Origin: Candidatus Omnitrophota bacterium
GTDB lineage: Bacteria; Omnitrophota; Gorgyraeia; Gygaellales; Profunditerraquicolaceae
Direction of reading: 5' to 3'
Length of the DNA stretch: 64,000 nt
Assembly (NCBI GenBank): GCA_023227985.1
Contig: JALOCB010000003.1
Location: forward strand, 5,260-69,259
Part shown: positions 1 through 64,000 of the stretch, piece after piece
Layout of the letters: the number at the start of each line of letters is the position of its first letter
Position numbering within the stretch: the first letter of the stretch is position 1
The notes under the pieces: generated by a model
What the model was told of the DNA's origin: nothing
The model's input: the letters and a program-made list of their open reading frames with translations, nothing else
Database searches by the model: none
Program-made: the position numbers and the translations under genes

Positions 1-579
1 AGAATGATCCAGCGTCTGGCTATTAATAATGGTACTGCCCACGGCAATAACTATGACGCTGACGGTAAACTTATTGAAACACAGATGAATTTGAAGATGA
101 CCGCGGCGATCGCCGAAGTTATTAAGGCGTATGGTATACAGATAGTCCAGCACGGCGTGACCGGAACGCCTATTAAAAATCTCCAGGCATTGCGTAATGT
201 CGGGATCAGGGCCGCTCATGTCGGGACCAATTGGCAGAATATTATTTGGGAAACTTTAGTTGCCCAGGCGCAGGCGGGTAATTCGACCGCTAAGTCCATA
301 GTAAACCGGATGATCGATGCGACTATCGCTAAGACTGCGGACGTGGAGAAGAAGTATAAAGTATCCGGCCGAAGCGCAGAAGCCAAGGATAGCGTTTATG
401 TCCCGGGAAAAGACAAGAACCTGGACAAGCTGATCGGTAAAGAATTAAAGATGGTATTAGGTGTTTTCAACGACGAGTTGGTTGCTCTTCCTGATGACTT
501 GATTGCCAAGATTGATGAGGCCACCGAAAAATCCGCTACCGAGCATATGCTGGGTTTCGGTTCTGACGGAACAGCCCAG
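1..579 (+). other. Domain: class II FBA, C-terminal two-thirds (N-terminal part lies upstream of the window)
   Basis: LAINNGTAHG and IVQHGVTG match the two His-containing metal-ligand strands. GFGSDGTA matches the conserved FGSxGKA C-terminus of class II aldolases. Confidence 0.75.
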
Positions 580-3500
580 ATGGTAAAGGATGATTATGCG
601 GTTCAGGGGTTGGTTTATCCTGAAGATTTCTCCTCGATCAAAGGATTATATGCCTTTAAGGCGCTCGAAGGAACGGATAAGACGATTATGTGTTGTAATA
701 TACGTTCGCCTCTAAGCATTAGGGGTATTATGCGCGCGGCCCAAAAAACAGGCAGCGTGGTTATTTTTCAGCAGGCAATGAGCGAATTCGATTATACCTG
801 GAAAGGCGGCTATGCCCCGGAGAATGCGGCTAAGCTTGCCCGTAATATCAAAGAAGCTGCAAAAAAAGAAAATTTCCACGATTTCATGATTAAGGGCGAT
901 CATCTTACGGTTAAAGTTGATGATGCTTTCTTGAAGGATAAGGCGGCGCAGGATGCTGTTGCTGTGGTATTTGAGAAAATATTGGATGAACAGGATGTTT
1001 CCAAGCGGGAAGCATTGTTCAACGCTGCATCCAAAGACGAAGTTCTTTTAGCCAATGCCGGCGTAGCTAAAGCAATGAAAGCGGTAAATAAGGCTATGAC
1101 CTTGATCAAAGAAGAAGTTGCTTCGGATTTCACTGTTTTTGCTTTAGACGCGTCATTTATGCCTACCAGGCTTAATGTCCTGGTCAGCGCTTACCTGGCG
1201 GGGTTTATTCCCCAGGATGCAGGTTTGGAAGCTGAAGTTGGCGAGATTGGCGGAAAAGAAAATTCCACGGTTGCCGACGCGTTGGAATTCATTACCGGTA
1301 TCAGGTTCAAGGAAGAGGTTGTGGTCAGCCAGGGAGTGAAATATTCTCAGCTGGTCGGTCCGAGAAGGATCGGTGTTCTTACCGGCGGCGGACCTGCTTC
1401 CGGGCATAACGCGGTGATCGCGGCAATGGTCCGCGAAGCGGAGCAGCGGGGGATCGAGATCGTGGCTATCCCTGAAGGTTGGGCTGGTTTGACCAAGGAT
1501 GAAGTAGCCGCGCAAGCCAAGGTTATAACTATTAAAGATGTGGAAAAGTGGGGGAAGAAAGGCGGCACAATGCTGGGGACCAGCCGCACCAATCCGTATA
1601 AGAAAGAAGGGGACGCCCAGAAGGTTTGGGATAATATCCAGAAGTTAAAGCTTGACGGTCTGGTAACTCTCGGCGGTGATGATACCAACGGGGTTACTTC
1701 CAAACTGCAAAAAGAACATCCGGATTACTTATTCATTGGTCTGCCTAAGACCATGGATAATGATATAGCGCTTCCGGAGAGTGACGCGCAGACCTATGGT
1801 TTTGACAGCTTTACCGTCAAGGCCTCTGAATCGTTCGAGGCTGGAAAGATTGACGCGCAATCTACCCATAGGATACTGATCGCTGAAGTTTTTGGAAGGG
1901 CGGCCGGATTCGTTTCTGCGCGTATCGGGGCCAATATAGGGGCTACCCGCACACTGATCCCTGAAGAATTGGTTGATCTTTCAAAGTTAGTCGAGGATCT
2001 GCGCAGCTATTATAAGAATAATAAATACGGGGTTGTTGTGGTTGCCGAAGGGGCAAGCGTCAATGTTGATGGTTTCAAACTGGATGAAAACGGGGAATTG
2101 ACAGTTGTTAAGCCCGAAGACCCGGATGTAAAATTGTTGCTGGCCGCATTTAAGAGCGATCCTATGGCCAAAGCGGCTTTTATCAAGTCTATGAAAGCCG
2201 AGATGGATGATTTTGGCCACAAAAAACTGGAGAATGTCGGTCTTATTGTCGCAGCTGTGGTAAAAACCGCGTTAAAGGCGGATAAGATCGATATTAGCTT
2301 CGCCGGTAAAGCGGATTATCTTTTTCGCTCCGCCGATGTTTCCAAATTGGACGCTGAAATGACCACTATGCTGGGGAAGGCCGCTGTGGAGAAGATCGCG
2401 GATATCCAGAATGATCAGTTGCTTTACGCTTACAAGGGGCAGATTAAATCCATACCGTTTGCCCGGGAATTAGGCGGAAGGGTCCTGGATTACAAAGGCG
2501 CCCATAAAGATGAATATATGTTGGCCAACCTGGCGCTTATTGATGAAAAAACTGAAATAACGCTTTCGGATGCATCGGTTAATGAGGACTTGTTCCAGGC
2601 AGCGGTTAGAAACTTAAAAGGACTTAACCCGGGCGAATTAATGACTCTGAGTTTTTCGGAGATGAAGGTTTTGTTATGGAAGCTTAATAGCCTTGATCAA
2701 GAAACCGGGGACAATCAGGAAGTAGTTCAGTCTGTCAGAAGGATTCTGCATAGGATAGACGACAGGCAGATAGAACAGGTCAAGAAATTTGCCAATATCG
2801 GCGTGTTTGCCCGAGAAAATACTGCGTATAACCTGGAATCAGTGCTTAAGGATGACAATATCCTGGTTATCGCGGCTAACGCGCTTATTTTTCGCGCCGG
2901 AGCCTTTGCCGAATTCTATCATAATTGGGAGCCGGGAGTTAACCTCGCGGCGATCAAGTCTATGAAAGGCGGCAAAGAAGCTACTGCCGAGGAATTTGTC
3001 CGGCAGAACAGCCGTTATAACGGACCTTTTAGCCCGTATCAGTTAAAAGGTTTGCGCGTGCTTAAGGATGAACGCCGGGTGATTGATGGTGTCGCTGTTA
3101 ATTTCATTTTCGTGCCCGCGGATAAGAATATCGGAAGGCCGGATATCAAGATACCATATTTCGGCCCGGAAACAACTAACCAGCAGGTGCTTGATACTAT
3201 GAAGGCCTTAGGTTTAGAGTTGGATGTCATGGCCTATTACGGCCCGACCAGCGAAACGGTTCAGCCCAGGATATTCAAGGAGTTCATTGAGGCTGGATTG
3301 CCTGTTGTAGCAGCTTCTCCGGTCAACACCGACGCTGTAAAAAATATGCTCAAAGCTAAGTTTCAGCAGGAAGGTGTTGCGGATGATATGCTGGATGAAG
3401 CGGTGAGTAAGGCTTTTAAGGAAGGTTTGTATTCCGCTACCCGTAAAGAAATCGGCGCGGATGTCAAGATCGTGGATACTTTAAGCTGCACTTCCAATGC

Positions 3501-4767
3501 CATGATTTCGGTTATTAAAGCAATGTGGGATAAGTTCGGTATCGATCATGGTACCGGCCTGACTATTCATTCCCAGACTGATTCCAATGAGACTTTCCCG
3601 ATGAAAAGCGGCAGGGCCAGGGATCCCCTGGATATCGCCCGCGGCGATTCCATCCGTGACAACATAATCCCTGCTTCAACCGGCGCAAAAAAGAACCTCT
3701 TTAAGATGATCCCGGAATTAAAAGGCAGGTTCGAGATCACCGCTGTTCGCACCGGTACTGTTTCGGCTTCGACCTGGGAGATGACCATGGACCTTAAGAC
3801 TGAAGTGACCAGGGATGATGTCCTTGCGGCTTTAAAGGATTTCGCCCTGAATAAGACCGACGGGGTGGTGAAATTTCACGAAGGAGACCCGGACAGGAAT
3901 CCCGGGCCTCTGGACGCCAACGCCGTGGTCGGCTGGAATAATGTTTCTATTATCGACAGTTTATTGATCAATGTTCTGGATAATAAGAAAACAGTGACTA
4001 TTAAAGGTTTGTATGATAACCAATCAGCGGCGCCGAATCAAATGGTTTCTAAATGGTCGCCGTGGATGGTTGACGGTTTAAGGCTGCGCCAGATAGTCGG
4101 CGAAAAGAACAGCAAAAAGCTGAACAAAGCCGAAGCTGTAGCGTATGCCAAACTCAACGCCGGTTATGCCGGCCTGCTTAAAGCCGTAAGCGCGGTAAAA
4201 ACCAGCGGAGCTCTGGTGGTCAGCGCTGACGTGGTCTTAAAGAACGCCGGGACGCTTTCATCGCTCAAAGCCTTGAAAGAATCAGGCGCTCTTATTGAGA
4301 TCATTGTCCAGGCGAACAACAAGGCTGTCGCTGATAAAATGGTATCAATGGGCGTTGAACAATTCGCGAGCATTCAGTTCAAGCAGGTTAACGCGATAGT
4401 AGAAGAGTTGAATACCAAAGGTATAACTGATGAAAGAATAGTAGTGCTTAAGACCAAAGCTGAATCGAAAGAAGAAGTCAAGAATACCGTCAAGGTGGTC
4501 AATGTCGGCGAAGCTAAAGTCGCCGAATCTTCTGTTAATGCCATGTCGATAGCAGTGGCAAAGGCAGTAACCACCGTGTTGCAGGATAATACGGAGGTTG
4601 TTGATCAATATCAGCAGATGGCGAAGAATTACGCCGAAGCTAACGACGTCGAGCTAAGCAAACTGGAAGATCTGACCAGCCAGATCTCGGATATGCCGCT
4701 GGTTAAGGTGAGCGAAGAAGTGGTCAAGGCTCAGGTTACTTACGAAGAAACTGTAAACAAGATCTAA
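1..4767 (+). CDS. Giant glycolytic fusion protein 1 (5' partial, frame open to window edge): class II fructose-bisphosphate aldolase + truncated aldolase-like copy + PPi-type 6-phosphofructokinase + GAPDH-like + shared C-terminal module
   Basis: Uninterrupted frame from nt 1 to TAA at 4765-4767. Motifs: LAINNGTAHG, IVQHGVTG, GFGSDGTA (FBA II); GVLTGGGPASGHN, LGGDDTNG, PKTMDNDI (PFK-A family); SCTSNAM, IIPASTGAKK (GAPDH). Confidence 0.85.
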   Translation, partial: RMIQRLAINNGTAHGNNYDADGKLIETQMNLKMTAAIAEVIKAYGIQIVQHGVTGTPIKNLQALRNVGIRAAHVGTNWQNIIWETLVAQAQAGNSTAKSIVNRMIDATIAKTADVEKKYKVSGRSAEAKDSVYVPGKDKNLDKLIGKELKMVLGVFNDELVALPDDLIAKIDEATEKSATEHMLGFGSDGTAQMVKDDYAVQGLVYPEDFSSIKGLYAFKALEGTDKTIMCCNIRSPLSIRGIMRAAQKTGSVVIFQQAMSEFDYTWKGGYAPENAAKLARNIKEAAKKENFHDFMIKGDHLTVKVDDAFLKDKAAQDAVAVVFEKILDEQDVSKREALFNAASKDEVLLANAGVAKAMKAVNKAMTLIKEEVASDFTVFALDASFMPTRLNVLVSAYLAGFIPQDAGLEAEVGEIGGKENSTVADALEFITGIRFKEEVVVSQGVKYSQLVGPRRIGVLTGGGPASGHNAVIAAMVREAEQRGIEIVAIPEGWAGLTKDEVAAQAKVITIKDVEKWGKKGGTMLGTSRTNPYKKEGDAQKVWDNIQKLKLDGLVTLGGDDTNGVTSKLQKEHPDYLFIGLPKTMDNDIALPESDAQTYGFDSFTVKASESFEAGKIDAQSTHRILIAEVFGRAAGFVSARIGANIGATRTLIPEELVDLSKLVEDLRSYYKNNKYGVVVVAEGASVNVDGFKLDENGELTVVKPEDPDVKLLLAAFKSDPMAKAAFIKSMKAEMDDFGHKKLENVGLIVAAVVKTALKADKIDISFAGKADYLFRSADVSKLDAEMTTMLGKAAVEKIADIQNDQLLYAYKGQIKSIPFARELGGRVLDYKGAHKDEYMLANLALIDEKTEITLSDASVNEDLFQAAVRNLKGLNPGELMTLSFSEMKVLLWKLNSLDQETGDNQEVVQSVRRILHRIDDRQIEQVKKFANIGVFARENTAYNLESVLKDDNILVIAANALIFRAGAFAEFYHNWEPGVNLAAIKSMKGGKEATAEEFVRQNSRYNGPFSPYQLKGLRVLKDERRVIDGVAVNFIFVPADKNIGRPDIKIPYFGPETTNQQVLDTMKALGLELDVMAYYGPTSETVQPRIFKEFIEAGLPVVAASPVNTDAVKNMLKAKFQQEGVADDMLDEAVSKAFKEGLYSATRKEIGADVKIVDTLSCTSNAMISVIKAMWDKFGIDHGTGLTIHSQTDSNETFPMKSGRARDPLDIARGDSIRDNIIPASTGAKKNLFKMIPELKGRFEITAVRTGTVSASTWEMTMDLKTEVTRDDVLAALKDFALNKTDGVVKFHEGDPDRNPGPLDANAVVGWNNVSIIDSLLINVLDNKKTVTIKGLYDNQSAAPNQMVSKWSPWMVDGLRLRQIVGEKNSKKLNKAEAVAYAKLNAGYAGLLKAVSAVKTSGALVVSADVVLKNAGTLSSLKALKESGALIEIIVQANNKAVADKMVSMGVEQFASIQFKQVNAIVEELNTKGITDERIVVLKTKAESKEEVKNTVKVVNVGEAKVAESSVNAMSIAVAKAVTTVLQDNTEVVDQYQQMAKNYAEANDVELSKLEDLTSQISDMPLVKVSEEVVKAQVTYEETVNKI
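586..1308 (+). other. Domain: second class II aldolase-like segment, truncated after the EAEVGEIGG strand
   Basis: IMCCNIRSPLSIRGIMRAAQKTGSVVIFQQ, IKGDHL, FALDASFMP and LEAEVGEIGGKE follow the order of FBA II strands 1-6. The GTxHG and HGxSG strands are absent before the PFK domain starts. Confidence 0.55.
1357..2493 (+). other. Domain: 6-phosphofructokinase, PPi-dependent type
   Basis: RIGVLTGGGPASGHN, GGDDT (nt 1672-1686; Asp where ATP-PFKs have Gly), PKTMDNDI, VVVAEGA, DDFGHKKL. Confidence 0.8.
2851..4083 (+). other. Domain: glyceraldehyde-3-phosphate dehydrogenase-like
   Basis: Catalytic-Cys motif SCTSNAM (Cys codon 3487-3489), LTIHSQTD, NIIPASTGAKK, PELKGRFEITAVRTGTVSAS. The N-terminal dinucleotide loop is degenerate (ILVIAANALIFRAG instead of INGFGRIGR). 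Confidence 0.7.
4156..4764 (+). other. Shared C-terminal module, copy 1 (alpha/beta-looking part plus conserved helical tail)
   Basis: Aligns over about 200 aa with the C-terminus of ORF 4926..12698. 25 of the last 34 residues are identical, and a 20-nt stretch ctgaccagccagatctcgga is identical at 4672-4691 and 12603-12622. Confidence 0.8.
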
Positions 4768-4773
4768 CATTCT

Positions 4774-4828
4774 CAAGACCCGGTCTTGCATCCCAATGAG
4801 TCCTAATGGGTTGCAAGACCGGGTCTTG
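4774..4828 (+). repeat. Intercistronic inverted repeat / RNA hairpin: perfect 17-bp arms, 21-nt loop
   Basis: CAAGACCCGGTCTTGCA (4774-4790) is the exact reverse complement of TGCAAGACCGGGTCTTG (4812-4828). Each 15-nt core is itself palindromic. Confidence 0.8.
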
Positions 4829-4925
4829 AACATGTCTTTATATGAATAAGATAAATCCGTTTCAATTTAAAAACCGCAACAGGCAGAAGTTGTAATTTAA
4901 TTCAAATCATCAACCGGAGGGAAAA

Positions 4926-5156
4926 ATGTTCGTAAGGTTATCCCAAAACAACCTGTTCAGGAAGATCGTCGGCATTCTTATTCTTTTACAATTTTCAGCC
5001 GGTTTTGCCGTGATTAGGGGTTATGCTGCTCCCGGAAATTTGCGGCCTGCCGCCGTCAAACAGGATGGTTCCCGGTCCGGGACTATCCAGAATTCGCTTG
5101 ACGCGGCCAGCCTGGATAAGGTTATAAAAACCCCGGTCATTCATAAGGACGGCGGT
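4926..5156 (+). other. Shared N-terminal leader, copy 1 (basic N-terminus, hydrophobic stretch, RGYAAPGNLRPAAVK, then KDGG)
   Basis: Position-by-position alignment with the N-terminus of ORF 12779..17302. Confidence 0.75.
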
Positions 5157-8100
5157 ATAACCGGCCAGGATGTTTTTAAGAATATCCTTGGCGAATACCG
5201 TGTTTCCTCCACGATAAACAATCTCGCTTTCGGGACGTTCGTCCAGGGGCAGATCGACCTTAGTTCGGTTCAGAACCGGGAAGCGCTGGTCAATAATTTC
5301 GGGGAGATTAAGAGCAAAGATCGTTTTTTTACCCTTGAATACGCGGGAATTCCGCTTGCCCTGGTCAAGAAGGCCGAAACCGGAGAAATTACCGTCAAGA
5401 AAGTAGTCGAAGACATTGCTTCGATCCCGCTCAACATCCTTTCCGACAATGCCGAAAAGCTCAAAACCGAAGGTGTTACTTCCTCGGATATCCTGGTCCG
5501 CGATTTTCTTATCCTTGAAAAAAGGTCGCGTATCGACATCACTCAGTGCATGACCGTAGAGTTTGGCGAGCTGCGCGACTACGTATACAATCTGGCTAAA
5601 AATGTCGGCCAGGAAAAGGCACTGGAGATGGCATCGGCGTTTGCGGGTAAGGCTACCGTTGACGAGGCTATGGCGGAAGTCGGCGAGAAAGCTAAGCAGT
5701 TAGGCCGCGACCAAGCGAAGGACACAGGTCTGGCGCTGGCCGGCGGTAAGGGTTTGAGCCTTTCGGTCATGAGCCGCGTGGTTGACGTGCCGCCTGGTTT
5801 GAACGTTACTACTACCGCGTATTTTAAGTTCGTCAAAGATAATAAACAGGTCTGGGAGAAGATCTTTAATGAGCTGCAGACCTTGGATACTATGGATGAC
5901 CAGAAGCGCGACGTTGTCACTTCGGAGATCCGCGATGTCATTAAAAGCGCGCCGATACCCGAAGACATCAAGGCTGAGGTAACAGCAATGTACCACCAGC
6001 TAAGCGTTATCCGTTTTCTTGCCGGTAAACCTTCGCCCGCTCCGGTGGCTGTCCGCTCTTCCGGCACCAAAGAGGATATTCACGTTAAAACCTGGCTGCC
6101 GGTTTCCACCGGTTCCCAGGCCGGCCAGTCGGATACATTCCTTAATGTTAAGGGCGAACGGGATGTCCTGGATAAATTACGCGCCGATTGGGCGTCTTTA
6201 TTTACCGATCGCGCGGTCAGCTACCGTGATGACGCCACCTTCTTGCAGTTCTCTGGAGCCATCGATTTTAACGGTAAGACTTCTCAGGATGTCTATTGGG
6301 GGATCGTGGCGAAGCTTCGGGAATACTCCAAGAAACTGGATAAGCCTGAATATAACGTGTACGCTGACTTAATGAGTAAAGTCACCAGCCCTAACCCTGG
6401 GTCGGTGAGCCTGATGAACGCCATGGAGGAGATCCTGAGACAGGAATCGAATCCGGAGATGTCCAATGCCCTTGCCGTTCTGAAGAAGAAAGCAGAGGAG
6501 GTTGTGCATCCCGAACAGATCGGTATCGACGTTGTGATCATGCAGATGGCTAAGAGTTATCTTGCCGGCGTGCTTTTTACCGTCAATCCGGCGACCAAGA
6601 TGGCCGGTGTGGCCCAGTCGTTATACAAGTCATGGTATATGGGTGATGATTCGCTCGTGTACCGCGACGCGAAGACCGATATTATCCAGGGAACCAGGCC
6701 CATAGTGGTGAGCTTTGATGTGGCCTTCGGCTACGGCGAGAACGTAGTCGGCGGCAAGGTAAACCCGGACAAGTTCATTATGGGCACCTACGACGGCGAG
6801 AGCTGGTTTGTTATCGAGAAAAGCAAAGGCAATAAACTTATTCAGATGAAGGACGTGGAAGAAGTCATCGATCTCCTCAAAGACAAGATATCGGAAAAGG
6901 GCCAGCGGCAGCTCGCTATGACCGTGAAAGACGCGATCGCGTATGATGAGGTCGGCAAGCGGATCAACGGCATTATGGCGACCAAACTCTACGGTATCAA
7001 GTATCTTAAGGCGCTTGAGGGTAAAGAGGAAAGCGATAAAGACAAGAAGGCCCGCGTACAGGCTATCGCCAATGAGATTGCCGACATGGTCAAGAATAAG
7101 GTTTCCGAGGATGAAGTTGTCGCGTTCATCAAGGGTAACTTTGAGGTCGTTAACCGGAAGGGCTATAAAGGCATTCAGGAAATGGCGCTTTCGGGAGTGG
7201 TCAGGGAAGTGTTTGAGAAAGTCCAACAGGCCCAGGCTGAGACCGACCGGGGTATGTTTAAACTCTCAAAGCAGCTCGGCGATATGGGAAAGGCCGATAC
7301 GCTTATCCATATGATCAAGGAGGTTTGGGAGAATAAGGAATTTACTCTTTCCGACCGCCAGGCGATTCTTGACAAACTGAACCTTACCAACCAGGAATTG
7401 CGTAATATGAGTTACCTTATCCGCGCGCTGGTGGATAATAGCTTTACTTCAAATTATGAGACTACTTTAACCCACCAGGATACCTTTACTATGACCGATG
7501 ATCAGGCCCAGTATGTGGCGCGTATGGGTTGGGCGATCACCGAATATTATAAGGATGCCCGAGATATAGAGTATGCCATCGAGATAGATAAAACCGCTTC
7601 TTCCGACAAAGCGGTGAGGCTTTACGTTGTGGACGACCTGGGCAATGTCCAGGGAATGGACAATAATGGCAACCTGGTAACGGTGAAGTCCGAAAAGGAT
7701 AAAGCGCGTATAAAAGAAGCGAAGCTGCGCCTGTATAACGTGCAGGCCCGTCCGTATACCGCGGAATACTTGAAGGTGGATGTAATGCGCGCCCGGACCG
7801 AAGCGGATGAAAAGTGGCTTGAGGAGAATTCTCCTAAAGCGATTGCCAGCGGGACTAAGGGAGAGAACGCGACGCAGGGTTATGTGCTGGTGTTCGATCC
7901 TAACAAAGACGTTGCCTGGCACGCGGACCAGATCCGTCGTTTGAAAGCCGGAGATTTTACTGCGGAGGAAAAAGCCCAGATCATGGCTATGGGGTTTAAT
8001 CCCGAAGAGTATGGTTCAGGCAAAGAAAAGCAATTGTCGGTTATTCTTTATCTGCTTGAAGCTGACCCGAATCATGATCCGATCATGCGCCTGGTTGATT

Positions 8101-11100
8101 CGGTTGTTACTATCCGCGGCGGCGATACCTGCCACGCGGCTATCTTTTGCCGTGAACAAGGGATCCCTGCGGTCACCGGCGCGGGCAAGGTTATACTCAA
8201 CGGCCAATTGCTTAAGACCGGTGACGCGGTTACCGTTGATGCTAATAACGGGAATATTTACGAAATGCCCGCTGATGCCGGAGCGCGCATTCCGATCAAC
8301 TACGTGAAATTCAAGATTAAACCGTATGGCATCCCCGGCGACGACGACAATATGCCGTATCCGGGCATCGGCCAGATCATCGCCGCGGCAAGTGCCGCTC
8401 AGCAGAACTCGCCTATTATGCTTGCGGTTGACGCGGTCGGTAACTCGCTGACCCGCGCCGAGTTCAAAGGCGAAGAGATCGGTATCAACGTTTACGCCGG
8501 CTATGGCCATTATCTTTTACAGCAGATCAAGGCCGGAAAAATAAAGGAGCCAGTGAGGGTGCGTGTCCAGGAATTGATCCAGGGCAAGGTTCCCGGCGCA
8601 AAGAGGTTCGTGGACAATATTGAAAATGTTATGGCAGGCGCTTTTGCCAAGGATCCCGCCGCGCGTTCGGCATATCGCGACATTATGGGTAAGGATTTCA
8701 ATAAGGCGGATAGCCTGCAATTGCTGGAGTTTTTCGATTTGAAGAGCGACATTGAGCTGTATGGATTGGATGCGCTTAAACTGGTAAAACAGCAGGTTGA
8801 TATTCTTGATCTCGTTCCCCGGCTTCCGGAGAATATGTATCAGACGCTTGAATATCTTTATGGCGCCACTCAGCGCAGGCTCAACTATGATTATAATATT
8901 ATCGCCGATCTTCAGAACCATCCGTGGATACTGAAAGAAGTCGATTCTAAACTCGCGGAAAAGGGTTACGCGACGTTCAAGGAATACATCACTAACGAAT
9001 TCCTGTATTTTTACAATTTGATGGGTTTTACCATTGCGCCCGATCAGACCGCCAAGAACAGGGCTTACGATTTCGCCCAGGATAAGATCCGCGGCATGCC
9101 CGGTTCCGAGGTTTTTTCCTGGCCCGGAGTCAATCCGTTGGTCGGTTTGCGCGGTACGTCGTTGGAGATCGAGGCCTTTGACGAAGATTTCGGCGGCAAT
9201 CAGCTGGTATTGGATTTTCTTTTTGATTCCGTGATCCAGGCGCACCAGAATACCGGTAACCAAGCCTGGTTTTATGTGTTTGTCCGTTCTTCCCGGGAGT
9301 TAGAGACCCTGGATAAGATCATTGAGCACAAGGCTAAGCAGACCGGGAAGCTTCCGAAAGAGATCGGGATCATGATCGAAGTTCCCAGTGCCGCTTTGGT
9401 GGCTGATGAGCTTGCTGTTAAGATGTCCGAGATGGAGAAAAAATATAAGAAGTATGGCGTTGAGCATACTTTCTTTTCCTTCGGCACTAACGACTATTCG
9501 CATCTTGCTGGTATGGGTGACCGTGAAGACCCGCGAATGAAACTCAAGATTATGGATCCCGCAGCGATCGAAGCGATCGGCGAGATGAAAGCAGCGGGGT
9601 ATTATTATGATGATGCTGCTAAAGTGCTTCCGTTGATTGATGAAGGCGCTGATGTTATGCAGCAGCTTATGGAAACAGTGGTTGCTGCGGCTAATGGTTC
9701 AAGCGTGGCTACCTCGCTTTGCGGCGAGGCGATCACCGCCCTGGTTAACCGCGGGGATTATGAGACCGCAGGCAAGATAATGGCGCTTCTGGATTCTTTC
9801 GGCGTGAGCATGATGAAAGTCCGCCTCGCAGCTTCAATGACGCGCGTGGACACCATGGCGGCTACCAAAGGGATCACCATTCCGGAAGCCGGACGTTCGA
9901 TCCTGTTCGATTTGTCTGCCGGCGAGGTGAAACAGAAAAAGGGCGTCATCAAGGGCGAGATAATATTCGTTGATAATGCCGATGATCTCGTCCCGAACGT
10001 CCTTAAAGGCCTTCAGGGTCCGGAGCTGACGAAAAAGAAAGAGATGTTCAAGCTCCAGAGCCTGGAAAACGCCCGTTCGACTATGCGTACCTTCAATAAG
10101 ATCGTAATTATCACTAAAAACCTCGTTGCTCAGCAGGAGCCTGAGTTGGTCGCGGAGATGGGCAAAGCCGCATTCAGCAAGTTTGTCAATGACGGCCTGC
10201 TTAAAGATATCGGTAATGGGCAGTATGTCTGGACGAATCTGGGTGTAAAGACGGAGAAGTTCAACCAGGAATTGACAATTCAAGGTTTCTCTGAAAAAGA
10301 ACGTAAAGCTATTGAAGGTTTGTGGCAGAAGGCCTGGGATAACAGCATTGAAGGGCTTGAGCGCCGCGGAATTGATTGGGATGATCTACAATATGCCAAG
10401 GCTATAATCGTTGATGCGGACGTTAACCTTGATGGCTGGGATGTGTTCCGCAAGGACAAGAGTATTATTCCGACCCGTATCAAGGCTACGGTCAAAGGTA
10501 TAAGCTCCCGCCGTGCGGAGTTAGAAGGGCAATTGGCAACTATAGATTACGCCGCTAAGAAGGTCTACAAGGATTTTCTCAGCGTGGAAAAGATCGCTGC
10601 CGTCCTGCGCAGTCTTCCTATCCCAGCGGAAAAGCCTATGATAACTACGCAATCGGCTGTCGCGGAGAACGCCAACAGTGTATACCAGAAGATCGGGTAT
10701 CATCCTAAGCTCCTTCTTGCCTATGAGCGGAATGCTGTGAATGAACTTGGAAAGATATTCGAGGAATATGTAGGCAAGCTGGTTGAAGAAGTTGAAAAAG
10801 TTACTCAGGAGACCGACGTTCAGAAACGCGTATGGCTTTTACAGAAACTGCAGAATAAAGTTGGCGGGCTTGCGGAACCGATGATCAAATCGTTTATGAG
10901 CGATGTGCTTTCCGAGGCCATGCGCACAGGTGCGGTAACGCTGCCGGATAACTGGAACAAGAAGCTTTGGGAGGCCTATCGCAGCGACCTGGAAAGCGAG
11001 ATCAGTAAGATCCTTAACGGAAAGACGGTTGAGCAGTATTTTATCGCGCAGTTCAGCGAACAGATGAAGGAAGTGCTCTCCGCCAACAAAGGGGCATTGG

Positions 11101-12698
11101 TTGTCCATCTTTTGGGAAGCCTCAACTGTGTTGATTTCTTTAATATGAAAGGCGGTTTCCTGGTTGAACAGGTCAATCCCAACCCTGATTACGGCATTCT
11201 TGGAGCGGCGCGCGCAATAGGGGATATGTGGGAGATAAACCGCATGGAATTGTCCGCTTTTAAGGCGGTATGGGATAATCTGCCGGTTGACCAGCGCGGT
11301 AATTTTGGCCTGCAGATCACCAATCTCAAAGGCACCCAGTCCGGCGCGGTGGTGATCGGCTGGCGTAATATTCTGAAACAAACCGGTATTATCCCGGGGC
11401 AAGACGGTTTGCAGGTTGGCGTCAATATCGTCACTCCGGCGGATAGCATCGCTGCGGATAAGTATTTTGAGTACTTTAATACGCTCGGAAGCGGGTTAAG
11501 TTTTATCTCATATGATGCGTTGAAGCTTGGCGCTGCCTGGGCCGGCGTGGATATTTTTTGGAAGGAATGGAGGAGGCTGGCTAAGGAAGATGAGTTGTTG
11601 AGGTTCGGCGTCATGACCGGCTGGATGGCGGAAGCCAAGGCTCTGAGGTTCGGCGGCAAAGTCCTTTCCTTTGATATTTCTGACGAAGCCAAACAGACTG
11701 ACGGCGGCGCTGAGGTTGTGCCTTACCGGGTAGTGGTGGAGAATCTCTTCCGGGGGATCATTAAGAAATATGATGCTTTGGATAACGGCCAAGCTCTTTC
11801 TCTCGAAAAAGAAGAGTTGGAGGCAATACTCTGGATCTTGAATTCTTCTCCTTTTGAGAATATGTCAAGCCCGTTTGCCGCGATCAAGAGTATGAAGAAT
11901 ATCAGGAATGTGATCGAAAGGCTCAGCGATGACCAAAAGAAGGCCCTAAGTGTACTTTCACAGGGCTTGGTTTTTGTCAATCACGGGCTGGATAAAAAGG
12001 TGGCGGCATTGCTCGTAGACAAGAAGTTGCTCGACACCGCATATGAATCCGACACGGCGGTATATAAAGGGTTGAACAGCGGTTTTGACAGCTTCGCCAA
12101 TGCCTTGAAAGAGGTTAAGAATGCCGAGGGCGCTTTAGTGGTTAGCGCAAATGCTGTGTTGAATAACGCCGGAACGCTGAGAGTCCTGAGAGAAATAAAA
12201 GAAACCGGGCTGACCTTGGAAATAATCGTCCGGGCTGATACGGAAGATCAGGTGAATAAGCTGATTGCCCTTCGGGCAGACGAAGTCGCGACTATCCAGG
12301 CCAAGCGGCTGTCAGTTGTGCTCAGCGGCTTGAAGAACGCGGGTATAACCGATGGCAAGATAGTGGTGATTAAAGGCAAAGAAGAAGTAAAAGACGCGGT
12401 AGAAGCCGGCGTAAAGGTCGTAGAGATCTCCATGCCTAAAACAGAGGAGTCCAGTATCAACTCCATGGCCTTAGTTGCGGCAAAAGCGGTAATCATAGTG
12501 TTAAATGGTGAAGAAACGGTTGCCGCGCAATACCGGGAAATGGCGGTAAAATACGCCGCAGATAACAGCGTAACCTCTGAAGAATTGGATGATCTGCAGG
12601 ACCTGACCAGCCAGATCTCGGAGATACCCATGGCCAAGGTCAGCGAAGAAGTCGCTAAGGCGCAGGCCACTTATGAGGAGACTATAAGCAAGATATAA
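4926..12698 (+). CDS. Giant fusion protein 2: leader + PEP-utilising dikinase (PPDK/PpsA family) with large insertions + degenerate duplicate of its His and TIM-barrel domains + shared C-terminal module
   Basis: 2590-codon ORF with GGAGGG 4 nt upstream of the ATG. Motifs: LAGGKGLSLSVM, VAVRSSGTKEDI, GSQAGQSDTFLNV, IRGGDTCHAAIFCREQGIPAVTG (His codon 8133-8135), FFSFGTNDYSHL, SLCGEA. Confidence 0.85.
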   Translation: MFVRLSQNNLFRKIVGILILLQFSAGFAVIRGYAAPGNLRPAAVKQDGSRSGTIQNSLDAASLDKVIKTPVIHKDGGITGQDVFKNILGEYRVSSTINNLAFGTFVQGQIDLSSVQNREALVNNFGEIKSKDRFFTLEYAGIPLALVKKAETGEITVKKVVEDIASIPLNILSDNAEKLKTEGVTSSDILVRDFLILEKRSRIDITQCMTVEFGELRDYVYNLAKNVGQEKALEMASAFAGKATVDEAMAEVGEKAKQLGRDQAKDTGLALAGGKGLSLSVMSRVVDVPPGLNVTTTAYFKFVKDNKQVWEKIFNELQTLDTMDDQKRDVVTSEIRDVIKSAPIPEDIKAEVTAMYHQLSVIRFLAGKPSPAPVAVRSSGTKEDIHVKTWLPVSTGSQAGQSDTFLNVKGERDVLDKLRADWASLFTDRAVSYRDDATFLQFSGAIDFNGKTSQDVYWGIVAKLREYSKKLDKPEYNVYADLMSKVTSPNPGSVSLMNAMEEILRQESNPEMSNALAVLKKKAEEVVHPEQIGIDVVIMQMAKSYLAGVLFTVNPATKMAGVAQSLYKSWYMGDDSLVYRDAKTDIIQGTRPIVVSFDVAFGYGENVVGGKVNPDKFIMGTYDGESWFVIEKSKGNKLIQMKDVEEVIDLLKDKISEKGQRQLAMTVKDAIAYDEVGKRINGIMATKLYGIKYLKALEGKEESDKDKKARVQAIANEIADMVKNKVSEDEVVAFIKGNFEVVNRKGYKGIQEMALSGVVREVFEKVQQAQAETDRGMFKLSKQLGDMGKADTLIHMIKEVWENKEFTLSDRQAILDKLNLTNQELRNMSYLIRALVDNSFTSNYETTLTHQDTFTMTDDQAQYVARMGWAITEYYKDARDIEYAIEIDKTASSDKAVRLYVVDDLGNVQGMDNNGNLVTVKSEKDKARIKEAKLRLYNVQARPYTAEYLKVDVMRARTEADEKWLEENSPKAIASGTKGENATQGYVLVFDPNKDVAWHADQIRRLKAGDFTAEEKAQIMAMGFNPEEYGSGKEKQLSVILYLLEADPNHDPIMRLVDSVVTIRGGDTCHAAIFCREQGIPAVTGAGKVILNGQLLKTGDAVTVDANNGNIYEMPADAGARIPINYVKFKIKPYGIPGDDDNMPYPGIGQIIAAASAAQQNSPIMLAVDAVGNSLTRAEFKGEEIGINVYAGYGHYLLQQIKAGKIKEPVRVRVQELIQGKVPGAKRFVDNIENVMAGAFAKDPAARSAYRDIMGKDFNKADSLQLLEFFDLKSDIELYGLDALKLVKQQVDILDLVPRLPENMYQTLEYLYGATQRRLNYDYNIIADLQNHPWILKEVDSKLAEKGYATFKEYITNEFLYFYNLMGFTIAPDQTAKNRAYDFAQDKIRGMPGSEVFSWPGVNPLVGLRGTSLEIEAFDEDFGGNQLVLDFLFDSVIQAHQNTGNQAWFYVFVRSSRELETLDKIIEHKAKQTGKLPKEIGIMIEVPSAALVADELAVKMSEMEKKYKKYGVEHTFFSFGTNDYSHLAGMGDREDPRMKLKIMDPAAIEAIGEMKAAGYYYDDAAKVLPLIDEGADVMQQLMETVVAAANGSSVATSLCGEAITALVNRGDYETAGKIMALLDSFGVSMMKVRLAASMTRVDTMAATKGITIPEAGRSILFDLSAGEVKQKKGVIKGEIIFVDNADDLVPNVLKGLQGPELTKKKEMFKLQSLENARSTMRTFNKIVIITKNLVAQQEPELVAEMGKAAFSKFVNDGLLKDIGNGQYVWTNLGVKTEKFNQELTIQGFSEKERKAIEGLWQKAWDNSIEGLERRGIDWDDLQYAKAIIVDADVNLDGWDVFRKDKSIIPTRIKATVKGISSRRAELEGQLATIDYAAKKVYKDFLSVEKIAAVLRSLPIPAEKPMITTQSAVAENANSVYQKIGYHPKLLLAYERNAVNELGKIFEEYVGKLVEEVEKVTQETDVQKRVWLLQKLQNKVGGLAEPMIKSFMSDVLSEAMRTGAVTLPDNWNKKLWEAYRSDLESEISKILNGKTVEQYFIAQFSEQMKEVLSANKGALVVHLLGSLNCVDFFNMKGGFLVEQVNPNPDYGILGAARAIGDMWEINRMELSAFKAVWDNLPVDQRGNFGLQITNLKGTQSGAVVIGWRNILKQTGIIPGQDGLQVGVNIVTPADSIAADKYFEYFNTLGSGLSFISYDALKLGAAWAGVDIFWKEWRRLAKEDELLRFGVMTGWMAEAKALRFGGKVLSFDISDEAKQTDGGAEVVPYRVVVENLFRGIIKKYDALDNGQALSLEKEELEAILWILNSSPFENMSSPFAAIKSMKNIRNVIERLSDDQKKALSVLSQGLVFVNHGLDKKVAALLVDKKLLDTAYESDTAVYKGLNSGFDSFANALKEVKNAEGALVVSANAVLNNAGTLRVLREIKETGLTLEIIVRADTEDQVNKLIALRADEVATIQAKRLSVVLSGLKNAGITDGKIVVIKGKEEVKDAVEAGVKVVEISMPKTEESSINSMALVAAKAVIIVLNGEETVAAQYREMAVKYAADNSVTSEELDDLQDLTSQISEIPMAKVSEEVAKAQATYEETISKI
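5688..6845 (+). other. Domain: dikinase N-terminal ATP-grasp (nucleotide-binding) region
   Basis: GGKGLSLS..VPPGLNVTT, VRSSGTKED, QAGQSDTFLNVKG, DRAVSYR, IDVVIMQM..AGVLFTVNP. Confidence 0.75.
7833..8270 (+). other. Domain: phosphohistidine swivel domain
   Basis: GTKGENATQGYVLVF ... ILYLLEADPNHDPIM ... TIRGGDTCHAAIFCREQGIPAVTGAG ... GDAVTVDANNGNIY. Confidence 0.8.
8343..9845 (+). other. Domain: PEP/pyruvate-binding TIM barrel
   Basis: NPLVGLRGTS, GIMIEVPSAAL, FFSFGTNDYSHL, SLCGEA. Confidence 0.75.
9918..11675 (+). other. Degenerate duplicate of the swivel and TIM-barrel domains; catalytic His and GTND motif lost
   Basis: GVIKGEIIFVDNADDL ... AKAIIVDADVNLDGWDVF ... GQLATIDYAAKKVY mirrors the swivel-domain layout without the His. 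EQVNPNPDYGILGAARAI, LQVGVNIVTPADSIAAD and LSFISYDALKLG mirror NPxLGxRG, MIEVPSAAL and FSxGTNDL. Confidence 0.5.
12078..12695 (+). other. Shared C-terminal module, copy 2
   Basis: EGALVVSANAVLNNAGTL..LEIIVRAD..ATIQ..GITDGKIVVIKGK...DLTSQISEIPMAKVSEEVAKAQATYEETISKI aligns with copy 1. Confidence 0.8.
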
Positions 12699-12703
12699 TA
12701 TAT

Positions 12704-12758
12704 TGAGGCCGGGTCTTGTAACCGATTCAAACGCAAGGGAATACAAGACCGGGTCTTG
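12704..12758 (+). repeat. Intercistronic hairpin, second copy: 17-nt arms, 21-nt loop, same core sequence
   Basis: TGAGGCCGGGTCTTGTA (12704-12720) pairs with TACAAGACCGGGTCTTG (12742-12758). As RNA, 16 of 17 positions pair: three DNA mismatches become G-U wobbles and one G-G mismatch remains. The loop length is identical to the 4774..4828 element. Confidence 0.7.
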
Positions 12759-12778
12759 ATAATTAGAGGAGGGAAAAG

Positions 12779-12961
12779 ATGTCCAGGCCGTCTAAAAACA
12801 ATAGTATCTCTAAAATAATTTCCGGCGTTGTGATCGCGCAATTTATCATGAGCAGTATAGCCCTGCGCGGTTATGCCGGCACAGACAATTTAAGGCCGGC
12901 TCCGGTCAAAGATTCCGACCGGATAAGCGTTCTGGCCGATGAATTGCAGAAAGACGGCGGC
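12779..12961 (+). other. Shared N-terminal leader, copy 2 (RGYAGTDNLRPAPVK ... KDGG)
   Basis: Aligns with 4926..5156. Confidence 0.75.
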
Positions 12962-15900
12962 AAACTGGCTGAATGGATCCATATCTTAGCGGAAAATACA
13001 ATTGTGGGCGATGCCGCTAAAGGTTCGAACGTCGGCATGGTCATACGGCTGGGAAAGCTTGTTGAAGAGAATATATCCGGGTCCATATTAGGGCATTCGG
13101 CAAACCGGAAGGCGTATATAAAGGAAGTGGGCGCTCAAATCGCTGAAGGGCTGCGTTTGACCGGAATGGAAGAAAAGGCGATCGCGGCTGCCAGCCGCAA
13201 GATAGCTTTTTCCAGATACGATAACATCATGAATCACCGGATCCAGGCGATGTTTCAAGCAGGGATCAGGGAGATCTGCCTTTGCGTAGGCAGTGATAAG
13301 GATAAGCTCACCGTTGAGGAAGAGATATCGGATGTGCTTGCGCAGTTGCAGGTGTCTTTTGCCGATGTCTCTTTGGAACAAATAAAAAAGATAATTTTCC
13401 ACGTGGCTTGGGAGCCTGCGGCGAATATCGGCACCGGTACTGCTGTCGGTCCGGAAAAGATCAAGCTGGTCCATCAGGCTATCTATGAATTCTTTGCCGA
13501 GAAGTATAATACACCCTCCGGGTATATCGGCGATGTTTGGGGGAAGTCATTGAAAATACTTTACGGCGCAAGCGTTGACGGAAAGAACGTCGACGGCATA
13601 ATGGCGGTGAAAGAGGATAAAGGCATGGCTTTGGTGCACGGCGTGTTATTCGCTTCTTCGGGTAAAAAGGCCGATGGCTTCCTGGCTGTGGCCGAGGGGG
13701 TTAGCCGCGCCGCGGAAAGGGATAACGCCCAGTATGTCTGTTTTGTCAACCTTAAGGAATTCGCCAGGGCTGAGAAAGATGAGGCTTTGACTTTTGTCGT
13801 CGAGATCGTCCGGGCCATTGCTTTAGGACGGATCGATCCCCGGCATACCATTCTGGCGATCGCTGACCAGGATGTACATCTAAAGGAGTGGCAGGACGCG
13901 ATCGTCGGCAGAAGCGTTTCGATGTCGGACGGCGGATACGCGTATGTTGAAGGAACGAACTTTAAGGACAAGAATGTGCTTTTTCGCCCGGATTATAACA
14001 CTCCGGCTTCGGTAAAGACCGATGATCAGGGTAATGTTTTGTCGATCAAAATATCCGACGCAAGCAGGATCGTTGATTCCTTCCCGGCTTTGACCAAGAT
14101 CCTGAAAGATAAGCCAAAACATGTGGTTGTCGTTGTCCATTTCGAACCTAAGGTGTTGAATCCCGCGACCGGTAAGAAAGACAAGAAAAATCTGTCTACT
14201 AAAGTCACAGCGGACAAACTTAAAGAATTGCTGCCGGCGGAATATAAAGATAAGGTAATATTCCTGGCTGATTCAGTCAATGACAATGGGATTGCCGCCG
14301 AAGCAATGCGGGCTATAGAAAGTTATACTGATTCCGAGATCATCGTATTGGAAAATATCCGTTTTGCCAAAGGCGAAAAGAAAGGTGCCCCCGAGCTTAA
14401 TGATCCTAAAGGTGTAGCTTTACGCAAACAGCTTTCAGGATTAGCGGACGAATATGTGGTGGATGCCTTGGGTAATATTCATCGCGCCCACGCATCAATG
14501 CTGCCTTTGCCCGGGGTGCATAAAGTCATGGGCAGTCTTGTGGAAAAAGAGATTAAAGTGTTCAACCGGATACTTAACCCGGCGCATCCTTATGCCGGGG
14601 TTAACGGCGGTAATAAGGTTGAAGATAAAGTGGATACCATGGATGTGTCTTTGTCGACGATGCAGGAAGGCGACGCGATCATCATCGGCGGGGCTATGGC
14701 CTACACTTTTTTAAAGGCGCAGGATCCAACATTGAAATTGGGCAAATCACTTGTTCAGGCGGATAAAGTTGATCTGGCTAAGACTATACTTGAGAAGGCC
14801 GCCCGGAAGAAGGTGCGGATAATCCTTCCAGTGGACCATCGCATCTCGGATAAACTCGCTCCCGGAGCAGCAGAATTGGTTACTGAGGGGCTGGAAGTGC
14901 CGGATGGGTACATGGCGGTAGATATCGGACCCAAGACTGAAAAAATAGTCGCCGAGGTCTTAAGTAATGCCCAGACCGCTTTTTGGAACGGCCCAATGGG
15001 CGCGTTCGAGGATGAGGCTGGTGGTTTTAATAAGGGGACTTATACGGTTGCCAGGGAACTGCAGAAAATGGGCAGGTCCGGACGCCTGGCCGGTATCGGC
15101 GGCGGGGAGACACGTATGGCAGCAATTAAGGCCGGGGTTACCGATGCTGACGGCGTGTTCATGTCCAGCGGCGGCGGTTCCACGCAGGAATATTTCGCCA
15201 AGAAAGGCAATCTCCCGGTGATCAAGAATCTGGAGAATGACGAAACCGCCCAGAAAAATCTCGTCCTCGCGGGGAAATTGGGGGTAGAACCCGCGGATCT
15301 GGCGCGTTTTGAAGCGGCAGACAGCAGTATTTATAATGCCTTGGGAGATAAACTTTTCAACGGCTATATATCTCAGGTCAGAAGGTTGCTTCCCAGGTTT
15401 TCGACAGGCCAGAAATTAAACGGCGCTCTGTCCAAAGCAGAGGTCTCTGCGGAGGTGATTAAAGATTCGCGCGGAAACAATACTGTCCGGGCAACTTTAA
15501 AGATCGGGGATATTGTTACTGTCGGCGAAGTCCCTGCAGGCGCTTCCAAAGGGGCAGCTGAGGCTTTTGCTTTTCCGCCGAAGGAAATAGATAGGGCGAT
15601 CGCCAACGTGGCGAAGATCCAGGAGATACTTAAGAACAGCGGCCTGGATATAAGCAAACACAGCGATCTGCGCAAGACGGAACAATTGATCATTGCCGCG
15701 GCCGGTGAAAACTTCGCGACACTGGGCGCGAACGCCACAGTCCCTATTTCCTGGGCCTTGTGGAGGATGGCGGCAGCGTTGAATAATATGGAACTCTGGG
15801 AATACATCCGGATCAATGAGCCGGGAGTTGTCGGTAATGATCCGGTTTATTTCTATATGAACATATATAACGGCGGGCTGCACGCTTCCGGAGGCGACGC

Positions 15901-17302
15901 TTCGGTATTGGGTACAGTTTGGACCGAATTCCAGGAGATGCTGATCGTGCCCGTGGGCGCTAAAACTCACGCCGAAGGCGTGGCTATGGGAGATAAGATC
16001 GACCAGGAATTGAAGAAAATACTGAAAGGTAAATTCGCGGAAGCGGATATAATGCGTAAAGATGAAGCTGGTTTCGCGGTCAAAGGCCTGGGAAAAAGCG
16101 AAGACGCGATCGCTTATGTGGTACAGGCGATCAGGAACGCCGGCTATGAGCCCGGTAAAGACGTAAAGCTGGCTTTGGATGTCGCCGCGACCTCTTTCTA
16201 CGACGAGAAAGAGAATATATACAAGTTCCAGGGCCAGAAATTGACCTCAGCCGAGATGGTCGATTTTTACGTCAAACTGGTAAAGCAATATGACGGCCTG
16301 TTCCTTTCTATAGAAGACGGCCTGGCTGAAGAAGATTGGCAGGGATGGGTAGAGCTAACCGCGGCTATGAAAGAAAAAGGCGTCCTGACTATAGGCGATG
16401 ATCTGTACGTTACCCAGCACGGCCGGTTGAACAAAGGGCTGGCGATGAACGCGGCTACAGCGATCCTGATCAAGGTTAATCAAAATGGGACCCTGGGCGG
16501 AACTATCGATGTTATGAAGACCGCCAAGGCCAATGGCATTAAAGCTGTGGTATCGCACCGTTCCGGAGAAACTCTGGATGCCGGGATCGCGGATCTGGCT
16601 TACGCAACCCGGGCGTTCGGGCTTAAAACCGGGGATCCTCAACCTTTGGTTGATTTCCAGAATCCGAACGAACTGGTGCGCCGGGCTAAGTATGACAGGA
16701 TGATCGAGATCCAGAAACAAGAAAACATCCAAAATGACCCGGCATTATCCAGGCCTAAAGCGCTGTTGATCAATGCGGATTTTTTCAAATCCGGCGCGGT
16801 TAAGAACGCTGTGGCGGAAATAGCGAGATTAAACGGGAATATCAATGTGGTGATCTACGGAGATAATGCCGAAAAGCTAAAGACGCTGGTAGGAAATCCC
16901 GATATTATCGCGGTGCGGAGTTTGACTGCAGCTGTCTCTGAAATAGCTAACCGCGGGGTAAAATCTTCTCAGGATGCCGTTATTTTGACGCCTATGCCGT
17001 ATAGCTCGGAAACGTTTATTGTTCAAATCCGCAGCGGAGAAATAAGCACGCTGGCTTTGGCCAAGGCGGTAAAGCAGTTATTCAAGAACGACCGGATCAC
17101 CGCGGCTATGGATGAATTCTATAAATCGCTGGTTGATAACAAAGTGGTTTCCGAGCAGGACTACATAAATACAAGGGAAAAAATCCTAACGGATCTGATC
17201 GACGGTGTTTACAACCTGGGTGAGATTAAGTTGACAAAACAGGTATCTGATGTTATAGAAAAGGAGCGGCTGGTAACCGAAGAGTTCGTGGGTAAAGTGT
17301 AA
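12779..17302 (+). CDS. Giant glycolytic fusion protein 3: leader + triosephosphate isomerase + phosphoglycerate kinase + enolase + divergent C-terminal module
   Basis: 1507-codon ORF with GGAGGG 5 nt upstream of the ATG. TPI: SILGHSANR, AWEPAANIGTG, ILYGASV. PGK: LFRPDYNTP, NIHRAHASM, IIGGAMAYTFLKAQ, FWNGPMGAFE. Enolase: IKDSRGNNTV, VPAGASKGAAEA, KDEAGFA, IEDGLAEEDW, IGDDLYVT, LIKVNQNG, SHRSGET. Confidence 0.88.
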   Translation: MSRPSKNNSISKIISGVVIAQFIMSSIALRGYAGTDNLRPAPVKDSDRISVLADELQKDGGKLAEWIHILAENTIVGDAAKGSNVGMVIRLGKLVEENISGSILGHSANRKAYIKEVGAQIAEGLRLTGMEEKAIAAASRKIAFSRYDNIMNHRIQAMFQAGIREICLCVGSDKDKLTVEEEISDVLAQLQVSFADVSLEQIKKIIFHVAWEPAANIGTGTAVGPEKIKLVHQAIYEFFAEKYNTPSGYIGDVWGKSLKILYGASVDGKNVDGIMAVKEDKGMALVHGVLFASSGKKADGFLAVAEGVSRAAERDNAQYVCFVNLKEFARAEKDEALTFVVEIVRAIALGRIDPRHTILAIADQDVHLKEWQDAIVGRSVSMSDGGYAYVEGTNFKDKNVLFRPDYNTPASVKTDDQGNVLSIKISDASRIVDSFPALTKILKDKPKHVVVVVHFEPKVLNPATGKKDKKNLSTKVTADKLKELLPAEYKDKVIFLADSVNDNGIAAEAMRAIESYTDSEIIVLENIRFAKGEKKGAPELNDPKGVALRKQLSGLADEYVVDALGNIHRAHASMLPLPGVHKVMGSLVEKEIKVFNRILNPAHPYAGVNGGNKVEDKVDTMDVSLSTMQEGDAIIIGGAMAYTFLKAQDPTLKLGKSLVQADKVDLAKTILEKAARKKVRIILPVDHRISDKLAPGAAELVTEGLEVPDGYMAVDIGPKTEKIVAEVLSNAQTAFWNGPMGAFEDEAGGFNKGTYTVARELQKMGRSGRLAGIGGGETRMAAIKAGVTDADGVFMSSGGGSTQEYFAKKGNLPVIKNLENDETAQKNLVLAGKLGVEPADLARFEAADSSIYNALGDKLFNGYISQVRRLLPRFSTGQKLNGALSKAEVSAEVIKDSRGNNTVRATLKIGDIVTVGEVPAGASKGAAEAFAFPPKEIDRAIANVAKIQEILKNSGLDISKHSDLRKTEQLIIAAAGENFATLGANATVPISWALWRMAAALNNMELWEYIRINEPGVVGNDPVYFYMNIYNGGLHASGGDASVLGTVWTEFQEMLIVPVGAKTHAEGVAMGDKIDQELKKILKGKFAEADIMRKDEAGFAVKGLGKSEDAIAYVVQAIRNAGYEPGKDVKLALDVAATSFYDEKENIYKFQGQKLTSAEMVDFYVKLVKQYDGLFLSIEDGLAEEDWQGWVELTAAMKEKGVLTIGDDLYVTQHGRLNKGLAMNAATAILIKVNQNGTLGGTIDVMKTAKANGIKAVVSHRSGETLDAGIADLAYATRAFGLKTGDPQPLVDFQNPNELVRRAKYDRMIEIQKQENIQNDPALSRPKALLINADFFKSGAVKNAVAEIARLNGNINVVIYGDNAEKLKTLVGNPDIIAVRSLTAAVSEIANRGVKSSQDAVILTPMPYSSETFIVQIRSGEISTLALAKAVKQLFKNDRITAAMDEFYKSLVDNKVVSEQDYINTREKILTDLIDGVYNLGEIKLTKQVSDVIEKERLVTEEFVGKV
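12962..13648 (+). other. Domain: triosephosphate isomerase
   Basis: Candidates for all three catalytic residues are present: Lys in VGDAAKGSN, His in GHSANR, Glu in WEPAANIGTG (Glu codon 13412-13414). The C-terminal FASSGKKADGF resembles GGASLKxxxF. Confidence 0.7.
13931..15223 (+). other. Domain: phosphoglycerate kinase
   Basis: KNVLFRPDYNTP, LENIRF, GNIHRAHASM, GGNKVEDK, IIGGAMAYTF, VDIGPKT, FWNGPMGAFE, SSGGGST. Confidence 0.8.
15431..16708 (+). other. Domain: enolase (paralog of the stand-alone eno at 30393..31658)
   Basis: Motifs as listed for the CDS. Ser of SHRSGET is at 16553-16555. Confidence 0.85.
16751..17299 (+). other. C-terminal module, divergent third copy
   Basis: ALLINADFFKSGAV..INVVIYGDN..IIAVRS..AVILTP followed by a helical tail. 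Same strand/helix rhythm as copies 1 and 2 but low identity. Confidence 0.4.
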
Positions 17303-17330
17303 TTACCGCAGCTGATATAAAATGTTCTTT

Positions 17331-17386
17331 TAGAGGCCTCTGGAGAATTCCTATAAAGGATTATATCAGAGGCCTCTGATCTTTTG
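17331..17386 (+). terminator. Double-palindrome element / probable operon terminator
   Basis: AGAGGCCTCT at 17332-17341 and CAGAGGCCTCTG at 17368-17379 can pair with each other. The second is followed by TCTTTTGG. Confidence 0.4.
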
Positions 17387-17399
17387 GGGCCCGAATGAA

Positions 17400-18701
17400 A
17401 TGTTAAGGCGCATCAGGACAATTAAAAAAAAGGTTAAAATCATATTCTGCGCGGCAGCCGCGGTTTGTGCGGTTGTGTGTTTTTTACCGGTAACCTGCCA
17501 GGCGGGTATGGCGGGTAGTGAACAGATAAGCGCGCTAAGCTTAAAAGGCATCCAATGGGAGAGCCTGCCGGGCGGGGGGACGCGCTTAAAGATCTTTGCT
17601 GACGGCTTAAAGGCCGGAAGGTTTGAGCCATTGATCGATCCGGAAGAGTCCGGGCGCAGGTTAATGGATTTTTTTATCCTGGGTTTGAATGTCCGGGAAG
17701 ACAAATTCTGGGCCAATCTTACTCCCGGCGATCCGGATAATATCATTGACCCGGATTTGGCCGGGACGCCCTTAGGCGAGGTTATGCTCAGGGCGGACCT
17801 GAGATTGAAAAAAGATTTCTGTGAATTGACCAACCCGCAGTTTTCCCAGCCCGGCAAAAAATACTGGGCAGCCTTATCGGAAAAAGCGGCGGAACTGGGC
17901 ATTAAGAAAATACCCGCGATGAACCGCGTGTGGATAGTCCCGGAAGAGGCTGCGGTTTATGAGGCCGGAAACGGGGCTTATATAACCGAAAGCCGGCTTA
18001 AGGTCTGCCTGAAAATAAATTATTCAGCCGGTCTTCTTAAGGACGGCGGCGGTAAGGCGTACGGCGAACTTTCGGAGTATGCCGGAGAATTGGTAAGGGA
18101 TATTATTTTGCCTGAATTGGATAAAAGGGTTAATGAGGATTTCCTCTATGCTGACCTGAGGCAGGTAAATAGGGCATTGATACTGGCCAGATGGTATAAT
18201 AACAAATTCGGCGATGGCGGGGGATTTAATTTAAAAAATACCCTGACAGCATCGAGCCGGCCTGAGATAAACGCGGGCTTGCTAAAGAAACAGATATATG
18301 ATGATTACATGGATTCTTTGAGCAATGGCGAATATGTGGTCGTCGGGCCGTCAGGCTGGTCCAGCGCATTGGATTATTTAAGGCCTAAGAAACGTTATAT
18401 CAGCGGAGGTGTTGATTTGCGCAAAAGTCCGGCAAGGCGCAGCCCGGCGCCTGCGGCAGCCTGGCAAGGCCGGGATCCGCAGTTTACATTTTTAGTGGAA
18501 ATATCCGCGCAGGCAGTTATGTCCGCGGGAGATAAAAATAATGCGATAAATGATTTTTCCGTCATAGGAAATATCGGGGATAATAATGTAGAAGGGCTAA
18601 TCCGGGATTTGCCGGGAATATCGCCTTCGCGTAATAACCGGGATGCGGAAACCGATATAAATAAAGGCGTTATAAGCGATATGGTATTATATAGTTTATA
18701 A
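17400..18701 (+). CDS. Hypothetical exported protein (N-terminal signal-like hydrophobic segment)
   Basis: 433-aa ORF. N-terminus KKKVKIIFCAAAAVCAVVCFLPVTCQAG. I recognise no family motif. Confidence 0.5.
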   Translation: MLRRIRTIKKKVKIIFCAAAAVCAVVCFLPVTCQAGMAGSEQISALSLKGIQWESLPGGGTRLKIFADGLKAGRFEPLIDPEESGRRLMDFFILGLNVREDKFWANLTPGDPDNIIDPDLAGTPLGEVMLRADLRLKKDFCELTNPQFSQPGKKYWAALSEKAAELGIKKIPAMNRVWIVPEEAAVYEAGNGAYITESRLKVCLKINYSAGLLKDGGGKAYGELSEYAGELVRDIILPELDKRVNEDFLYADLRQVNRALILARWYNNKFGDGGGFNLKNTLTASSRPEINAGLLKKQIYDDYMDSLSNGEYVVVGPSGWSSALDYLRPKKRYISGGVDLRKSPARRSPAPAAAWQGRDPQFTFLVEISAQAVMSAGDKNNAINDFSVIGNIGDNNVEGLIRDLPGISPSRNNRDAETDINKGVISDMVLYSL

Positions 18702-18707
18702 AATATC

Positions 18708-18735
18708 TTTACAGCAGCGCGGTTTTTGTTATAAT
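18708..18735 (+). promoter_or_regulatory. Candidate sigma70-type promoter (TTTACA-16-TGtTATAAT)
   Basis: -35 at 18708-18713, extended -10 TG at 18727-18728, -10 at 18730-18735. Confidence 0.35.
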
Positions 18736-18826
18736 AAAAGCGAACGATAATAAGCCACGGCTATATCTTTTTATCTTTAAAAAAGGTTTTAAAAGTGAGA
18801 AGATATGGCCTTGTTTTTTACTATAA

Positions 18827-19549
18827 ATGGACATAAAAGAACGCAGGCAGGCAATAAGGTGGCAAATAAACAGCCCCGGGCAAATTGTTCTGGAGGACTG
18901 CCGGGCGTTAGTTAATTGCACTATACTTGATATAAGTTACCGGGGGGTCCAGGTATTGCTGGATAAACCTCTGGAGAATACCAAGTTATTCAAGATCAGC
19001 GTCGTACTTTCCGAGGAGTGCTACCTGGACAGCATCGACCTGCGCAGCGTCTGGCACAGGAAGGTTCCGGAAGGCGAGCTTTACGGCTTGTATTTTAACC
19101 GCATAAAAGACATAGATAAAGAGAAGATCTACAAATTTGTCTTTAAGCACGCACCAAGGCAAATACATCAACAGTGGTGGCAGGAATCTGACAAGGGGGG
19201 GGGTGAATCAATGGAAGATATGGGGACCAACGACAAGAGAGTCTTTGCGCGGTTTCCGGTGCAGATGGCTTTGAAATTCATTGATCTATTATCCAACAGG
19301 GAAGGCCAGGCGCATGCTTATGATATCAGCGCCAAGGGTTTGGGATTTATGGCGACCGAGGAATTAAAACCGCTTACACCGTTGGAGATGTGGCTACAGG
19401 TCCCGGATAAAGGGGAGCCGCTTTATACCAGAGGTGAAGTAGTCTGGTCAGAGATGGTCGAACCTAATAAATACAAGGCCGGGATCAATCTGGAAAGAGC
19501 GGACCTGATGGGTGTTTCCCGGGTTTTAAGGACCCTCAATACGATATAG
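18827..19549 (+). CDS. Tandem PilZ-domain protein (putative c-di-GMP receptor)
   Basis: Two RxxxR ... DxSxxG pairs: RRQAIRW/LDISYRG and KRVFARF/YDISAKG. Confidence 0.65.
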   Translation: MDIKERRQAIRWQINSPGQIVLEDCRALVNCTILDISYRGVQVLLDKPLENTKLFKISVVLSEECYLDSIDLRSVWHRKVPEGELYGLYFNRIKDIDKEKIYKFVFKHAPRQIHQQWWQESDKGGGESMEDMGTNDKRVFARFPVQMALKFIDLLSNREGQAHAYDISAKGLGFMATEELKPLTPLEMWLQVPDKGEPLYTRGEVVWSEMVEPNKYKAGINLERADLMGVSRVLRTLNTI

Positions 19550-19679
19550 TCTTGAGCTCAAGATCCCCACAGTAATAAAAGCCTTGACCAGGCAATTAAC
19601 CTGTGTTAAATTCGAATATTGTCTTCATTAGCCATTTCTGTAATATTCTGTTATCTCGTTCATATTTAGGAGGGGAATA

Positions 19680-20996
19680 ATGTTCAGAAACAGGGTCAGC
19701 TTCAAATCGTGGTCGGTTTTTTTAATGATTATCTTGGGTTTTTCCTGCCTTAGCGGATGCGCGGGCGAGAGCGGACAATCCGGTAAGTCTTTATTGATCT
19801 GGCATTGGATGACCGACAGGCAGCAGGCCTTTGACGAGTTGGCCAAAAGATACGAGGCTGCTTACGGAGTGAAAGTTAATTTTGATCTCTATGCGCCTTC
19901 GGACGCGTATTCCCAGAAAGTTCGGGCAGCTGCCCAAGGGGTTAATCTCCCTGATGTGTTCGGTATTTTAGCCGAAAAACGCGACTTTGCCGCGTTTGTC
20001 GAGGCCGGCCATATCCTTGACCTCACCTATTATATGGACGAGAACGCCGGCCAATGGCGCAATGTCTTCTTTGCCAAAGCCCTTCAGATAAATGAATTCC
20101 CCGCAGGCAACATTTATAAAGTAGCTCCGGGTATTTACGGCGTTCCCATAGATACTATGACCATACAGCTGGTTTATAACAAAGATCTGTTCAGGAAGAT
20201 GGGGCTTGATCCGGCAAAACCGCCGGTCACCTTCAGTGAATTCATCGGGATAGCCAAGAAAATAAAAGAAAATAACCTGCAGGGCCTGGTTTCAGGATGG
20301 GGTGAATACTGGCTGATTGATTGTTTCGCCAATAATTACGCCTTCAACCTTATGGGCCAGGACAAGGTCCTGGCTACCATAAAGGGGCAGGTCCCTTATA
20401 CCGATCCCGACTGGATTAAGGTTTTGGCCTTGTTCAAAGACATGCGCGATTCCGGCCTGTTGTATAGCGGAGCGATCGCTATGGTCAATAAGGACGCTGA
20501 GCAGGCTTTTGCCAATGAAAAAGCGGTTTTTGCTTTTAACGGCTCTTGGTGCGTGAATGTCTATAAGGAAATGAATCCTAAATTGAATTACGGGGTAATG
20601 CTTCCGCCTAAAATATCTGATAAATACCCGGTGAGCATCTGGGGAGGGGCAGGTTCTTCTTTTATGGTCAACGCCCGTTCGGCGAAAAAGGACGAGGCGG
20701 TAAAGTTCCTGAAATGGCTCACTGCCAAAGAACAGCAGGTTTATTTGTCGGAAGCGACTAATAATCTGCCGGCTAATAAAGAAAGCCTGAATACTATACC
20801 CAAGATCCTTTCCGCGTTCGCCAAGAACATAGATTACACCACCCATCCCAATATCTGGGGCGTGTCGGAGTTTCCTCTGGTGGTTGAGGCCCTGGATAAA
20901 GGGATACAGTCTATAATAATCGGGGAAAAGACCCCGGAACAAGTGGCCCAGGAAGTCCAAAGGACCAAGGAAAAAGAAATAGCGAAGAAGCGTTAA
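19680..20996 (+). CDS. ABC transporter sugar-binding lipoprotein (family 1 solute-binding protein)
   Basis: RBS AGGAGGGG. Signal with LSGC lipobox. Followed by two MalF/MalG-type permeases. Confidence 0.7.
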   Translation: MFRNRVSFKSWSVFLMIILGFSCLSGCAGESGQSGKSLLIWHWMTDRQQAFDELAKRYEAAYGVKVNFDLYAPSDAYSQKVRAAAQGVNLPDVFGILAEKRDFAAFVEAGHILDLTYYMDENAGQWRNVFFAKALQINEFPAGNIYKVAPGIYGVPIDTMTIQLVYNKDLFRKMGLDPAKPPVTFSEFIGIAKKIKENNLQGLVSGWGEYWLIDCFANNYAFNLMGQDKVLATIKGQVPYTDPDWIKVLALFKDMRDSGLLYSGAIAMVNKDAEQAFANEKAVFAFNGSWCVNVYKEMNPKLNYGVMLPPKISDKYPVSIWGGAGSSFMVNARSAKKDEAVKFLKWLTAKEQQVYLSEATNNLPANKESLNTIPKILSAFAKNIDYTTHPNIWGVSEFPLVVEALDKGIQSIIIGEKTPEQVAQEVQRTKEKEIAKKR

Positions 20997-21006
20997 GGTT
21001 TAGCCA

Positions 21007-21921
21007 ATGAAAGTCAAAGCTACTTTAGAAAACTATCTTTTTGTCCTGCCGGCTGTGGCGATATTCAGCGTTTTCTATGTCATCCCGTTCATTTGGGTAT
21101 TTCAGCTGGGGATGTATGAATGGAACGGGATATCCGTAAGCAGGGTGTTCGTCGGCTTAAGCAATTTCAAGGAAATACTTTTTGGCGATCCCGTATGGTG
21201 GCAGGCAATGCGCCAGGTCGGCTACATAACCCTGTTTGCCCTTACCTTCCAGAATGCCCTGGCTTTTATGCTGGCAATGGCCTGCGACCGCGAGATAAGG
21301 CTTAAGAATTTTTACCGGGTCCTGTTTTTCATCCCGCCGGTATTATCCGAGGTAGTTGTCGGCCTGGTCTGGAAATACATAATCCTGAACAGCGACGGCC
21401 TGGTGAACCACGGCATCGCCACTGTCGGCCTGACTAATTTCTTTAATTCCTGGTTATCCCTGCCTAATCAACCTTTTACCGGCAATTGGACATCGCATAC
21501 CAATACCGCGTTGACCTGCGTGGCCATTGTGCATTCCTGGAAAGGTTTCGGCTGGGGGTTTTTGATCTTCCTGGCCGGTTTGCAGGGCATCCCGCGCGAG
21601 CTTTACGAGGCGGCCAAGGTGGACGGCGCCAATTCCTGGGATTGTTTCCGCAAGATAACCCTGCCTTTGATGGTCCCGGTGATCGTATTGGTGGCCATAC
21701 TGACTATCCTGGGCACTATGCAATCTTTTGTCCTGATAATTTCCCTTATCGGCGGCGAACTTGCCGGCCACACTACCGTGCCGGTTTTAAGAATACTGGC
21801 TTCAATGCGCGGATCTTCGCGGTTCGGTTATGCCTGCGCGCAGGGCATAAGTTTCGGGGTAATATTGGTAATGATATCTTTTATCCAGTATAAGTTCTCC
21901 CAAAAGTTCAAACAGGCTTAA
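21007..21921 (+). CDS. Sugar ABC transporter permease (MalF-like)
   Basis: Multi-TM protein with EAA loop LYEAAKVDGANSWDCFRKITLP. Confidence 0.8.
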   Translation: MKVKATLENYLFVLPAVAIFSVFYVIPFIWVFQLGMYEWNGISVSRVFVGLSNFKEILFGDPVWWQAMRQVGYITLFALTFQNALAFMLAMACDREIRLKNFYRVLFFIPPVLSEVVVGLVWKYIILNSDGLVNHGIATVGLTNFFNSWLSLPNQPFTGNWTSHTNTALTCVAIVHSWKGFGWGFLIFLAGLQGIPRELYEAAKVDGANSWDCFRKITLPLMVPVIVLVAILTILGTMQSFVLIISLIGGELAGHTTVPVLRILASMRGSSRFGYACAQGISFGVILVMISFIQYKFSQKFKQA

Positions 21922-21925
21922 AAAA

Positions 21926-22774
21926 ATGAGATCGATCGCTTATTACAAAACAAAAAAGATATTCACCAACGTAATAATCCACATATTCCTTCTGTCGGTG
22001 GCCGTCTCCTGCGTATTCCCTTTGTTATGGATGGCGTCTTCGAGCCTTAAGACCCAGGAGACCATATTCAAGGATATGTCCATTGTCCCCAAGGAATTCC
22101 ATTTTGAGAACTACGTTGTTGCCTGGAAAGAAGGCGGGTTCGGAAGGTATTTCCTGAACAGCATATTTTATACCACTTCCGTGGTCGTCGGCATCATTAT
22201 CATTTCGTCCCTTGCCGCTTACGCCTTTTCCCGTTTCAGTTTTCCCGGGAAGAATTTTTTGTTTTACGTGTTTATGGCCGCGATGATGATCCCTATCCCG
22301 GGCAGCTTCGTGCCTTTATACGTCCTTTTGAATAAACTGCACCTGCGCAATACCGCGGTAGGTTATATATTGTGCATGATTAATGTTGGGCTATCCACCA
22401 GCATTTTTCTTTTAAAGACATTCTTCGACAAACTGCCGCATGAATTGGAAGACGCGGCCCGGATCGACGGATGCTCTAAATTCGGGATCTGGTGGCATGT
22501 GGCCCTGCCGTTGGCCAAACCGGTAATGGCCGTGGTTGTTGTTTTTAACGCGCTGAACGTCTGGAATGAATATGTCCTGGCGTTGATCATTTTTGACAGT
22601 AAAGGACTGATGCCTTTGCAGGTGGCTTTGACCACCTTCCAGGGGGAATTCATCACCCGCTATCCGCTGTTGATGGCCGGGCTTACAATAACGGCTTTGC
22701 CGATAATATTGGTCTATCTTTTAATGCAGAAATATATAGTCAAAGGCGTAACCCAGGGGGCTCTGGTAGGATGA
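21926..22774 (+). CDS. Sugar ABC transporter permease (MalG-like)
   Basis: EAA loop LEDAARIDGCSKFGIWWHVALP. Confidence 0.8.
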   Translation: MRSIAYYKTKKIFTNVIIHIFLLSVAVSCVFPLLWMASSSLKTQETIFKDMSIVPKEFHFENYVVAWKEGGFGRYFLNSIFYTTSVVVGIIIISSLAAYAFSRFSFPGKNFLFYVFMAAMMIPIPGSFVPLYVLLNKLHLRNTAVGYILCMINVGLSTSIFLLKTFFDKLPHELEDAARIDGCSKFGIWWHVALPLAKPVMAVVVVFNALNVWNEYVLALIIFDSKGLMPLQVALTTFQGEFITRYPLLMAGLTITALPIILVYLLMQKYIVKGVTQGALVG

Positions 22775-25086
22775 CCTTAAGATTAAACAACCTGATTTGC
22801 TTGTCCGTTTGTGTTTTATCAGCGGTTTTTTATCCCGGCGCGGGCTTTGCTCAGAATAACCCTGAAGCTGCGGATGCCCGGATGTCTTCTGCGGATTTGA
22901 TCAATAAATCCTGGGAGTCGCACGGCGCCAGGGATATAGAGGCTACATTCAAATATACGCAGGAATGCATTGATTATTATAAAGAAGACGCGGATAAACA
23001 ACAAGCGGCCTTGAGAGCTTTACCTAAGGGCAAGGATGAGATAGATAATGTCCAGGCCTTGAATGACGTGGCTACCGCGTATTTTATCCAGGCCGAATCT
23101 TATATGCGCCAGGAAAAACCGGATGAGGCCAAAAAGATATTTCAGTTGATCATCGATAAATATTATTACGCCCAGGCCTGGGATCAGCGCGGCTGGTATT
23201 GGCAGATATCCGAGGCGTCCAAGCAGAGCATCCAGAAGATGGAAAAGGGGACTATAGAACTTGAAAAGAAAGTAAAGGTCAGCCAGCTTCCCACCAAAAT
23301 AGACTTGTATGACCCGGGCAAAGAGGATTTCGTCAATTACGAGGAATACGGGGAGTTCGTCAATCTCGGCAAAGAAGATTATAAATACGTTATCACCGAC
23401 CAGGAAGGCTTAAGCCTGGCTGTAGGGGAAGGGATCTTTCCCAATACCTCTTCCGTCAGATGGGACCCGAAGTTCAAGAAAGCGCTCAAAGATAAGAGGC
23501 TGTACGGTAATCATTGGGATTTCGTGCATTCCCCCGATCTTGAGGCGGCGTTTTTTAAATGGGCTACCGGCTCTGAGCCTGCCGGTGTAAGGCTTTTTTA
23601 TACCGGGCTTATACTGGAAAAATCCGGCTTGATCAAGCACGCGCTAAAATGCTATTATGCCATATTGGTGCATTACCCCGGGAGTTACGGGTGGACGTAT
23701 TTCAAGACCCCCTGGTATATAGGATACGCGGCGATATCCAAGATAAATTTCCTGCTGAGCAAAAACCCGCAGTTAGGCTATAAGCTGGTTGACGCGGATA
23801 TAAAGATCAAGAACGGATTTGATAATAATGTGGCAAACGATATTGTGAGCGCAAACCCGGGGAGGTTCGTTAAGGTCACCCTGATGGATAAATTCAAGCC
23901 TAAACAATCCAAGGAGCTGTTAAGCATAAGGCGGCGCCTGGGTAAAGGCAAGGTCCATCTGCTCCAGTATGAGACAGGCGATTGGGAATTAATAGTCGAC
24001 GGAAAACCGTATGTGATCAAGGGCATAACTTATGCCCCTACCAAGGTCGGCCAATCCCCCGATGACGGGACATTAGGCAATTGGATGGAAGAGGATTTTA
24101 ACAACAACGGAAAAATCGACGGGCCGTACGATTCTTTCGTGGATAAGAACAGGAATAACCTCCAGGACGGCGATGAGCCGGTTGTCGGGGATTTTCATCT
24201 GTTAAAGGATATGGGGGTAAATACCATACGGCTTTATCACCATCCCAGCCCGGTGAATAAAGAGCTGCTGCGGGACCTGTATAATAAATACGGCATCAGG
24301 GTTATCCTGGGCGATTTTTTGGGTAAATATACCATAGGTTCAGGCGCGAAATGGAATCCGGGCACGGACTATAATAATGAAGAGCACCGCAAGAATATGA
24401 TGGACTCGGTGCTGGGCATGGTCAGGGAATTCAAGGATGAGCCTTTTGTATTGTTCTGGCTTTTGGGTAATGAGAATGTGTACGGTTACGCCTGCAACGC
24501 CGATAAGGACCCGGATGCGTTCTTTAAATTTGCCAACGACGTAGCCCGCCAGATCAAGGCTATTGACCCCGAGCATCCCGTGGCTATCTGCAGCGGGGAC
24601 GTGTTATACCTTGATAAATTCGGCCAGCACGCTCCGGATATCGACATCTTCGGGGCTAATGCCTATCGCGGAGAATATGGTTTCGGGTTTTTCTGGCGGC
24701 AGGTTAAGCAGGAAGCGGATAAAGCAGCTTTTATCACCGAATTCGGCTGTTCCGCGTATTCCGAAGGAAAAAATGAGGAAGAGTCCGAATTGCTGCAGGC
24801 GGAATATCATAACGGCAACTGGGATGACATTAAAAATAATATGGCTTTTTCCGAGGGCGCGGGAAACGCTTTGGGCGCTGTTGTCTTTGAATGGATGGAT
24901 GAATGGTGGAAGGGCTATGAACCGGCCATACATGACACTAAAGGGCTGTGGATGGGGCCTTTCCCGGATGGCTATATGCATGAGGAATGGCTGGGGATGA
25001 CCGGTCAGGGCGACGGCAAACTTAGCCCGTTCCTGCGTCAGCTGCGCAAGGCTTATTTCATGTATAAAAAGGAATGGAAAGAATGA
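22771..25086 (+). CDS. Secreted TPR-like N-domain + clan GH-A (TIM-barrel) glycoside hydrolase-like protein
   Basis: Signal peptide. GVNTIRLYHH, LLGNENVY (candidate acid/base Glu), ITEFGCSAY (candidate nucleophile Glu), FEWMDEWWK. Paralog of 26332..27684. Confidence 0.5.
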   Translation: MTLRLNNLICLSVCVLSAVFYPGAGFAQNNPEAADARMSSADLINKSWESHGARDIEATFKYTQECIDYYKEDADKQQAALRALPKGKDEIDNVQALNDVATAYFIQAESYMRQEKPDEAKKIFQLIIDKYYYAQAWDQRGWYWQISEASKQSIQKMEKGTIELEKKVKVSQLPTKIDLYDPGKEDFVNYEEYGEFVNLGKEDYKYVITDQEGLSLAVGEGIFPNTSSVRWDPKFKKALKDKRLYGNHWDFVHSPDLEAAFFKWATGSEPAGVRLFYTGLILEKSGLIKHALKCYYAILVHYPGSYGWTYFKTPWYIGYAAISKINFLLSKNPQLGYKLVDADIKIKNGFDNNVANDIVSANPGRFVKVTLMDKFKPKQSKELLSIRRRLGKGKVHLLQYETGDWELIVDGKPYVIKGITYAPTKVGQSPDDGTLGNWMEEDFNNNGKIDGPYDSFVDKNRNNLQDGDEPVVGDFHLLKDMGVNTIRLYHHPSPVNKELLRDLYNKYGIRVILGDFLGKYTIGSGAKWNPGTDYNNEEHRKNMMDSVLGMVREFKDEPFVLFWLLGNENVYGYACNADKDPDAFFKFANDVARQIKAIDPEHPVAICSGDVLYLDKFGQHAPDIDIFGANAYRGEYGFGFFWRQVKQEADKAAFITEFGCSAYSEGKNEEESELLQAEYHNGNWDDIKNNMAFSEGAGNALGAVVFEWMDEWWKGYEPAIHDTKGLWMGPFPDGYMHEEWLGMTGQGDGKLSPFLRQLRKAYFMYKKEWKE

Positions 25087-25217
25087 TGGTCTCGCGCTGA
25101 GACCTTTAGATATATGGGAGAAGAAAGGGGGTGTTTCAGGCAAATACGCTAACCTGCTTTCCGGCAAGACTTAAAAATAAGCGGAACAAAATATAATATA
25201 ACAAAGGAGGAGTAAAG

Positions 25218-26372
25218 ATGAAAAGAATTGTCATGATGGCGCTGGCTTTAGCGTTTATCCTTCCTATGGCGTACGCCCAGGAGAAGGACACCGCAGCCGC
25301 AGAGGTAAAGGAGTTTTGGGTGTATAAGGACAGGGGAGCCAGGGATAATCATTATGTCCCTTCGGGCTGGATGGGCGATTACGGCGACGTGAAACTGAAC
25401 GACCAGTCGACCGATAATCCTTATTCCGGGACTACCTGCCTGCAGTTTGTTTATACCGCCAAGAAATCCCAGGCGCAAGGCTGGGCAGGCGTGTATTGGC
25501 AGAATCCCCCGAATAACTGGGGCAGCAAAAAGGGCGGATTTGATCTTACCGGAATGACCAAGCTGACTTTCTGGGCCCGCGGGGCAAAAGGCGGGGAAAT
25601 ACTGCAAAAGTTCGTCATTGGGGGGCTTAAAGGCACTTATGCCGACTCAACGACTATTGAATTCGGACCGGTGGAACTTACCGATACCTGGAAACAGTAT
25701 ACCATTAACCTGGTAGGCAAGGACTTGACTTATATCAGCGGCGGGTTCGGATGGGTGACTACCGCGGACCTGAATCCCGAAGGAGCAACGATATACATTG
25801 ATGATATCAAATATGAAGTTGACACCATGATGAAGGCTGAAAGCAAAAAACAGGAAGCTATGCCTTTCTACATCTATGCGGATCGCTCTTCGGTAAACAA
25901 CCATTTTGTCCCTTCGGGCTGGATGGGCGATTACGGCGACATAAAATATGACGGCGCCAACAAAGAAGACGCGTATCTGGGCGACACCTGCGTTAAGATA
26001 ACCTACAGCGGCAAAGTCTCTCAGGGGGCGCGTTGGGCTGGTATGTACTGGCAGAATCCCGCTAACAACTGGGGGACCATAGACAAAGGTTTCGATCTTT
26101 CCAAGGCGACTAAAATCACCTTCTGGGCCCGCGGGGCAAAAGGCGGGGAGAGGATCGAAGAATTCAAGGTCGGCGGTATCATGGGAGAGTTCTCGGATTC
26201 CGACGCTGCCGGTATCGGCCCGGTCATCCTGAATAAGGAATGGGCCCAGTACAGCATTGATCTGAAAGGGAAAGACCTGTCATTCATCATCGGCGGATTC
26301 TGTTGGGCGACGAACATCGACGTGAATCCCGATGGAGCTATTTTCTATCTGGATGAGATCAAGTACGAATAA
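25218..26372 (+). CDS. Secreted protein made of two tandem copies of a 184-aa carbohydrate-binding-like domain
   Basis: Signal peptide. Internal repeat with a 552-nt period: VPSGWMGDYGD...YWQNPxNNWG...TFWARGAKGGE occurs twice. Confidence 0.6.
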   Translation: MKRIVMMALALAFILPMAYAQEKDTAAAEVKEFWVYKDRGARDNHYVPSGWMGDYGDVKLNDQSTDNPYSGTTCLQFVYTAKKSQAQGWAGVYWQNPPNNWGSKKGGFDLTGMTKLTFWARGAKGGEILQKFVIGGLKGTYADSTTIEFGPVELTDTWKQYTINLVGKDLTYISGGFGWVTTADLNPEGATIYIDDIKYEVDTMMKAESKKQEAMPFYIYADRSSVNNHFVPSGWMGDYGDIKYDGANKEDAYLGDTCVKITYSGKVSQGARWAGMYWQNPANNWGTIDKGFDLSKATKITFWARGAKGGERIEEFKVGGIMGEFSDSDAAGIGPVILNKEWAQYSIDLKGKDLSFIIGGFCWATNIDVNPDGAIFYLDEIKYE

Positions 26373-27684
26373 GCAGGAAGATAGTAACGTAAAAGGCATC
26401 AGCCACAAGCAGCAGGCTCAAAACCGCCGTTTATATCTGGCGGTGGTCGCAGGCCTGTTGCTTGTGGTTTTATTTTTCGGGTATATACTGATCGCCGTAA
26501 ATAAGCCCCGGCCCAGGGTGTACATAAAAAAATACCGTAACGGCAGTTACCGGATGTTCGCCTCCGGAAAGCCTTATGTGGTCAAAGGCGTTTGTTATAA
26601 CCCTATACCTGTCGGGTTGAGCCATGATTATGACTGGTGGTCTGATCCCTATAAGCCCTGGATGGTTGACGGCAAGCTGATGAAAGAAATGGGAATAAAT
26701 ACCATCCGGATCTACCAGACAGGGGAAAAACCCGAAAATGTCAAGCAGGTCATCCGCGAACTTTACGATAACTTCGGGATCCGCACGATCGTGGGGCATT
26801 GGCTGGGATTCTGGGAATATCCCTGTCCTTTGTACGGGGATGAGGAATTCCAGTCCCGGATCGGTAAAGAGGTTCTGGATATGGTCAATGAGTATAAAGA
26901 TGAACCCGGGGTGCTCTGCTGGATCCTGGGCAATGAGAACAATTATTCCTGCCTGGGCAGCGTAAATCCCTGGTCCAGCGACGATATAGACAAAGAGCCG
27001 GATCTTCAGAAACGCAGAGTTTTGCGCAACCGTATTTATTATTCTTTTGTTAATGATCTGGCTAAAAAGATACACGCGATCGATCCCGAACATCCGGTAG
27101 GCCTGGGTAACGGCGAATTGATCGGATTGGATTCGGCCCAGGAGTACGCATCCGAAGTGGATATGGTCGCCTGCATCATTTATCGGGGCAAGACGTTCGG
27201 CAATCTTTTTAAATCGTTGAAAGCGACTTTTGACAAGCCTATACTTTTGTCCGAGTTCGGCGCGGATGCCTATGACGCGTACTTGAAGAAAGAGGACCAG
27301 AATATGCAGGCTTTCTTCCTGGAATCGCTGTGGCGGCAGATCTATGAGAACCTTGCCGATAATAAGAAAGGCGCTGGGAATTGCCTGGGCGGGGTGATGT
27401 TCGAGTGGACCGATGAGTGGTGGAAACATAATTCGGTGGATCCGGAAAGCTGGAAGGTCCATGATACCGAATCCAACTGGTCCAACGGGAGTTATTATTT
27501 TGATATAAAGGCCCCCAAGAACATGAATATGAACGAGGAATGGTTCGGGATAATCGCTTTATCCGCCGACCAGAAGGATTTCGGCCTGGATATGCGTGTT
27601 CCCCGCAAGGCCTATTACGTGATCAGGGATTTCTGGAATAATCCCAAGGTTAAAGCCAGGAAGCAGAGGGGGAAATCAAAATGA
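26332..27684 (+). CDS. Membrane-anchored clan GH-A glycoside hydrolase-like protein (start uncertain; ATG at 26353 also possible)
   Basis: TM anchor LYLAVVAGLLLVVLFFGYILIAV. GINTIRIYQ, ILGNENNY, LSEFGADAY, FEWTDEWWK. Confidence 0.55.
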   Translation: MELFSIWMRSSTNKQEDSNVKGISHKQQAQNRRLYLAVVAGLLLVVLFFGYILIAVNKPRPRVYIKKYRNGSYRMFASGKPYVVKGVCYNPIPVGLSHDYDWWSDPYKPWMVDGKLMKEMGINTIRIYQTGEKPENVKQVIRELYDNFGIRTIVGHWLGFWEYPCPLYGDEEFQSRIGKEVLDMVNEYKDEPGVLCWILGNENNYSCLGSVNPWSSDDIDKEPDLQKRRVLRNRIYYSFVNDLAKKIHAIDPEHPVGLGNGELIGLDSAQEYASEVDMVACIIYRGKTFGNLFKSLKATFDKPILLSEFGADAYDAYLKKEDQNMQAFFLESLWRQIYENLADNKKGAGNCLGGVMFEWTDEWWKHNSVDPESWKVHDTESNWSNGSYYFDIKAPKNMNMNEEWFGIIALSADQKDFGLDMRVPRKAYYVIRDFWNNPKVKARKQRGKSK

Positions 27685-29303
27685 AGATAAAAAACGGAAC
27701 GCAAGCGGTAATGTCGTTTTTTGCGGTATTGATTTCTATGTGTTACGCGGTTTCTGCCTTTTCCCAGCCGCAGCCGGCTTGCTGCGGGGATCTGCTTAAG
27801 CGGGCAAATTCTTCCGTGAACAGCCGGGAGCTTTTTGTTGATTTTCAGTCCTGCCAGGCCGAATACCTTAAGGATGGACGTTACAGCAACTTCGTGGATT
27901 TCTTAAAGGGCCTGGGACAGAAGAAAAAGGGCCTGGAGCCGCTCATTAATTATTTTACCGGCTTGACCCGTTATCTGCAGATGAGATTCCTGGAAGAAAA
28001 ACAGGCCTGGGATGAATATTTCAGCCAGGGCAATAATTACCGCGACGAGATCTCCGCGTCCCTGGATAAAGCGGTTAAATCCACTGACGCGAATGAGGCG
28101 TTGAATATTCACGCCCGGCTGATATTGTGGCGGTTCCATTATGACCAGCAGGATGTGTTCGCGGAACAATCCCTGACGGATCTGTTTAACTCCGCGATCG
28201 AATACGCAAAGACCGGGCAGGACCTGTCTGTGGTGAAAAAGACCGCGGACACCCTGATTTCTTACGGGGAGAGGTCAAAAGCGGCCCAGTTATACAAGCT
28301 TTATATTAACACGGTGATCGCCGCCGGGACAAAAGCCGATGATATAAAAGCTTTGGCTTTAGGGTTTTTAAATGAGGGCAATATTGAATTGGCCCAAACC
28401 GCCTTTGACAGCTATATAAAGAAGGTGATCGAGACCTTCACCGCTGAAGAAAAAGCCGCGGCTTTGAGAGAGGTGGCGCTTTTATTCGCCTGGAAGGAGC
28501 CGGAGGCTAAGGACGGTTTATACGCGGAGAAGATATTCAAAGCGATGGAAGAGGGGTGCGGTAAAGACGCATTTGATGAGGAGCTTTTGTATCTAAGGGC
28601 GTATAACCTGGAGCGGGTCAAGGAATACTCGTCCGCCAAGGATGTTTATATAGAACTTTTGACCCGTTTCCCGCAGACCCAATACGCGCAAACCTGCGCT
28701 TATAAGATCGGGTTGATCGCGTTATACATCGATAGGGATGAAAGCACAGCCAGGCAGTATTTTGAAAAGGGCGTTCAGGGCGATCCTTCCGGATCATCGG
28801 GGCTTTCCAGCTTATATCAATTGGGGGTATTGACCCAGTGGGAAGATGAGCTTACCCGGGCCCAGGGTTATTATGATAAACTGATCGAAAACGCGCAAGG
28901 CAGCGGTTTTTCGGATATCGTTGCCTTGACCAAAGACAGGCAAGCCGAGATCAACAGCGAAAAACCTTTGGATAACAACATCAAGATCATGCTGGACCTG
29001 GCTTTGAAGCCGGATAATTCCAATCTGGATATGTCTAAGGTGCAGACTAAAGTTTCTCCGTCAGTGTCCGGGATAGACGGGGAATTTACCATAACCTCCA
29101 GCGCGACCTCGCCGCAAAGCGGATGTATGCAGGTGGCTTTGGACTATATATGGGCGGGTGATCTGGGAAAAATAACCCCTTCCGCCGACTCGTCCGCGTT
29201 AACCGTTGCTTATTCCGATCCCGGGACAAAGATAGTCGGTCTTGTAGTTATGTGCCCCTATGGGGTATTGGACAGGAGCATTGATATAATCGACGTTGAA
29301 TAA
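27681..29303 (+). CDS. Secreted TPR-like helical-repeat protein with C-terminal beta domain
   Basis: Signal peptide followed by helical repeat-like sequence. Last gene before a strong terminator. Confidence 0.45.
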   Translation: MKIKNGTQAVMSFFAVLISMCYAVSAFSQPQPACCGDLLKRANSSVNSRELFVDFQSCQAEYLKDGRYSNFVDFLKGLGQKKKGLEPLINYFTGLTRYLQMRFLEEKQAWDEYFSQGNNYRDEISASLDKAVKSTDANEALNIHARLILWRFHYDQQDVFAEQSLTDLFNSAIEYAKTGQDLSVVKKTADTLISYGERSKAAQLYKLYINTVIAAGTKADDIKALALGFLNEGNIELAQTAFDSYIKKVIETFTAEEKAAALREVALLFAWKEPEAKDGLYAEKIFKAMEEGCGKDAFDEELLYLRAYNLERVKEYSSAKDVYIELLTRFPQTQYAQTCAYKIGLIALYIDRDESTARQYFEKGVQGDPSGSSGLSSLYQLGVLTQWEDELTRAQGYYDKLIENAQGSGFSDIVALTKDRQAEINSEKPLDNNIKIMLDLALKPDNSNLDMSKVQTKVSPSVSGIDGEFTITSSATSPQSGCMQVALDYIWAGDLGKITPSADSSALTVAYSDPGTKIVGLVVMCPYGVLDRSIDIIDVE

Positions 29304-29330
29304 CCGCCTGCCACGGTAGGTAAAACAAAA

Positions 29331-29362
29331 AACCCGCTCAAAATTCCGAGCGGGTTTTTTGT
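29331..29362. terminator. Rho-independent terminator, probably bidirectional
   Basis: AACCCGCTC (29331-29339) / GAGCGGGTT (29349-29357), with an A-run upstream and TTTTTTG downstream. It sits between convergent plus-strand and minus-strand units. Confidence 0.8.
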
Positions 29363-29408
29363 TGGAAATTGCGGGGGCCAGATTTGAACTGACGGCCTTC
29401 AGGTTATG

Positions 29409-30033
29409 CTTGCTACTACAGCTTTAGCTGCTCCGCTATCAAGCGGATTCGTAGTCTGGACTATATCTTGACCAACTATCGTTGGCCCCTGCCGTTTAGT
29501 CTCTACACTTTTCTCCGTTGCCGGAGACTTAGCTCGGTATTACCTTGACTTGCGTCGAGGGTTTCACCGAATTTGACAGGATATCCTTCAACCGTTACCG
29601 GTTGAGGAGCCCTTCGGACAATAAACTCCATCGTTGCCTGTACAGTGCGGACATCGGTTTGCGCTGTCGTTTGCCGCTTTCGACTAAACTGATGGTGCTG
29701 CCGAATTTGGTAAAGACAGAGCAGGGGACGATGTAGAACACATTCAGGGGTTCGATTACAGCACCGCAAAATCGAAATCATCCGCGTCATATCTCGCCCG
29801 CAACATCCTTCGTCTGTTCGTCTTGGTCCGTCTGACATCGACACAATACATGTCGTTTTTCTGGTCGAACCAAGCGCTTTTGACTTGAATGCGCAGAAGT
29901 TTACCATCCAGGTCGATCGCCAGATCATAAGGGAGGCGATCCCCGAACGGTTTGAGCACCCTGAACCCTTGTTTCAGGAGTTCAGTGATGACGGCAGATT
30001 CTGCGATGTCAGATTTGAGTTTTTTATCCATTG
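29409..30033 (-). mobile_element. Group I intron (625 nt) in the anticodon loop, carrying a homing-endonuclease ORF
   Basis: The 5' exon ends in U and the intron ends in G. The 3' 190 nt contain GGUGAAACCC...CAAGGUAAUACCGAGCUAAGUC and GUAGAGACUAAACGGCAGGGGCCAACGAUAGUUGGUCAAGAUAUAGUCCAGAC. These closely resemble the P4-P6 and P7/P3'/P8/J8-7 core strings of the Anabaena tRNA-Leu and Tetrahymena introns, as recalled from memory. Confidence 0.8.
29595..30031 (-). pseudogene. Intron-encoded PD-(D/E)XK-type homing endonuclease (I-Ssp6803I-like), split by a frameshift
   Basis: The ATG at 30031 opens 91 codons (MDKKLKSDIAESAVITELLKQGFRVLKPFGDRLPYDLAIDLDGKLLRIQVK...DFDFAVL) ending at TAA 29756-29758. 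A plausible continuation VIEPLNVFYIVP..ISLVESGKRQRKP..YRQRWSLL runs in the -1 frame to TAA 29595-29597. Confidence 0.6.
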
Positions 30034-30126
30034 AGCCTGACGAGCTACCGGACTGCTCCACCCCGCGAATCTATTATGAAAGAACAGGTATATTTTACTC
30101 TTATTTTAAAGAGTTCAAAGCCTTAT

Positions 30127-31688
<1,562 letters not shown>

Positions 31689-31773
31689 TTAAATGGTTAT
31701 CAGATTGAAGAATTTTAACACACAAACTTTGCCCGGTCAAGACAATTAAATGGGCATACCGGCGCAGTAGTTG

Positions 31774-31802
31774 TTGACTTGTGGTTTCGGATATGCTATC
31801 TT
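31774..31802 (+). promoter_or_regulatory. Candidate promoter for ftsH (TTGACT-17-TATCTT with extended -10 TG)
   Basis: -35 at 31774-31779, TG at 31794-31795, -10 at 31797-31802. Confidence 0.35.
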
Positions 31803-31855
31803 TGGGGGGTAGGGAAGTCAGGAACGGCGGGTATGCCGCCCAGAAAGGTTAAATT

Positions 31856-33514
31856 ATGAATTGGAAAAAGTTTAAATTCCTGGTTAGTTTGTATTGGGTC
31901 CGGGTGCTGGTGATCGGGGCGTGTATAGCGTTGCTGGTGTCCTTGACAGTCATTATCATCAACGGCTTAAAGGCCTGGAATGCGTCTGAATCTTATCTGC
32001 GGCAGTCGCAATTGGCCTCTGTGCCTTTACAGATGTTCACCTGGGGGATAATGGGGATCATCCAGGCGACCATATATGTTTTCATGATGTACTGGCTTTT
32101 TTATAAAAGAGGATCCAGTTCTTTTACCCAGACCAATAAAAAAGCCATTGCGGGAGAAGAGCTGAAAGTCACCTGGAATGACGTTATCGGGATGGATGAG
32201 GCAAAGCAGGAGGCTTTGGAAATCGTCAAATTGATCACCGACCGGGCGGAACTGCAGCGCATCGGCGGAAAGATATTAAGAGGAATACTGATGATGGGCC
32301 CTCCGGGCTGCGGCAAGACTTATTTAGCCAAAGCCATTGCCACCGAGGCTAAGCTTCCGTTCATTTCCATGTCCGGTTCGGAATTCGTGGAGATGTTCGT
32401 CGGCGTGGGGGCGGGCAGGATCCGCAGCCTCTTTAAAAGGGCCAGGCAGTTCGCGGAGTTGAAAGGCGGCTGCATAATCTTTATCGATGAAATAGACGCA
32501 GTCGGCGCGCAAAGATCGGTTGATCGCGGTTTCGGCGGCCAGACCGAGGCGAATACCACGGTAAATCAGCTATTGGTCGAAATGGACGGGTTAAAGGAAA
32601 AAGACACGAATATCGTGATCATCGGCGCCACTAATGCCCCGGAGCGTTTTCTGGACGCGGCGCTTTTGCGCCCGGGCAGGTTCGACCGGAAGATACACGT
32701 GGATAAGCCCAATCTTGAAGACCGGCAGAAGCTTTTTGAATATTACCTTAAGACCGTTAAATACGACCAGGCAAACGTCAAGGTGGACCGGCTGTCCAGG
32801 ATCACCGTTGGCCAGAGCCCTGCGGATATCGCCAATATCGTCCGGGAAGCGGCGCTTATTACCATACGTACCAGAAAATCCCTGATAACTATGCAGGAAA
32901 TAGACGAGGCCAGGGAGAGGATCGCCTTAGGTATTAAACGCAGGATAAAATTAAGGGATGAAGAAAAATTGCAGGCGGCTTATCATGAAGCAGGGCATGC
33001 CATTGTCACCTATTTAATGGTGCCTACCCAGGACGTGTTCAAGATCACTATTACCCCCCGAGGGCACACCGGCGGAGTGACCTGGATACCGCAGAGGGAA
33101 GAGATATTCATCCGCGACCAAAAGCAGCTTTTAAACACGATAAAGATATGCCTGGGCTCGTACGCCGCGGAAAAGCTGGAGTTGGGGATCACTACCGCCG
33201 GGGTAAGCGGAGACTTCAGCGAGGCGTTGTTAATCGCCCATAATATGGCCTGGAGTTGGGGCATGGGCAAATCCGGTCTGCTGGGTAATTTTGAAGCGCT
33301 GGATTCGCACGCGCATATGTCGGACGGTACAAAAATGAGATTGGATGCCGATGTGCAGGAGATACTCCAGTCCTGCCTGAAGGAAGTAGAGGAATTGTTA
33401 AAAAAAGAAGAGCCATTACTTAAGCGGCTGGCCGAAGAATTGATCGCCAAAGAAGAACTGAACTATGACGAGATCGAAGGTATTTTTAAGGAATTCGGCA
33501 AAGCTAGGCCTTAA
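31856..33514 (+). CDS. ftsH: FtsH-family ATP-dependent zinc metalloprotease
   Basis: Two N-terminal TMs, Walker A GPPGCGKT, Walker B IIFIDEIDA, zinc motif HEAGHA. Confidence 0.85.
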   Translation: MNWKKFKFLVSLYWVRVLVIGACIALLVSLTVIIINGLKAWNASESYLRQSQLASVPLQMFTWGIMGIIQATIYVFMMYWLFYKRGSSSFTQTNKKAIAGEELKVTWNDVIGMDEAKQEALEIVKLITDRAELQRIGGKILRGILMMGPPGCGKTYLAKAIATEAKLPFISMSGSEFVEMFVGVGAGRIRSLFKRARQFAELKGGCIIFIDEIDAVGAQRSVDRGFGGQTEANTTVNQLLVEMDGLKEKDTNIVIIGATNAPERFLDAALLRPGRFDRKIHVDKPNLEDRQKLFEYYLKTVKYDQANVKVDRLSRITVGQSPADIANIVREAALITIRTRKSLITMQEIDEARERIALGIKRRIKLRDEEKLQAAYHEAGHAIVTYLMVPTQDVFKITITPRGHTGGVTWIPQREEIFIRDQKQLLNTIKICLGSYAAEKLELGITTAGVSGDFSEALLIAHNMAWSWGMGKSGLLGNFEALDSHAHMSDGTKMRLDADVQEILQSCLKEVEELLKKEEPLLKRLAEELIAKEELNYDEIEGIFKEFGKARP

Positions 33515-34349
33515 TATATGCGTCTTTATATTCGCCTGCCTGGGTTGTTCGGCATCTCTCGTTCCCACCTATTCCAAATCCGAAGTTGAAAAAGCTATCA
33601 CCGGTATATTGAGCGTCGAGTATAAAGATGACGCCGTGGCGAAGCTCGCCGGTTCCACGCTGTGGGTATATCTCCCGATGGAAGATATATTCGAAAAAGC
33701 CGAAAAGCCGGAAAAAAACCTGGAGAAATTCATCATTGAAAAGAACACCGCCCGGTTCCTCGGCGACCAGGTGCACTGCGTCTATCGGATAAAAGCCATC
33801 CCGGAAAGGCAGACAAGCCAGGAATATGTCTTCAGCAAGAAGGCTCGGGAAAAGATGAGCAACGCTATCCAGGTATTGCGCCGGGTTATCTTAAGCATCG
33901 ACCGCGGCGAGCGCAATGAGATAAAATTCTTCATCCTGGCCGCCTCAGACATAAATAACGGGATGGAGCTCACAGAGACAATATACGCCCCGGACCTGCT
34001 AAAGGTCAGTTATGGGGCGATCTCTCCGGGGGAATACCAGCACAGAATAAGCATTAACTACGGGGTTAACCCCGGGGCGGTAGGCGATAAGGATGGCAGG
34101 CACTTGGAATATAAGGACCTGACTTTAAGGGAGTTTATTTCACGCCAGATAATCCAGCGGATCGCCTTGAAATTCCAAAAACCCGAGGTGGAGCAGAGCG
34201 CGGATGTGGATAAGGAGGTCGCCAGGATCATCGGCGATACATTGAGGATCTACCGGGTAAGGAATGTTTCCCGCGCATGGCTGGATAATCTGTTCACCAA
34301 AAGCAGGGTTGAATTGACGCATTCCCAGATCTACAATAAGAGGGATTGA
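33465..34349 (+). CDS. Hypothetical exported or lipoprotein-like protein (start uncertain; overlaps the ftsH 3' end by 50 nt)
   Basis: N-terminus ..LNICVFIFACLGCSAS. No recognised motif. Confidence 0.45.
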   Translation: MTRSKVFLRNSAKLGLNICVFIFACLGCSASLVPTYSKSEVEKAITGILSVEYKDDAVAKLAGSTLWVYLPMEDIFEKAEKPEKNLEKFIIEKNTARFLGDQVHCVYRIKAIPERQTSQEYVFSKKAREKMSNAIQVLRRVILSIDRGERNEIKFFILAASDINNGMELTETIYAPDLLKVSYGAISPGEYQHRISINYGVNPGAVGDKDGRHLEYKDLTLREFISRQIIQRIALKFQKPEVEQSADVDKEVARIIGDTLRIYRVRNVSRAWLDNLFTKSRVELTHSQIYNKRD

Positions 34350-34958
34350 TCAGAGGATTTTTACTTTCCTGCCGTTGACCTTTAATCTCCGCGACAAGAA
34401 TAATTTTATCGCCTGAGGATAAAGTTTGTGCTCGGCCCGGTGTATCCTGGCTTCCAGGTTTTTCAGGGTGTCTTGTCTGTTTATCCCCACCGCGGATTGC
34501 AGGATGATCGGGCCATGGTCCGTTTCTTCATCGACGAAATGCACGGTCACGCCGGTGAATCTTACCCCGTAGTCAAAAGCGTCTTTTATCCCGTGTTCCC
34601 CCTTAAACGCGGGAAGCAGAGAGGGATGGATATTGATTATCCGGTTGGGGTAAGCGCGGATAAAAGACGGCGATAATATGCGCATGAACCCTGCCAGGAC
34701 TATCAGGTCTATTTTGGAGTTTTTGAGATGTTTTATGATCCCGGCTTCAAACGCCTCTTTTGAGGGGAAATCCTTTCTTGGGGCCAACAGGATATTTATT
34801 CCCGCTTTCTTCGCTTTCCCCAATACCGGGGCTTTTGGGGTATCGCATACAAGCAGTTTAAGCGAAGATCCCTTAAGAACGCCTTTTTTGACCGCCTGGG
34901 CTATCGCCGAAAAATTACTTCCTTTTCCTGAAGCGAATACCGCGATATTCTTTTTCAT
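34350..34958 (-). CDS. purN: Phosphoribosylglycinamide formyltransferase
   Basis: IAVFASGKGSNF, LAGFMRIL, INIHPSLLPAFKG, TVHFVDEETDHGPII. Confidence 0.85.
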   Translation of the reverse strand: MKKNIAVFASGKGSNFSAIAQAVKKGVLKGSSLKLLVCDTPKAPVLGKAKKAGINILLAPRKDFPSKEAFEAGIIKHLKNSKIDLIVLAGFMRILSPSFIRAYPNRIINIHPSLLPAFKGEHGIKDAFDYGVRFTGVTVHFVDEETDHGPIILQSAVGINRQDTLKNLEARIHRAEHKLYPQAIKLFLSRRLKVNGRKVKIL

Positions 34959-34985
34959 TTGGAAACCGCCTGTGTTATAAATCGT

Positions 34986-35774
34986 TTATTTTACGATCGT
35001 GATCGTTTTTGCCGGGCATACCTTTACGCACTCCCCGCACGAGGTGCATTTATTATGGTCTATTACCGCCAGGTAATCTATTACGTGGATCGCGTCGTAT
35101 TTACAGGCCTTTTCGCATATCTTGCAGGCGATGCATCCTACCGGGCAGACTGTTTTAGTATCTTTCCCCGGTTCATGCAAAGAACAGGCCGCAATGACTT
35201 TATTGTTAATGGGTACCAGGCTGAACAGTTTTTTAGGGCATACCTGCGCGCATTTATTGCAGGCCTTGCATTTTTGGATATCCACTACCGGAAGCCCTTC
35301 TTCCGACATCGTAATCGCTGAGAAAGGGCAGGCTTTGGCGCAGGTCCCGAATCCCAAACATCCCTCAAGACATTGTTTCTGGCCGCCTAAGTGCAGTTTA
35401 GCGGATAAACAGTCTTTTACCCCTTTATAGATGAATCTGTCTTTTACTTTTTTCCCGCCGTTGCAGCGCAGTCGGGCCACTTTCTTGATCTTTTTCTCGA
35501 GCTTTTGCCCCAGCAATACCGCGATAGCCTCTTTAACCTTGTCATCCGCCACCTTGCATCCGTCAGCCAGGACTTTTTCTTCAAGTAAAGCCTCGGCAAA
35601 ACCGGCGCATCCTGCCTGGCCGCAGGCGCCGCAGTTCACGCCCGGCAATATCCCCTGGATCTTTTCCAAGCGGGGGTCGACCTTGACCTCGAATTTTTTC
35701 GAGGCAAAAGCCAGGCCTATGCCGAATAAAAGGCCCAGTAGTCCCAGAGACATTACAGGTAATAGTATATCCAT
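34986..35774 (-). CDS. rnfB: Rnf complex subunit B (polyferredoxin)
   Basis: N-terminal TM, CGACGQAGCAGFA motif, several CxxCxxCxxxCP clusters. Confidence 0.85.
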   Translation of the reverse strand: MDILLPVMSLGLLGLLFGIGLAFASKKFEVKVDPRLEKIQGILPGVNCGACGQAGCAGFAEALLEEKVLADGCKVADDKVKEAIAVLLGQKLEKKIKKVARLRCNGGKKVKDRFIYKGVKDCLSAKLHLGGQKQCLEGCLGFGTCAKACPFSAITMSEEGLPVVDIQKCKACNKCAQVCPKKLFSLVPINNKVIAACSLHEPGKDTKTVCPVGCIACKICEKACKYDAIHVIDYLAVIDHNKCTSCGECVKVCPAKTITIVK

Positions 35775-35776
35775 AA

Positions 35777-36385
35777 TTAGAATTTAAACCCGTTGAATCC
35801 CATAAAGCTTAAGCTCATGATCCCGGCGATGATAAAACCAAGCGGAAAATCCTTCAAGGCCTTGGGGACGTCGCAAAGTTCCAGCCTTTCCCTGATCCCG
35901 GACATTAGAAGCATGGCCAAGGTGAAGCCCAGGCCTGCGCAGACCGCTTGAAAAACAGAATAAAGGAAGCTTGCTGGGACAGCTTTGCCTTGAGCAAAGA
36001 ACATATCCGAATTCAAAACAGCCACGCCCAGTACCGCGCAATTTACCGTGATCAACGGAAGGTATATCCCGAAAAAGCGGTAAAGCGCCGGAGCGAATTT
36101 CCTTATCATCATTTCCACCAATTGAACGAACGCGGCAATTACCAGGATGAAAGAGATCGTCCGCAGATAGGTGATGTTGAAAGGTATAAGAAGAAAACGG
36201 TAAATGAACCAGGTGATGATCGAAGACATCGTGATAACGAACATTACCGCGAAACTCATTGCCAGCGCCGGTTTGGTTTGTTTGGAGATAGCGATAAAAG
36301 AGCACAAGCCCAGGAACCGCGAAAGGATCACATTGTTGATGAATACCGCGGAGATAAATATGGTCAGGAATACGGCTATACTCAT
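35777..36385 (-). CDS. rnfA: Rnf complex subunit A
   Basis: FINNVILSRFLGLC. Six-TM small subunit. Confidence 0.85.
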   Translation of the reverse strand: MSIAVFLTIFISAVFINNVILSRFLGLCSFIAISKQTKPALAMSFAVMFVITMSSIITWFIYRFLLIPFNITYLRTISFILVIAAFVQLVEMMIRKFAPALYRFFGIYLPLITVNCAVLGVAVLNSDMFFAQGKAVPASFLYSVFQAVCAGLGFTLAMLLMSGIRERLELCDVPKALKDFPLGFIIAGIMSLSFMGFNGFKF

Positions 36386-36975
36386 TTATCCCTTCTTTTT
36401 ATGACATTGAACAATCCCAAAAGCAATCCGATCACCAGAAGCGCGCCTGACGGCATCGCAATGACAGCCGCCGGTTCAAATCCCTTGACAATATTCAGGC
36501 CGAAGATCTTGCCGGCTCCCGCTAATTCCCGGATCCCGGAGATAAGCAAAAGAGCCAGGGTAAAGCCTATGCCCATTCCGATGCCGTCGAACAGGGAATG
36601 CCAGATATTGTTCTTGGAGGCGAATGCCTCTGCCCGCCCGAGGACCATGCAATTGACCACTATCAAGGGCACGTATATCCCCAGCGCCCGGTTCAGGGCC
36701 GGGCTGTAAGCCTTCATCAGCAGTTCGGTAATGGTGACGAAGGTGGCTATCACCACTATGAAACAGGGTATGCGGATCTTATTCGGGACGAAACCCTTGA
36801 TCATCGATATGATGATATTGGAAAATACCAGGACAAAGGTCGCGGCGGCCCCCATCCCCAGGCCGTTGATCATGGATATGGAAACCGCCAGGGTAGGACA
36901 GAGGCCCAGCGCCAGGACAAAGGTGGGGTTTTCTTTGATTATGCCTTTAACGCATTCTTGGAAGATATTTTTCAC
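36382..36975 (-). CDS. rnfE: Rnf complex subunit E
   Basis: NPTFVLALGLCPTLAVS. Paralog of RnfA. Confidence 0.85.
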   Translation of the reverse strand: MKNIFQECVKGIIKENPTFVLALGLCPTLAVSISMINGLGMGAAATFVLVFSNIIISMIKGFVPNKIRIPCFIVVIATFVTITELLMKAYSPALNRALGIYVPLIVVNCMVLGRAEAFASKNNIWHSLFDGIGMGIGFTLALLLISGIRELAGAGKIFGLNIVKGFEPAAVIAMPSGALLVIGLLLGLFNVIKRRDK

Positions 36976-37913
36976 TTTACTCCGTAGACCCTGTTCTTGG
37001 TGAAACGGTCGATCAATGGCGCGGCGGCGTTCATCATCAGTATGGCGTAAGAAACGCCTTCAGGGTATCCGCCCCAGACCCGGATGACCGCGGTCAGCAG
37101 GCCGCAACCGACGCCGAAAATAATATGGCCTTTGCGCGTCAAAGGCGATGTGACATAATCCGTGGCCATGAAAAAAGCACCCAGGACCAGCCCTCCGGAG
37201 AGGATATGAAAAACCCAGTCCCCGGTGAATAGGTTTTTCCCGGCGAATAAATAGGTGAATATGCCGGTAGTGGCGATAAAACTTAAAGGTATATGCCAGG
37301 AGATATAGCCTCTTAAGAGAAGAAAGGCTGCGCCTAAGATGAGCGCCAGTATGCTTACTTCTCCTATACAGCCGCTGTGATTGCCCAGAAAAAGGTTGAA
37401 ATAATTGATATGCTCGATGGCTTTGCCTTCTTTAAGCAGGGCCAGAGGGGTAGCCTGGGTCACAGTGTCATAGGTTAAAGGCTGAATGAACGTGGTCATA
37501 TATTTTGGCCAGGAGGCCAGCAGGAATACCCTGCCAACCAGAGCCGGGTTGAAGATATTCTGTCCCAGTCCTCCAAAAACCATTTTTCCTAAAGCGATGG
37601 CTACGAAAGAGCCGACTATCGGTATCCAGAAAGGAACGCTCGGGCCGAGGTTATAGGCTAAAAGCAGCCCGGTCAGGAACGCGCTGCCGTCTAAAACAGA
37701 GACTTTGCGTTTGGTGATCAGCTGAATGCCGGTTTCGGTGATCAGCGCGGAGGCTATAGCCAGAAGGATAATCCAGAGCGCCTGGTTGCCGAAAATCCAT
37801 ATGCCTGAAAGCCCTGCCGGGGCCAGGCTTAGGGCCACCAGCCACATTATCCGGCTCGTTGATTCCCGGGTGTGCATATGCGGAGAGCCGCTGACTATAA
37901 GCTTAGTTCCCAT
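36972..37913 (-). CDS. rnfD: Rnf complex subunit D
   Basis: SGSPHMHTRESTSRIMW, FFMATDYVTSP (RnfD/NqrB signature). Confidence 0.85.
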   Translation of the reverse strand: MGTKLIVSGSPHMHTRESTSRIMWLVALSLAPAGLSGIWIFGNQALWIILLAIASALITETGIQLITKRKVSVLDGSAFLTGLLLAYNLGPSVPFWIPIVGSFVAIALGKMVFGGLGQNIFNPALVGRVFLLASWPKYMTTFIQPLTYDTVTQATPLALLKEGKAIEHINYFNLFLGNHSGCIGEVSILALILGAAFLLLRGYISWHIPLSFIATTGIFTYLFAGKNLFTGDWVFHILSGGLVLGAFFMATDYVTSPLTRKGHIIFGVGCGLLTAVIRVWGGYPEGVSYAILMMNAAAPLIDRFTKNRVYGVK

Positions 37914-38487
37914 TTAACAGCCTTTTTATCTCCTGGGTTTTTTCTTTTACGGAATCGATCACTGCCTGTGAAGAAATAGTGGCTCCGGTTATCGCCTGGA
38001 TCCCGGAAAGGCCGCGTATATCCTTGCCGGAGAACTGTTCGCCAAACCAGGGTTTTTCGGCGGTGTCCTGTTTTTTGCCTTTAATGAAATCAAATATGGT
38101 GGTGTCGTCTTTTATTTCAGTTATGCGCGAGCCCAAGCCCGGGGTTTCATTCTGGGCCAATACTTTTATGGCGTTTATCGTGCCGTCTTTTTTCATTCCG
38201 ACCATAGTCTCGATCACGCTGGAATAGCCTTTGCCCGAGGCTTTGAAGGCGGCGCCGATAACCCCGCCTGTTCCGTTCAAAGCGCGGTAATAAATGATCC
38301 CGTTATTTTGCCTCACCGGCTCAAAGCTGGCTGCTTCCGGCAGCACTTCTTTTAAACTTTTTTCTGTTTCCCGGTTAAGCTGAATGGTGATCTGGGGCAG
38401 GGTCAGCCGGTTAACTATTGCCAATAGGCCGGTGGCTACCAGGCAGATAAGTCCCAGGATCAATCCGTAACGCAGCAGTGCCCTCAT
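37903..38487 (-). CDS. rnfG: Rnf complex subunit G (FMN-binding)
   Basis: N-terminal TM, QNETPGLG, ITGATISS flavinylation-type motif. Confidence 0.8.
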   Translation of the reverse strand: MRALLRYGLILGLICLVATGLLAIVNRLTLPQITIQLNRETEKSLKEVLPEAASFEPVRQNNGIIYYRALNGTGGVIGAAFKASGKGYSSVIETMVGMKKDGTINAIKVLAQNETPGLGSRITEIKDDTTIFDFIKGKKQDTAEKPWFGEQFSGKDIRGLSGIQAITGATISSQAVIDSVKEKTQEIKRLLNGN

Positions 38488-39767
38488 CTTGATAATTCCA
38501 TTTTCGCTAATTTCACCGTTTGGGTTAGCCTGCGGTTAGACGGGCAGATAAAGTTGCATAAGCCGCATTCAATACAATCCAAAACCCCGTATCCTTTTGC
38601 TTCTTGCCACAGCCCTTTTGCCGCGGACAGGTTGATCAGGCAGGGCATAAGTCCCATCGGACAGTTCCGGACGCAGGCTGCGCAGCGGATACAAGGCTGC
38701 TCTTCCAGCATTTTAGCTTCTTGGGCGTCAAGCAGGATAACGCCGGTGGTGGATTTTATTACCGGGACCTGGTCGGTGTACTGGGCTATGCCCATCATCG
38801 GCCCGCCTATTATCATTTTTGCCGGTTCGGTTCTCAGCGGACCGCAGAATGCGATCAATTCCTTTACAGGCGTGCCGATCCGGGCAAGTATATTTTTGGG
38901 GTTTTCGAGAAGGCTGCCGGTCACGGTCACTACCCGTTCGTAAAGCGGCTTGGACCTGTAAACACTTTCGTAAACGGCAAAGACCGTGGATACATTCTGC
39001 ACGTTCACGCCCAGGTCAAAGGGGAGTTTGCCGGGAGGCAGCTCTTTGTTCAATATCTGTTTTATCAGTTGTTTTTCCCCGCCCTGCGGGTAAAGTGATC
39101 TCAATACCCTCAATTGATAAGGGGTGGCTTTGAGTTCTTTCTCCAGTATCTTTATCGCGGATTCTTTATTGTCTTCTATGGCGACGTAAATCTTGCCGCA
39201 GTTAAGGCAGTTTTTTATCAGGGTTATGCCGTTTATTATCTCCTGAGTTTTTTCAAGCACTAATTGTGAGTCGCCGGTCAGGTATGGTTCGCATTCGGCG
39301 ATATTGATGATCAGCGAATCTATTGGTTTGGGCGGATTAAGCTTGATGTGAGTGGGAAAAGCCGCTCCGCCCATGCCGACTATGCCGGCGCTGAAAACAG
39401 CTCCACGGATTTGCTCGGGGGTCGACCTTTCGGCTTCTTCTTTAGTTTTGTCTGCCTGGGCGCTGAAGGGCAGGTCCTTGCCGTCGTTCTCGATGATTAT
39501 CGTCCGGCACATCCCGCGGCTGGGGTGCGGCCAGTTTCGGATGGCGGTTACTTTGCCGGATATCGAGCTGTGGACAGGGGAATAAACCTTGGCTTCGGAC
39601 TGCGCGATAAGCTGTCCGCGCAAAACAGCATCCCCGGGTTTTACCAGGATATTGTCGCAAGGGGCTCCGATATGCTGGCTTATGGGTATATACGCGTTCG
39701 CGGGTAATGGCGCGTTCTCTATCGGTTTGTCCTGGGTGTGGAATTTATTCTCTTCTAATCTAACCAT
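38484..39767 (-). CDS. rnfC: Rnf complex subunit C
   Basis: GIVGMGGAAFPTHIK, INIAECEPYLTGD, CIRCAACVRNCP and CIECGLCNFICP. Confidence 0.85.
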   Translation of the reverse strand: MVRLEENKFHTQDKPIENAPLPANAYIPISQHIGAPCDNILVKPGDAVLRGQLIAQSEAKVYSPVHSSISGKVTAIRNWPHPSRGMCRTIIIENDGKDLPFSAQADKTKEEAERSTPEQIRGAVFSAGIVGMGGAAFPTHIKLNPPKPIDSLIINIAECEPYLTGDSQLVLEKTQEIINGITLIKNCLNCGKIYVAIEDNKESAIKILEKELKATPYQLRVLRSLYPQGGEKQLIKQILNKELPPGKLPFDLGVNVQNVSTVFAVYESVYRSKPLYERVVTVTGSLLENPKNILARIGTPVKELIAFCGPLRTEPAKMIIGGPMMGIAQYTDQVPVIKSTTGVILLDAQEAKMLEEQPCIRCAACVRNCPMGLMPCLINLSAAKGLWQEAKGYGVLDCIECGLCNFICPSNRRLTQTVKLAKMELSR

Positions 39768-40996
39768 GATATTTTATGATGGACGATCAGGTTGATGATT
39801 CCCAATAGCGCGATTATGCAGCCTACTGCCACAAGGATATAGGTATGGGATAATTTGTCCGCCAGCTTGCTGCTGATGAACATGAATGTGAGGAATCCCA
39901 GATGCATTACGATTTCCAGAGAGCTGAAAACTTTGCCCATCATATGATTCGCGCTCACATTGTGAACTATAGTGTTGGAGGCGATCATAATCGGCGAAAT
40001 AGACATGCCTAGGCACAGAGATAATACGGCCGCGACTATGAAAACAGGATAGCGGGATATGCCTAAAGCGAAGGCAACAAGCATTATACCGCTTAAGATC
40101 AATGATGTAAAGATGGTTTTGTAGTGTGAGAGTTTGTGCCCGCAGTGGCCGTATATCAGCGAGCCGGTGAACAGGCCCAGGCCCAAGAACATGATCAATA
40201 ACCCCAGGTCTTTAGTGGCGGAATGCAGGGTTTTTTGGATGAAAACTATCGCGACTACGTATACCGAGCCCAGCGCCGCGAAAAGGGCGAACATCACCCC
40301 TGCGGTGAAGCGTATCTCTTTGTTTTTCCAGACATAAAAAATGCTTTCTTTTATGTCGCTGCCGATGGTTTTTTTGATCGCGCCGACTATTTCCTGGCTG
40401 GTCTTTTTTATATCAATCCGGGCAAAGCGGTTCTTTTTACTGATAAAGAAGAGCAATCCCGCGGATACGATAAAGCTTAAGCCGTCAAGGTAGAATCCGG
40501 CTTTGGCGCCTAATTTTTCAACGATCAGGCCGCTTATTCCGAAACCCAATACCGCGGCGATCATCCCTGTAGTATTGACCAGGGAGTTGGCGGCTACAAG
40601 GTCTTCTGCCGCTACCAGTTCCGGGACTATCGCCAGTTTTGCCGGGATAAAAAAGCGACCTAATGAGAAGACAACAAAAATAACAATGTATATACCGATG
40701 AACTTATTATAAAGGAACAGGAGTGGGATGGTCAGGACCAGGCATGCCCTTAATGAATCGCAAATGAACATAGTTTTTCGCCGGTCCCAGCGGTCAACAT
40801 AGGCCCCGGCGATCGGGCCGATCAAAAATACCGGGATCAGGGTAAATGAGAGTATTTTGGCGATCTGCCAGGTTGATCCGGGGACCAGGCCTATCAGGGC
40901 CATCTGGCTGAGGCGGTCTCCTAATTGGGAGATGATCTGGCTTAGCCAGAGCAGGGAGAAGTCGCGATTACGTAAAACCTTGGTAAACCTGGACAT
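39755..40996 (-). CDS. MFS transporter
   Basis: About 12 TM segments, DRWDRRK loop between TM2 and TM3. Its 3' end overlaps the rnfC start by 13 nt. Confidence 0.7.
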   Translation of the reverse strand: MSRFTKVLRNRDFSLLWLSQIISQLGDRLSQMALIGLVPGSTWQIAKILSFTLIPVFLIGPIAGAYVDRWDRRKTMFICDSLRACLVLTIPLLFLYNKFIGIYIVIFVVFSLGRFFIPAKLAIVPELVAAEDLVAANSLVNTTGMIAAVLGFGISGLIVEKLGAKAGFYLDGLSFIVSAGLLFFISKKNRFARIDIKKTSQEIVGAIKKTIGSDIKESIFYVWKNKEIRFTAGVMFALFAALGSVYVVAIVFIQKTLHSATKDLGLLIMFLGLGLFTGSLIYGHCGHKLSHYKTIFTSLILSGIMLVAFALGISRYPVFIVAAVLSLCLGMSISPIMIASNTIVHNVSANHMMGKVFSSLEIVMHLGFLTFMFISSKLADKLSHTYILVAVGCIIALLGIINLIVHHKISWLD

Positions 40997-41093
40997 TGGT
41001 TTTAATTAGAATACGGTTTTTTATTAATAAAATACGATGGTTTTCCGCAGCAAGCCATTTTGGGGCCTGCGGAAGGATATATGGCGAAATACA

Positions 41094-41166
41094 AGCCGGC
41101 GGAGGGAATCGAACCCACGACCCACGATTTACGAAACCGTTGCTCTACCAACTGAGCTACGCCGGC
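41094..41166 (-). tRNA. tRNA-Thr(CGU)
   Basis: GCCGGCGTAGCTCAGTTGGTAGAGCAACGGTTTCGTAAATCGTGGGTCGTGGGTTCGATTCCCTCCGCCGGCT folds as a cloverleaf with anticodon loop TTCGTAA. There is one U-U mismatch in the T stem, and CCA is not encoded. Confidence 0.85.
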
Positions 41167-41195
41167 ATAAATTTTAAAATAAAACTTTTCTAATC

Positions 41196-41223
41196 ATTAT
41201 ATCAACTTTTAAGCAATAGTCAA
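41196..41223 (-). promoter_or_regulatory. Candidate promoter for tRNA-Thr (TTGACT-16-TATAAT on the minus strand)
   Basis: Minus-strand -35 corresponds to plus 41218-41223 and -10 to plus 41196-41201, about 30 nt upstream of the tRNA 5' end. Confidence 0.5.
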
Positions 41224-41276
41224 ATTATACCGGTTCAAAACATAAACATTCCGGTATCTTTAATTATTAAAAATAC

Positions 41277-41305
41277 TTGACTTATGTATAGCTACGTAGT
41301 ATAAA
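41277..41305 (+). promoter_or_regulatory. Candidate promoter for the ROK regulator (TTGACT-17-TATAAA); spacer contains the palindrome CTACGTAG
   Basis: -35 at 41277-41282, -10 at 41300-41305. Confidence 0.4.
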
Positions 41306-41354
41306 TAAAAAAACACCTGAAGATTTTTTCTTAATGCCGAGAAAGGTTGCGTAA

Positions 41355-42593
41355 ATGCCGCACGCGAATTTCCAGAATGACGATCTCTCCGAGAAAGAAC
41401 GACGCAATATAGACATACTTGAACTCCTGCGAAAACGCGGCCCGATAAGCCGTCCCGATATCTCCAAAGAAATAGGGATCAATGTGGTCACTATCTCGAA
41501 TTACATCGACGATTTCATAAAGCATAATCTGGTTTATGAAAAGGAGCTTGATGTTTCCGAGGGCGGCAGGAGGCCTGTGCTTTTGGATTTGAATTCCCAG
41601 GGCGGTTATATAGTCGGTGTGGGGCTGAACCTGATGAATATGGTGGGGCTGCTGGTGGATTTAAAAGGCAATATCATCACTAAGACGCAGATCGCCCGGC
41701 CGCAGAAACTGTCGGTAAAGGATATCACCGAATGCCTCCTGGAGATCATCCGCGAGATATTCCGCAGGTCTAAGGATTACTCCGCTAACATAAAGGGCAT
41801 CGGCGTAGGCATAGCCGGCCTGGTCAGCAAGCAGGATGGTTCTATACACTGGCCGCAAAAAATGGACCATTACTATACTTACGCCTCGGTAGACCTGCCG
41901 CTCAAGAACCTCATCGAACGCGAATTCAATTTGCCTACCTTGATTGAGAATGACGCTACCAGCGCCTGTTTCGGTGAATATTGGCTGGGCCTGGAGACCG
42001 GTATAAAAAACATGATCTATATGTTTTCCGGCGTAGGCTGCGGCTTGTTGATGAACGGCCAGATATACCGGGGGACCCAGGGGTACGCCGGAGAGGTCGC
42101 GGTTTATAATTACAAAGAACAGGACCTCTTCAATTGCCAGGCGGGAAATGATTGTTTTCTAAAGCGCTGGGAAATGGACCTGGGAATAGTAGAAGACGTC
42201 AAAGCCGCGCTGGCTAAAGACCCGGAAGCCGCTTCCCGTTTTTTTAAATTGACTTCCGCTAATATCGATAATATAGACCTGAAAAGCGTTTTTATCGGCG
42301 CCCGGACCAATGATCCGATCATCCTCGCGGCTTTAGAGAAAGCAGCTAAGCGCCTGGGAATAAAGATAGCTTCCCTGGTTAATTTCCTGAACCCCGAAAT
42401 GGTGGTTCTTGGGGGCGGGCTGGAAGAAGCGGGGGACGCTTTCTTGAATAAAGTTTCCTCGACTGTAAGGGAGTGGGCTTTCAGGGAAGTCACTTCGGAC
42501 CTTAAGATCGTTTACTCGCAGCTGCGCGAAAACGCCGTTTCGTTGGGCGCTGCGAGTTTAGTGATGCAGCGGCTTTTCGCCCAGGTATGGTAA
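41355..42593 (+). CDS. ROK-family transcriptional regulator (N-terminal wHTH + sugar-kinase-like fold)
   Basis: ILELLRKRGPISRPDISKEIGINVVTISNYI, then GVGIAG, ENDATSA, CGCG-like GVGCGL. Confidence 0.75.
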   Translation: MPHANFQNDDLSEKERRNIDILELLRKRGPISRPDISKEIGINVVTISNYIDDFIKHNLVYEKELDVSEGGRRPVLLDLNSQGGYIVGVGLNLMNMVGLLVDLKGNIITKTQIARPQKLSVKDITECLLEIIREIFRRSKDYSANIKGIGVGIAGLVSKQDGSIHWPQKMDHYYTYASVDLPLKNLIEREFNLPTLIENDATSACFGEYWLGLETGIKNMIYMFSGVGCGLLMNGQIYRGTQGYAGEVAVYNYKEQDLFNCQAGNDCFLKRWEMDLGIVEDVKAALAKDPEAASRFFKLTSANIDNIDLKSVFIGARTNDPIILAALEKAAKRLGIKIASLVNFLNPEMVVLGGGLEEAGDAFLNKVSSTVREWAFREVTSDLKIVYSQLRENAVSLGAASLVMQRLFAQVW

Positions 42594-42603
42594 AAAGGAG
42601 TTA

Positions 42604-43863
42604 TTGATGACAGATAGGAAAGTAATAGTCATTATCGGCCTCTTAATTATAATCGCGGTGATCGCGATGTTCGCTTACGGTAAGGTCAATCAGGTGAGCG
42701 TGCTGCAGAGCGATAAGGCCGGCCTGGAAGAGGAAAAAAAGACCCTGGGCGTGAAACTGGAAAGCCTTACCCAGGAGAACCGGGCCTTTAAAGATAAGAT
42801 CATTTCTTTCAACGAGCGCCTGGAAAAACTGGGCACGGAAAAAGGCGAGATACATAAAAGATTTGAATTGGCGGTAAAAGAGAAAGAAGAGCTGAAGAAT
42901 GAGATACGGAAACTGAATAGGGATATCGCCGCGGAGAAAGAAAGATCGGCGATAATCAAATCCGCTCCCCGCAGCTCGGATGCGGCTTCTGAAAAGGGGC
43001 CGGGCGAATTGGAGGGCGATACCTACTGGGCGGGGATATTGAAGAATAAGGCTGAATTGGAATTAGAGATAGAGACCCTGCGTGACGATCTGGATGCCTT
43101 AAAAGAAACTAACGCGAAATTAACGCGGGCTAAGAATGATCTTATCCTGGAGTTGAAGAGCCAAAACCGCGGCACACTCGATTCCGAGCGCCAGCTTATG
43201 TATAATAATAAGGTAATAGACAGCCTGACCCAGGAGCTTTTCCGCGAGAAATCCGATAAATTGATCATTCAGGCTAACCTTAATTCGCTGGAAGCGGATA
43301 ACGCTTTGCTGAAAGACCAGTTGAATGGCCTGGATGCACGTAAAGCCGAACTGGAAAATAAATTCGCGGAATTGCAGGCAAAAAATAAGCTTATGGAGAA
43401 TGATCTTACCCGGATGGAGGTGTTCATCCGCCAGAAGGTAATGCAGATGGATAATCTTAAAGAGGAATTGGGCAATTTGCATCAGCCGAAGATTGTTCCG
43501 TTTGTAAGCCCGGAACCGGCACGGGCAGTTTCATCGCAAAAAGCGGCCGCGGAATCGAGGAAAGAGGCTGTGCAGCTTCAGCCTATAGTAGTGCGCCCCC
43601 AGGACGCGGGTAAAGGCAGATCAGCGCCGGTTGCGGTCCAGGCCAATAAGGCCGAGGTATTGGCGGTAAACCCGGAAAACAACTTTGTGATCATTAATAC
43701 CGGTGAGGCCGCCGGGGTAAAGGTAGGGGATAGATTCCGTGTTCATAATAAGAAAAGGCAAACTATAAGCGATATTGAGGTCATCCAGGTCCGTAAGAAT
43801 ATCGCGGCCTGCGATATAAAGAACCAGAATTATACTATTGAAGTAGGCGACGAGGTCAAATAG
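42604..43863 (+). CDS. Membrane-anchored long coiled-coil protein with a small C-terminal beta domain (function unknown)
   Basis: N-terminal TM, about 270 aa of heptad-rich E/K/L sequence. The C-terminal VLAVNPENNFVIINTGEAAGVKVGDRF..VIQVRKNIAACDI is reminiscent of MreC-type beta barrels (weak). Confidence 0.4.
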   Translation: MMTDRKVIVIIGLLIIIAVIAMFAYGKVNQVSVLQSDKAGLEEEKKTLGVKLESLTQENRAFKDKIISFNERLEKLGTEKGEIHKRFELAVKEKEELKNEIRKLNRDIAAEKERSAIIKSAPRSSDAASEKGPGELEGDTYWAGILKNKAELELEIETLRDDLDALKETNAKLTRAKNDLILELKSQNRGTLDSERQLMYNNKVIDSLTQELFREKSDKLIIQANLNSLEADNALLKDQLNGLDARKAELENKFAELQAKNKLMENDLTRMEVFIRQKVMQMDNLKEELGNLHQPKIVPFVSPEPARAVSSQKAAAESRKEAVQLQPIVVRPQDAGKGRSAPVAVQANKAEVLAVNPENNFVIINTGEAAGVKVGDRFRVHNKKRQTISDIEVIQVRKNIAACDIKNQNYTIEVGDEVK

Positions 43864-43906
43864 CTTTATAGGCCGGCAGTCGACCTGTTATCCGGAATAA
43901 TAAATA

Positions 43907-44932
43907 GTGCGCACAAAGAAAACATCCTCTAAAACTATTTCCATCAAGGACGTTGCCAGGCTGGCTAAGGTTTCTATCAGCACTGTTTCCCGGGTCATAA
44001 ATAAGAGCCCTTCGGTCAAGGCAGCCAGTAAGGCCCGGGTCATCCAAGTGGTAAAAGATCTGCATTTCCAGCCCTCTGTTTCCGCACAGCGCCTGGCTAC
44101 CGGTAAAAGCAACGTGGTCGCTCTGGTCATTCCCCGGTACGAAGGCATATTTTATTCTTTCTACGCGCTGGAATTGATCCGGGGCATAGGCACATTGGCC
44201 TCGGCATTGAAGCTGGACCTGCTTCTGCATCTTACTGAAAGCAATTCAACGCTGAACCTTAAAGGCGTCGGCGGAGTGATCTTTGCGGATATTATCGCCA
44301 ACCGCCTGCAGTTGGAGGATGCTTTGAGTTGCGGCATCCCCGCGGTATTGATCAATAATTACGCCGAAGACCTGAACGTCACCTGCCTGGCTATCGATAA
44401 TAAGAAAGGCGCGGAGGAAGCGGTGAATTACCTTATCGGGCTCGGCCATAAAAAGATCGCCCATATTACCGGCGATATCGTTACCCAGGCCGCCAGCCAT
44501 CGTTTGCTCGGATATAAGGCGGCGATGGATGAGAACAAGATCGCCTTCAGGCCGGATTATGTGATCAATACGGATTATTCCCGCGGCCAGGCCAGGGGCG
44601 CCGCTGAAAAACTGCTTGATCTGCCGGATCGGCCTACCGCCGTATTTGTGGCTTCCGACTCTATGGCGCTGGAGGTTATTGCGGTGGCCAGGGAGCGCGG
44701 GATCCGGATCCCCCAGGATCTGTCGGTGGTCGGTTTTGACGATAACCCTTCCGGGCTTTACGGCCCGGTGGCGTTGACCACGGTAAGGCAGCCTTTGGTA
44801 AAAATGGCGCAGGATTCGGTAAAAGAATTGAATATCCTGATGGCGGACAAGAACGCCGGCAAGAAAACTCAGGCTAAAAAGATCTTCCTCCCCGCTGAAT
44901 TAGTGATCAGGGAGTCTTGCCAGCAGATATAG
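43907..44932 (+). CDS. LacI-family transcriptional regulator
   Basis: N-terminal HTH ISIKDVARLAKVSISTVSRVIN plus a periplasmic-binding-protein-like core. Confidence 0.88.
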   Translation: MRTKKTSSKTISIKDVARLAKVSISTVSRVINKSPSVKAASKARVIQVVKDLHFQPSVSAQRLATGKSNVVALVIPRYEGIFYSFYALELIRGIGTLASALKLDLLLHLTESNSTLNLKGVGGVIFADIIANRLQLEDALSCGIPAVLINNYAEDLNVTCLAIDNKKGAEEAVNYLIGLGHKKIAHITGDIVTQAASHRLLGYKAAMDENKIAFRPDYVINTDYSRGQARGAAEKLLDLPDRPTAVFVASDSMALEVIAVARERGIRIPQDLSVVGFDDNPSGLYGPVALTTVRQPLVKMAQDSVKELNILMADKNAGKKTQAKKIFLPAELVIRESCQQI

Positions 44933-44974
44933 CCAGTCGCAGTTCGATCTTTCGTAATGGCCGGAAGGAATAAA

Positions 44975-44990
44975 ATACAACAAGTTGTAT
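44975..44990 (+). promoter_or_regulatory. NrdR box 1
   Basis: ATACAACAAGTTGTAT, a 16-bp near-palindrome matching the NrdR-box pattern (acaC..at.t..GtgT class). Confidence 0.7.
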
Positions 44991-45005
44991 TGTTGTAGAT
45001 TAAAA

Positions 45006-45021
45006 ATACAATATGTTGTAT
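45006..45021 (+). promoter_or_regulatory. NrdR box 2
   Basis: ATACAATATGTTGTAT, starting 31 bp after box 1, which is the usual tandem spacing. Confidence 0.7.
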
Positions 45022-45028
45022 TTTTTTA

Positions 45029-45057
45029 TTGACATGTTATTTTGGCGGTGATATACT
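45029..45057 (+). promoter_or_regulatory. Candidate nrdJ promoter (TTGACA-17-TATACT)
   Basis: -35 at 45029-45034, immediately after NrdR box 2. -10 at 45052-45057. Confidence 0.55.
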
Positions 45058-45119
45058 CACAAGATGTCAGCGGTATTTTTGTCAGATCAGGTTCAACGGT
45101 TTTATTATAGGAGGAGAAA

Positions 45120-47405
45120 ATGTCGTTAGCGCTTTCCCAGAATGCCCTCAGGGTGCTGGAGAGAAGGTACCTTAAGAGGGACAAGTCCGGCAAGGTCATT
45201 GAGACCCCGGAGGAGATGTTTCACCGGGTCGCCAGGGCTATCGCCGAAGCCGAGCTGAAGTATAACAAAACGGAAAAAGATGTGGCCCGGATGGAAGATG
45301 AATTTTACCGGGTGATGACCTCGTTGGAATTTGTCCCTAATTCCCCCTGCCTGATGAACGCCGGACGGGACCTGGGGCAGTTAAGCGCCTGTTTTACCCT
45401 GCCGATAGAAGATTCCATGGATTCGATATTCGAAACGCTAAAAGCGACCGCGATGATCCATAAGTCGGGTGGCGGCACCGGTTTTTCTTTCTCACGCCTG
45501 CGTTCCAAGAATTCCGTGGTCAAGACCACCGGCGGCGTAGCTTCCGGCCCGGTTTCTTTTATGCGGGTCTATGACGCGGCCACAGAGGCGGTAAAACAGG
45601 GCGGGACCCGGCGCGGCGCGAATATGGGCATCCTGGGAGTGGATCATCCCGACATCCTGGAATTCATCACCTGCAAGGAAAACAACAAGGAGATAGTCAA
45701 TTTCAATATCTCGGTAGCTATTACCGACGAATTTATGGAGAAATTGAAGACCGGCCAGAAGTATAATCTTATAGACCCTCATACCAAGCAGGTCTATAAG
45801 GAGATCAATCCCAAAGAGGTGTTCGACCTGGTGGTGAAACAGGCGCACAAGAACGGCGAGCCGGGGATTATTTACATTGACAAAATAAACATCGAAAATC
45901 CTACTCCGCACTTAGGCAAGATGGAGAGCACTAATCCGTGCGGGGAGCAGCCGCTTCTGCCTTATGAAAGCTGCGACCTGGGCTCGATAAACCTGGCGGT
46001 GTTATATAAACAGTCGGGTTCCCGCTGTGTAGTCGATTGGGACGAGATCAAAAAAGTGGTCAGGTTGGGCGTGCATTTTCTGGATAATCTGATCGACGTT
46101 AATAAGTTCCCTTTGCCGGAGATTGAGAAAGCGACTACCTCTACCCGCAAGATCGGGCTGGGCGTGATGGGTTGGGCAAGCCTCCTGATAAAACTGGGCA
46201 TACCTTATAACAGCCAGGAAGCGGTGGATCTGGCGGAAAAGGTAATGTCGTTCATATTAGACGAAGGCTTGAAGAAATCGCAGGAGCTGGCGAGGGAAAA
46301 AGGGACTTTTCCGACTTACAAGGGTTCGACCTGGGATAAGAAGAATATCCTTATGCGCAACGCCACCCTGACTACGATAGCCCCTACCGGCACGATCAGC
46401 ATTATCGCCGGTCCGTGTTCTTCGGGCATAGAGCCGTTATTCGCGATAGTATATTACCGCAATGTAATGGATAACGATAAGTTGGTGGAAGTTGACCCGT
46501 TGTTCGAGAAGATCGCCAAGGAGCGCGGATTCTACAGCCGGGAATTAATGGAGAAGATCGCCGAAAGCAGTTCATTGAAGGATATCGAGGGTATTCCGGA
46601 GGACGTAAAGAGGATTTTTGTCACTGCCCATGATATCTCTCCGGAGTGGCACGTGAAGATGCAGGCGGCTTTCCAGAAATACGTGCACAACGCGGTTTCC
46701 AAGACGATAAACTTTCCGCATGAGGCTATTTCCGAAGATGTGCGCAAGGCGTACCTCCTGGCGTATGAGTTGGGGTGCAAAGGCATAACGGTTTACCGCG
46801 ACCGCAGCCGCGAAGAGCAGGTGTTGAATATAAACCATAAGACAGAGGCTCCGCAGTCGCAGGAGTCGAAAAGCGAACCGGGAAAGATCACGCCCAGGCC
46901 AAGGCCTGAGGTTATCTTTGGGACCACTACCAAGGTCTCGACCGGCTGCGGCAACCTTTACGTCACTATTAATATCGACGAAGAAGGCAAGCCTTTTGAA
47001 CTTTTTACCCAGATGGGAAAGGCCGGCGGATGCGCCGGCAGCCAGCTTGAGGCATTGGGCCGCATGGTATCTCTGGGCTTCCGCGCGGGGGTGGAAGTTA
47101 AATCTATTATGGAGCAACTGCGCAATATACGCTGCCCTTCCCCTTCCTGGGAAAAAGGCCAGAGGATATTCTCTTGCGCTGACGCGATCGCCCGGGTCAT
47201 AGAAAAAAGGCTTGTAAGTACCCAGGCGCATAAGTCCGCGCTGGAGACAGCTCCGATAGCCATGAAACATTCTCATCATGACGACAACGGGCTGGAAGAT
47301 AACGCTCAGGGAGAGATCGTGGGGATGTGCCCTGACTGCGGCGGCACGCTGCGGCATGAAGAAGGCTGTATAAAATGCCATAGCTGCGGTTTTTCCAAGT
47401 GCTAA
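45120..47405 (+). CDS. nrdJ: Class II (adenosylcobalamin-dependent) ribonucleotide reductase
   Basis: RBS AGGAGGAG. VPNSPCLMNAG, STNPCGEQPL, TIAPTGTIS, C-terminal CPDCGG..CxxC finger. Confidence 0.88.
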   Translation: MSLALSQNALRVLERRYLKRDKSGKVIETPEEMFHRVARAIAEAELKYNKTEKDVARMEDEFYRVMTSLEFVPNSPCLMNAGRDLGQLSACFTLPIEDSMDSIFETLKATAMIHKSGGGTGFSFSRLRSKNSVVKTTGGVASGPVSFMRVYDAATEAVKQGGTRRGANMGILGVDHPDILEFITCKENNKEIVNFNISVAITDEFMEKLKTGQKYNLIDPHTKQVYKEINPKEVFDLVVKQAHKNGEPGIIYIDKINIENPTPHLGKMESTNPCGEQPLLPYESCDLGSINLAVLYKQSGSRCVVDWDEIKKVVRLGVHFLDNLIDVNKFPLPEIEKATTSTRKIGLGVMGWASLLIKLGIPYNSQEAVDLAEKVMSFILDEGLKKSQELAREKGTFPTYKGSTWDKKNILMRNATLTTIAPTGTISIIAGPCSSGIEPLFAIVYYRNVMDNDKLVEVDPLFEKIAKERGFYSRELMEKIAESSSLKDIEGIPEDVKRIFVTAHDISPEWHVKMQAAFQKYVHNAVSKTINFPHEAISEDVRKAYLLAYELGCKGITVYRDRSREEQVLNINHKTEAPQSQESKSEPGKITPRPRPEVIFGTTTKVSTGCGNLYVTINIDEEGKPFELFTQMGKAGGCAGSQLEALGRMVSLGFRAGVEVKSIMEQLRNIRCPSPSWEKGQRIFSCADAIARVIEKRLVSTQAHKSALETAPIAMKHSHHDDNGLEDNAQGEIVGMCPDCGGTLRHEEGCIKCHSCGFSKC

Positions 47406-47424
47406 ACTGATTTAACAAATACAT

Positions 47425-47468
47425 AGTCCCTTGTCCGGCTTCTGCCGGGCAAGGGACTGCTTATTTTA
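47425..47468 (+). terminator. Rho-independent terminator
   Basis: AGTCCCTTGTCCGGC / GCCGGGCAAGGGACT form a 15-bp stem (one G-U pair) with loop TTCT, followed by a T-rich tail. Confidence 0.75.
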
Positions 47469-47543
47469 TACCCTAAAAGTATTGTTCACCCGGGTATTAA
47501 TTTACGATAAACACCGGCTTTTAGGCCGGGGCGGGATAAATCT

Positions 47544-48830
47544 ATGCGGAATATAATTTACATGATATTGGACGGATTGGCGGACCTGCCGGTCAAAGAG
47601 CTCGGGCAGAAAACCCCTTTAGAGGCGGCGTATACGCCTAATCTGGACCGATTGGCCCAGATGGGCGTCACCGGATCGGTTGATCCGGTTAAGGAAGGGA
47701 TATTCCCGGAATCCGATCTGGCGGTAATAAGCCTTTTAGGCTACGATGTCGGTAAATATTACACCGGACGCGGTCCTCTGGAGGCGTTTGCCTGCGGCAT
47801 AAGCATCGAAGACGGCAATCTCGCTTTGAGGGTTAATTTCGCCAGCGCGGATGATGATGGACGGATTATAATGGACCGGCGCTGCGCCAAAAGCCTTTCA
47901 TTTGAAGAGGCGTCGTTTTTGGCCGGCCAGATCAATTCCCGGGTGACTTTATCCGGCGCGACGTTTGAATTCAAGAATACTGTCGGCCACCGCGGGGTGC
48001 TGGTCATCCGGGGGATACGCTCTAAATTATCCGGATGGATAACTAACACTGACCCGGCATATGACCGCAGGGGGATATTGGGCGCTCCTTGCAAGGAATT
48101 TTCCAATAAGCTTTTGGATTGCCAGCCGATGCCCGGCTACGAGGATATGCCTCAGGCGGTCGAGGCCGCGAACCTGGTGAATGAATTCACCCGGAAATCC
48201 CATCAGGTGCTTAATGAATGCGGCGTTAACAAGAAGAGGCTGAGCGAGAACAAACTTCCGGCTAACCTGATCTTATCGCGTTATGCCGGGGACAGGCTGC
48301 CGGGTTTTGCGCCGATCGGCGAGCTTTATAAAGATATTAAATTCGGTTGTTTCGTGGAAATGCCGGTGGAAAGAGGGATCGCGCTTTTGACCGGAATGGA
48401 TATTATAGCCGTGCCTTCATCGAGCGGGCATATGGACGTGGATTATCCGGTATGGGCCAAGGTGGCTTTAGACGCAATGAACGGTTATAACGGGGTATAT
48501 ATACATATCAAAGGCCCTGATGAGGCCGGCCACGATAAAGACCATTTAAAGAAAAAAGCGGTTATCGAGGCGATAGATAAATTTCTTTTCGGCAATATTA
48601 TCCCTAACATCGATCTTAAAAAGACGATAGTTTGTGTCACCTCGGACCATATCACTGATTCTGTCCTGGGCCGGCATTCTTTTGGATGCGTTCCTCTGCT
48701 TATTTCCGGAGGCAAGATCAAGCCTGACGGGACATTGAGCTTCTCTGAAAAGGCGGCTAAGCTTGGCTCGTTGGGGTTGCTCAAGGGTCAGGATATTCTT
48801 GCCTTGCTTGTGAAAACCGCTCAAGGGTAG
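47544..48830 (+). CDS. apgM: Cofactor-independent phosphoglycerate mutase, archaeal-type
   Basis: MILDGLADLP N-terminus, HRGVLVIRG, HIKGPDEAGHD, VTSDHITD. Confidence 0.75.
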   Translation: MRNIIYMILDGLADLPVKELGQKTPLEAAYTPNLDRLAQMGVTGSVDPVKEGIFPESDLAVISLLGYDVGKYYTGRGPLEAFACGISIEDGNLALRVNFASADDDGRIIMDRRCAKSLSFEEASFLAGQINSRVTLSGATFEFKNTVGHRGVLVIRGIRSKLSGWITNTDPAYDRRGILGAPCKEFSNKLLDCQPMPGYEDMPQAVEAANLVNEFTRKSHQVLNECGVNKKRLSENKLPANLILSRYAGDRLPGFAPIGELYKDIKFGCFVEMPVERGIALLTGMDIIAVPSSSGHMDVDYPVWAKVALDAMNGYNGVYIHIKGPDEAGHDKDHLKKKAVIEAIDKFLFGNIIPNIDLKKTIVCVTSDHITDSVLGRHSFGCVPLLISGGKIKPDGTLSFSEKAAKLGSLGLLKGQDILALLVKTAQG

Positions 48831-48902
48831 TATAATACTCGCATTATAAATCAAATAGGTATAGATGGAGTTAAAGGCACGGGGAACAGGTTCTTTATTC
48901 CT

Positions 48903-50825
48903 ATGTCTTTAATTATGCCTCAAAATCCGGCAAGCATGAATAATTACGATGTCATAGTGATCGGCGCAGGGCACGCGGGCATAGAAGCCGCGTTAGCCGG
49001 CGCCAGGCTTGGTTGTAAGACGCTGATGGTCACTTTACGCGCTGATACCATCGGGCATATGAGCTGTAACCCGGCAATAGGCGGGGTGGGGAAAGGACAG
49101 TTGGTCAAAGAGATCGACGCCTTGGGCGGGGAAATGGGACTGGCCGCTGATGCCTGCGCCATGCAATTGCGTATCCTTAACGCCTCTAAAGGGGCGGCAG
49201 TCCAGTCATCCCGCGCCCAGATAGACCGTAAGCTTTATAAAGAATATATGATCCGGGCGGTCAGCGGTCAGGACGGCCTTTTTATTAAGGAGACTGAGGT
49301 ATCCGGGTTAATCATCGAGGGCGGCATGGTAAAAGGGGTGATCACGGATAAAGACGAGCGGATAAGCGCGGAATGCGTGGTTATCGCCTCAGGGACGTTC
49401 CTCGACGGATTGATTCACGTAGGGCTTAACCATTATCCCGGTGGCAGGATAAATGAGCCTGCCTCAGTCAAGCTCTCCGCCCGCCTTAAAGCAGAAGGCC
49501 TCAAACTTTTGCGTTTCAAGACCGGGACCTGCCCCCGGTTGGATAAAAAGAGCATTGATTATTCCAGGCTGATCGTGCAGGAAGGCGATAAGCCGCCCAA
49601 GCCGTTTTCTTTCTCTACCCCGCGAATAAGACAGGAACAAGTCCCCTGCCATATCACTTATACCAATCCCGGGACGCATCAGATCATCCGGGATAATCTG
49701 GATAAATCCCCGCTTTACGCCGGGATAATAAAGTCCACCGGCGTGCGCTATTGCCCGTCTATTGAGGATAAAATAGTCAAGTTCAGCGATAGACAAAGAC
49801 ACCAGGTATTCCTTGAGCCGGAAGGTTATGATACTGATCAGGTCTATCCTAATGGCCTGTCTACCAGTCTTCCGGAAGATATTCAGCTTAAAATGGTGCG
49901 TTCGATCGAAGGGTTAGAACAGGCGCGTATACTTCAGTTTGGCTATGGGATAGAGCATACGGTAGTTGAACCTACCCAGCTTTTTCCGACATTGGAAACT
50001 AAAGCTCTCGGCAATCTTTACCTGGCCGGGCAGATAAACGGGACCACCGGTTATGAAGAGGCCGCTGCCCAGGGGTTGGTCGCCGGGATCAACGCCGCTT
50101 TACGCTGCCAGAAAAGGGACCCTTTTGTACTTGACCGCGCCTCCAGTTATATAGGCGTGTTGATCGACGATCTTACTACAAAAGGGACTAATGAGCCGTA
50201 CCGGATGTTCACTTCCCGGGTAGAATACCGGTTGATCCTGCGCGAGGACAACGCGGACCTTAGGCTGACTCTTTTAGGCTATGATATCGGGCTGGTAAAA
50301 CATGATAAAGCCGCCCAGGTGAAGAAAAAACAGGAATTGATCGCGCAAGGCTTCGCCTATCTGAAAAAGACATCCTTAAAACCGTCGGCGAAACTTGATC
50401 TTCAACTGTCCGGAATGGATACTGCGGGATTAAAGAAAAAGACTGCTCTTGAGGATATCCTTAAGCGTCCGCAGATAGATTTTGCGAAATTGCGTTCGTT
50501 GGACGGGGTGAATATACAGCTCCCAGAATTAGTTTCCCAACAACTGGAAATCGAGGTAAAATATAAAGGATTTATCCAGCGTCAATGCAATGAAGTGGAA
50601 CGTTTCCGCAATCTGGAGAAGATAAGAATACCGGCGGGTATGGATTTCTCGCAGGTTAAAAGCCTTTCCCGGGAGATAAGGGAGAAGCTTGCCAAATTCA
50701 TGCCGATCAACCTGGGGCAGGCGGCGCGGATATCCGGGATCACGCCGGCGGCGATCTCAATGCTAATGGTTTTTTTAAGGAAAAATAATGCCGAGCACAG
50801 CAGAGATAAATTATCGCAGGCTTAA
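48903..50825 (+). CDS. mnmG: tRNA uridine 5-carboxymethylaminomethyl modification enzyme MnmG (GidA)
   Basis: YDVIVIGAGHAGIEAA, SCNPAIGG, GPRYCPSIE-like GVRYCPSIEDK, LAGQINGTTGYEEAAAQG. Confidence 0.92.
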   Translation: MSLIMPQNPASMNNYDVIVIGAGHAGIEAALAGARLGCKTLMVTLRADTIGHMSCNPAIGGVGKGQLVKEIDALGGEMGLAADACAMQLRILNASKGAAVQSSRAQIDRKLYKEYMIRAVSGQDGLFIKETEVSGLIIEGGMVKGVITDKDERISAECVVIASGTFLDGLIHVGLNHYPGGRINEPASVKLSARLKAEGLKLLRFKTGTCPRLDKKSIDYSRLIVQEGDKPPKPFSFSTPRIRQEQVPCHITYTNPGTHQIIRDNLDKSPLYAGIIKSTGVRYCPSIEDKIVKFSDRQRHQVFLEPEGYDTDQVYPNGLSTSLPEDIQLKMVRSIEGLEQARILQFGYGIEHTVVEPTQLFPTLETKALGNLYLAGQINGTTGYEEAAAQGLVAGINAALRCQKRDPFVLDRASSYIGVLIDDLTTKGTNEPYRMFTSRVEYRLILREDNADLRLTLLGYDIGLVKHDKAAQVKKKQELIAQGFAYLKKTSLKPSAKLDLQLSGMDTAGLKKKTALEDILKRPQIDFAKLRSLDGVNIQLPELVSQQLEIEVKYKGFIQRQCNEVERFRNLEKIRIPAGMDFSQVKSLSREIREKLAKFMPINLGQAARISGITPAAISMLMVFLRKNNAEHSRDKLSQA

Positions 50826-51471
50826 AAAGTTATGCCTGGATTCCGGGGCAGGCCTGTTCGGCGTAGCGGACATATCCGGGATAAAAAAAGATTTCCTTCT
50901 TTCCCCGGGAATACTTCCTAAATGCGCCAGCGCGGTCGTTTTAGGCGCCGGGCTTTGCCGCGGGGTATTGGAAGATATAAACGGCGCTCCTACCAGGCTT
51001 TATTTCCACCATTATAAAATAGTTAATTCGTTTCTGGACATGACCGCTTTTAAGCTCGCCGGTTTTATCCAGAAGCAGGGTTATTTCAGTCTTCCCATAC
51101 CCGCCACTCAAATCGTCGACTGGAAAAAACAATCGGCGCATTTGTCGCATAAGAAAATCGGATACCTCGCCGGTATAGGTTGGATCGGCAGGAATAACCT
51201 GCTGGTAAATAAAGAGCTCGGGGCCGCGTTCAGGCTTACCTGCGTGCTTACCGATATGCCCGTCAAAAGAGATAAACCTTCAAAAGAAAACTGCGCGTCA
51301 TGCCGGAGCTGCGTTAATGTCTGCCCGGGCAAGGCCATCGGAGAAAGACCCGAGGATTTCGACCATATGAAATGTTTTGAACAGATGAAGATATTCCAGG
51401 GCCCGCGTCAGGTCGAGCAGTATGTTTGCGGGGTCTGTATAAAGGTCTGCGGGAGAAAAAATGAGGGGTAA
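50788..51471 (+). CDS. QueG / reductive-dehalogenase-superfamily 4Fe-4S protein (short)
   Basis: HLSHKKIGYLAGIGWIGRNNLLVN, CASCRSCVNVCPGKAI, CGVCIKVCG. At 227 aa it is shorter than canonical QueG. Confidence 0.5.
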   Translation: MPSTAEINYRRLKKLCLDSGAGLFGVADISGIKKDFLLSPGILPKCASAVVLGAGLCRGVLEDINGAPTRLYFHHYKIVNSFLDMTAFKLAGFIQKQGYFSLPIPATQIVDWKKQSAHLSHKKIGYLAGIGWIGRNNLLVNKELGAAFRLTCVLTDMPVKRDKPSKENCASCRSCVNVCPGKAIGERPEDFDHMKCFEQMKIFQGPRQVEQYVCGVCIKVCGRKNEG

Positions 51472-52318
51472 GTTTTTTGCGTTTGTTTTTTTAACCTTCT
51501 TCACGCTCATAACATTTGGGGCGTATGCCGCTGATGACGAAATTCTGATAGAGGGGCCGGAGAAGATGGCGAAGTTCGCCGAGCCCTGGGTGGAAAAATT
51601 CCGGCAGGATGAGCCCGGGGTTGCCATACGCTTCGCTGTGTGTACGGCGAGAGAAGGTTTTACTGACCTGTCCCTCGGGGAATGCGATATTGTTATAAAC
51701 GTGTCCCGGCCCCAAGATATCTTTAGATGGGAAGAGAGTAAGGTAAATAAAACCGTGGTGGCCGCGGAAGGGGTTGTTTTTGTGGTAAATCCGCAGAATC
51801 CGGTTGATAAGCTTACTATGAGCGAACTCGCAGATATCCTGTCAGGGGAGACGATAAATTGGGAGGATGTGGGCGGAGCATTCGGAGAGATAACCGTGTA
51901 TGGGCCTCCGGCTAATTCCTGGGTAAATGATTTTGTTGAAGAAAGCATTTTGAGCGTTTTTTCGCCTTCCGGCAAGAAAAATATCGCTTACCGGGTGAAT
52001 GATTTTCTTTCGAATGCCGAGATACGCCAACAGGTGGCCGTACAGCCGTTAGCCTTGGGTTATTATCCCGGGACCTATGTCCCCGCCGGACTGAAGATGT
52101 TATCCGTAGCGAGCCCCACTTCCGGAGAATACTTTACCCCGGTCAAAGATAAGATGCTTGATGCGCGTTATCCTGTTCAGCGCCCTGTTTTTTTCTGGAC
52201 CAGCGGGTCAAATCCCGCGGTCAGGATGTTCATCGAACGCGTTCTTTCCAGGGATTATCAGGAGATGCTTTCTGCCTATGGGTTTTATCCGGCGGCGGCG
52301 AATGACAAAAGCGAGTGA
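51461..52318 (+). CDS. PstS-like periplasmic (phosphate-type) substrate-binding protein
   Basis: Signal peptide and type-2 PBP layout (VVFVVNPQNPV..LTMSELADILSGETINWEDVGG). Confidence 0.5.
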   Translation: MRGKFFAFVFLTFFTLITFGAYAADDEILIEGPEKMAKFAEPWVEKFRQDEPGVAIRFAVCTAREGFTDLSLGECDIVINVSRPQDIFRWEESKVNKTVVAAEGVVFVVNPQNPVDKLTMSELADILSGETINWEDVGGAFGEITVYGPPANSWVNDFVEESILSVFSPSGKKNIAYRVNDFLSNAEIRQQVAVQPLALGYYPGTYVPAGLKMLSVASPTSGEYFTPVKDKMLDARYPVQRPVFFWTSGSNPAVRMFIERVLSRDYQEMLSAYGFYPAAANDKSE

Positions 52319-52341
52319 TCCATTAAAACAGAGGGGTTAAT

Positions 52342-53268
52342 ATGATCAATGAAAGCCTTAAGAATTTGTTTTCAAACATCGAAAAGGTGATCATCGGAAA
52401 ATCCGAGACCATACGCTTATTGATAATCGGGATGCTGACCAACGGACATATCCTGATCGAGGATGTCCCGGGCCTGGGCAAGACCATGCTGTCATTGGCT
52501 TTGGCCAAATCCATCGGCGGAGATTTCAAGAGGATCCAATTCACCCCGGACCTTCTGCCTTCGGATGTAACGGGGGGTTCGATCTACAACCCCAAGACCG
52601 GCGAGTTTGATTTCCGCAAGGGCCCGGTCTTCACCAATATCCTTCTGGCGGATGAAATAAACCGGACCACCCCCAGGACTCAGTCGGCGCTTTTGGAGTG
52701 TATGCAGGAAAGCCGGGTCACTCTTGACGGCCAGACCTTTGTTCTGCCCGCGCCTTTTATGGTCATCGCCACACAGAATCCTATTGAGCATCAGGGCACG
52801 TATTCTTTGCCTGAGGCGCAGGTGGACCGCTTCCTGATGAAGATCGATATGGGTTATCTCAGCACGGCCGAAGAGGTCAAGGTGATCAGCGGCCAGAAGG
52901 TCAAGCATCCTGTCGATGATGTCCTGCCGGCAATGGAACTCGTCGAAGTTCTCAGGCTGCAGGCGGAAGTAAAGAACGTGGATATCTCCGAAAATGTCCT
53001 GGAATATATCGTAAAGCTGGTATCGTCCACCCGCAGGCAGGATGATATAAAATTGGGGGCCAGCCCGCGCGCGTCCATAGCTTTGATGAAAGCGGGTTCC
53101 GCCTGGGCTTTCCTGGAAGGCCGTAATTATGTGGTCCCCGACGACATAGTAAAGCTCCTGCCGTGGGTCTTAAAACACAGGATCGTGCTGCAGCATAAGG
53201 CGCTTATCGCCGGGCATACTGCGGATTCGGTGATAAGCGAGATCATCAAAAGCGTACCAATACCATAG
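52342..53268 (+). CDS. MoxR-family AAA+ ATPase
   Basis: GHILIEDVPGLGKT, ILLADEINR, VIATQNP, RF. Confidence 0.88.
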   Translation: MINESLKNLFSNIEKVIIGKSETIRLLIIGMLTNGHILIEDVPGLGKTMLSLALAKSIGGDFKRIQFTPDLLPSDVTGGSIYNPKTGEFDFRKGPVFTNILLADEINRTTPRTQSALLECMQESRVTLDGQTFVLPAPFMVIATQNPIEHQGTYSLPEAQVDRFLMKIDMGYLSTAEEVKVISGQKVKHPVDDVLPAMELVEVLRLQAEVKNVDISENVLEYIVKLVSSTRRQDDIKLGASPRASIALMKAGSAWAFLEGRNYVVPDDIVKLLPWVLKHRIVLQHKALIAGHTADSVISEIIKSVPIP

Positions 53269-53272
53269 TTTT

Positions 53273-54523
53273 ATGTTCAGGAAATGCGCGGTAAAATGGG
53301 GTTTTCTGCTGTTGATCGCGGCCGCTAATTTTATCATCGGCTACAGGACTTCCATAAAATTCTTCTATTTTTTCTTCGGGTTCCTCTTTTGTTTTATCTT
53401 TCTTTCATTATTCTACGCCTTCCTGTCCGCGTTTATAGCCAGAATATCGTTTACGCGTAAAGCCGGCGCTAAAGTAGTTGAAGACGACGCCCTCGAGATT
53501 GAGGTAACGCTTAGCAACAAAACAATATTGCCGTTGTTTAACGTGGTTATGGAAGACGCGCTGCCTTGCGCCGCGCCGGGGGGGAAGGCTGAATTTATCT
53601 TTTTTGACGGCCTTGCCCCAGGCTCCACCCTGGTGATCAAATACAACTGTGCCTGTCCGGACAGGGGCATATATATGTTAGGCCCTTTTAAGGCGTATTT
53701 TTTCGATCCCCTGGGCCTGTTTTTCTTTGAAAAGCGGTATAACGTATATTCCCAGGTCTATGTTTATCCCAGGGTGTTCCCTATATACAAATTCCCGCGT
53801 TTAGCTAAGGGCGTCCAGCCGTGGTTCGGCATAAATACCGCACGTTCTAGCGGGGATGAGGACGAGTTCTTCGGGGTCAGGGAATATAAGGATGGCGATC
53901 CGATAAAACGGATACACTGGCCTTCTACCGCTAAAAAGAACCGGCTGATAGTAAAACAATTCCAGAACCAGAGTTTTCACCGGGCGACGGTCATATTCAA
54001 TCTGGAAAAGGATAAGGACTACGGCCAGGGCAAGGAAAGTATTGCCGAATACACCGTAAGAATAGCCGCTTCGGTATGCAAATATCTTTTTGACAGCAAT
54101 GTATCGATAGAAATGATCGCGCACGCCGGCGAGATCGTCCATATTCCGTTCAACCGGGGTTCGGAACACTTGGATAATATCTTTAAATTCCTGGCTATGG
54201 CCAGGCCGGAAAGCGGGGTGGGGCTGGCCGAGATAATCCCGGAATTCCTGAGTTATATCCCTGACGATACCACATTGATAATTGTAGCTACAGTAGAGGA
54301 CCTGGGTTATATCGCCCAGATGCTTCCTTTGGCCAAAGGCAATATATCGCTTATTCCGCTGGTCTTGATATCATCCACGTTCCTGGAGCCTTCCGGCAAA
54401 CTGGAAAAAGCGGATATCCTCAAAGATATAAATATACACATCCCGGGGTTAGTTAATTTTAATCCGGTGTTCTTTACCTGCGGGGTCTCGCCGCAAGAAA
54501 GCTTCCTGAAGATAAGTCAATGA
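53273..54523 (+). CDS. DUF58-family protein (MoxR partner)
   Basis: N-terminal TMs. SGDEDEFFGVREYKDGDPIKRIHW signature. Confidence 0.8.
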   Translation: MFRKCAVKWGFLLLIAAANFIIGYRTSIKFFYFFFGFLFCFIFLSLFYAFLSAFIARISFTRKAGAKVVEDDALEIEVTLSNKTILPLFNVVMEDALPCAAPGGKAEFIFFDGLAPGSTLVIKYNCACPDRGIYMLGPFKAYFFDPLGLFFFEKRYNVYSQVYVYPRVFPIYKFPRLAKGVQPWFGINTARSSGDEDEFFGVREYKDGDPIKRIHWPSTAKKNRLIVKQFQNQSFHRATVIFNLEKDKDYGQGKESIAEYTVRIAASVCKYLFDSNVSIEMIAHAGEIVHIPFNRGSEHLDNIFKFLAMARPESGVGLAEIIPEFLSYIPDDTTLIIVATVEDLGYIAQMLPLAKGNISLIPLVLISSTFLEPSGKLEKADILKDINIHIPGLVNFNPVFFTCGVSPQESFLKISQ

Positions 54524-57363
54524 AAGAAAAAGACCGTTTTCTGTCAGTTGAAATGTTTATTACCGCCTGCCTTGTGTGCTCTGCCGCTTTTCTGGTAGAG
54601 CGGCAGGTATCGTTTTATTTCCCGCTTTTGATAATAGGCCTTGCTTGCGGTTTGAGCTTCAGTTGGCTGACGCGGAACAAAGCTGTAACTTGGTTGAATA
54701 GCGCGATCGGCGTAAGCGCGGTGATTATTTTATCCTGGCTGGTTTTTTCAGTTTATACTTCTTCTTTTGTTTACCGTGGTGTGGTCGCTTTATGCCTGAA
54801 AGGGATGATCGCGCTGATCATCGTCTTAAGTTTTAACGCCGCCTCGCCAAGGGTGCTTTCCGACATACAGGCATTAAGCCTGCCGTTATTTATGGGCCAC
54901 GCGGTTTGGTTAAGGCAATATTCCGGTGAAGCCGCTTTCGCGGTGCTGGCTTATCTTGTCTTTGGGGCGTTTGTTCTTAAAGTCAAATTCCGGGGTTCAT
55001 TTAAGAACGTTTCCCCGGAGCTCTTTCAGGGCAACCGGTCTTTTTTGATACTTATATCGTTTTTTCTTTGTTCCATCTCCGGCGCCTGGATGATCGCGTC
55101 AAATTGCAAAAAAACTGACCTGAGCGGCGGGGTCCTGCGTGTCGCCGGCGCAGGCGGGTATTCCCCGGCGGAGGAAATGGATAAACAGAATTACGAACTG
55201 CAGGATAAATTGCAAGAGCGGATGCAGCGCTTGATATTGAGATCCGGCTCGGGTGGGGGAAGCCCGGCGGTGTTTTCCGCTTTAAGCGTTTTGTTGAATA
55301 AAGAAAGCGCTGTCCTTGATCTGGATAGGGCTGAACAGTCCCTGGCGGATTTTATCAGGGGAAGCGGGTATATCAAGGGCGATGAGCTGGTTACGCTGGA
55401 AAGCAGTTTGGACAGGAAGATAGCTTATAATAGCGGCAAGATCCGGGATGATATAAACAACAGCCTTAGAAAGAGCCCGTTCAATATTAAGGACAGGATG
55501 AAAATTTTAAGCAGGCTTGACCGGTTTGACAGCCGGGATCCATCCCCTGCGTTTTTTGATCTGGAAGGGGATATCCAGGATGTGATTCAGAGTTCCTCAT
55601 TTGCCTCCGGGCTGAAGAAAGAAATATCGGAATTGGCCTCCTCGCTTAAGGATTGGAAATCCCTGGCGCTTTACCGCGAAAAGAATAAATCGCTAAAGGG
55701 GCGCGTGGAACTGTTGAAAAAAGGATTAAAAGAGGAAATCGCCAAGCTGCTCTGGCAAGTCGGTAAAGCCCGGGAGCCCGCGGATGTCAGGGAAATAGCC
55801 GCGGAGATCGAAAGGCTTAAAAAAGGCCTGTCCGGCGATACTCGGGATATCGTTAATGGGATAAAAGAGTCGCTGGACCTGAAAGCCGGGATGATCATCT
55901 CTGAGGGGTTCCGGGAATCCGGAGAAAAGCTTAAGGCTTTAGGTTTATCCGAAGATGACCAAAGGATCGTTCAAAAGGGCATAGATAATCTTAAGAAAAC
56001 CCGGGATCACCGGGATTTTCTGAAAAAATACGAGGAATTAGAAAGAGTATTAGAGGATAATGATCTGCGGTCCGATGGGTTAATAGGGAAAAGCGTTGAG
56101 GCTTTAAGAGAAAACTTTATCAGAAAGATAAAAAACAGGATCGCTCAGGCGTTGGAAGGGAGCGGGCTGCCTGACAACGGGGAAAAGATCATGAGCTTGG
56201 TGCGGGGAATGGAGTCATCCGGGACAGCGCAGGGATTGGATAATTCCGCCGGTAAGGCCAAAGGCCTGGTTGATGACGCCAAGAGCAAAGGTTTTATTAC
56301 CGAGGAGACAGGGGGCGATATTAAAGGGGGTATTGACGGGATTACCGGGTTGATGAAAGAGCAAAAGGATGTTTCTGCCCAAGGCGGCCAAGATGTGTCT
56401 GAGCCGGAAAGCGCGATCAGAGCACAGACCGATAGTATCGGCTCTAGTCTGGAACAAAGCGGGCTTGCTGACTCCGGCGAAGATATTATGAATTTGGTAA
56501 GGTATATGGCGTCAGCCGGGTCTGAGCAGGATCTTAATGACGCCGCAGATGAAGCCGAAGTCAGGGAAGGGGACGCGGAAAATGGAACATTATCTGATGA
56601 TTATCAGCAAAGTATGCTTTCTGCCATTAAAGGATCGGATCTGGGTGAAGATGAACAAAAGGCTTTAAGCCGTTTAACCGAAGGGTTATTTAAAGCCCAG
56701 ACAATAGCGCAGATGGAAAAGTCGAACGAAGGAGTAAAAGAGCAGGTTAGATCGTTGAGACAAGGCGTTTCCGAAAAAGACTGGCCGGATAAGTTCGCTG
56801 CTGAATTCCAGGAAATCAAGGATATGCTTAAGATGATCAAGATAGGGGAGCGGAATGTCCGGTTAAGGAATACGCTGGAACAATTGAAAAGCATTGATCC
56901 GGATAACGCCGAGGGGTTCGCGGAACAGATGGATAAAATCGTAAAAAGCAAGACCGCGGAAGAGGCGGATGAGGAAATTAAAAAGCTTGAACAAAGTCTG
57001 AAGAACAATCCGGGCTTTCTGTTTAATAAATCTTTTAAAAAAAACGAACCCTCCCCCGGGTTGCGGATCGATCTTCTCCCCCGCCGGGTCGTTATGCCTA
57101 AAGGCGGGTATATTTTTTTGCGGCCTGTCGCGGTTTATGACGGCGTAGATATAAGGGATATAAGCGCTGAAGTGGAATGGGTTTCCCGGGAACCGGTAAT
57201 AGCGCGCGTGGATAAAAGAGGCGCGGTAACCGCTTTAGCCCCCGGCGATACGATGGTCTTCTGCCGGTTTAAAGGTGTCGAAAGTCAAAAGGCCCGGATA
57301 AAAGTTATCGCGGCTATCGGGGAAGATGTTTATAAAACCCTTAAAAGAGAGTTGGAAAAGTGA
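54520..57363 (+). CDS. Large membrane protein: N-terminal multi-TM region + about 600 aa charged helical region + C-terminal Ig-like (Big_2-type) domain
   Basis: 947 aa, translationally coupled (overlapping stop/start) with the genes on both sides. I could find no transglutaminase Cys-His-Asp core. Confidence 0.55.
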   Translation: MKEKDRFLSVEMFITACLVCSAAFLVERQVSFYFPLLIIGLACGLSFSWLTRNKAVTWLNSAIGVSAVIILSWLVFSVYTSSFVYRGVVALCLKGMIALIIVLSFNAASPRVLSDIQALSLPLFMGHAVWLRQYSGEAAFAVLAYLVFGAFVLKVKFRGSFKNVSPELFQGNRSFLILISFFLCSISGAWMIASNCKKTDLSGGVLRVAGAGGYSPAEEMDKQNYELQDKLQERMQRLILRSGSGGGSPAVFSALSVLLNKESAVLDLDRAEQSLADFIRGSGYIKGDELVTLESSLDRKIAYNSGKIRDDINNSLRKSPFNIKDRMKILSRLDRFDSRDPSPAFFDLEGDIQDVIQSSSFASGLKKEISELASSLKDWKSLALYREKNKSLKGRVELLKKGLKEEIAKLLWQVGKAREPADVREIAAEIERLKKGLSGDTRDIVNGIKESLDLKAGMIISEGFRESGEKLKALGLSEDDQRIVQKGIDNLKKTRDHRDFLKKYEELERVLEDNDLRSDGLIGKSVEALRENFIRKIKNRIAQALEGSGLPDNGEKIMSLVRGMESSGTAQGLDNSAGKAKGLVDDAKSKGFITEETGGDIKGGIDGITGLMKEQKDVSAQGGQDVSEPESAIRAQTDSIGSSLEQSGLADSGEDIMNLVRYMASAGSEQDLNDAADEAEVREGDAENGTLSDDYQQSMLSAIKGSDLGEDEQKALSRLTEGLFKAQTIAQMEKSNEGVKEQVRSLRQGVSEKDWPDKFAAEFQEIKDMLKMIKIGERNVRLRNTLEQLKSIDPDNAEGFAEQMDKIVKSKTAEEADEEIKKLEQSLKNNPGFLFNKSFKKNEPSPGLRIDLLPRRVVMPKGGYIFLRPVAVYDGVDIRDISAEVEWVSREPVIARVDKRGAVTALAPGDTMVFCRFKGVESQKARIKVIAAIGEDVYKTLKRELEK

Positions 57364-59600
57364 AACGGGCAAGCGTGAAATACAGGATGGATCTTGTCGC
57401 TCTGGCGTTATTTTGCTGCATATGGTTTTTTGCTTATTGCCAGTCGGCAGAAGCCGGGGAAATCCAGACTTCAAAGGGCAAAGTCATCACCGGCATCGAT
57501 ACGGATGAGGCACTCAAGAAATACGGCATGCCTGATTCTATCCGCGATGATTTTTGGTATTATTCTCCCCCGCGGGAATTTTTTATTTATTTCCCGGGCA
57601 AGACTGAGCAGGTTTATCTTTATCCGCAGGCCTGCAAATCCCCTCCGGGAGAAGCGATAGCGTTCCGGGTATTTGCCGGTACCCCGGAATCCGGGATAAC
57701 CGATGTTAGCGCGGATTCGAAAATACTGGTTAGTGACCCTAAGGCCTGCAAGGTCACTGGGCGAAACGTTGTTATCCCGCGATATACCGGCGAGTATCAG
57801 GTTTTTGCCGGGTATAATGGGAGATTGAGCGGCCCGGCTTATCTTAGCTGCAAAGAAGTAGAGCGGCAAGAAGGCAAAAAGGTAATTATAAATGTCCTGC
57901 CGTATAAAGCGCGAGTCCCTATGGGCAGAGTTACCGAATTTACGGCATTAGGGGTTTTTCCTCTTGAAGGATATACGGTAAAGGATATCAGCGCCAAGGC
58001 CAAATGGTTTATCCGTCAAGACACTAATGTTATGCCTTGCCGGAATAATACACTTTCTTTTTCTTCCGCGGGCAAGTTCGATGTTTTCTGTGAATACGCG
58101 GATGAGCAAAGTCCGGTTCAGCCTGTCTATGCCAGGAAAAGCCGCGATAATCCGCCGCATATTCTGAGGAATATACTTCTTTTACCTGAATCAGTCAAGC
58201 TTAAAGTAAAACAAACGGTGTTTCTGAAAGCCTTCGGGACATACTATGATAATAAAGTGGTTGATATCACCGCGGATGTGCGCTGGTTGATTTCCGATAA
58301 AAAAATAGGGAATATACTGCAAAACGGTGTCTTTTACGCCCGGACCCCGGGAAGCACCGAGATAACCGCCAGTTTTGCCGGCCGCCTGAAGAGTTTGCCT
58401 ATAAGAATATCCGTTAGAGAATCCGTTGATCCCGAGAGAAATAGGACCAAGTCTGATAAGCCGCCGGAGAAAGACCCCGACGAGGATAAAAATAAAGATA
58501 ATGATAATGAAACGCCCCTGAACCGGCCCGGCCAGGAGGATGCCGATGACCCGGTCCGGCAAACTCAGAACGATGGCAATCGGATGAATGGCAAGGCGTT
58601 AAAAAAACAGGTTAAATTGGTCCGGATAAAGATATCCCCCGGGGATCTTAAAGTGCCTTCCGGCAAAGAAGCCGGATTAAAGGCTGTCGCTATATACAGT
58701 GACGGAAGGGAAAAAGATATTACTTCGGTTGGTGATTGGGCGGCGCGTGATGAAAACATCGCTGTTGTTGCCCAGGGCAGACTTTCCGGATTGTCCGCCG
58801 GAAAAACTAATGTCAGCGTGAAGATGCGGGGAGTGGAAAGCGAGCCTGTGCCGGTCACGGTTACGGGCCCGGACCTGCTTTCTATAATAGTTGCTCCGCA
58901 GAAAGCTAAATTATCCCGCCTTGACCGGATGCGATTAAAAGCGCAAGGTTATTATTCGGATTTTTCGTTTAAGGATATAACTTTACAAGCGGCTTGGCCG
59001 GTCACCGGACGGCGGATATTGAAAGTCGAGAAGTCCGTGATCATTCCTTTGGGATTCGGTAAAACTGTGATCAACGCCGAATATGCCGGGGTAAGATCGC
59101 TTCCGGTGAGCGTTGAGATAGTTTTTACCTGGGCCTGGTTTTGGCGGGTATGCCGCATGATTCTGGCGCAACTTGTTTTGGTTTTATTTTTATTGTTTCT
59201 CATATTTTATCTGATGATCAAACACAAGGCTAAAAAGATCCTCGGGCTCAAGGACAATCCCCGGGGATTTATCAGCGCGGCCTACAATAATTTGAAGCGG
59301 GTTATGGGTATATTTGGTTTTCAGGACCGGCCAGGCCAGGCGCCATTGACCTTTGCCAGGCTGGCCGAAGAAAAATTCCGCATAAAAGGCCGGGTATTTA
59401 TCAGCTTGACCGAGAAATTGGAGGAAGCCTTGTATAGCCGAAATTCGCTTAGCTTTGAAGACGTTAATTCAGCCAATTTGTATTATGAACTGGCATTGAA
59501 AGATATATCGGCTAATTATGGAAAGGTTTCCCTGGCGCTTAAATACCTGCGGGCTTTGGTAAAAATGACCCCTTTCGCATTGAAAACGACAAAATATTGA
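57360..59600 (+). CDS. Secreted multi-Ig-like (Big_2-type) repeat protein with C-terminal TM and DUF4129-like tail
   Basis: Signal peptide. Several ~90-aa repeats ending ..S.P..V.V. TM WFWRVCRMILAQLVLVLFLLFLIFYLMI. The tail resembles DUF4129. Confidence 0.55.
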   Translation: MKRASVKYRMDLVALALFCCIWFFAYCQSAEAGEIQTSKGKVITGIDTDEALKKYGMPDSIRDDFWYYSPPREFFIYFPGKTEQVYLYPQACKSPPGEAIAFRVFAGTPESGITDVSADSKILVSDPKACKVTGRNVVIPRYTGEYQVFAGYNGRLSGPAYLSCKEVERQEGKKVIINVLPYKARVPMGRVTEFTALGVFPLEGYTVKDISAKAKWFIRQDTNVMPCRNNTLSFSSAGKFDVFCEYADEQSPVQPVYARKSRDNPPHILRNILLLPESVKLKVKQTVFLKAFGTYYDNKVVDITADVRWLISDKKIGNILQNGVFYARTPGSTEITASFAGRLKSLPIRISVRESVDPERNRTKSDKPPEKDPDEDKNKDNDNETPLNRPGQEDADDPVRQTQNDGNRMNGKALKKQVKLVRIKISPGDLKVPSGKEAGLKAVAIYSDGREKDITSVGDWAARDENIAVVAQGRLSGLSAGKTNVSVKMRGVESEPVPVTVTGPDLLSIIVAPQKAKLSRLDRMRLKAQGYYSDFSFKDITLQAAWPVTGRRILKVEKSVIIPLGFGKTVINAEYAGVRSLPVSVEIVFTWAWFWRVCRMILAQLVLVLFLLFLIFYLMIKHKAKKILGLKDNPRGFISAAYNNLKRVMGIFGFQDRPGQAPLTFARLAEEKFRIKGRVFISLTEKLEEALYSRNSLSFEDVNSANLYYELALKDISANYGKVSLALKYLRALVKMTPFALKTTKY

Positions 59601-59685
59601 TTTTACCTGGTTTAAATGGTATAATCCATCAATATTAAGTAATCTTAAGCAAGACAGCGTTATTTCAGTTGAGGTGCGATAAAAT

Positions 59686-61293
59686 ATGGTTCAGGATCTT
59701 ATTTTTGGGGTAGTGGGCGGTCTCGGCTTGTTTATATATGGGATAAACGAGATGAGCGAGGGCCTGCATAAAGCCTGCGGGGACAGGATGCGCAGGATAC
59801 TGCATAACCTTACCGGCAATCCTGTAAAAGGCGTTTTAGTCGGAGCGTGTATCACTTCGGTCATTCAGTCTTCTTCCGCCACTACTGTTATGGTCGTGGG
59901 GTTTGTTAATGCAGGGTTAATGAATATGATCCAGGCTTTAGGGGTTATATTCGGCGCCAATATCGGAACGACAATAACCGGGCAATTGATCGCTTTCCGG
60001 CTTACCGCATACGCGCTTCCTATTATAGGCTTGGGCATGCTTATTTTATTGGTTTGCCCGAAGAAAAAGCATAAATATATCGGCGAGTTCTTGCTGGGTT
60101 TTGGCATTCTTTTTTTGGGGTTGAATATACTTACCGGCGTAGTAGAACCTCTTGGCCAGTATCCGTGGTTCAAGAATATATTCATCAGTTTCAGTAAAAA
60201 CCCCTTTTTAGGGATATTGGCCGGTTTTGTGGTCACCGCCACCTTGCAGAGCAGCTCGGTTGGGACCGGTATGGTAATCGGTTTGGCAATGGTAAACCTG
60301 ATCGATCTAAAGGCGGCAATACCGCTAGTATTGGGCTGCGATATCGGGACTTGCGTTACGGCGTTGATCGCTTCAGTGAACACGAATATTGCCGCGAAGC
60401 GGGTCGCGGTAGGCCATATATTGTTTAATATCATCGGCGCGCTGATATTCCTGCCGTTTCTGGGGGTATTTGAAAACCTGGCTATTCATACATCGAGCAT
60501 GCTGCCCCGGCAGATCGCTAACGCGAATACCTTGTTTAAGATAATAAATACGGTTATATTTCTGGTATTTGTGAAGTATTACGCGGCTTTTCTCACGAAA
60601 ATAGTGAAAGGCAAGGAAGAAGAGGATGTCGATTATTTGCCTAAATACCTGGAACGGCATCTGCTGAATACTCCACCCATAGCTATTGAAGCCGCGATCA
60701 AAGAGATCGTCAGGGTTATGTATTTGACCAAAAAAATGGTCAATGCCGCTATGAACGGTTTATTGAGGAATGAAAACAAGAACCTGGAAAAGATCGTCCG
60801 CAACGAAGAGGCGGTCGATTCTTTGAGGGACGCGATCACGAATTATCTGGTTGAGATCATGCAGCAGGAATTAAGCCCGCAGGAATCGAAAAAGATACCG
60901 CCGCTTATCCACGCGATCAATGATGTGGAAAGGATCGGCGACCACGCGGAGAATTTAAGAGCCTTGGCTGAACAGAGGATCGACAGCAATATTTCTCTTT
61001 CCCGGGAAGCGCTGGATGAATTAAGAACGATGTTTGTTGATTTGAACCTGATGATCGACAGCGCGATCGGCGCCTTGTCTTCGAATAACATTGATGAGGC
61101 GAAGAAAGTGCTCGATCAGGAGCCGGAGATCAATACATTAAGAGACAGGTTAAAGAACAACCATGTAAAACGCCTTGAAAACCGGGTTTGTAATGTCCCT
61201 TCCGGGGTGATTTTTCTGGATACTATAAACAACCTGGAAAAGATCGGGGATCATCTTGTTAATGTGGCTCAAGCCGTAAAACAGGGGTTATGA
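59686..61293 (+). CDS. Na+/phosphate cotransporter family protein with C-terminal PhoU-like repeats
   Basis: Duplicated QSSSATT / LQSSSVG motifs. Two ERIGDH / EKIGDH PhoU motifs. Confidence 0.82.
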   Translation: MVQDLIFGVVGGLGLFIYGINEMSEGLHKACGDRMRRILHNLTGNPVKGVLVGACITSVIQSSSATTVMVVGFVNAGLMNMIQALGVIFGANIGTTITGQLIAFRLTAYALPIIGLGMLILLVCPKKKHKYIGEFLLGFGILFLGLNILTGVVEPLGQYPWFKNIFISFSKNPFLGILAGFVVTATLQSSSVGTGMVIGLAMVNLIDLKAAIPLVLGCDIGTCVTALIASVNTNIAAKRVAVGHILFNIIGALIFLPFLGVFENLAIHTSSMLPRQIANANTLFKIINTVIFLVFVKYYAAFLTKIVKGKEEEDVDYLPKYLERHLLNTPPIAIEAAIKEIVRVMYLTKKMVNAAMNGLLRNENKNLEKIVRNEEAVDSLRDAITNYLVEIMQQELSPQESKKIPPLIHAINDVERIGDHAENLRALAEQRIDSNISLSREALDELRTMFVDLNLMIDSAIGALSSNNIDEAKKVLDQEPEINTLRDRLKNNHVKRLENRVCNVPSGVIFLDTINNLEKIGDHLVNVAQAVKQGL

Positions 61294-61330
61294 TAAAAGG
61301 TCTGTTCCGGTCTCGGGCCTGTTCAGTTCA

Positions 61331-62047
61331 ATGAAGATCAAGATCATAAAATGGATCAAGAAACAGGTGTCCCGGGCTAAAGCGGGCGGTTTGGTTTTAG
61401 GCTTAAGCGGAGGATTGGATTCCTGCGTAGCCGCTGTCCTGGCAATTAAAGCCTTGGGAAAGAACAGGGTTTTGAGTTTGATATTGCCCTGTCACAGCCA
61501 TAATAACGACTTAAAGCATGCCCGGATGGTCAGCCGGAAATTCGGCATAAAGAATAAGGTTATTGATCTTTCAGGGATATATGACAGCCTTTTGAAAGCC
61601 TTGCCGGCTGCGGACAGGATGACCCGGGCTAATCTCAGGCCCAGGCTGCGGATGATGGTCCTTTATTATTTTGCCCGGAAATTAAAGTACCTGGTCTGCG
61701 GGACGAGCAATAAATCCGAATTAATGACCGGTTATTTCACGAAGTACGGGGATGGGGCCAGCGATATCCTGCCTATTGGGGATCTGGTGAAATCCCGGGT
61801 CAAGGCATTGGCGCGTGAGCTGGGCATACCCGAAGCAGTCATAGCTAAACCGCCTACAGCCGGACTCTGGGACGGCCAGACCGATGAAGCGGACCTGGGC
61901 ATTACTTATCTGGAACTGGATGATATTCTGTTGCGCCTGGGAAAAAGGCGTAAACAGGTCATTGCCGGAGCTAAGGTCAATAAGGTAAAGAGGCTTATTA
62001 AGAATTCCGAACATAAAAGGCATAAGCCTGCTGTTTGCAGAATATAG
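61331..62047 (+). CDS. nadE: Ammonia-dependent NAD+ synthetase
   Basis: PP-loop GLSGGLDS, GTSNKSELMTGYFTKYGDG. Confidence 0.82.
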   Translation: MKIKIIKWIKKQVSRAKAGGLVLGLSGGLDSCVAAVLAIKALGKNRVLSLILPCHSHNNDLKHARMVSRKFGIKNKVIDLSGIYDSLLKALPAADRMTRANLRPRLRMMVLYYFARKLKYLVCGTSNKSELMTGYFTKYGDGASDILPIGDLVKSRVKALARELGIPEAVIAKPPTAGLWDGQTDEADLGITYLELDDILLRLGKRRKQVIAGAKVNKVKRLIKNSEHKRHKPAVCRI

Positions 62048-62060
62048 CCAAAACGGAGGG

Positions 62061-62549
62061 ATGATGGACGAGATATTGGAGATATTGGAGAAAGACTGCC
62101 GGACTACCAGCGAAGAGATAGCCAAGATGCTGAAGAAAAAACCGGCTGAGGTGAAAAAGGCGGTAGCCAAATATGAAAAGGACGGAGTGATCCTCAAGTA
62201 TAAGGCGGTCATCAACCGGGAATTGGTCCGCGATTCCGATAATGAGGTCCGGGCGCTGATCGAGGTAAATCTTATACCCCAGAAGGATGTGGGTTTTGAT
62301 AAGATCGCCGAACGGATATACCTCTTCCCGGAAGTTTCAAGCTGTTTTTTGCTTTCCGGGACATATGACCTTTTGTTGATCGTAAGGGGCAAAGATATCC
62401 ATACTGTTTCCAGGTTCATCTCCGAAAAGCTTTCCCCGATGGAAAATGTCAGAGGCGTGGTCACGCATTTTTTGCTGAAGAAATACAAGGAAGACGGAGT
62501 GATCTTAAAACAAAAAGAGGATAATAAAAGGATAGCTATTTCGTATTAA
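62061..62549 (+). CDS. Lrp/AsnC-family transcriptional regulator
   Basis: N-terminal HTH ILEILEKDCRTTSEEIAKML plus a RAM-like C-terminal domain. Confidence 0.75.
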   Translation: MMDEILEILEKDCRTTSEEIAKMLKKKPAEVKKAVAKYEKDGVILKYKAVINRELVRDSDNEVRALIEVNLIPQKDVGFDKIAERIYLFPEVSSCFLLSGTYDLLLIVRGKDIHTVSRFISEKLSPMENVRGVVTHFLLKKYKEDGVILKQKEDNKRIAISY

Positions 62550-62564
62550 AGCGCGGGTAATCTT

Positions 62565-63728
62565 ATGAATAAAAATATTGTCGCCACAAAAGTCGAGCAG
62601 ATGCAGCCCTCAGGCATACGGGTATTCTTTGACCTTGTCCTGGGTATGAAGGATATTATATCCCTGGGTGTGGGAGAGCCGGATTTTGTCACGCCGTGGC
62701 AGATCCGTGAAGCAGGGATCACTTCCCTTGAAGAAGGCTTTACCTCGTATACCTCGAATAAGGGGCTGTATAAGCTGCGTCTGTCGATCAGCCGCCACCT
62801 GAAGAATAAATACGGACTGGAATATTCGCCTGACGACGAGATATTGGTTACCGTGGGCGTAAGCGAAGGGATCGATTTGGCTTTGCGCACGATCGTCAAC
62901 CCCGGGGATAAGATCCTGGTGCCGAGGCCGGGTTATGTCTCTTACGGCCCGATGGCTGAGCTTGCGGGCGGGATACCGGTATATATCGACACTTCCAAAG
63001 ACGGGTTCAAGCTGACCCCGGAGAATATTTCTCGGTGCATCGACAAAAAGACCAAAGGCATCATCCTGAATTATCCCGTTAATCCCACCGGGGTTTCTTA
63101 TACCCGAAAGGAGCTGGAGGCGATAAAAAAGGTCCTGTTAAAGCACGGTATTTTATGTATGTCGGATGAGATCTATAGTGATCTCACCTACGATTTTGAG
63201 CATATCTCTTTCCCGTCGTTGAGCGGGGCAAAGGAAAACACCGTTTATTTCAACGGATTCTCTAAAAGTTTTGCCATGACCGGCTGGCGCGTGGGGTATG
63301 CCTGCGGGCCCAAGGCGATTATCGACGCGATGACTAAGATACATCAATATACGATAATGTGCGTGCCTATTACCAGCCAGATGGCGGCATGCGAGGCGTT
63401 GCAGACAGGTAAGCGGTCTGTCGAAGAAATGAAGCGGGAATATAAGCGAAGGCGGGAATTCGTTTTTAGCGAACTTAACCGTATCGGATTAACCTGTTCC
63501 AAGCCCCAGGGCGCATTTTACGCTTTCGCCTCGGTGAAGAAGACCGGCATGCACTGCATGGATTTTGCCAGGAAACTGCTGGCTGAGCAGAAAGTCGCGG
63601 TTGTCCCCGGGACAGCTTTCGGGGAGCAATTCACGGATTTTATCCGTATCTCATACGCCTCGAGTTTTGATAATCTTAAAGAGGCGTTCAGCCGGATGGC
63701 CGCGTGCATGGCGGACATTAAAAGATAA
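62565..63728 (+). CDS. Class I/II pyridoxal-phosphate aminotransferase (aspartate/aromatic type)
   Basis: LGVGEPDF, NPTG, PLP-Lys motif GFSKSFAMTGWRVGY. Confidence 0.85.
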   Translation: MNKNIVATKVEQMQPSGIRVFFDLVLGMKDIISLGVGEPDFVTPWQIREAGITSLEEGFTSYTSNKGLYKLRLSISRHLKNKYGLEYSPDDEILVTVGVSEGIDLALRTIVNPGDKILVPRPGYVSYGPMAELAGGIPVYIDTSKDGFKLTPENISRCIDKKTKGIILNYPVNPTGVSYTRKELEAIKKVLLKHGILCMSDEIYSDLTYDFEHISFPSLSGAKENTVYFNGFSKSFAMTGWRVGYACGPKAIIDAMTKIHQYTIMCVPITSQMAACEALQTGKRSVEEMKREYKRRREFVFSELNRIGLTCSKPQGAFYAFASVKKTGMHCMDFARKLLAEQKVAVVPGTAFGEQFTDFIRISYASSFDNLKEAFSRMAACMADIKR

Positions 63729-63774
63729 TTTATACCCGAACTCAATGGAGAGGGCGGTGTTGCGATGAGATCTG

Positions 63775-63806
63775 ACACCCGGCGCAATTGGAATATGCGC
63801 CGGTGT
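63775..63806 (+). terminator. Hairpin between the aminotransferase gene and glnA (weak terminator or attenuator candidate)
   Basis: ACACCCGGCGCA / TGCGCCGGTGT with a 9-nt loop. No clean T-tract follows. Confidence 0.3.
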
Positions 63807-63831
63807 TGATTCTCTAATCAAGGAGGGTTCA

Positions 63832-64000
63832 GTGGCTAAGATGACCAATCAGGAGATACTGAAGATAGTCAAGGAGCGCAAGATAAAGTTTATCCGCTTA
63901 TGTTTCACCGATGTCCTGGGTTTTTTGAAAGGGTTTGCTATTACCCCTGATGAATTGCCCGGTGCATTGGAAGAGGGAATGGGATTTGACGGTTCGTCGA
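63832..64000 (+). CDS. glnA: Glutamine synthetase type I, 5' fragment (runs off the window; start is GTG 63832 or ATG 63841)
   Basis: RBS AGGAGGG at 63821-63827. ..EILKIVKERKIKFIRLCFTDVLGFLKGF matches the GlnA beta-grasp N-terminus. Confidence 0.7.
   Translation, partial: MAKMTNQEILKIVKERKIKFIRLCFTDVLGFLKGFAITPDELPGALEEGMGFDGSS

Follow-up and report, generated by a model that had tools for sequence, protein, structure and literature searches.

Glycolytic enzyme domains are encoded as three consecutive giant proteins with shared end pieces in an uncultured Omnitrophota bacterium

An uncultured Omnitrophota bacterium encodes seven of the enzymes that turn fructose-6-phosphate into pyruvate as three consecutive giant proteins, each with a similar secretion-signal-like start and a homologous non-enzymatic end piece, suggesting that glycolysis here is probably run by one physically assembled machine and not by free enzymes. 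The three co-directional ORFs lie in a 64,000-nucleotide stretch of contig JALOCB010000003.1 (GCA_023227985.1), the whole of which we refer to as the window, and they encode FBA-PFK-GAPDH (ORF1), a PEP-utilising dikinase (ORF2) and TPI-PGK-enolase (ORF3). ORF1 is cut at its 5’ end; its frame is open from base 1 (the ORF list places it at 4..4767) and comprises 1588 codons, while ORF2 and ORF3 encode 2590 and 1507 aa. The ORFs are separated by gaps of 158 and 80 nt, and GGAGGG lies at 4916-4921, 4 nt before the ATG of ORF2, and at 12768-12773, 5 nt before the ATG of ORF3. The coordinates of the features are collected in the table.

Table. Features of the glycolytic operon and of related genes in the window, with the supporting evidence.
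Position	Strand	Feature	Evidence
1..4767	+	ORF1, 5’-truncated by the window edge (full length 1673 aa): leader, permuted class II FBA, PPi-type PFK, linker, GAPDH, C-terminal module	Pfam and NCBIfam searches; full-length protein P0021 at 100% identity
1..570	+	FBA segment A: C-terminal third of a canonical class II aldolase (LAINNGTAHG, IVQHGVTG, VGTNW), placed first	PDB alignment, query 92-141 matches FBA 194-241; BLAST to unpermuted paralogs
610..1356	+	FBA segment B: N-terminal two-thirds of a canonical class II aldolase (GDHL, FALDASF, EAEVGEIGG), placed second	PDB alignment, query 424-496 matches FBA 93-165; order B then A, contiguous, in P0034, P0035, P0036, P0045, P0047, P0049 and P0050 (E 1e-57 to 1e-81)
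1363..2469	+	Phosphofructokinase domain with GGDDT and PKTMDND (PPi-type determinants)	PF00365, E 2.8e-55; NCBIfam PFK_mixed and PPi-PFK models
2578..2865	+	~100-aa linker module, also present before the C-terminal module of ORF2	BLASTP, ORF1 860-955 against ORF2 2270-2369, E 9e-6; recurs before GAPDH in other family members
2866..4050	+	GAPDH domain with catalytic Cys (SCTSN) and His (TIHSQT); atypical nucleotide-binding loop (VIAANALIFRAG in place of GxGxxG)	PF02800, E 2e-19; PDB alignment to 1hdg; family alignment
4093..4764	+	C-terminal module (type A) of ORF1, non-catalytic alpha/beta domain	
4767..4835	+	Intercistronic stem-loop built from two copies of the palindrome AAGACCSGGTCTT	dG -44.4 kcal/mol, z -10; motif search
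4926..12698	+	ORF2: leader, PEP synthase-like dikinase with large insertions, second degenerate PEP-binding barrel, linker, C-terminal module	Pfam and NCBIfam searches; PDB alignment; hhalign
4926..5156	+	ORF2 leader: n-region, hydrophobic core, RGYA/A, NLRP, KDGG	Sequence; similarity to the ORF3 leader; family statistics
5709..6977	+	Dikinase nucleotide-binding domain (PPDK_N)	Pfam, E 1.4e-53; PDB 9dae_A and 2ols_A (PEP synthase)
7989..8336	+	Dikinase swivelling phospho-histidine domain (GGDTCHAAI)	PF00391, E 2e-14; PDB alignment
9060..9875	+	Dikinase PEP/pyruvate-binding TIM barrel (FGTND, LCGE)	PF02896; PDB alignment
11013..11570	+	Second, divergent PEP-utilizer_C-like barrel; GTND replaced by ISYDA, probably non-catalytic	hhalign against the first barrel, probability 99.2%, E 3e-19
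12024..12695	+	C-terminal module (type A) of ORF2	Sequence comparison
12696..12765	+	Second intercistronic stem-loop, homologous to the first	dG -28.5 kcal/mol, z -6.3; alignment
12779..17302	+	ORF3: leader, permuted TPI, PGK, enolase, C-terminal module	Pfam and NCBIfam searches; homologues
12956..13912	+	Circularly permuted triosephosphate isomerase: beta3-beta8 first (GHS, WEP), then beta1-beta2 (NLK)	
13946..15274	+	Phosphoglycerate kinase domain	PF00162, E 1e-86, profile 3-377 of 379
15440..16720	+	Enolase domain, catalytic and metal residues all aligned to the stand-alone enolase	Pfam; TIGR01060, 300.9 bits; 36% identity to the stand-alone paralog
16736..17299	+	C-terminal module (type B), homologous to type A	hhalign 96%, E 3.7e-9
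17400..18701	+	ORF4: conserved exported protein of unknown function, probable partner of the system	Conserved position in relatives; ~270-aa domain shared with the N-terminus of glycolytic megaproteins P0034 and P0045, E 1e-32; signal peptide
30393..31682	-	Stand-alone canonical enolase, paralog of the ORF3 enolase domain, without leader or module	Pfam, E 2e-124
47544..48830	+	Stand-alone ApgM-type cofactor-independent phosphoglycerate mutase without leader or module; candidate supplier (inferred) of the one step missing from the megaproteins	PF10143 and PF01676; N-terminus

We first attempted to verify the preliminary description of this locus, which had read seven glycolytic domains and their signature motifs by eye, and its observation held. 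The profile searches it had set as a test confirmed every domain named: F_bP_aldolase, PFK and Gp_dh_C in ORF1; PPDK_N, PEP-utilizers and PEP-utilizers_C in ORF2; and TIM, PGK, Enolase_N and Enolase_C in ORF3. The motifs GGDDT, SCTSN, GGDTCHAAI and FGTND were all present. ORFs of 1500-2600 codons in DNA of 49% GC cannot arise by chance, and the same ORF lengths recur in independent assemblies, which excludes frameshifts and chimeric assembly. The same three-gene operon, followed by the same downstream genes, was found in JGI 3300027958 (ORF3 at 42% identity) and JGI 3300075153 (71%), and the operon also occurs in NCBI GCA_028711865.1 and in a Logan assembly.

The interpretation given in the preliminary description was only partly supported. 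The hard-wiring of the steps from fructose-6-phosphate to pyruvate, minus phosphoglycerate mutase, into three conserved polypeptides was supported, as was the PPi-type character of the PFK determinants, and a physical metabolon remains a reasonable inference. The suggestion that hexokinase or PGI could lie in the missing 5’ part of ORF1 was not supported: the full-length counterpart (P0021) adds only an 85-aa leader, leaving no room for either enzyme. The proposed aldolase plus truncated aldolase-like copy are instead the two halves of one circularly permuted class II aldolase, since the C-terminal third precedes the N-terminal two-thirds, while paralogs at about 50% identity keep the canonical order. 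The preliminary description also missed the shared leader, the shared C-terminal module, the permutation of the TPI, and the stand-alone enolase and iPGM of the window.

We further analyzed each domain for the residues expected of its family. In P0021 the aldolase carries the Zn-ligand histidine motifs, the catalytic Asp-His (HLDH-type) and the GTsHG- and lHGgSG-type motifs (IKGDHLTV, NNGTAHGNNY and IVQHGVTG), aligned to the PDB aldolases 7nc7 and 7ncc. The PFK carries Asp in GGDDT (TLGGDDTNG) and Lys in PKTMDND (GLPKTMDNDI), where ATP-dependent enzymes have Gly; the PPi-PFK model NF041103 scored 177 bits and the PFK_mixed model TIGR02483 scored 189 bits, both below their cut-offs, and use of PPi as phosphoryl donor is only inferred. 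In the GAPDH domain SCTSN, TIHSQT and AVRTGT align to 1hdg, providing the catalytic Cys-His pair and the substrate-phosphate-binding Arg, but the GxGxxG loop is absent and no PF00044 hit was obtained; VIAANALIFRAG is conserved in ORF1-type proteins, while P0041, another family member, keeps GINGPGRVGR. In the TPI the catalytic residues (Lys in N265-L-K267, H47 and E153) are invariant in an alignment of 14 sequences, although the canonical strand order beta1 to beta8 is not kept. The PGK matches the full two-lobe profile, with its HLGRP motif altered to HFEPK, and its activity is a prediction from sequence. The enolase retains the Mg ligands (D, E, D), the catalytic K, E, K and H and the loop Ser, and scored just above the TIGR01060 cut-off of 300.

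The dikinase of ORF2 has its three domains in the expected order, with the catalytic His and the GTND and CGE motifs. It had been called PPDK, which was not supported: the PEP synthase models TIGR01418 and NF005057 scored 261 and 277 bits, against 71 bits for the PPDK model TIGR01828, and the top PDB hits were PEP synthases. The argument that pairs a PPi-dependent PFK with PPDK is therefore unproven. The best matches across all three domains were the multimeric archaeal PEP synthase (PDB 9dae, 24 chains) and bacterial PpsA (2ols), from which ORF2 differs by insertions of about 160, 340 and 240 residues, the extra degenerate barrel, the leader and the C-terminal module; its 277 bits are below the equivalog cut-off of 598.

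The degenerate second barrel, the loss of the GAPDH Gly-rich loop and the NCBIfam scores of most domains below their equivalog cut-offs raise the possibility of non-enzymatic or moonlighting scaffold proteins, or of an assembly or frameshift artefact. We consider this very unlikely, as the catalytic residues of TPI, enolase, GAPDH, FBA, PGK and the first dikinase barrel are conserved across homologs down to about 40% identity and identical ORF structure is seen in at least five independent assemblies.

Comparison of the chain ends revealed that all three proteins begin with a Sec-signal-like leader (AXA site, then LRP and KDGG motifs), the ORF2 and ORF3 leaders being similar in sequence. By inspection, the leaders show a tripartite n-h-c layout with small residues at -1 and -3, conserved across divergent homologs (MAAA/G, RGYA/A, RGYA/G, VHA/A and AYA/G, the slash marking the putative site), albeit with a long h-region of 17 to about 23 residues. 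All three proteins end in a homologous ~200-aa non-catalytic alpha/beta module, for which the structural model is confident (pLDDT 94.5) and shows a HAD-like fold; the motif-I DxDx(T/V) nucleophile of HAD phosphatases is not conserved. Among 1.84 billion representative proteins the module occurs in only 206 clusters, nearly always at the extreme C-terminus and mostly on glycolytic enzymes. The other domains of these proteins are PGK, enolase, TPI, PFK, GAPDH, dikinase, FBA, iPGM and GPI, plus a few sugar-related enzymes, although about half of the module-bearing proteins that did not match the window’s own domains had no Pfam hit. Of 136 full-length module proteins, 111 have the hydrophobic leader, and 102 of these also have the LR motif. 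The last residue is I or V in 133 of 157 module proteins, often preceded by K or R.

We evaluated the possibility that the chains are polyprotein precursors cut into ordinary single enzymes, for example at recurring DGG motifs, leaving no covalent metabolon in the mature state. KDGG closes every leader, and DGG recurs at the TPI-PGK junction of ORF3 (residue 384) and after the second barrel of ORF2 (residue 2259), at equivalent positions in the 42%-identity orthologs; a preprint also proposes post-translational cleavage for Omnitrophota giant proteins (bioRxiv 10.1101/2023.11.21.568195). However, most domain junctions have no DGG (ORF1 has only the leader copy and there is none between PGK and enolase), the count per protein is close to the chance expectation of 0.6-0.9, no protease domain is present in these proteins, and a single module per chain would leave most released enzymes untagged. 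We therefore consider this reading doubtful.

Our preferred explanation, which we hold to be more likely than not, is that this is a genuine, conserved Omnitrophota operon for multi-enzyme glycolytic proteins, inferred from sequence to be catalytically competent, with a PEP synthase-like dikinase that would make pyruvate and ATP from PEP. The leader-plus-module frame, which occurs across the phylum mostly on single or fused glycolytic enzymes, would be a pathway-specific assembly or targeting tag. In this view the leader takes each chain to the cytoplasmic membrane, and the C-terminal modules, perhaps with the ORF4 protein, hold the chains together, although there is no direct evidence that the modules bind each other. 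Fructose-6-phosphate to pyruvate would then run on one membrane-associated supercomplex next to the sugar importers encoded downstream, with phosphoglycerate mutase supplied by a separate protein. ORF4 is linked in Rosetta-stone fashion to other glycolytic megaproteins, and a sugar ABC transporter and glycoside hydrolases lie directly downstream. The fusions, their conservation, the intact catalytic residues, the permuted barrels and the shared, pathway-restricted end pieces are established by our analysis, whereas assembly through the module, membrane association, substrate channelling, enzymatic activity, the phosphoryl donor of the PFK, the direction, cofactor and phosphoryl acceptor of the dikinase, and the cleavage and topology of the leader are inferred. 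The canonical enolase in the window also raises the possibility that the megaproteins are a paralogous, specialised set and not the cell’s only glycolysis.

The side of the membrane on which such a complex would sit may be either, as the leaders resemble cleavable Sec signal peptides of bona fide exported proteins in the window. The megaproteins might thus work in the periplasm, on the cell surface or at a predator-prey interface, or the module might act as a second-step secretion or sorting signal, as in two-signal secretion systems. This alternative, which we regard as possible but less likely, is consistent with neighbouring genes for exported proteins (ORF4, a lipoprotein solute-binding protein and glycoside hydrolases), with a gene for a 26,119-aa giant protein directly upstream in a near-identical contig, with the leaderless enolase, which would fit two compartments, and with the preprint’s prediction that glycolytic domains of Omnitrophota giant proteins are extracellular. 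On the other hand, GAPDH, PGK, PFK and the dikinase need NAD+, ADP, PPi and AMP, which are cytoplasmic pools not expected outside; the only PGM seen in the window, needed between the PGK and enolase domains of ORF3, has no leader; the authors of the preprint themselves doubted the extracellular prediction; and the module fold is unlike known secretion C-terminal domains.

The preliminary description knew of no equivalent, which is only partly true. The 2023 preprint on ‘archaeovorins’ lists TPI, GPI, FBPase, PGM, FBA and dikinase domains inside very large Omnitrophota proteins predicted to be membrane-anchored or extracellular, but the parts we consulted do not mention the operon, the shared C-terminal module or the permuted barrels. 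The present proteins are 1.5-2.6 thousand residues long, consist almost wholly of glycolytic enzymes, and were found to contain none of the HEAT repeat, glycosyltransferase and TPR domains reported as most frequent in archaeovorins; they are only neighbours of a giant gene, the last 2743 residues of whose product contain neither the module nor glycolytic domains. The PGK-TIM fusion of Thermotoga maritima also joins PGK and TPI covalently, and the model NF010569 (‘bifunctional phosphoglycerate kinase/triosephosphate isomerase’) was the best NCBIfam match of ORF3, but at 336 bits against a cut-off of 883; in ORF3 the order is reversed, the TPI is permuted, and enolase, a leader and a module are added. 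The TPI-GAPDH fusion of stramenopile mitochondria likewise carries an N-terminal targeting sequence, but is eukaryotic, pairwise and uses an organelle import signal, compared to three chains with seven enzymes in a bacterium. In the kinetoplastid glycosome most glycolytic enzymes carry a common terminal tag that brings them to one place, but this is a peroxisome-derived eukaryotic organelle with PTS1/PTS2 import machinery, whereas no compartment is known in Omnitrophota and the tag here is a 200-aa folded domain. Cellulosome dockerin-cohesin assembly and microcompartment encapsulation peptides also use a shared terminal non-catalytic element for assembly, but there is no sequence or fold relation, and no shell or scaffoldin genes were found in the window.

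Whether glycolytic enzymes form a physical metabolon has been debated for decades, mostly on weak, transient interactions. In this lineage evolution has made the association covalent and has tagged nearly every glycolytic enzyme with the same two end pieces, providing a natural system for testing channelling directly. The locus also supplies natural circular permutants of two textbook TIM-barrel enzymes, with unpermuted aldolase paralogs for comparison, which is useful for protein-folding and design work. For annotation, these genes are currently named after a single enzyme (‘6-phosphofructokinase’, ‘phosphoglycerate kinase’, ‘enolase’), such that fusions of this kind can go unnoticed. A more speculative reading, which we regard as tentative, is that the leader-plus-module frame is a dedicated sorting and assembly system for glycolysis, a bacterial counterpart of the glycosome idea, that would place nearly the whole Embden-Meyerhof pathway outside the ordinary cytoplasm of these ultra-small, possibly predatory cells, in the periplasm, in a membrane-bounded compartment or at the contact site with prey; the permutation of the TIM-barrel enzymes would have been selected to make head-to-tail concatenation sterically possible. 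If the leaders really export the proteins, central energy metabolism would be located outside the cytoplasm, and that would change how Omnitrophota, and ultra-small or predatory bacteria generally, are understood.

The window opened inside a plus-strand reading frame (ORF1), which was followed by two further large plus-strand ORFs (ORF2 and ORF3), with gaps of only 158 and 80 nt and a GGAGGG sequence located 4 nt before the ORF2 ATG and 5 nt before the ORF3 ATG. We attempted to verify the domains that had been read by eye in the preliminary description by a Pfam search, and every one of them was confirmed: F_bP_aldolase, PFK (E 3e-55) and Gp_dh_C in ORF1; PPDK_N (E 1e-53), PEP-utilizers and PEP-utilizers_C in ORF2; and TIM, PGK (E 1e-86), Enolase_N and Enolase_C (E 1e-64) in ORF3. 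The observation of glycolytic enzyme domains fused into three consecutive giant polypeptides was therefore upheld. We further analyzed the segments without a domain by Pfam at relaxed thresholds (ORF2 residues 1-265, 684-1022, 1137-1379 and 1640-2365, the ORF1 linker, the C-terminal modules and ORF4), but recovered nothing credible. The coordinates of these and the other features are collected in the table.

Positions of the features described in this section (window coordinates unless a contig is named)
Feature	Position	Strand	Detail
ORF1	to 4767, open at the window start	+	1588 codons
ORF1 GAPDH N-terminal domain, nucleotide loop	~3000-3040		
First intercistronic stem-loop	4767-4835		dG -44.4 kcal/mol; z -10
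ORF2	4926-12698	+	2590 aa
Second PEP-binding barrel of ORF2	11013-11570		ORF2 residues ~2030-2215
DGG after the second barrel of ORF2	~11700		ORF2 residue 2259
Second intercistronic stem-loop	12696-12765		dG -28.5 kcal/mol; z -6
ORF3	12779-17302	+	1507 aa
DGG at the TPI-PGK junction of ORF3	~13928		ORF3 residue 384
ORF4	17400-18701	+	433 aa
Carbohydrate-uptake cluster	18827-29303	+	
Stand-alone canonical enolase	30393-31682	-	Pfam E 2e-124
Rnf operon	34986-39767	-	
Stand-alone ApgM-type phosphoglycerate mutase	47544-48830	+	
Giant gene and 509-aa gene upstream of ORF1	1-9968 of locus L006 (contig JAQTRK010000008.1), upstream of the window start	same as ORF1	26,119 aa and 509 aa

We considered the possibility that the fusions resulted from frameshifts or chimeric assembly. 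ORF3 was 99% identical to an NCBI protein of a 'Candidatus Omnitrophota bacterium' MAG, and full-length homologs with the same TIM-PGK-enolase architecture were recovered from 86% down to 38% identity in JGI, ENA, NCBI and Logan assemblies. ORF1 was 100% identical (after rounding) to P0021, a protein of 1673 aa, and had ten homologs of 1672-1716 aa at 70-83% identity. The whole three-gene operon recurred in two other metagenomes, where it was followed by the same genes, namely an unknown ~400-aa protein, PilZ, a sugar ABC transporter, an MFS transporter and a TPR-glycosidase. In addition, contig JAQTRK010000008.1 of GCA_028711865.1 differed from the window by 12 of 14,767 bases. The identical ORF structure in independent assemblies excludes frameshifts and chimeras. 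A scan of genome contigs with the permuted-TPI alignment returned only three loci, too few for a taxonomic survey.

The preliminary description proposed that hexokinase or PGI could lie in the missing 5' part of ORF1. P0021 adds only 85 residues to the ORF1 of the window, and these form a leader with a basic start, a hydrophobic core, MAAA/G, NLRP and KDGG, leaving no room for either enzyme. In the 99.9%-identical contig JAQTRK010000008.1, the genes directly upstream of ORF1 on the same strand encode a 509-aa unknown protein and a giant protein of 26,119 aa; the last 2743 residues of the giant protein contained neither the C-terminal module nor glycolytic domains.

The reading of a class II FBA followed by a truncated FBA-like copy also had to be changed, as the two blocks are one aldolase whose C-terminal third comes first. 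PDB aldolases aligned to query residues 424-496 with their residues 93-165, and to query residues 92-141 with their residues 194-241. Paralogs at about 50% identity (P0034, P0035, P0036, P0045, P0047, P0049 and P0050) have the two blocks contiguous in the opposite, canonical order (E 1e-57 to 1e-81). In the related proteins P0038, P0043 and P0051 the two blocks lie about 450 residues apart (block A near residues 70-290, block B near 740-990), and these proteins carry a precomputed PF03320 (FBPase) hit; the FBPase may sit between the two halves. The TPI of ORF3 is circularly permuted as well. Pfam detected only profile positions 94-242 of this domain, and a 16-protein alignment showed AEN, GHS, CVGS, WEP..IGTG, YGASV and LVHG..ASSGKK followed by YVCFVNLKEF and AIADQD, that is, beta3 to beta8, then beta1 and beta2. 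The His, the Glu and the Asn-Leu-Lys were invariant in a 14-sequence alignment, and the AlphaFold model (pLDDT 89.4, pTM 0.90) had eight strands alternating with helices. The interpretation in the preliminary description was partly supported by these results.

To further characterize the other enzyme domains, we examined their catalytic motifs. The PFK has GGDDT and PKTMDND, the two positions that distinguish PPi- from ATP-dependent enzymes, although HMM scores did not separate the classes. The GAPDH retains the catalytic Cys and His and the phosphate-binding Arg, but the canonical GxGxxG NAD-binding loop is replaced by VIAANALIFRAG throughout the ORF1-type clade, whereas a related fusion (P0041) keeps GINGPGRVGR; cofactor use may differ. 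The enolase domain of ORF3 aligned residue for residue at all catalytic positions with the stand-alone canonical enolase of the window, at 36% identity; the latter has no leader or C-terminal module, and the organism therefore has two enolases. The dikinase of ORF2 fits PEP synthase far better than PPDK (PDB 9dae and 2ols) and contains three insertions of roughly 160-340 residues. ORF2 also contains a second, degenerate copy of the PEP-binding TIM barrel (hhalign 99.2%, E 3e-19) in which the catalytic GTND motif is replaced, and this domain also occurs without a dikinase in several module-bearing proteins (P0072, P0079, P0115 and P0148). Given the intact catalytic residues and the independent assemblies, we regard an artefact or a set of pseudo-enzymes as very unlikely.

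ORF2 and ORF3 share their first ~120 residues, and ORF1 has the same layout. By inspection, the leader pattern resembles the signal peptides of clearly exported proteins in the window. A profile of 24 C-terminal modules, searched against 1.84 billion representative proteins, found 206 clusters with E up to 1e-3 and 166 with E up to 1e-10, with the module at the very C-terminus in nearly all of them and protein lengths of 400-2800 aa. The other domains of these proteins were PGK, enolase, TPI, PFK, GAPDH, dikinase and FBA, as well as iPGM and GPI, and a few DHH, aldose-epimerase and UDP-glucose pyrophosphorylase domains. Both single-enzyme forms and other fusions occurred, for example PGK-GAPDH-TPI-enolase in P0133. 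Of 136 apparently full-length members, 111 have the hydrophobic leader and 102 of those also have the LR motif; most exceptions look like fragments. The last residue is I or V in 133 of 157.

We explored the possibility that the polypeptides are processed into single enzymes at DGG motifs. A DGG motif closes every leader and recurs at the TPI-PGK junction of ORF3 and after the second barrel of ORF2, at equivalent positions in orthologs of 42% identity, and could be a linker cap or a processing site. However, most domain junctions lack it, such that processing at DGG is possible but weakly supported, and DGG as a general cleavage site is considered weak.

The one lower-glycolysis step absent from the megaproteins is phosphoglycerate mutase. 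We found no RHG motif in the megaproteins, and a search of the module-bearing proteins for the GpmI motif also found nothing. The window encodes a stand-alone archaeal-type (ApgM) cofactor-independent phosphoglycerate mutase without a leader. In other Omnitrophota, GpmI-type mutases carry the leader and the C-terminal module (P0122, P0152 and P0196), and their Pfam segment order suggests that they too may be permuted.

Directly after ORF3 lies ORF4, a conserved exported protein of unknown function with a signal peptide, no known domain and no PDB match. About 270 of its residues match the N-terminal region of another class of glycolytic megaproteins, P0034 and P0045 (E 1e-32), which is a Rosetta-stone link to the system. 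Downstream lie PilZ, a sugar ABC transporter and glycosidases; the carbohydrate-uptake cluster next to the glycolytic operon comprises PilZ, a lipoprotein solute-binding protein, two permeases and several signal-peptide proteins with weak GH2-like barrels. The window also encodes a ROK protein and a complete Rnf operon (RnfC, D, G, E, A and B-like genes). Microcompartment or encapsulin targeting was considered and set aside because no shell genes are present in the window. Each intercistronic gap starts with a homologous, very stable stem-loop made of two copies of the palindrome AAGACCSGGTCTT spaced 40 nt apart; the three exact copies, plus one with 2 mismatches, lie in these two gaps. These could be mRNA processing or stability elements, or operator sites, but the palindrome is absent from the ortholog locus L001 and is therefore not a conserved feature of the operon.

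The proteins are present in public databases under single-enzyme names, and a 2023 preprint lists glycolytic domains in Omnitrophota giant proteins and doubts their predicted extracellular location. Two Omnitrophota genome papers discuss glycolysis but not fusions. In the literature searched on glycolysis, fusions and metabolons in Omnitrophota, we found no description of the operon, the shared module or the permuted barrels, although a prior description in Kizina et al. 2022 (PMC9004380), the paper most likely to mention it, cannot be excluded. Multi-enzyme fusions and metabolons are already known, and we regard the operon as a variant of these, with a substantial chance that the tagging system is something new.

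The results establish the fusions, their conservation and the intact catalytic residues, while catalysis itself, cofactor use, the function of the leader and the assembly of the chains are inferred from sequence and models. The main question is on which side of the membrane the products would sit: the leaders look like cleavable Sec signals, which favors export, whereas the cofactor needs and the leaderless phosphoglycerate mutase favor the cytoplasm, and we consider export possible but rather unlikely. A non-catalytic domain, predicted to be folded, and a leader both occur mostly on enzymes of one pathway. We read this as a pathway-specific assembly or targeting frame and, with moderate confidence, we take the products to form one membrane-associated glycolytic supercomplex.

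What the first reader, a model, noticed from the sequence alone, without database searches (positions are those of the whole stretch)
4156..4767. Conserved non-enzymatic C-terminal module with a near-invariant terminal helix shared by the megaproteins
ORF1 (nt 4156-4764) and ORF2 (nt 12078-12695) end in the same module of about 200 aa although their enzyme content is unrelated. The consensus runs GALVVSAxxVLxNAGTL..L(I/E)IIVxA..(A/S)(S/T)IQ..GITDxxIVVxK..SS(V/I)N(A/S)M..AKAV..VL, followed by ..DLTSQIS(D/E)xPxxKVSEEVxKAQxTYEETxxKI. 25 of the last 34 residues are identical, and a 20-nt run is identical at 4672-4691 and 12603-12622. ORF3 (16751-17299) ends in a much more divergent module with the same strand/helix rhythm. 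Inference: this is a common assembly, docking or targeting domain. It is comparable in logic to encapsulation peptides, dockerins or CTD sorting signals, and could bring the three polypeptides together or to a common location. I cannot assign it to a known family by eye.
Basis: partly seen in the sequence, partly recalled or inferred. Interest (0 to 1): 0.8.

Follow-up and report, generated by a model that had tools for sequence, protein, structure and literature searches.

The report
Shared dead-phosphatase-fold tail on exported glycolytic megaproteins
Three huge fused glycolytic enzymes of an Omnitrophota bacterium end in the same ~205-residue, apparently non-catalytic domain, which tags a whole set of signal-peptide-bearing sugar-metabolism enzymes encoded next to the phylum's giant genes and probably brings them together or to one place.

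Summary
The ORF1 and ORF2 tails are 47% identical over 206 aa (E 5e-57). 25 of the last 34 residues and a 20-nt run are identical. The ORF3 tail is a divergent homolog (hhalign 95%, E 3e-8).

The module has no Pfam or NCBIfam model. A profile search of 1.84 billion proteins finds 92 relatives, almost all at the extreme C-terminus. Seven of eight source-named clusters are Omnitrophota. Carriers hold FBA, FBPase, PFK, GAPDH, TIM, PGK, enolase, PPDK/PEPS, GPI and aldose epimerase. Complete carriers also share a signal-peptide-like N-terminus followed by a [DN][NH]LRP…DGG motif.

In four independent contigs the order is giant gene (13,000–32,000 aa), a conserved ~510-aa protein, then the carriers. 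PilZ and a sugar ABC importer follow the carriers in the one locus that extends far enough (L013), and in the window and four shorter loci.

Best reading: a phylum-specific docking or assembly domain that co-localises an exported glycolytic enzyme set. Binding itself is untested.

The parts
1..4767 (+). ORF1 (N-terminus cut by the window edge): class II FBA / PFK / GAPDH multienzyme that carries the module
   Evidence: Pfam and NCBIfam hits. Full-length orthologs P0004 (1697 aa, 73% id) and L003 938-5983 (83% id) have the N-terminal leader.
4156..4764 (+). C-terminal module of ORF1 (pseudo-HAD domain); the finding's coordinates
   Evidence: 47% identical to the ORF2 tail. Module HMM hit E 1e-60. 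AF2 pLDDT 95.5, pTM 0.92.
4207..4539 (+). Rossmannoid, HAD-like alpha/beta core of the ORF1 module (residues 23-133 of the modelled 208 aa starting at nt 4141)
4684..4764 (+). Conserved 'PLVKV' beta-hairpin plus terminal amphipathic helix SEEVVKAQVTYEETVNKI of ORF1
   Evidence: Strands 182-189 and helix 192-207 at pLDDT about 95. P186 50/51, Q198 42/51 and Y201 48/51 conserved.
4926..12698 (+). ORF2, 2590 aa: leader plus expanded PEP synthase/PPDK-like enzyme plus module
   Evidence: Ortholog P0053 is 57% identical over the full length.
4926..5069 (+). ORF2 N-terminal leader: signal-peptide-like segment, then GNLRPAAVKQDG
   Evidence: 40% identical to the ORF3 leader.
12078..12695 (+). C-terminal module of ORF2
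   Evidence: 63-65% identical to the tail of the L003 PPDK, although the enzyme parts are only about 22% identical.
12779..17302 (+). ORF3, 1507 aa: leader plus TIM / PGK / enolase plus divergent module
   Evidence: Ortholog in L003 at 86% identity.
12779..12913 (+). ORF3 N-terminal leader (…ALRGYAGTDNLRPAPVKD…KDGG)
16751..17299 (+). Divergent module of ORF3
   Evidence: hhalign against A3: 95% probability, E 3.3e-8. 91% identical to its L003 ortholog, so under strong constraint.
17400..18701 (+). 433-aa secreted/lipoprotein-like protein of unknown family directly after the carriers
   Evidence: No Pfam or NCBIfam hit. 69% identical syntenic ortholog in L003.
18827..19549 (+). Tandem PilZ protein (both RxxxR / DxSxxG motif pairs present), a conserved neighbour of carrier operons
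   Evidence: Pfam PilZ 4e-19. Sequence read. PilZ lies directly downstream of carriers in L002, L004 and L007 and L013.
19680..22774 (+). Sugar ABC importer (solute-binding protein plus two permeases) that closes the conserved locus
   Evidence: Pfam. Same order in L003, L004 and L013. Described downstream of Omnitrophota giant genes in 10.1101/2023.11.21.568195.

Best explanation
The module is a lineage-specific (Omnitrophota), catalytically dead derivative of the HAD phosphatase fold. It serves as the common C-terminal docking or assembly domain of a dedicated set of glycolytic and gluconeogenic multienzymes.

Each carrier is built as N-terminal Sec-type leader with a conserved [DN][NH]LRP…DGG extension, then one to three sugar-phosphate enzymes, then the module. 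Carriers are encoded in a row immediately downstream of the phylum's giant ('Archaeovorin'-type) gene and a conserved ~510-aa protein, and upstream of a PilZ protein and a sugar ABC importer.

Proposed mechanism:
1. The leader takes the polypeptides out of, or anchors them on the outer face of, the cytoplasmic membrane.
2. The module binds a common partner through the conserved surface formed by the former HAD active-site face, the INxMPLV segment and the terminal hairpin and helix. The partner could be another module, the leader of the next polypeptide, the ~510-aa protein or the giant protein.
3. The pathway enzymes therefore end up in one assembly or at one location.

Shown here: homology, family size, strict C-terminal position, predicted fold, loss of catalytic motifs, cargo theme and synteny.
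Inferred: export, and the binding function and partner.
For: - Homology among the three tails.
- 92 relatives in 1.84 billion representatives. The module ends 0-9 residues from the C-terminus in all 49 full-coverage hits examined.
- No Pfam, NCBIfam or PDB sequence family.
- AF2 with 51 sequences: pLDDT 95.5, pTM 0.92, one domain including the terminal helix.
- HAD motif I DxD is replaced by G-A-N (S-A-D/N in the window) and motif II Ser/Thr by W-A. No invariant Asp, Ser, His or Cys.
- Cargo is restricted to sugar-phosphate metabolism. Catalytic signatures of enolase, GAPDH and PPDK were read directly.
- Of 59 M-starting carriers of at least 400 aa, 47 have the N-terminal hydrophobic segment, and 45 of those have an L[RK] shortly after it. 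The N-flank net charge is +3.4 against +0.9 for the C-flank. The 12 without the segment look like fragments.
- Tandem carriers occur in L003, L005 and L006.
- Giant gene, then ~510-aa protein, then carriers in L008, L011, L012 and L013. PilZ and the ABC importer follow the carriers in L013, in the window and L003, and PilZ in L002, L004 and L007.
- The tail is conserved at or above the level of the enzymes: ORF2 tail 64% against 22% for the enzyme part. Tails are shared across different cargo: FBPase-FBA against PGK 76%, L003c against L005 PPDK 75%.
Against: - No binding or oligomerisation was computed or measured.
- The conserved polar residues at the former active-site face (N35, K46, N133, S105) could equally form a small-ligand site.
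- The giant protein's C-terminus and the ~510-aa protein lack the module, and no receptor domain was identified.
- Export of ATP-, NAD- and PEP-dependent enzymes is biochemically puzzling. The leader could be an uncleaved membrane anchor, and no signal-peptide predictor was available.
- The fold assignment rests on a predicted model. Foldseek against PDB gave no hit at E <= 1e-3 and TM <= 0.37.
- One carrier cluster is labelled as a Deltaproteobacteria MAG.
Confidence: 0.5

Rival explanations
1. The module is a C-terminal secretion or sorting domain. After Sec export, a dedicated machine recognises the folded tail and moves the cargo across the outer membrane or fixes it to the surface. The T2SS/T4P-like system reported upstream of Omnitrophota giant genes is a candidate. 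This is the logic of T9SS C-terminal domains.
For: - The architecture of signal peptide, cargo and conserved domain at the very C-terminus is that of T9SS cargo.
- Leader and module co-occur on the same proteins and on no other ORF of the loci examined.
- Tails are exchangeable among cargo.
- A secretion-system cluster is reported upstream of giant genes in 10.1101/2023.11.21.568195.
Against: - Cargo is confined to one metabolic theme, unlike general secretion tags.
- The fold is alpha/beta HAD-like, not the T9SS beta-sandwich, and there is no NCBIfam sorting-domain hit.
- No secretion genes were seen in the window ORFs scanned.
- The giant protein and other secreted-looking locus proteins lack the module.
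Confidence: 0.2
2. The module is a regulatory sensor. The remodelled HAD pocket binds a phosphorylated metabolite or nucleotide, or the adjacent PilZ/c-di-GMP protein, and tunes the attached enzymes together.
For: - Conserved residues cluster at the C-terminal ends of beta1, beta2 and beta4 and in the INxMPLV segment. This is where HAD enzymes bind phosphate (the topological argument is inferred).
- A PilZ protein with intact c-di-GMP motifs is a conserved neighbour.
- All cargo act on phospho-sugars.
Against: - No conserved Asp, Ser or Thr, or Lys at the HAD motif positions that normally hold phosphate and Mg.
- A sensor need not sit strictly at the C-terminus or keep an invariant terminal helix.
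- Allosteric domains are usually specific to one enzyme, not shared by more than ten different enzymes.
Confidence: 0.15
3. The module is still an enzyme with a non-canonical mechanism, for example one that supplies the phosphoglycerate mutase step missing from the fused set.
For: - No mutase domain was found in ORF1-3.
Against: - The nucleophile Asp and general acid/base Asp are absent family-wide. The only invariant residue is Ala, and the near-invariant ones are N, N, L, A, P and Y.
- A canonical iPGM is encoded elsewhere in the window (47544-48830).
- The same module sits on every kind of enzyme, which is unlike a pathway step.
Confidence: 0.05

Closest known systems
HAD-superfamily phosphatases, especially capless (C0) members such as MDP-1 (PDB 1u7o)
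   Different: Catalytic motif I (DxD) and motif II (S/T) are replaced, and motif IV keeps at most an N-S..D remnant. There are about 75 extra C-terminal residues: two long helices, a hairpin and the terminal helix. No significant sequence match (E 0.04-0.4). It is always a C-terminal appendage of other enzymes.
Inactive HAD-like C-terminal domain of vertebrate CMP-sialic acid synthetase (PDB 3ewi)
   Different: Found on one enzyme family only. No signal peptide, no operon of differently loaded carriers, no conserved terminal helix. The function of the Omnitrophota module is untested.
Tim50 / FCP1-SCP1-type pseudo-phosphatase receptor
   Different: Eukaryotic, membrane-anchored receptor rather than a tag on cargo. 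No sequence relation was shown, and peptide binding by the module is pure conjecture.
Cellulosome dockerin-cohesin system and its scaffoldin-first gene clusters
   Same: The layout matches: a very large scaffold-like gene first, then a row of enzymes, each with an N-terminal signal peptide, catalytic domains and a common C-terminal module. The comparison with cip-cel type clusters is from my own knowledge.
   Different: The module is about 205 aa alpha/beta, not the ~70-aa Ca-binding dockerin. There is no Pfam dockerin or cohesin hit. No receptor repeats were identified in the giant protein. The cargo is glycolytic, not polysaccharide-degrading.
T9SS C-terminal sorting domains (Bacteroidota)
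   Same: Sec leader plus cargo plus a conserved folded domain at the extreme C-terminus, shared by many cargo proteins.
   Different: Different fold (beta-sandwich of about 80-100 aa), different phylum, broad cargo range. No TIGR04183-type hit.
Archaeovorin-type giant proteins and their conserved locus in Omnitrophota (West-Roberts et al., bioRxiv 10.1101/2023.11.21.568195)
   Same: Same locus. The paper reports pilZ, solute-binding proteins, transporters and glycosyl hydrolases downstream of giant genes. It also reports TIM, GPI, FBPase, PGM, FBA and PPDK-like domains predicted extracellular. Relatives of the window show giant gene, then ~510-aa protein, then carriers.
   Different: The paper places glycolytic-like domains inside the giant proteins. 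In the passages I read it does not describe separate leader-plus-module carriers, and its text has no occurrence of 'C-terminal domain'. The giant protein's C-terminus lacks the module.

Membership tests
HAD (haloacid dehalogenase-like) superfamily | Rossmannoid three-layer alpha/beta core with the HAD strand order and a helical turn ('squiggle') after strand 1 | tested here: met
HAD (haloacid dehalogenase-like) superfamily | Motif I DxD (nucleophile and acid/base Asp) at the end of strand 1 | tested here: not met
   The family consensus at that position is G-A-N. Window ORF1 has S-A-D and ORF2 has S-A-N. The first Asp is never present, and the middle Ala is invariant in 51/51.
HAD (haloacid dehalogenase-like) superfamily | Motif II Ser/Thr at the end of strand 2 | tested here: not met
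   The consensus is V-W-A (W in 42/51, A in 41/51), aligned to HAD 'A-T-S-T' in the 3kbb alignment.
HAD (haloacid dehalogenase-like) superfamily | Motif III Lys and motif IV acidic pair (DD / GDxxxD) at strand 4 | tested here: inconclusive
   Strand 4 ends in 'L-I-n-S-x-l-D' (S in 37/51). This may be a remnant of G-D-S-x-x-D with the key Asp changed to Asn. K46 (45/51) lies on helix 1, not at the motif III position. No coordinates were available to check geometry.
HAD (haloacid dehalogenase-like) superfamily | Significant match to a HAD sequence model | tested here: not met
   No HAD family among the Pfam hits, even at E <= 10. NCBIfam TIGR02253 E 0.042. PDB profile search: 3ddh E 0.067, 3kbb E 0.4. 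All are below significance, although concordant.
Dockerin (type I/II) | About 70-aa duplicated Ca-binding F-hand segments; Pfam PF00404 | tested here: not met
   No Pfam hit. The module is about 205 aa and alpha/beta.
T9SS C-terminal sorting domain | About 80-100-aa beta-sandwich matching TIGR04183/TIGR04131 | tested here: not met
   No NCBIfam hit on the tails or the whole proteins. The fold is alpha/beta.
T9SS C-terminal sorting domain | Architecture of Sec signal peptide, cargo and domain at the extreme C-terminus | tested here: met
   Signal-peptide character is judged from charge, hydrophobicity and small residues only, because no predictor was available.
Encapsulation peptide / encapsulin cargo-loading peptide | Short terminal amphipathic helix or peptide set off from the enzyme by a flexible linker | tested here: not met
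   The terminal helix (192-207) and the preceding hairpin are modelled at pLDDT about 95 as part of the domain.
Encapsulation peptide / encapsulin cargo-loading peptide | Shell (BMC-H/P) or encapsulin genes in the genome | not tested
   None appeared among the 23 window ORFs scanned with Pfam. The rest of the genome is not available.
Omnitrophota giant-gene (Archaeovorin) locus | pilZ, solute-binding protein, ABC permeases and GH-like genes downstream | tested here: met
   Window 18827-27684. Same order in L003, L004 and L013. Described in 10.1101/2023.11.21.568195.
Omnitrophota giant-gene (Archaeovorin) locus | Giant gene (>10,000 aa) immediately upstream | not testable with these tools
   The window starts inside ORF1. 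In the contigs of the orthologs a gene of 30,339 / 31,973 / 14,254 / 13,480 aa lies upstream, followed by a ~510-aa protein.

The most novel reading that the evidence does not exclude
Omnitrophota nanobacteria run a scaffolded, extracytoplasmic (periplasmic, surface or prey-facing) glycolytic assembly. Nearly all glycolytic and gluconeogenic enzymes are exported by a special leader. The pseudo-HAD module then plugs them, in a dockerin-like way, onto a partner encoded in the giant-gene locus: the giant protein, the ~510-aa protein or each other. This would be a bacterial 'glycolysome' tied to predation and under c-di-GMP/PilZ control.
Probability: 0.25. Interest if true: 0.9.

Novelty: new variant of a known kind. 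Interest (0 to 1): 0.72.

Why it matters
Glycolysis is the textbook cytoplasmic pathway of soluble, separate enzymes. Here a whole phylum of ultra-small, host-dependent bacteria encodes a parallel set of these enzymes. They are fused into megaproteins, and each carries an export-type leader and one common, unannotated C-terminal domain. They are encoded next to some of the largest genes known.

The module is the handle that makes this testable. It defines the enzyme set bioinformatically in any Omnitrophota genome. It gives a small, confidently folded domain for pull-downs, structures and localisation. It also links the enigmatic giant 'Archaeovorin' genes to a concrete biochemical pathway.

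If it is a docking domain, it would be a new natural solution for building a metabolon and a new use of the pseudo-HAD fold. If it is a sorting tag, it points to an undescribed secretion route.

Tried and rejected
- The search for homologous proteins with the ORF1 tail and with the 51-sequence alignment returned nothing, although the family exists in the representative library. I treat this as a limit of the word index, not as absence.
- The first genome-contig scan (patterns too specific) found nothing. A 7-sequence alignment found one Omnitrophota SAG.
- The 3-sequence AlphaFold model (pLDDT 70, tail below 40) suggested a floppy terminal helix. The 51-sequence model overturned this.
- hhalign of the 2-sequence profile against the ORF3 tail was not significant. 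It became significant only with the family profile.
- Foldseek against PDB gave only generic Rossmann hits. The afdb50 library was unavailable.
- Kizina et al. 2022 (PMC9004380), which I expected to mention these proteins, is not held. The Omnitrophota papers I could search do not mention fused or exported glycolytic enzymes with a common tail.
- Rejected: the encapsulation-peptide reading (helix is integral); dockerin or T9SS membership; an active HAD phosphatase; recent gene conversion as the cause of ORF1/ORF2 similarity, because orthologous tails are closer (84% and 63%) than the paralogous pair (48%).
- The divergent tails of two further leader-bearing proteins in L011 could not be tied to the family (E 0.0016 and 0.12).
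- The ~510-aa neighbour has no Pfam or PDB relative.
- The group I intron is not inside a tRNA.
Full report
**1. Observation.**
The window opens inside a long ORF (ORF1, nt 1-4767; base 1-3 is a sense codon). ORF2 (4926-12698, 2590 aa) and ORF3 (12779-17302, 1507 aa) follow on the same strand.
- Pfam and NCBIfam find class II FBA, PFK and GAPDH in ORF1.
- They find the three PEP synthase/PPDK domains in ORF2.
- They find TIM, PGK and enolase in ORF3.

The last 203-206 residues of ORF1 and ORF2 are 47% identical (E 5e-57). By hand on that alignment, 25 of the last 34 residues are identical. The 20-nt identical run is at the stated coordinates. Apart from the tail, the two proteins share only one weak ~100-aa stretch.

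The ORF3 tail is barely detectable pairwise (E 4e-4 against ORF2). It matches the family profile built later (hhalign 95%, E 3.3e-8, 155 columns) and a family member by BLAST (P0012, E 1.3e-6). It is 91% identical to its ortholog in a related metagenome contig.

**2. A family, not a local duplication.**
The tails match no Pfam or NCBIfam model. An exhaustive HMMER search of 1.84 billion representative proteins with the ORF1+ORF2 profile gave 92 hits at E <= 1e-3, of which 68 were below 1e-10. In all 49 full-coverage hits examined, the module ends 0-9 residues from the C-terminus. The few exceptions look like frameshifted or truncated calls, and one (P0080) is a repeat-protein false positive.

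Seven of the eight clusters that carry a source name are Candidatus Omnitrophota, and one is labelled a Deltaproteobacteria MAG. The one hit among GTDB species genomes is an Omnitrophota SAG.

Cargo in the carriers is thematically narrow:
- FBA, FBPase (GlpX), PFK, GAPDH, TIM, PGK, enolase and PPDK/PEPS;
- cupin-type and classical glucose-6-P isomerase, UDP-glucose pyrophosphorylase and aldose 1-epimerase;
- an NAD(P)-Rossmann domain and a metallophosphoesterase.

Database annotations name these proteins after one enzyme domain only.

**3. Structure.**
With three sequences AlphaFold gave pLDDT 70 and an unconfident tail. With a 51-sequence alignment (A3) it gave pLDDT 95.5 and pTM 0.92 over all 208 residues. 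The model has:
- a five-stranded alpha/beta core (residues 23-133);
- two long helices;
- a hairpin formed by the conserved 'PLVKV';
- the terminal helix (192-207), all at about 95.

The near-invariant terminal helix is therefore an integral element of one globular domain, not a detachable peptide.

Three independent sub-threshold sequence hits point the same way:
- 3ddh and 3kbb in a PDB profile search;
- TIGR02253 in NCBIfam.

The aligned segment is the classic HAD 'PG…L..LK..G.k.a.v(T/S)' stretch.

The catalytic signature is gone. The DxD of motif I is G-A-N (S-A-D/N in the window), and the motif II Ser/Thr is W-A. Motif IV keeps at most an N-S..D remnant. The only invariant column is an Ala. 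The near-invariant residues are N35, N133, L137, A142, P186 and Y201. I therefore call it a pseudo-HAD domain. Membership in the fold is met on a predicted model, and membership as an enzyme is not met.

**4. The carriers share a second element.**
Of 59 M-starting carriers of at least 400 aa, 47 begin with 2-3 basic residues and a hydrophobic segment. The uncharged stretch around it has a median length of about 23 residues. A small-x-small site follows, then a few residues later a conserved [DN][NH]LR[P] motif and, 15-35 residues on, a (K)DGG motif. Of the 47, 45 have the L[RK] motif. The 12 without the hydrophobic segment look like fragments starting at internal Met codons.

The N-flank carries net +3.4 against +0.9 on the C-flank. 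This favours an N-in orientation, meaning a cleaved signal peptide or a type II anchor with the bulk outside. ORF2 and ORF3 have this leader and are 40% identical over it. ORF1's leader lies outside the window but is present in its orthologs.

In the window and the loci fetched up to that point (L001-L007), the motif appears only on module carriers and ORF3-type proteins. The canonical enolase (30393-31682, minus strand) and the iPGM and ROK genes in the same window have neither leader nor module.

The enzyme domains look competent. Read directly:
- the enolase signature IKVNQNGT and SHRSGET;
- GAPDH SCTSN and TIHSQT;
- PPDK GGDTCHAAI.

**5. Genomic context.**
Carriers are encoded head to tail:
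- three canonical carriers plus an ORF3-type protein in L003, which is syntenic with the window through the 433-aa protein, PilZ and the solute-binding protein;
- two in L005 and L006.

In four independent long contigs the order is a giant gene (30,339, 31,973, 14,254 or 13,480 aa), then a conserved ~505-526-aa secreted-looking protein, then the carriers. The locus that reaches further (L013) continues with PilZ and the ABC sugar importer. The ~510-aa protein also sits directly upstream of the first carrier in L002, L003 and L005. It occurs twice in L011. PilZ lies directly downstream of carriers in L002, L004, L007 and L013.

Neither the giant protein's C-terminus nor the ~510-aa protein carries the module.

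This is the locus described by West-Roberts et al. (10.1101/2023.11.21.568195). They report pilZ, solute-binding proteins, transporters and GH genes downstream of Omnitrophota giant genes. They also report TIM, GPI, FBPase, PGM, FBA and PPDK-like domains, predicted extracellular, in 'Archaeovorins'. In the parts of the paper I read, it does not describe separate carriers, the leader or the shared C-terminal domain.

**6. Evolutionary behaviour.**
Between the window and L003, the ORF1 and ORF3 tails are as conserved as the enzymes (about 80-90%). The ORF2 tail is far more conserved than its enzyme part (64% against 22%).

Tails do not follow cargo. An FBPase-FBA protein and a PGK protein have 76% identical tails. 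A 455-aa protein and a PPDK have 75% identical tails.

Orthologous tails (84% and 63%) are closer than the ORF1/ORF2 pair (48%).

**7. Mechanism.**
The shown facts are these: a portable, strictly C-terminal, catalytically disabled, strongly constrained domain that marks co-transcribed enzymes of one pathway, coupled to an export-type leader, inside a conserved locus. They fit best a protein-protein docking or assembly role that co-localises the pathway (confidence 0.5).

The scaffold-gene-first, tagged-enzymes-after layout recalls cellulosome gene clusters.

Rivals are:
- a sorting or secretion domain in the manner of T9SS CTDs (0.2);
- a ligand or PilZ-linked regulatory sensor using the remodelled pocket (0.15);
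- a residual enzyme (0.05).

None could be tested directly. No multimer prediction or coordinates were available.

**8. Verdict.**
Its interpretation is partly supported. 'Non-enzymatic common tag' holds, 'detachable terminal helix' does not, and docking remains inferred.

The module is a new, unannotated domain family of a known fold, used in a known kind of way. It is attached to a very unusual cargo set. What deserves follow-up most is the implication that these bacteria keep an exported or membrane-tethered, fused copy of glycolysis next to their giant genes.

Noticed in passing
window 29437-29633 (-), with ORF 29756-30061 (-): A full-length group I intron match (Rfam RF00028, 61.6 bits) lies in the gap downstream of the canonical enolase/FtsB-like genes. 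It is not in an rRNA, and splicing trials gave no tRNA. A 101-aa ORF just 5' of it on the same strand looks like a small nuclease by eye. Ca. Velamenicoccus is reported to carry a group I intron in its 23S rRNA (PMC13153191), so this would be a second, differently placed copy type.
   Followed up: partly
window 4926-5069 and 12779-12913; carriers P0002-P0085: All complete carriers share a leader of basic N-terminus, hydrophobic segment and AxA-like site, then a conserved [DN][NH]LRP motif and a later (K)DGG motif. The post-signal motif matches no sorting signal I know. It may be a processing or docking element that pairs with the C-terminal module.
   Followed up: partly
L008 8452-9987; L011 5103-6620 and 18560-20071; L012 8384-9964; L013 8488-10011; L002 3163-4671; L005 1-1434; L003 6-935: A ~505-526-aa secreted-looking protein with no Pfam or PDB relative always sits between the giant gene and the first carrier. 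It occurs twice in L011. It is a candidate partner or receptor for the module. Its position would be just left of the window.
   Followed up: partly
window 18827-19549 (+): Tandem PilZ protein with both RxxxR and DxSxxG motif pairs intact. A PilZ gene lies directly after carrier genes in L002, L004, L007 and L013. This suggests c-di-GMP control of the system.
   Followed up: partly
window 30393-31682 (-), 47544-48830 (+), 41355-42593 (+): A canonical 429-aa enolase, an iPGM-type phosphoglycerate mutase and a ROK-family protein lie in the same window without leader or module. The organism therefore has at least two enolases. The fused set appears to lack a mutase.
   Followed up: partly
ORF1 aa 860-955 (about nt 2578-2865) and ORF2 aa 2270-2369 (nt 11733-12032): The two proteins share a second, weak ~100-aa segment ('…L.LS..E…LLW.LNS…', 23% id, E 7e-5). 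It lies mid-protein in ORF1 and just before the module in ORF2. The ORF1 ortholog P0004 shows the same match to ORF2. It may be a recurrent connector domain.
   Followed up: no
window 4926-12698 vs L003 6086-10621: The window's PPDK-like ORF2 (2590 aa) has weak Pfam scores: PPDK_N 183 bits and PEP-utilizers_C 42 bits. It is only about 22% identical to the compact, canonical-looking PPDK carrier of the otherwise closely related L003 (1511 aa, 332 and 227 bits). The tails are 64% identical. L003 has an extra 454-aa leader-plus-module protein with no recognisable enzyme.
   Followed up: partly
L011 6673-9774 and 20129-26422: Two more leader-bearing enzymes of the same operon (FBPase_3; TIM-PGK, 2097 aa) end in tails that the module profile barely sees or does not see (E 0.12 and 0.0016). 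More divergent tail subtypes like ORF3's probably exist, so the family is likely larger than 92 clusters.
   Followed up: partly
window 22771-29303 (+): Downstream of the ABC importer lie several large secreted-looking proteins with weak GH2/GH72-type TIM-barrel and TPR matches, or no matches at all. This is consistent with the glycosyl-hydrolase block reported downstream of giant genes.
   Followed up: no
P0019 (MGE5308203.1): One carrier cluster is deposited as a 'Deltaproteobacteria bacterium' MAG, whereas all other named carriers are Omnitrophota. This is probably a binning or classification error, but a transfer cannot be excluded.
   Followed up: no

Follow-up and report, generated by a model that had tools for sequence, protein, structure and literature searches.

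RESULTS

Two hairpins between the cistrons of a glycolytic megaprotein operon

The window, a 64,000-nucleotide stretch of a Candidatus Omnitrophota genome, carries three giant genes (ORF1 to ORF3) whose products are fusions of glycolytic enzymes by Pfam, and each of the two junctions between them contains a long hairpin built from the same palindromic core. This raises the question of whether the hairpins belong to the operon, as intercistronic elements that set the stoichiometry of its three megaproteins or as operators, both of which a sequence-only reading had proposed, or whether they are local copies of something more widespread. Omnitrophota is an uncultivated phylum of ultra-small, possibly predatory bacteria. 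The features concerned are as follows.

ORF1, 4..4767, + strand: aldolase-PFK-GAPDH fusion, its 5' end cut by the window start; stop codon TAA at 4765-4767, 6 nt before copy 1
Extended inverted repeat of copy 1, 4767..4835: 29-nt arms (4767-4795 and 4807-4835) with 90% complementarity, starting at the last base of the ORF1 stop codon
Copy 1, 4774..4828: two 15-nt palindromic units and a 25-nt spacer, forming a perfect 17-18 bp stem plus 4 inner base pairs; covariance-model match 4771-4831, 66 bits, E = 2.7e-14
Unit 1a, 4774..4788: CAAGACCCGGTCTTG, central C
Unit 1b, 4814..4828: CAAGACCGGGTCTTG, central G; units 1a and 1b make up the C..G configuration
ORF2, 4926..12698, + strand: 2590 aa, PPDK-like; start 97 nt after copy 1, stop codon at 12696-12698, 5 nt before copy 2
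Copy 2, 12704..12758: 5' unit degenerate and 3' unit perfect, with three G-U pairs and one G-G on the + strand; specific to the window's lineage; covariance-model match 12701-12761, 54.8 bits
Unit 2a, 12704..12718: TGAGGCCGGGTCTTG, 3 mismatches to the consensus
Unit 2b, 12744..12758: CAAGACCGGGTCTTG
ORF3, 12779..17302, + strand: TIM-PGK-enolase fusion; start codon 20 nt after copy 2, with a GGAGG ribosome-binding site between

The arms of copy 1, CAAGACCCGGTCTTGCA (4774-4790) and TGCAAGACCGGGTCTTG (4812-4828), pair as exact reverse complements and enclose a 21-nt loop, and the same geometry recurs after ORF2 in a degenerate copy with arms at 12704-12720 and 12742-12758. Manual pairing of copy 2 gives G-U or U-G pairs at 12704-12758, 12705-12757, and 12708-12754 and a single G-G mismatch at 12711-12751. 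Both copies are composed of two 15-nt palindromes (CAAGACCSGGTCTTG) that start, and are centred, 40 bp apart (4774/4814 and 12704/12744). All of this agrees with the description in the sequence-only reading, as does the RNA folding that it had recommended: copy 1 folds at -44.4 kcal/mol (z = -8.1) and copy 2 at -28.5 kcal/mol (z = -5.6), far below shuffled sequence, with 0 of 200 shuffles folding as well in either case. The 15-mer is found seven times in the window at up to 3 mismatches, compared with 1.2 expected and with no shuffle reaching seven, and a covariance model of the element family (described below) finds copies 1 and 2 only in the 64 kb. When the two junctions are aligned to each other, the 3' arm is identical and the loop has diverged. 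ORF1 and ORF2 have a 217-aa C-terminal domain in common (46% identity), so that their 3' ends are paralogous and their downstream flanks possibly are too; the domain has no match among 5.8 billion proteins, and a look-up of the exact ORF3 protein sequence returned no record.

No terminator-like site was found at the ORF1/ORF2 or ORF2/ORF3 junction and no U-tract directly follows either stem, in keeping with the earlier view that these are not classic terminators, with the qualification that a weak T-rich stretch, CTTTATAT, lies directly after the extended stem of copy 1. Promoter-like sites are absent from the first junction, and the second has one minus-strand match that does not stand above shuffles. 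The hairpins have no Rfam match at gathering thresholds, and E-value mode returns eukaryotic miRNA-precursor models only, all of them sub-threshold, as would be expected of a generic hairpin. Both are genuine hairpin-forming elements inside the transcript, between cistrons. Another paired palindrome, AGAGGCCTCT, follows ORF3, but it is present only at this locus and in close orthologues and was rejected as a second dispersed family for that reason.

The paired unit is dispersed among Candidatus Omnitrophota

A scan of one genome per species with the pattern GGTCTTG-N15-35-CAAGACCSGGTCTTG returned 17 loci, 11 of which are from three Candidatus Omnitrophota metagenome-assembled genomes (MAGs), including six in JBDRKE01 on five contigs; one locus is in a MAG labelled Planctomycetales. 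Six of the 17, single matches lying in coding sequence (mostly high-GC) or in unrelated taxa (Actinomycetota, Arthrobacter, Roseicyclus, and Saccharibacteria), were set aside as chance matches. A metagenome scan gave 47 further loci, and the 1.87-Mb contig Ga0209340_1000001 alone has four paired-motif loci at ∼30, 88, 234, and 1474 kb. A scan of viral contigs for the paired motif gave no matches, and there is thus no sign of a phage origin.

In all, the paired unit is present at about 60 other loci in Candidatus Omnitrophota genomes and metagenome contigs, each time in a short intergenic gap. Its neighbors include a CCA-adding enzyme with a BFN nuclease, an ABC ATPase, nuoD/nuoH, topA/xerC, purB/purSL, a Macro-NUDIX gene with UPF0047, YjeF_N with HycI, and cysS, none of which is related to glycolysis or to the others, and a tblastn search with all window proteins found no ORF1-3 homologue at the element loci. 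The element is therefore not confined to the megaprotein operon and its orthologues. The sequence-only reading depended on the motif not being a generic dispersed repeat, and the genome search that it suggested finds just such a repeat, scattered beside unrelated genes in many genomes of the phylum.

Applied to 494 kb of other loci, the covariance model finds about 5 copies beyond the search seeds, or ∼1 per 90 kb, a density at which two in 64 kb are unremarkable; copies 1 and 2, which are 8 kb apart, amount at most to mild clustering. Local pairs of elements are likewise seen in L010, L013, L042, and L063. Exact-pattern copies number 4 to 6 per genome, and perhaps ∼20 with degenerate ones, as estimated from the MAGs and contigs at hand.

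Anatomy of the element family

The 39 unique copies with 40-bp spacing align without gaps and have conserved blocks in the spacer, yielding the consensus TT-CAAGACCSGGTCTTG-yAACyyATTG-N5-CAA-N4-TTw-CAAGACCSGGTCTTG-AA. The whole element is a near-palindrome of 55-59 bp with a 5-nt apex, and its 15-mer core is invariant across contigs of 35-53% G+C. Spacing between units is exactly 40 bp in 48 of 66 unit pairs, and JBAZTA01 and JAHJJA01 have spacings of 30-37 bp. At the centres of the paired units, 27 of the 39 copies have G..C, 9 have C..G, and 3 are unpaired (36/39 paired); the C..G class occurs only on contigs of ∼50% G+C, the window included, and the split follows lineage.

This central pair is the only one that covaries. 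A full-palindrome model has 80% of cells paired, compared with 26-48% when the partners are slid, whereas the whole-structure covariation score is 0.098 versus 0.092 for shuffled alignments, with 124 of 500 shuffles reaching the observed value. Covariation analysis, which had been proposed as a check on RNA structure, thus gives no excess over shuffled controls across the family apart from the central pair.

Copies occupy short gaps between co-directional genes

All 39 unique copies are intergenic, in loci that are 92% coding. Among the 31 copies for which both neighbors are called, 30 lie between co-directional genes and none between divergent genes, although this preference is not significant (p ∼0.15) given that co-directional pairs make up 90% of all gene pairs on these contigs. 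In 25 of the 30 co-directional cases the upstream stop codon is either within 14 nt of the element or inside it, and in six cases the element itself supplies the stop codon, as TGA in CTTGA or TAA in TTGTAAC; the next start codon is usually 11-25 nt downstream. The median spacer in the element-bearing contigs is 20 nt, and the placement is what one would expect if very short spacers tolerate insertion in only one stretch. Orientation of the element relative to transcription is evenly divided (12:12).

Presence and absence at orthologous and syntenic sites

Orthologous megaprotein operons were recovered through full-length ORF3 homologues, with ORF3 identities to the window of 99% (L018), 86% (L019/L020), 68% (L021), 42% (L023), and 41% (L072). 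Copy 1 is present at the ORF1-ORF2 junction in L018 and L019/L020, and in L021 in a form with a short loop and one C-C mismatch. The L019 arms, CGAGATCCGGGTATTGCA and TGCAATACCCGGTCTTG, enclose a 21-nt loop and carry a compensatory C-G to A-T change, such that the units are no longer self-palindromic but keep their mutual complementarity; relative to the window, these arms are less diverged than the loop. L023 and L072 have a different hairpin at this junction, homologous between the two (GCCTGCT...AGCAGGCATACGC), and a stable hairpin is thus found in every orthologous operon with DNA there (L018, L019/L020, L021, L023, and L072). Copy 2, by contrast, is missing from all four orthologous ORF2-ORF3 junctions (L019, L021, L022, and L023), in each of which an unstructured gap of 38-46 nt separates the two genes. 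Conservation at orthologous loci, to which the sequence-only reading had looked for support, therefore holds for copy 1 (L018, L019/L020, and L021) and fails for copy 2. From these comparisons copy 1 appears to be old, being common to relatives with ORF3 86% and 68% identical, and copy 2 seems to have been gained recently in the window's lineage. The retention of a hairpin at the ORF1-ORF2 junction in all lineages suggests that copy 1 may have been co-opted locally there.

Contig L042 is syntenic with window positions 45120-51471 and 61331-63728 (58-78% amino acid identity) and contains two element sites. The window counterpart of the first is a classical terminator hairpin (47417-47466), and that of the second is an empty 13-nt gap (62047-62061). 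In addition, the copies in L004 and L017, which are on different JBDRKE01 contigs and have different neighbors, have spacers identical at 24 of 25 positions. The absences of copy 2, the two differences between L042 and the window, and the L004/L017 spacers are evidence of copying; no target-site duplication or clean pair of empty and filled sites was seen among these loci.

DISCUSSION

Origin of the hairpins and alternative explanations

The best explanation, and one that we consider likely, is that the two hairpins are copies of a REPIN/REP-like, probably mobile, dispersed palindromic repeat of Candidatus Omnitrophota and were not purpose-made for these genes. That they are instead dedicated hairpins setting the stoichiometry of the three glycolytic megaproteins is very improbable. 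Both do lie between giant cistrons, 5-6 nt past the stop codons, and copy 1 is kept at the orthologous junction in L019 and L021; moreover, all three of the copy 2 differences become G-U pairs in the sense RNA, and folding gives -28.5 kcal/mol for that strand versus -18.1 kcal/mol for the antisense one. However, the element adjoins dozens of unrelated genes at a density that makes two copies in one window unsurprising, copy 2 is missing from four orthologous operons, and three of three wobble-compatible transitions are a ∼1-in-8 chance event. Nor does the wobble pattern extend to the family: in the 38 elements with known transcription direction, sense-strand mismatches in the units are G-U in 11 cases and A-C in 12, so the transcribed strand is not favored, and together with the even division of orientations this means that the G-U pairs of copy 2, once taken as a sign of selection on RNA structure, do not reflect a general property.

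A broader functional reading is that the elements are host-selected intercistronic hairpins that punctuate operons, acting as 3'-exonuclease barriers, RNase III-type processing sites, or leaky terminators without a U-tract, with a conserved Omnitrophota protein reading the core and with mobility secondary or absent. It would account for the tight placement directly past the stop codon and ∼11-25 nt before the next start codon, and for an invariant core with fixed 40-bp geometry over so wide a range of G+C content; it also draws on the unrelated-sequence hairpins in the distant orthologues L023 and L072, the classical terminator in the window at a site orthologous to an L042 element, and the compensated, less diverged arms of L019. 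We nonetheless regard it as unlikely, as neither sense-strand G-U pairs nor whole-structure covariation exceed their controls, close relatives can dispense with copy 2 and with both L042 sites, the intergenic placement and co-directional bias are at background given the short spacers, and strong termination is implausible within nuoD-nuoH or purB-purL. Some properties sit less comfortably with a REPIN, namely, the low copy number, the perfectly palindromic units, and the invariant core, which could mean a host function or a conserved binding protein. A hairpin kept between ORF1 and ORF2 despite unrelated sequence is likewise a hint of local selection.

The units might also be read at the DNA level, as double-stranded sites for a dimeric protein, either the operator of a regulator or sites for a nucleoid- or chromosome-organizing protein, with 15-bp palindromes four helical turns apart. 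Perfect palindromic units at a fixed 40-bp spacing are in line with this, as is the low copy number per genome, which resembles that of matS-, NBS-, or parS-type sites, and in JBAZTA01 the variant unit TAAGACCSGGTCTTA remains palindromic in itself and gives up inter-unit pairing to do so. Yet almost every site is within a run of genes, flanked by co-directional neighbors, and no site separates divergent genes; the sites are strictly intergenic, and the whole 55-59 bp unit is present or absent in the manner of an insertion. Furthermore, changes in L019, L013_4031, and L042_2764 restore pairing between units rather than palindromy within them, the L019 units having lost their own palindromy, and the central bases covary between units; these pairing-restoring changes favor a hairpin or cruciform over two independent binding sites. 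Templated correction within quasi-palindromes can produce pairing-restoring changes without selection, and with the JBAZTA01 variant the evidence on an RNA or cruciform signal versus a DNA unit is mixed. Overall, DNA sites of this kind are a highly unlikely explanation; the operator alternative of the sequence-only reading is disfavored, and a LacI-type operator was rejected on the same grounds.

Spread of the element and possible effects on mRNA

As a REPIN-like repeat, the element would be a non-autonomous mobile element of the REP/REPIN kind. An enzyme presumably supplied in trans would insert, or would once have inserted, new copies of it where a short gap separates a stop codon from the ribosome-binding site that follows, with the RAYT-type tyrosine transposases (HUH/Y1), whose genes are typically flanked by the repeats, as the precedent. 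Neither a RAYT nor another transposase was found among the window ORFs by comparison with Pfam, and no RAYT was found among 20 element-flanking genes. A low-sensitivity tblastn search with E. coli RayT against ∼600 kb of element-centred loci gave nothing convincing, its sole marginal match being in the chance Saccharibacteria locus. In L005 and L010, clusters of the element flank small ORFs; these were considered as transposases and rejected, being secreted or lipoprotein-like.

REPs near stop codons are said to affect translation. By analogy with the REPs of E. coli and Salmonella, an element within an operon mRNA would form a ∼20-bp hairpin just past the stop codon that could block 3'-exonucleases, might be cleaved by a double-strand RNase, and may impede ribosomes at termination or stabilize the upstream cistron in any operon with a copy. 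Such effects would be common to every operon with a copy, so that any influence on the megaprotein ratio would be a generic side effect and not the work of a dedicated device. PMC3337134 cites Higgins 1988 and Stern 1988 for effects of REPs on the stability of mRNA and on expression between cistrons in E. coli and Salmonella.

Identification of the repeat removes a tempting link between the hairpins and an unusual glycolytic megaprotein operon, and points instead to what is apparently a hitherto undescribed family of REPIN-like repeats in Omnitrophota; our literature search found no description of the motif, and the Omnitrophota literature it returned does not mention such palindromes or hairpins. 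The family could mark bins or strains and help to find the mobilizing enzyme, and it provides a natural set of intercistronic hairpins for the study of operon expression. A further possibility, although a rather improbable one, is that the element is a fixed-geometry module that is read by a dedicated conserved protein (a domesticated transposase, a double-strand RNase, or another hairpin binder) and punctuates polycistronic mRNAs after their stop codons. If so, it would uncouple the stability or translation of adjoining cistrons, those of the glycolytic megaproteins included, and would explain the invariant 15-mer and exact 40-bp spacing at 35-53% G+C. Should the fixed geometry reflect a host function, this would be a repeat element co-opted across several Omnitrophota lineages.

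Comparison with known systems

Correia elements (CREE/NEMIS) of Neisseria and similar MITEs are small, non-autonomous, intergenic inverted-repeat elements that are co-transcribed and form long hairpins that can be processed by RNase III. The Omnitrophota element is likewise a small intergenic inverted-repeat element that folds into a long hairpin, but a Correia element measures 100-150 bp, ends in 26-bp terminal inverted repeats, and has a TA target duplication, whereas here there is a near-complete palindrome of 55-59 bp with no such terminal repeat or duplication. Rho-independent terminators, and paired DNA uptake sequences acting as terminators, also place a G+C-containing stem-loop directly downstream of a stop codon, as the element does. 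Both were rejected, as no U-tract follows the stem, the elements are inside gene runs such as nuoD-nuoH, and at ∼1 per 90 kb they are much sparser than uptake sequences. Integron attC sites, imperfect palindromes 57-141 bp in length, come right after successive co-directional ORFs and have the core sites RYYYAAC and GTTRRRY, which the spacer ends yAAC ... GTTr faintly resemble. This reading was rejected too, since the genes on either side are not cassettes but core housekeeping genes whose synteny is conserved, the core-site consensus does not fit, and there is no integron integrase nearby.

The closest parallel is with REPINs, the hairpin-forming REP doublets of Pseudomonas fluorescens and E. 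coli that are mobilized by RAYT transposases (Bertels & Rainey 2011, PMC3116915, PMC3337134). There are differences, in that the Omnitrophota units are perfect 15-nt palindromes and REPs are imperfect ones, that roughly 5 to 20 copies per genome (as judged from MAGs and contigs) compare with hundreds in classical REP/REPIN families, that the low-sensitivity search revealed no RAYT gene in the window or the element-centred loci, and that the core is common to several Omnitrophota species while REP families are usually lineage-specific. As in REPINs, however, two short palindromic units are inverted around a spacer so that the entire element forms a long hairpin, one inter-unit spacing dominates, the spacer is less conserved than the units, and the central bases define two configurations, G..C and C..G here as against TT-AA and AA-TT in REPINs (PMC3337134). 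The copies are dispersed and strictly extragenic, and with a hairpin-forming inverted doublet, an extragenic location, and evidence of copying, the family has three of the features by which REPINs are recognized.

Organization of the giant glycolytic genes

The three giant genes code for fusions of glycolytic enzymes, and an ordinary stand-alone enolase and an iPGM are also encoded in the window.

4 to 17302, plus strand: ORF1, an aldolase-PFK-GAPDH fusion; ORF2, PPDK-like; and ORF3, a TIM-PGK-enolase fusion
30393 to 31682, minus strand, and 47544 to 48830, plus strand: stand-alone enolase and iPGM genes

ORF2 and ORF3 both open with hydrophobic N-terminal segments (the start of ORF1 is lost at the window edge), and ORF1 and ORF2 have a C-terminal domain of 217 aa in common, for which no homologues were detected in a k-mer-seeded search. 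The gene order around the megaprotein genes is conserved in at least eight Omnitrophota lineages (38 to 99% identity), and the conserved neighbors include a PilZ protein, a sugar ABC transporter in nearly all of the lineages, and a GH2-like gene in several. Membrane-anchored, multi-enzyme giant proteins of Omnitrophota are described in general terms in a 2026 preprint.

In the orthologous operon L019 (86% identity), the ORF2 equivalent (4003 to 9959) is organized as two ORFs of 1500 aa and 454 aa; the 1500-aa ORF has the same C terminus (...YEETISKI), and downstream of it lies a hairpin of the classical terminator-like type, GGTTCCCATGTGCC-ATA-GGCACATGGGAACC, with a T-rich tail. The ORF3 equivalent of relative P0007 carries a fused glucose-6-phosphate isomerase domain.

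Hairpins at the borders of the giant genes

Hairpins distinct from the dispersed element, the REPIN-like repeat present at both internal junctions of the window operon, are found at two of the gene borders.

L023, 2053 to 2157, and L072, 3790 to 3896: ORF1-ORF2 junction hairpin, GCCTGCT...AGCAGGCATACGC
Window 17330 to 17379: hairpin 3' of the ORF3 stop codon, two copies of (T/C)AGAGGCCTCTG 36 bp apart, then TCTTTTGGGG

The junction hairpins of L023 and L072, two distant orthologous operons, are homologous to each other and unlike that of the window, and their apex has changed yet still pairs (CCGGTTT/AACCGG versus TAGGCC/GCCTAA), which suggests that the ORF1-ORF2 junction keeps a hairpin irrespective of its sequence.

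The hairpin after ORF3 has the same paired-palindrome architecture as the dispersed element but a different sequence. It is kept in the 86%-identity orthologue (L019/L020) and was not found in the orthologous operons L021, L022, and L023, nor in 600 kb of other loci, and a dispersed family is therefore ruled out; it may be a terminator that closes the three-gene block.

Gene ends within the dispersed element

Copies of the dispersed element elsewhere can contribute to the coding sequence, and variant units form a sub-family in the MAG JBAZTA01.

L011 627 to 681, L042 2764, L043 3215, L049 288, L063 5661, and L069 651: copies entered by the upstream ORF
L010 2642 to 3997 and L005 6309 to 6427: JBAZTA01 sub-family, spacing 30 to 37 bp, variant units TAAGACCSGGTCTTA

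The upstream ORF extends 16 to 18 nt into each of these six copies, and the element itself provides its stop codon, either the TGA of CTTGA or the TAA of TTGTAAC; thus, insertion replaced the gene's final few codons. The JBAZTA01 units occur in runs of three to four, occupying three consecutive intergenic gaps around small genes whose predicted products look secreted or lipoprotein-like.

Other structured elements in the window

29437 to 29633, minus strand: group I intron (Rfam, 61.6 bits versus a gathering score of 50)
29324 to 29363: classical terminator-type hairpin, AACAAAAAACCCGCTC / GAGCGGGTTTTTTGTT
47417 to 47466: classical terminator-type hairpin, GC-rich stem followed by TTATTTT
44975 to 44990 and 45006 to 45021: two AT-rich 16-bp palindromes, ATACAACAAGTTGTAT and ATACAATATGTTGTAT, 31 bp apart

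The minus-strand flank after the intron (29370 to 29436) resembles a tRNA 3' half, with T-loop GTTCAAATC and end CCCCCGCA; ARAGORN called no tRNA at this site, even with introns allowed, and no 5' acceptor strand matching this 3' half was found. The hairpin at 29324 to 29363 looks bidirectional, and that at 47417 to 47466 lies in the intergenic site occupied by the dispersed element in the syntenic contig L042.

The palindrome pair precedes the ribonucleotide reductase gene (45120 to 47405) by about 100 bp and resembles tandem NrdR boxes; unlike the dispersed element, this putative pair would be a genuine operator pair.
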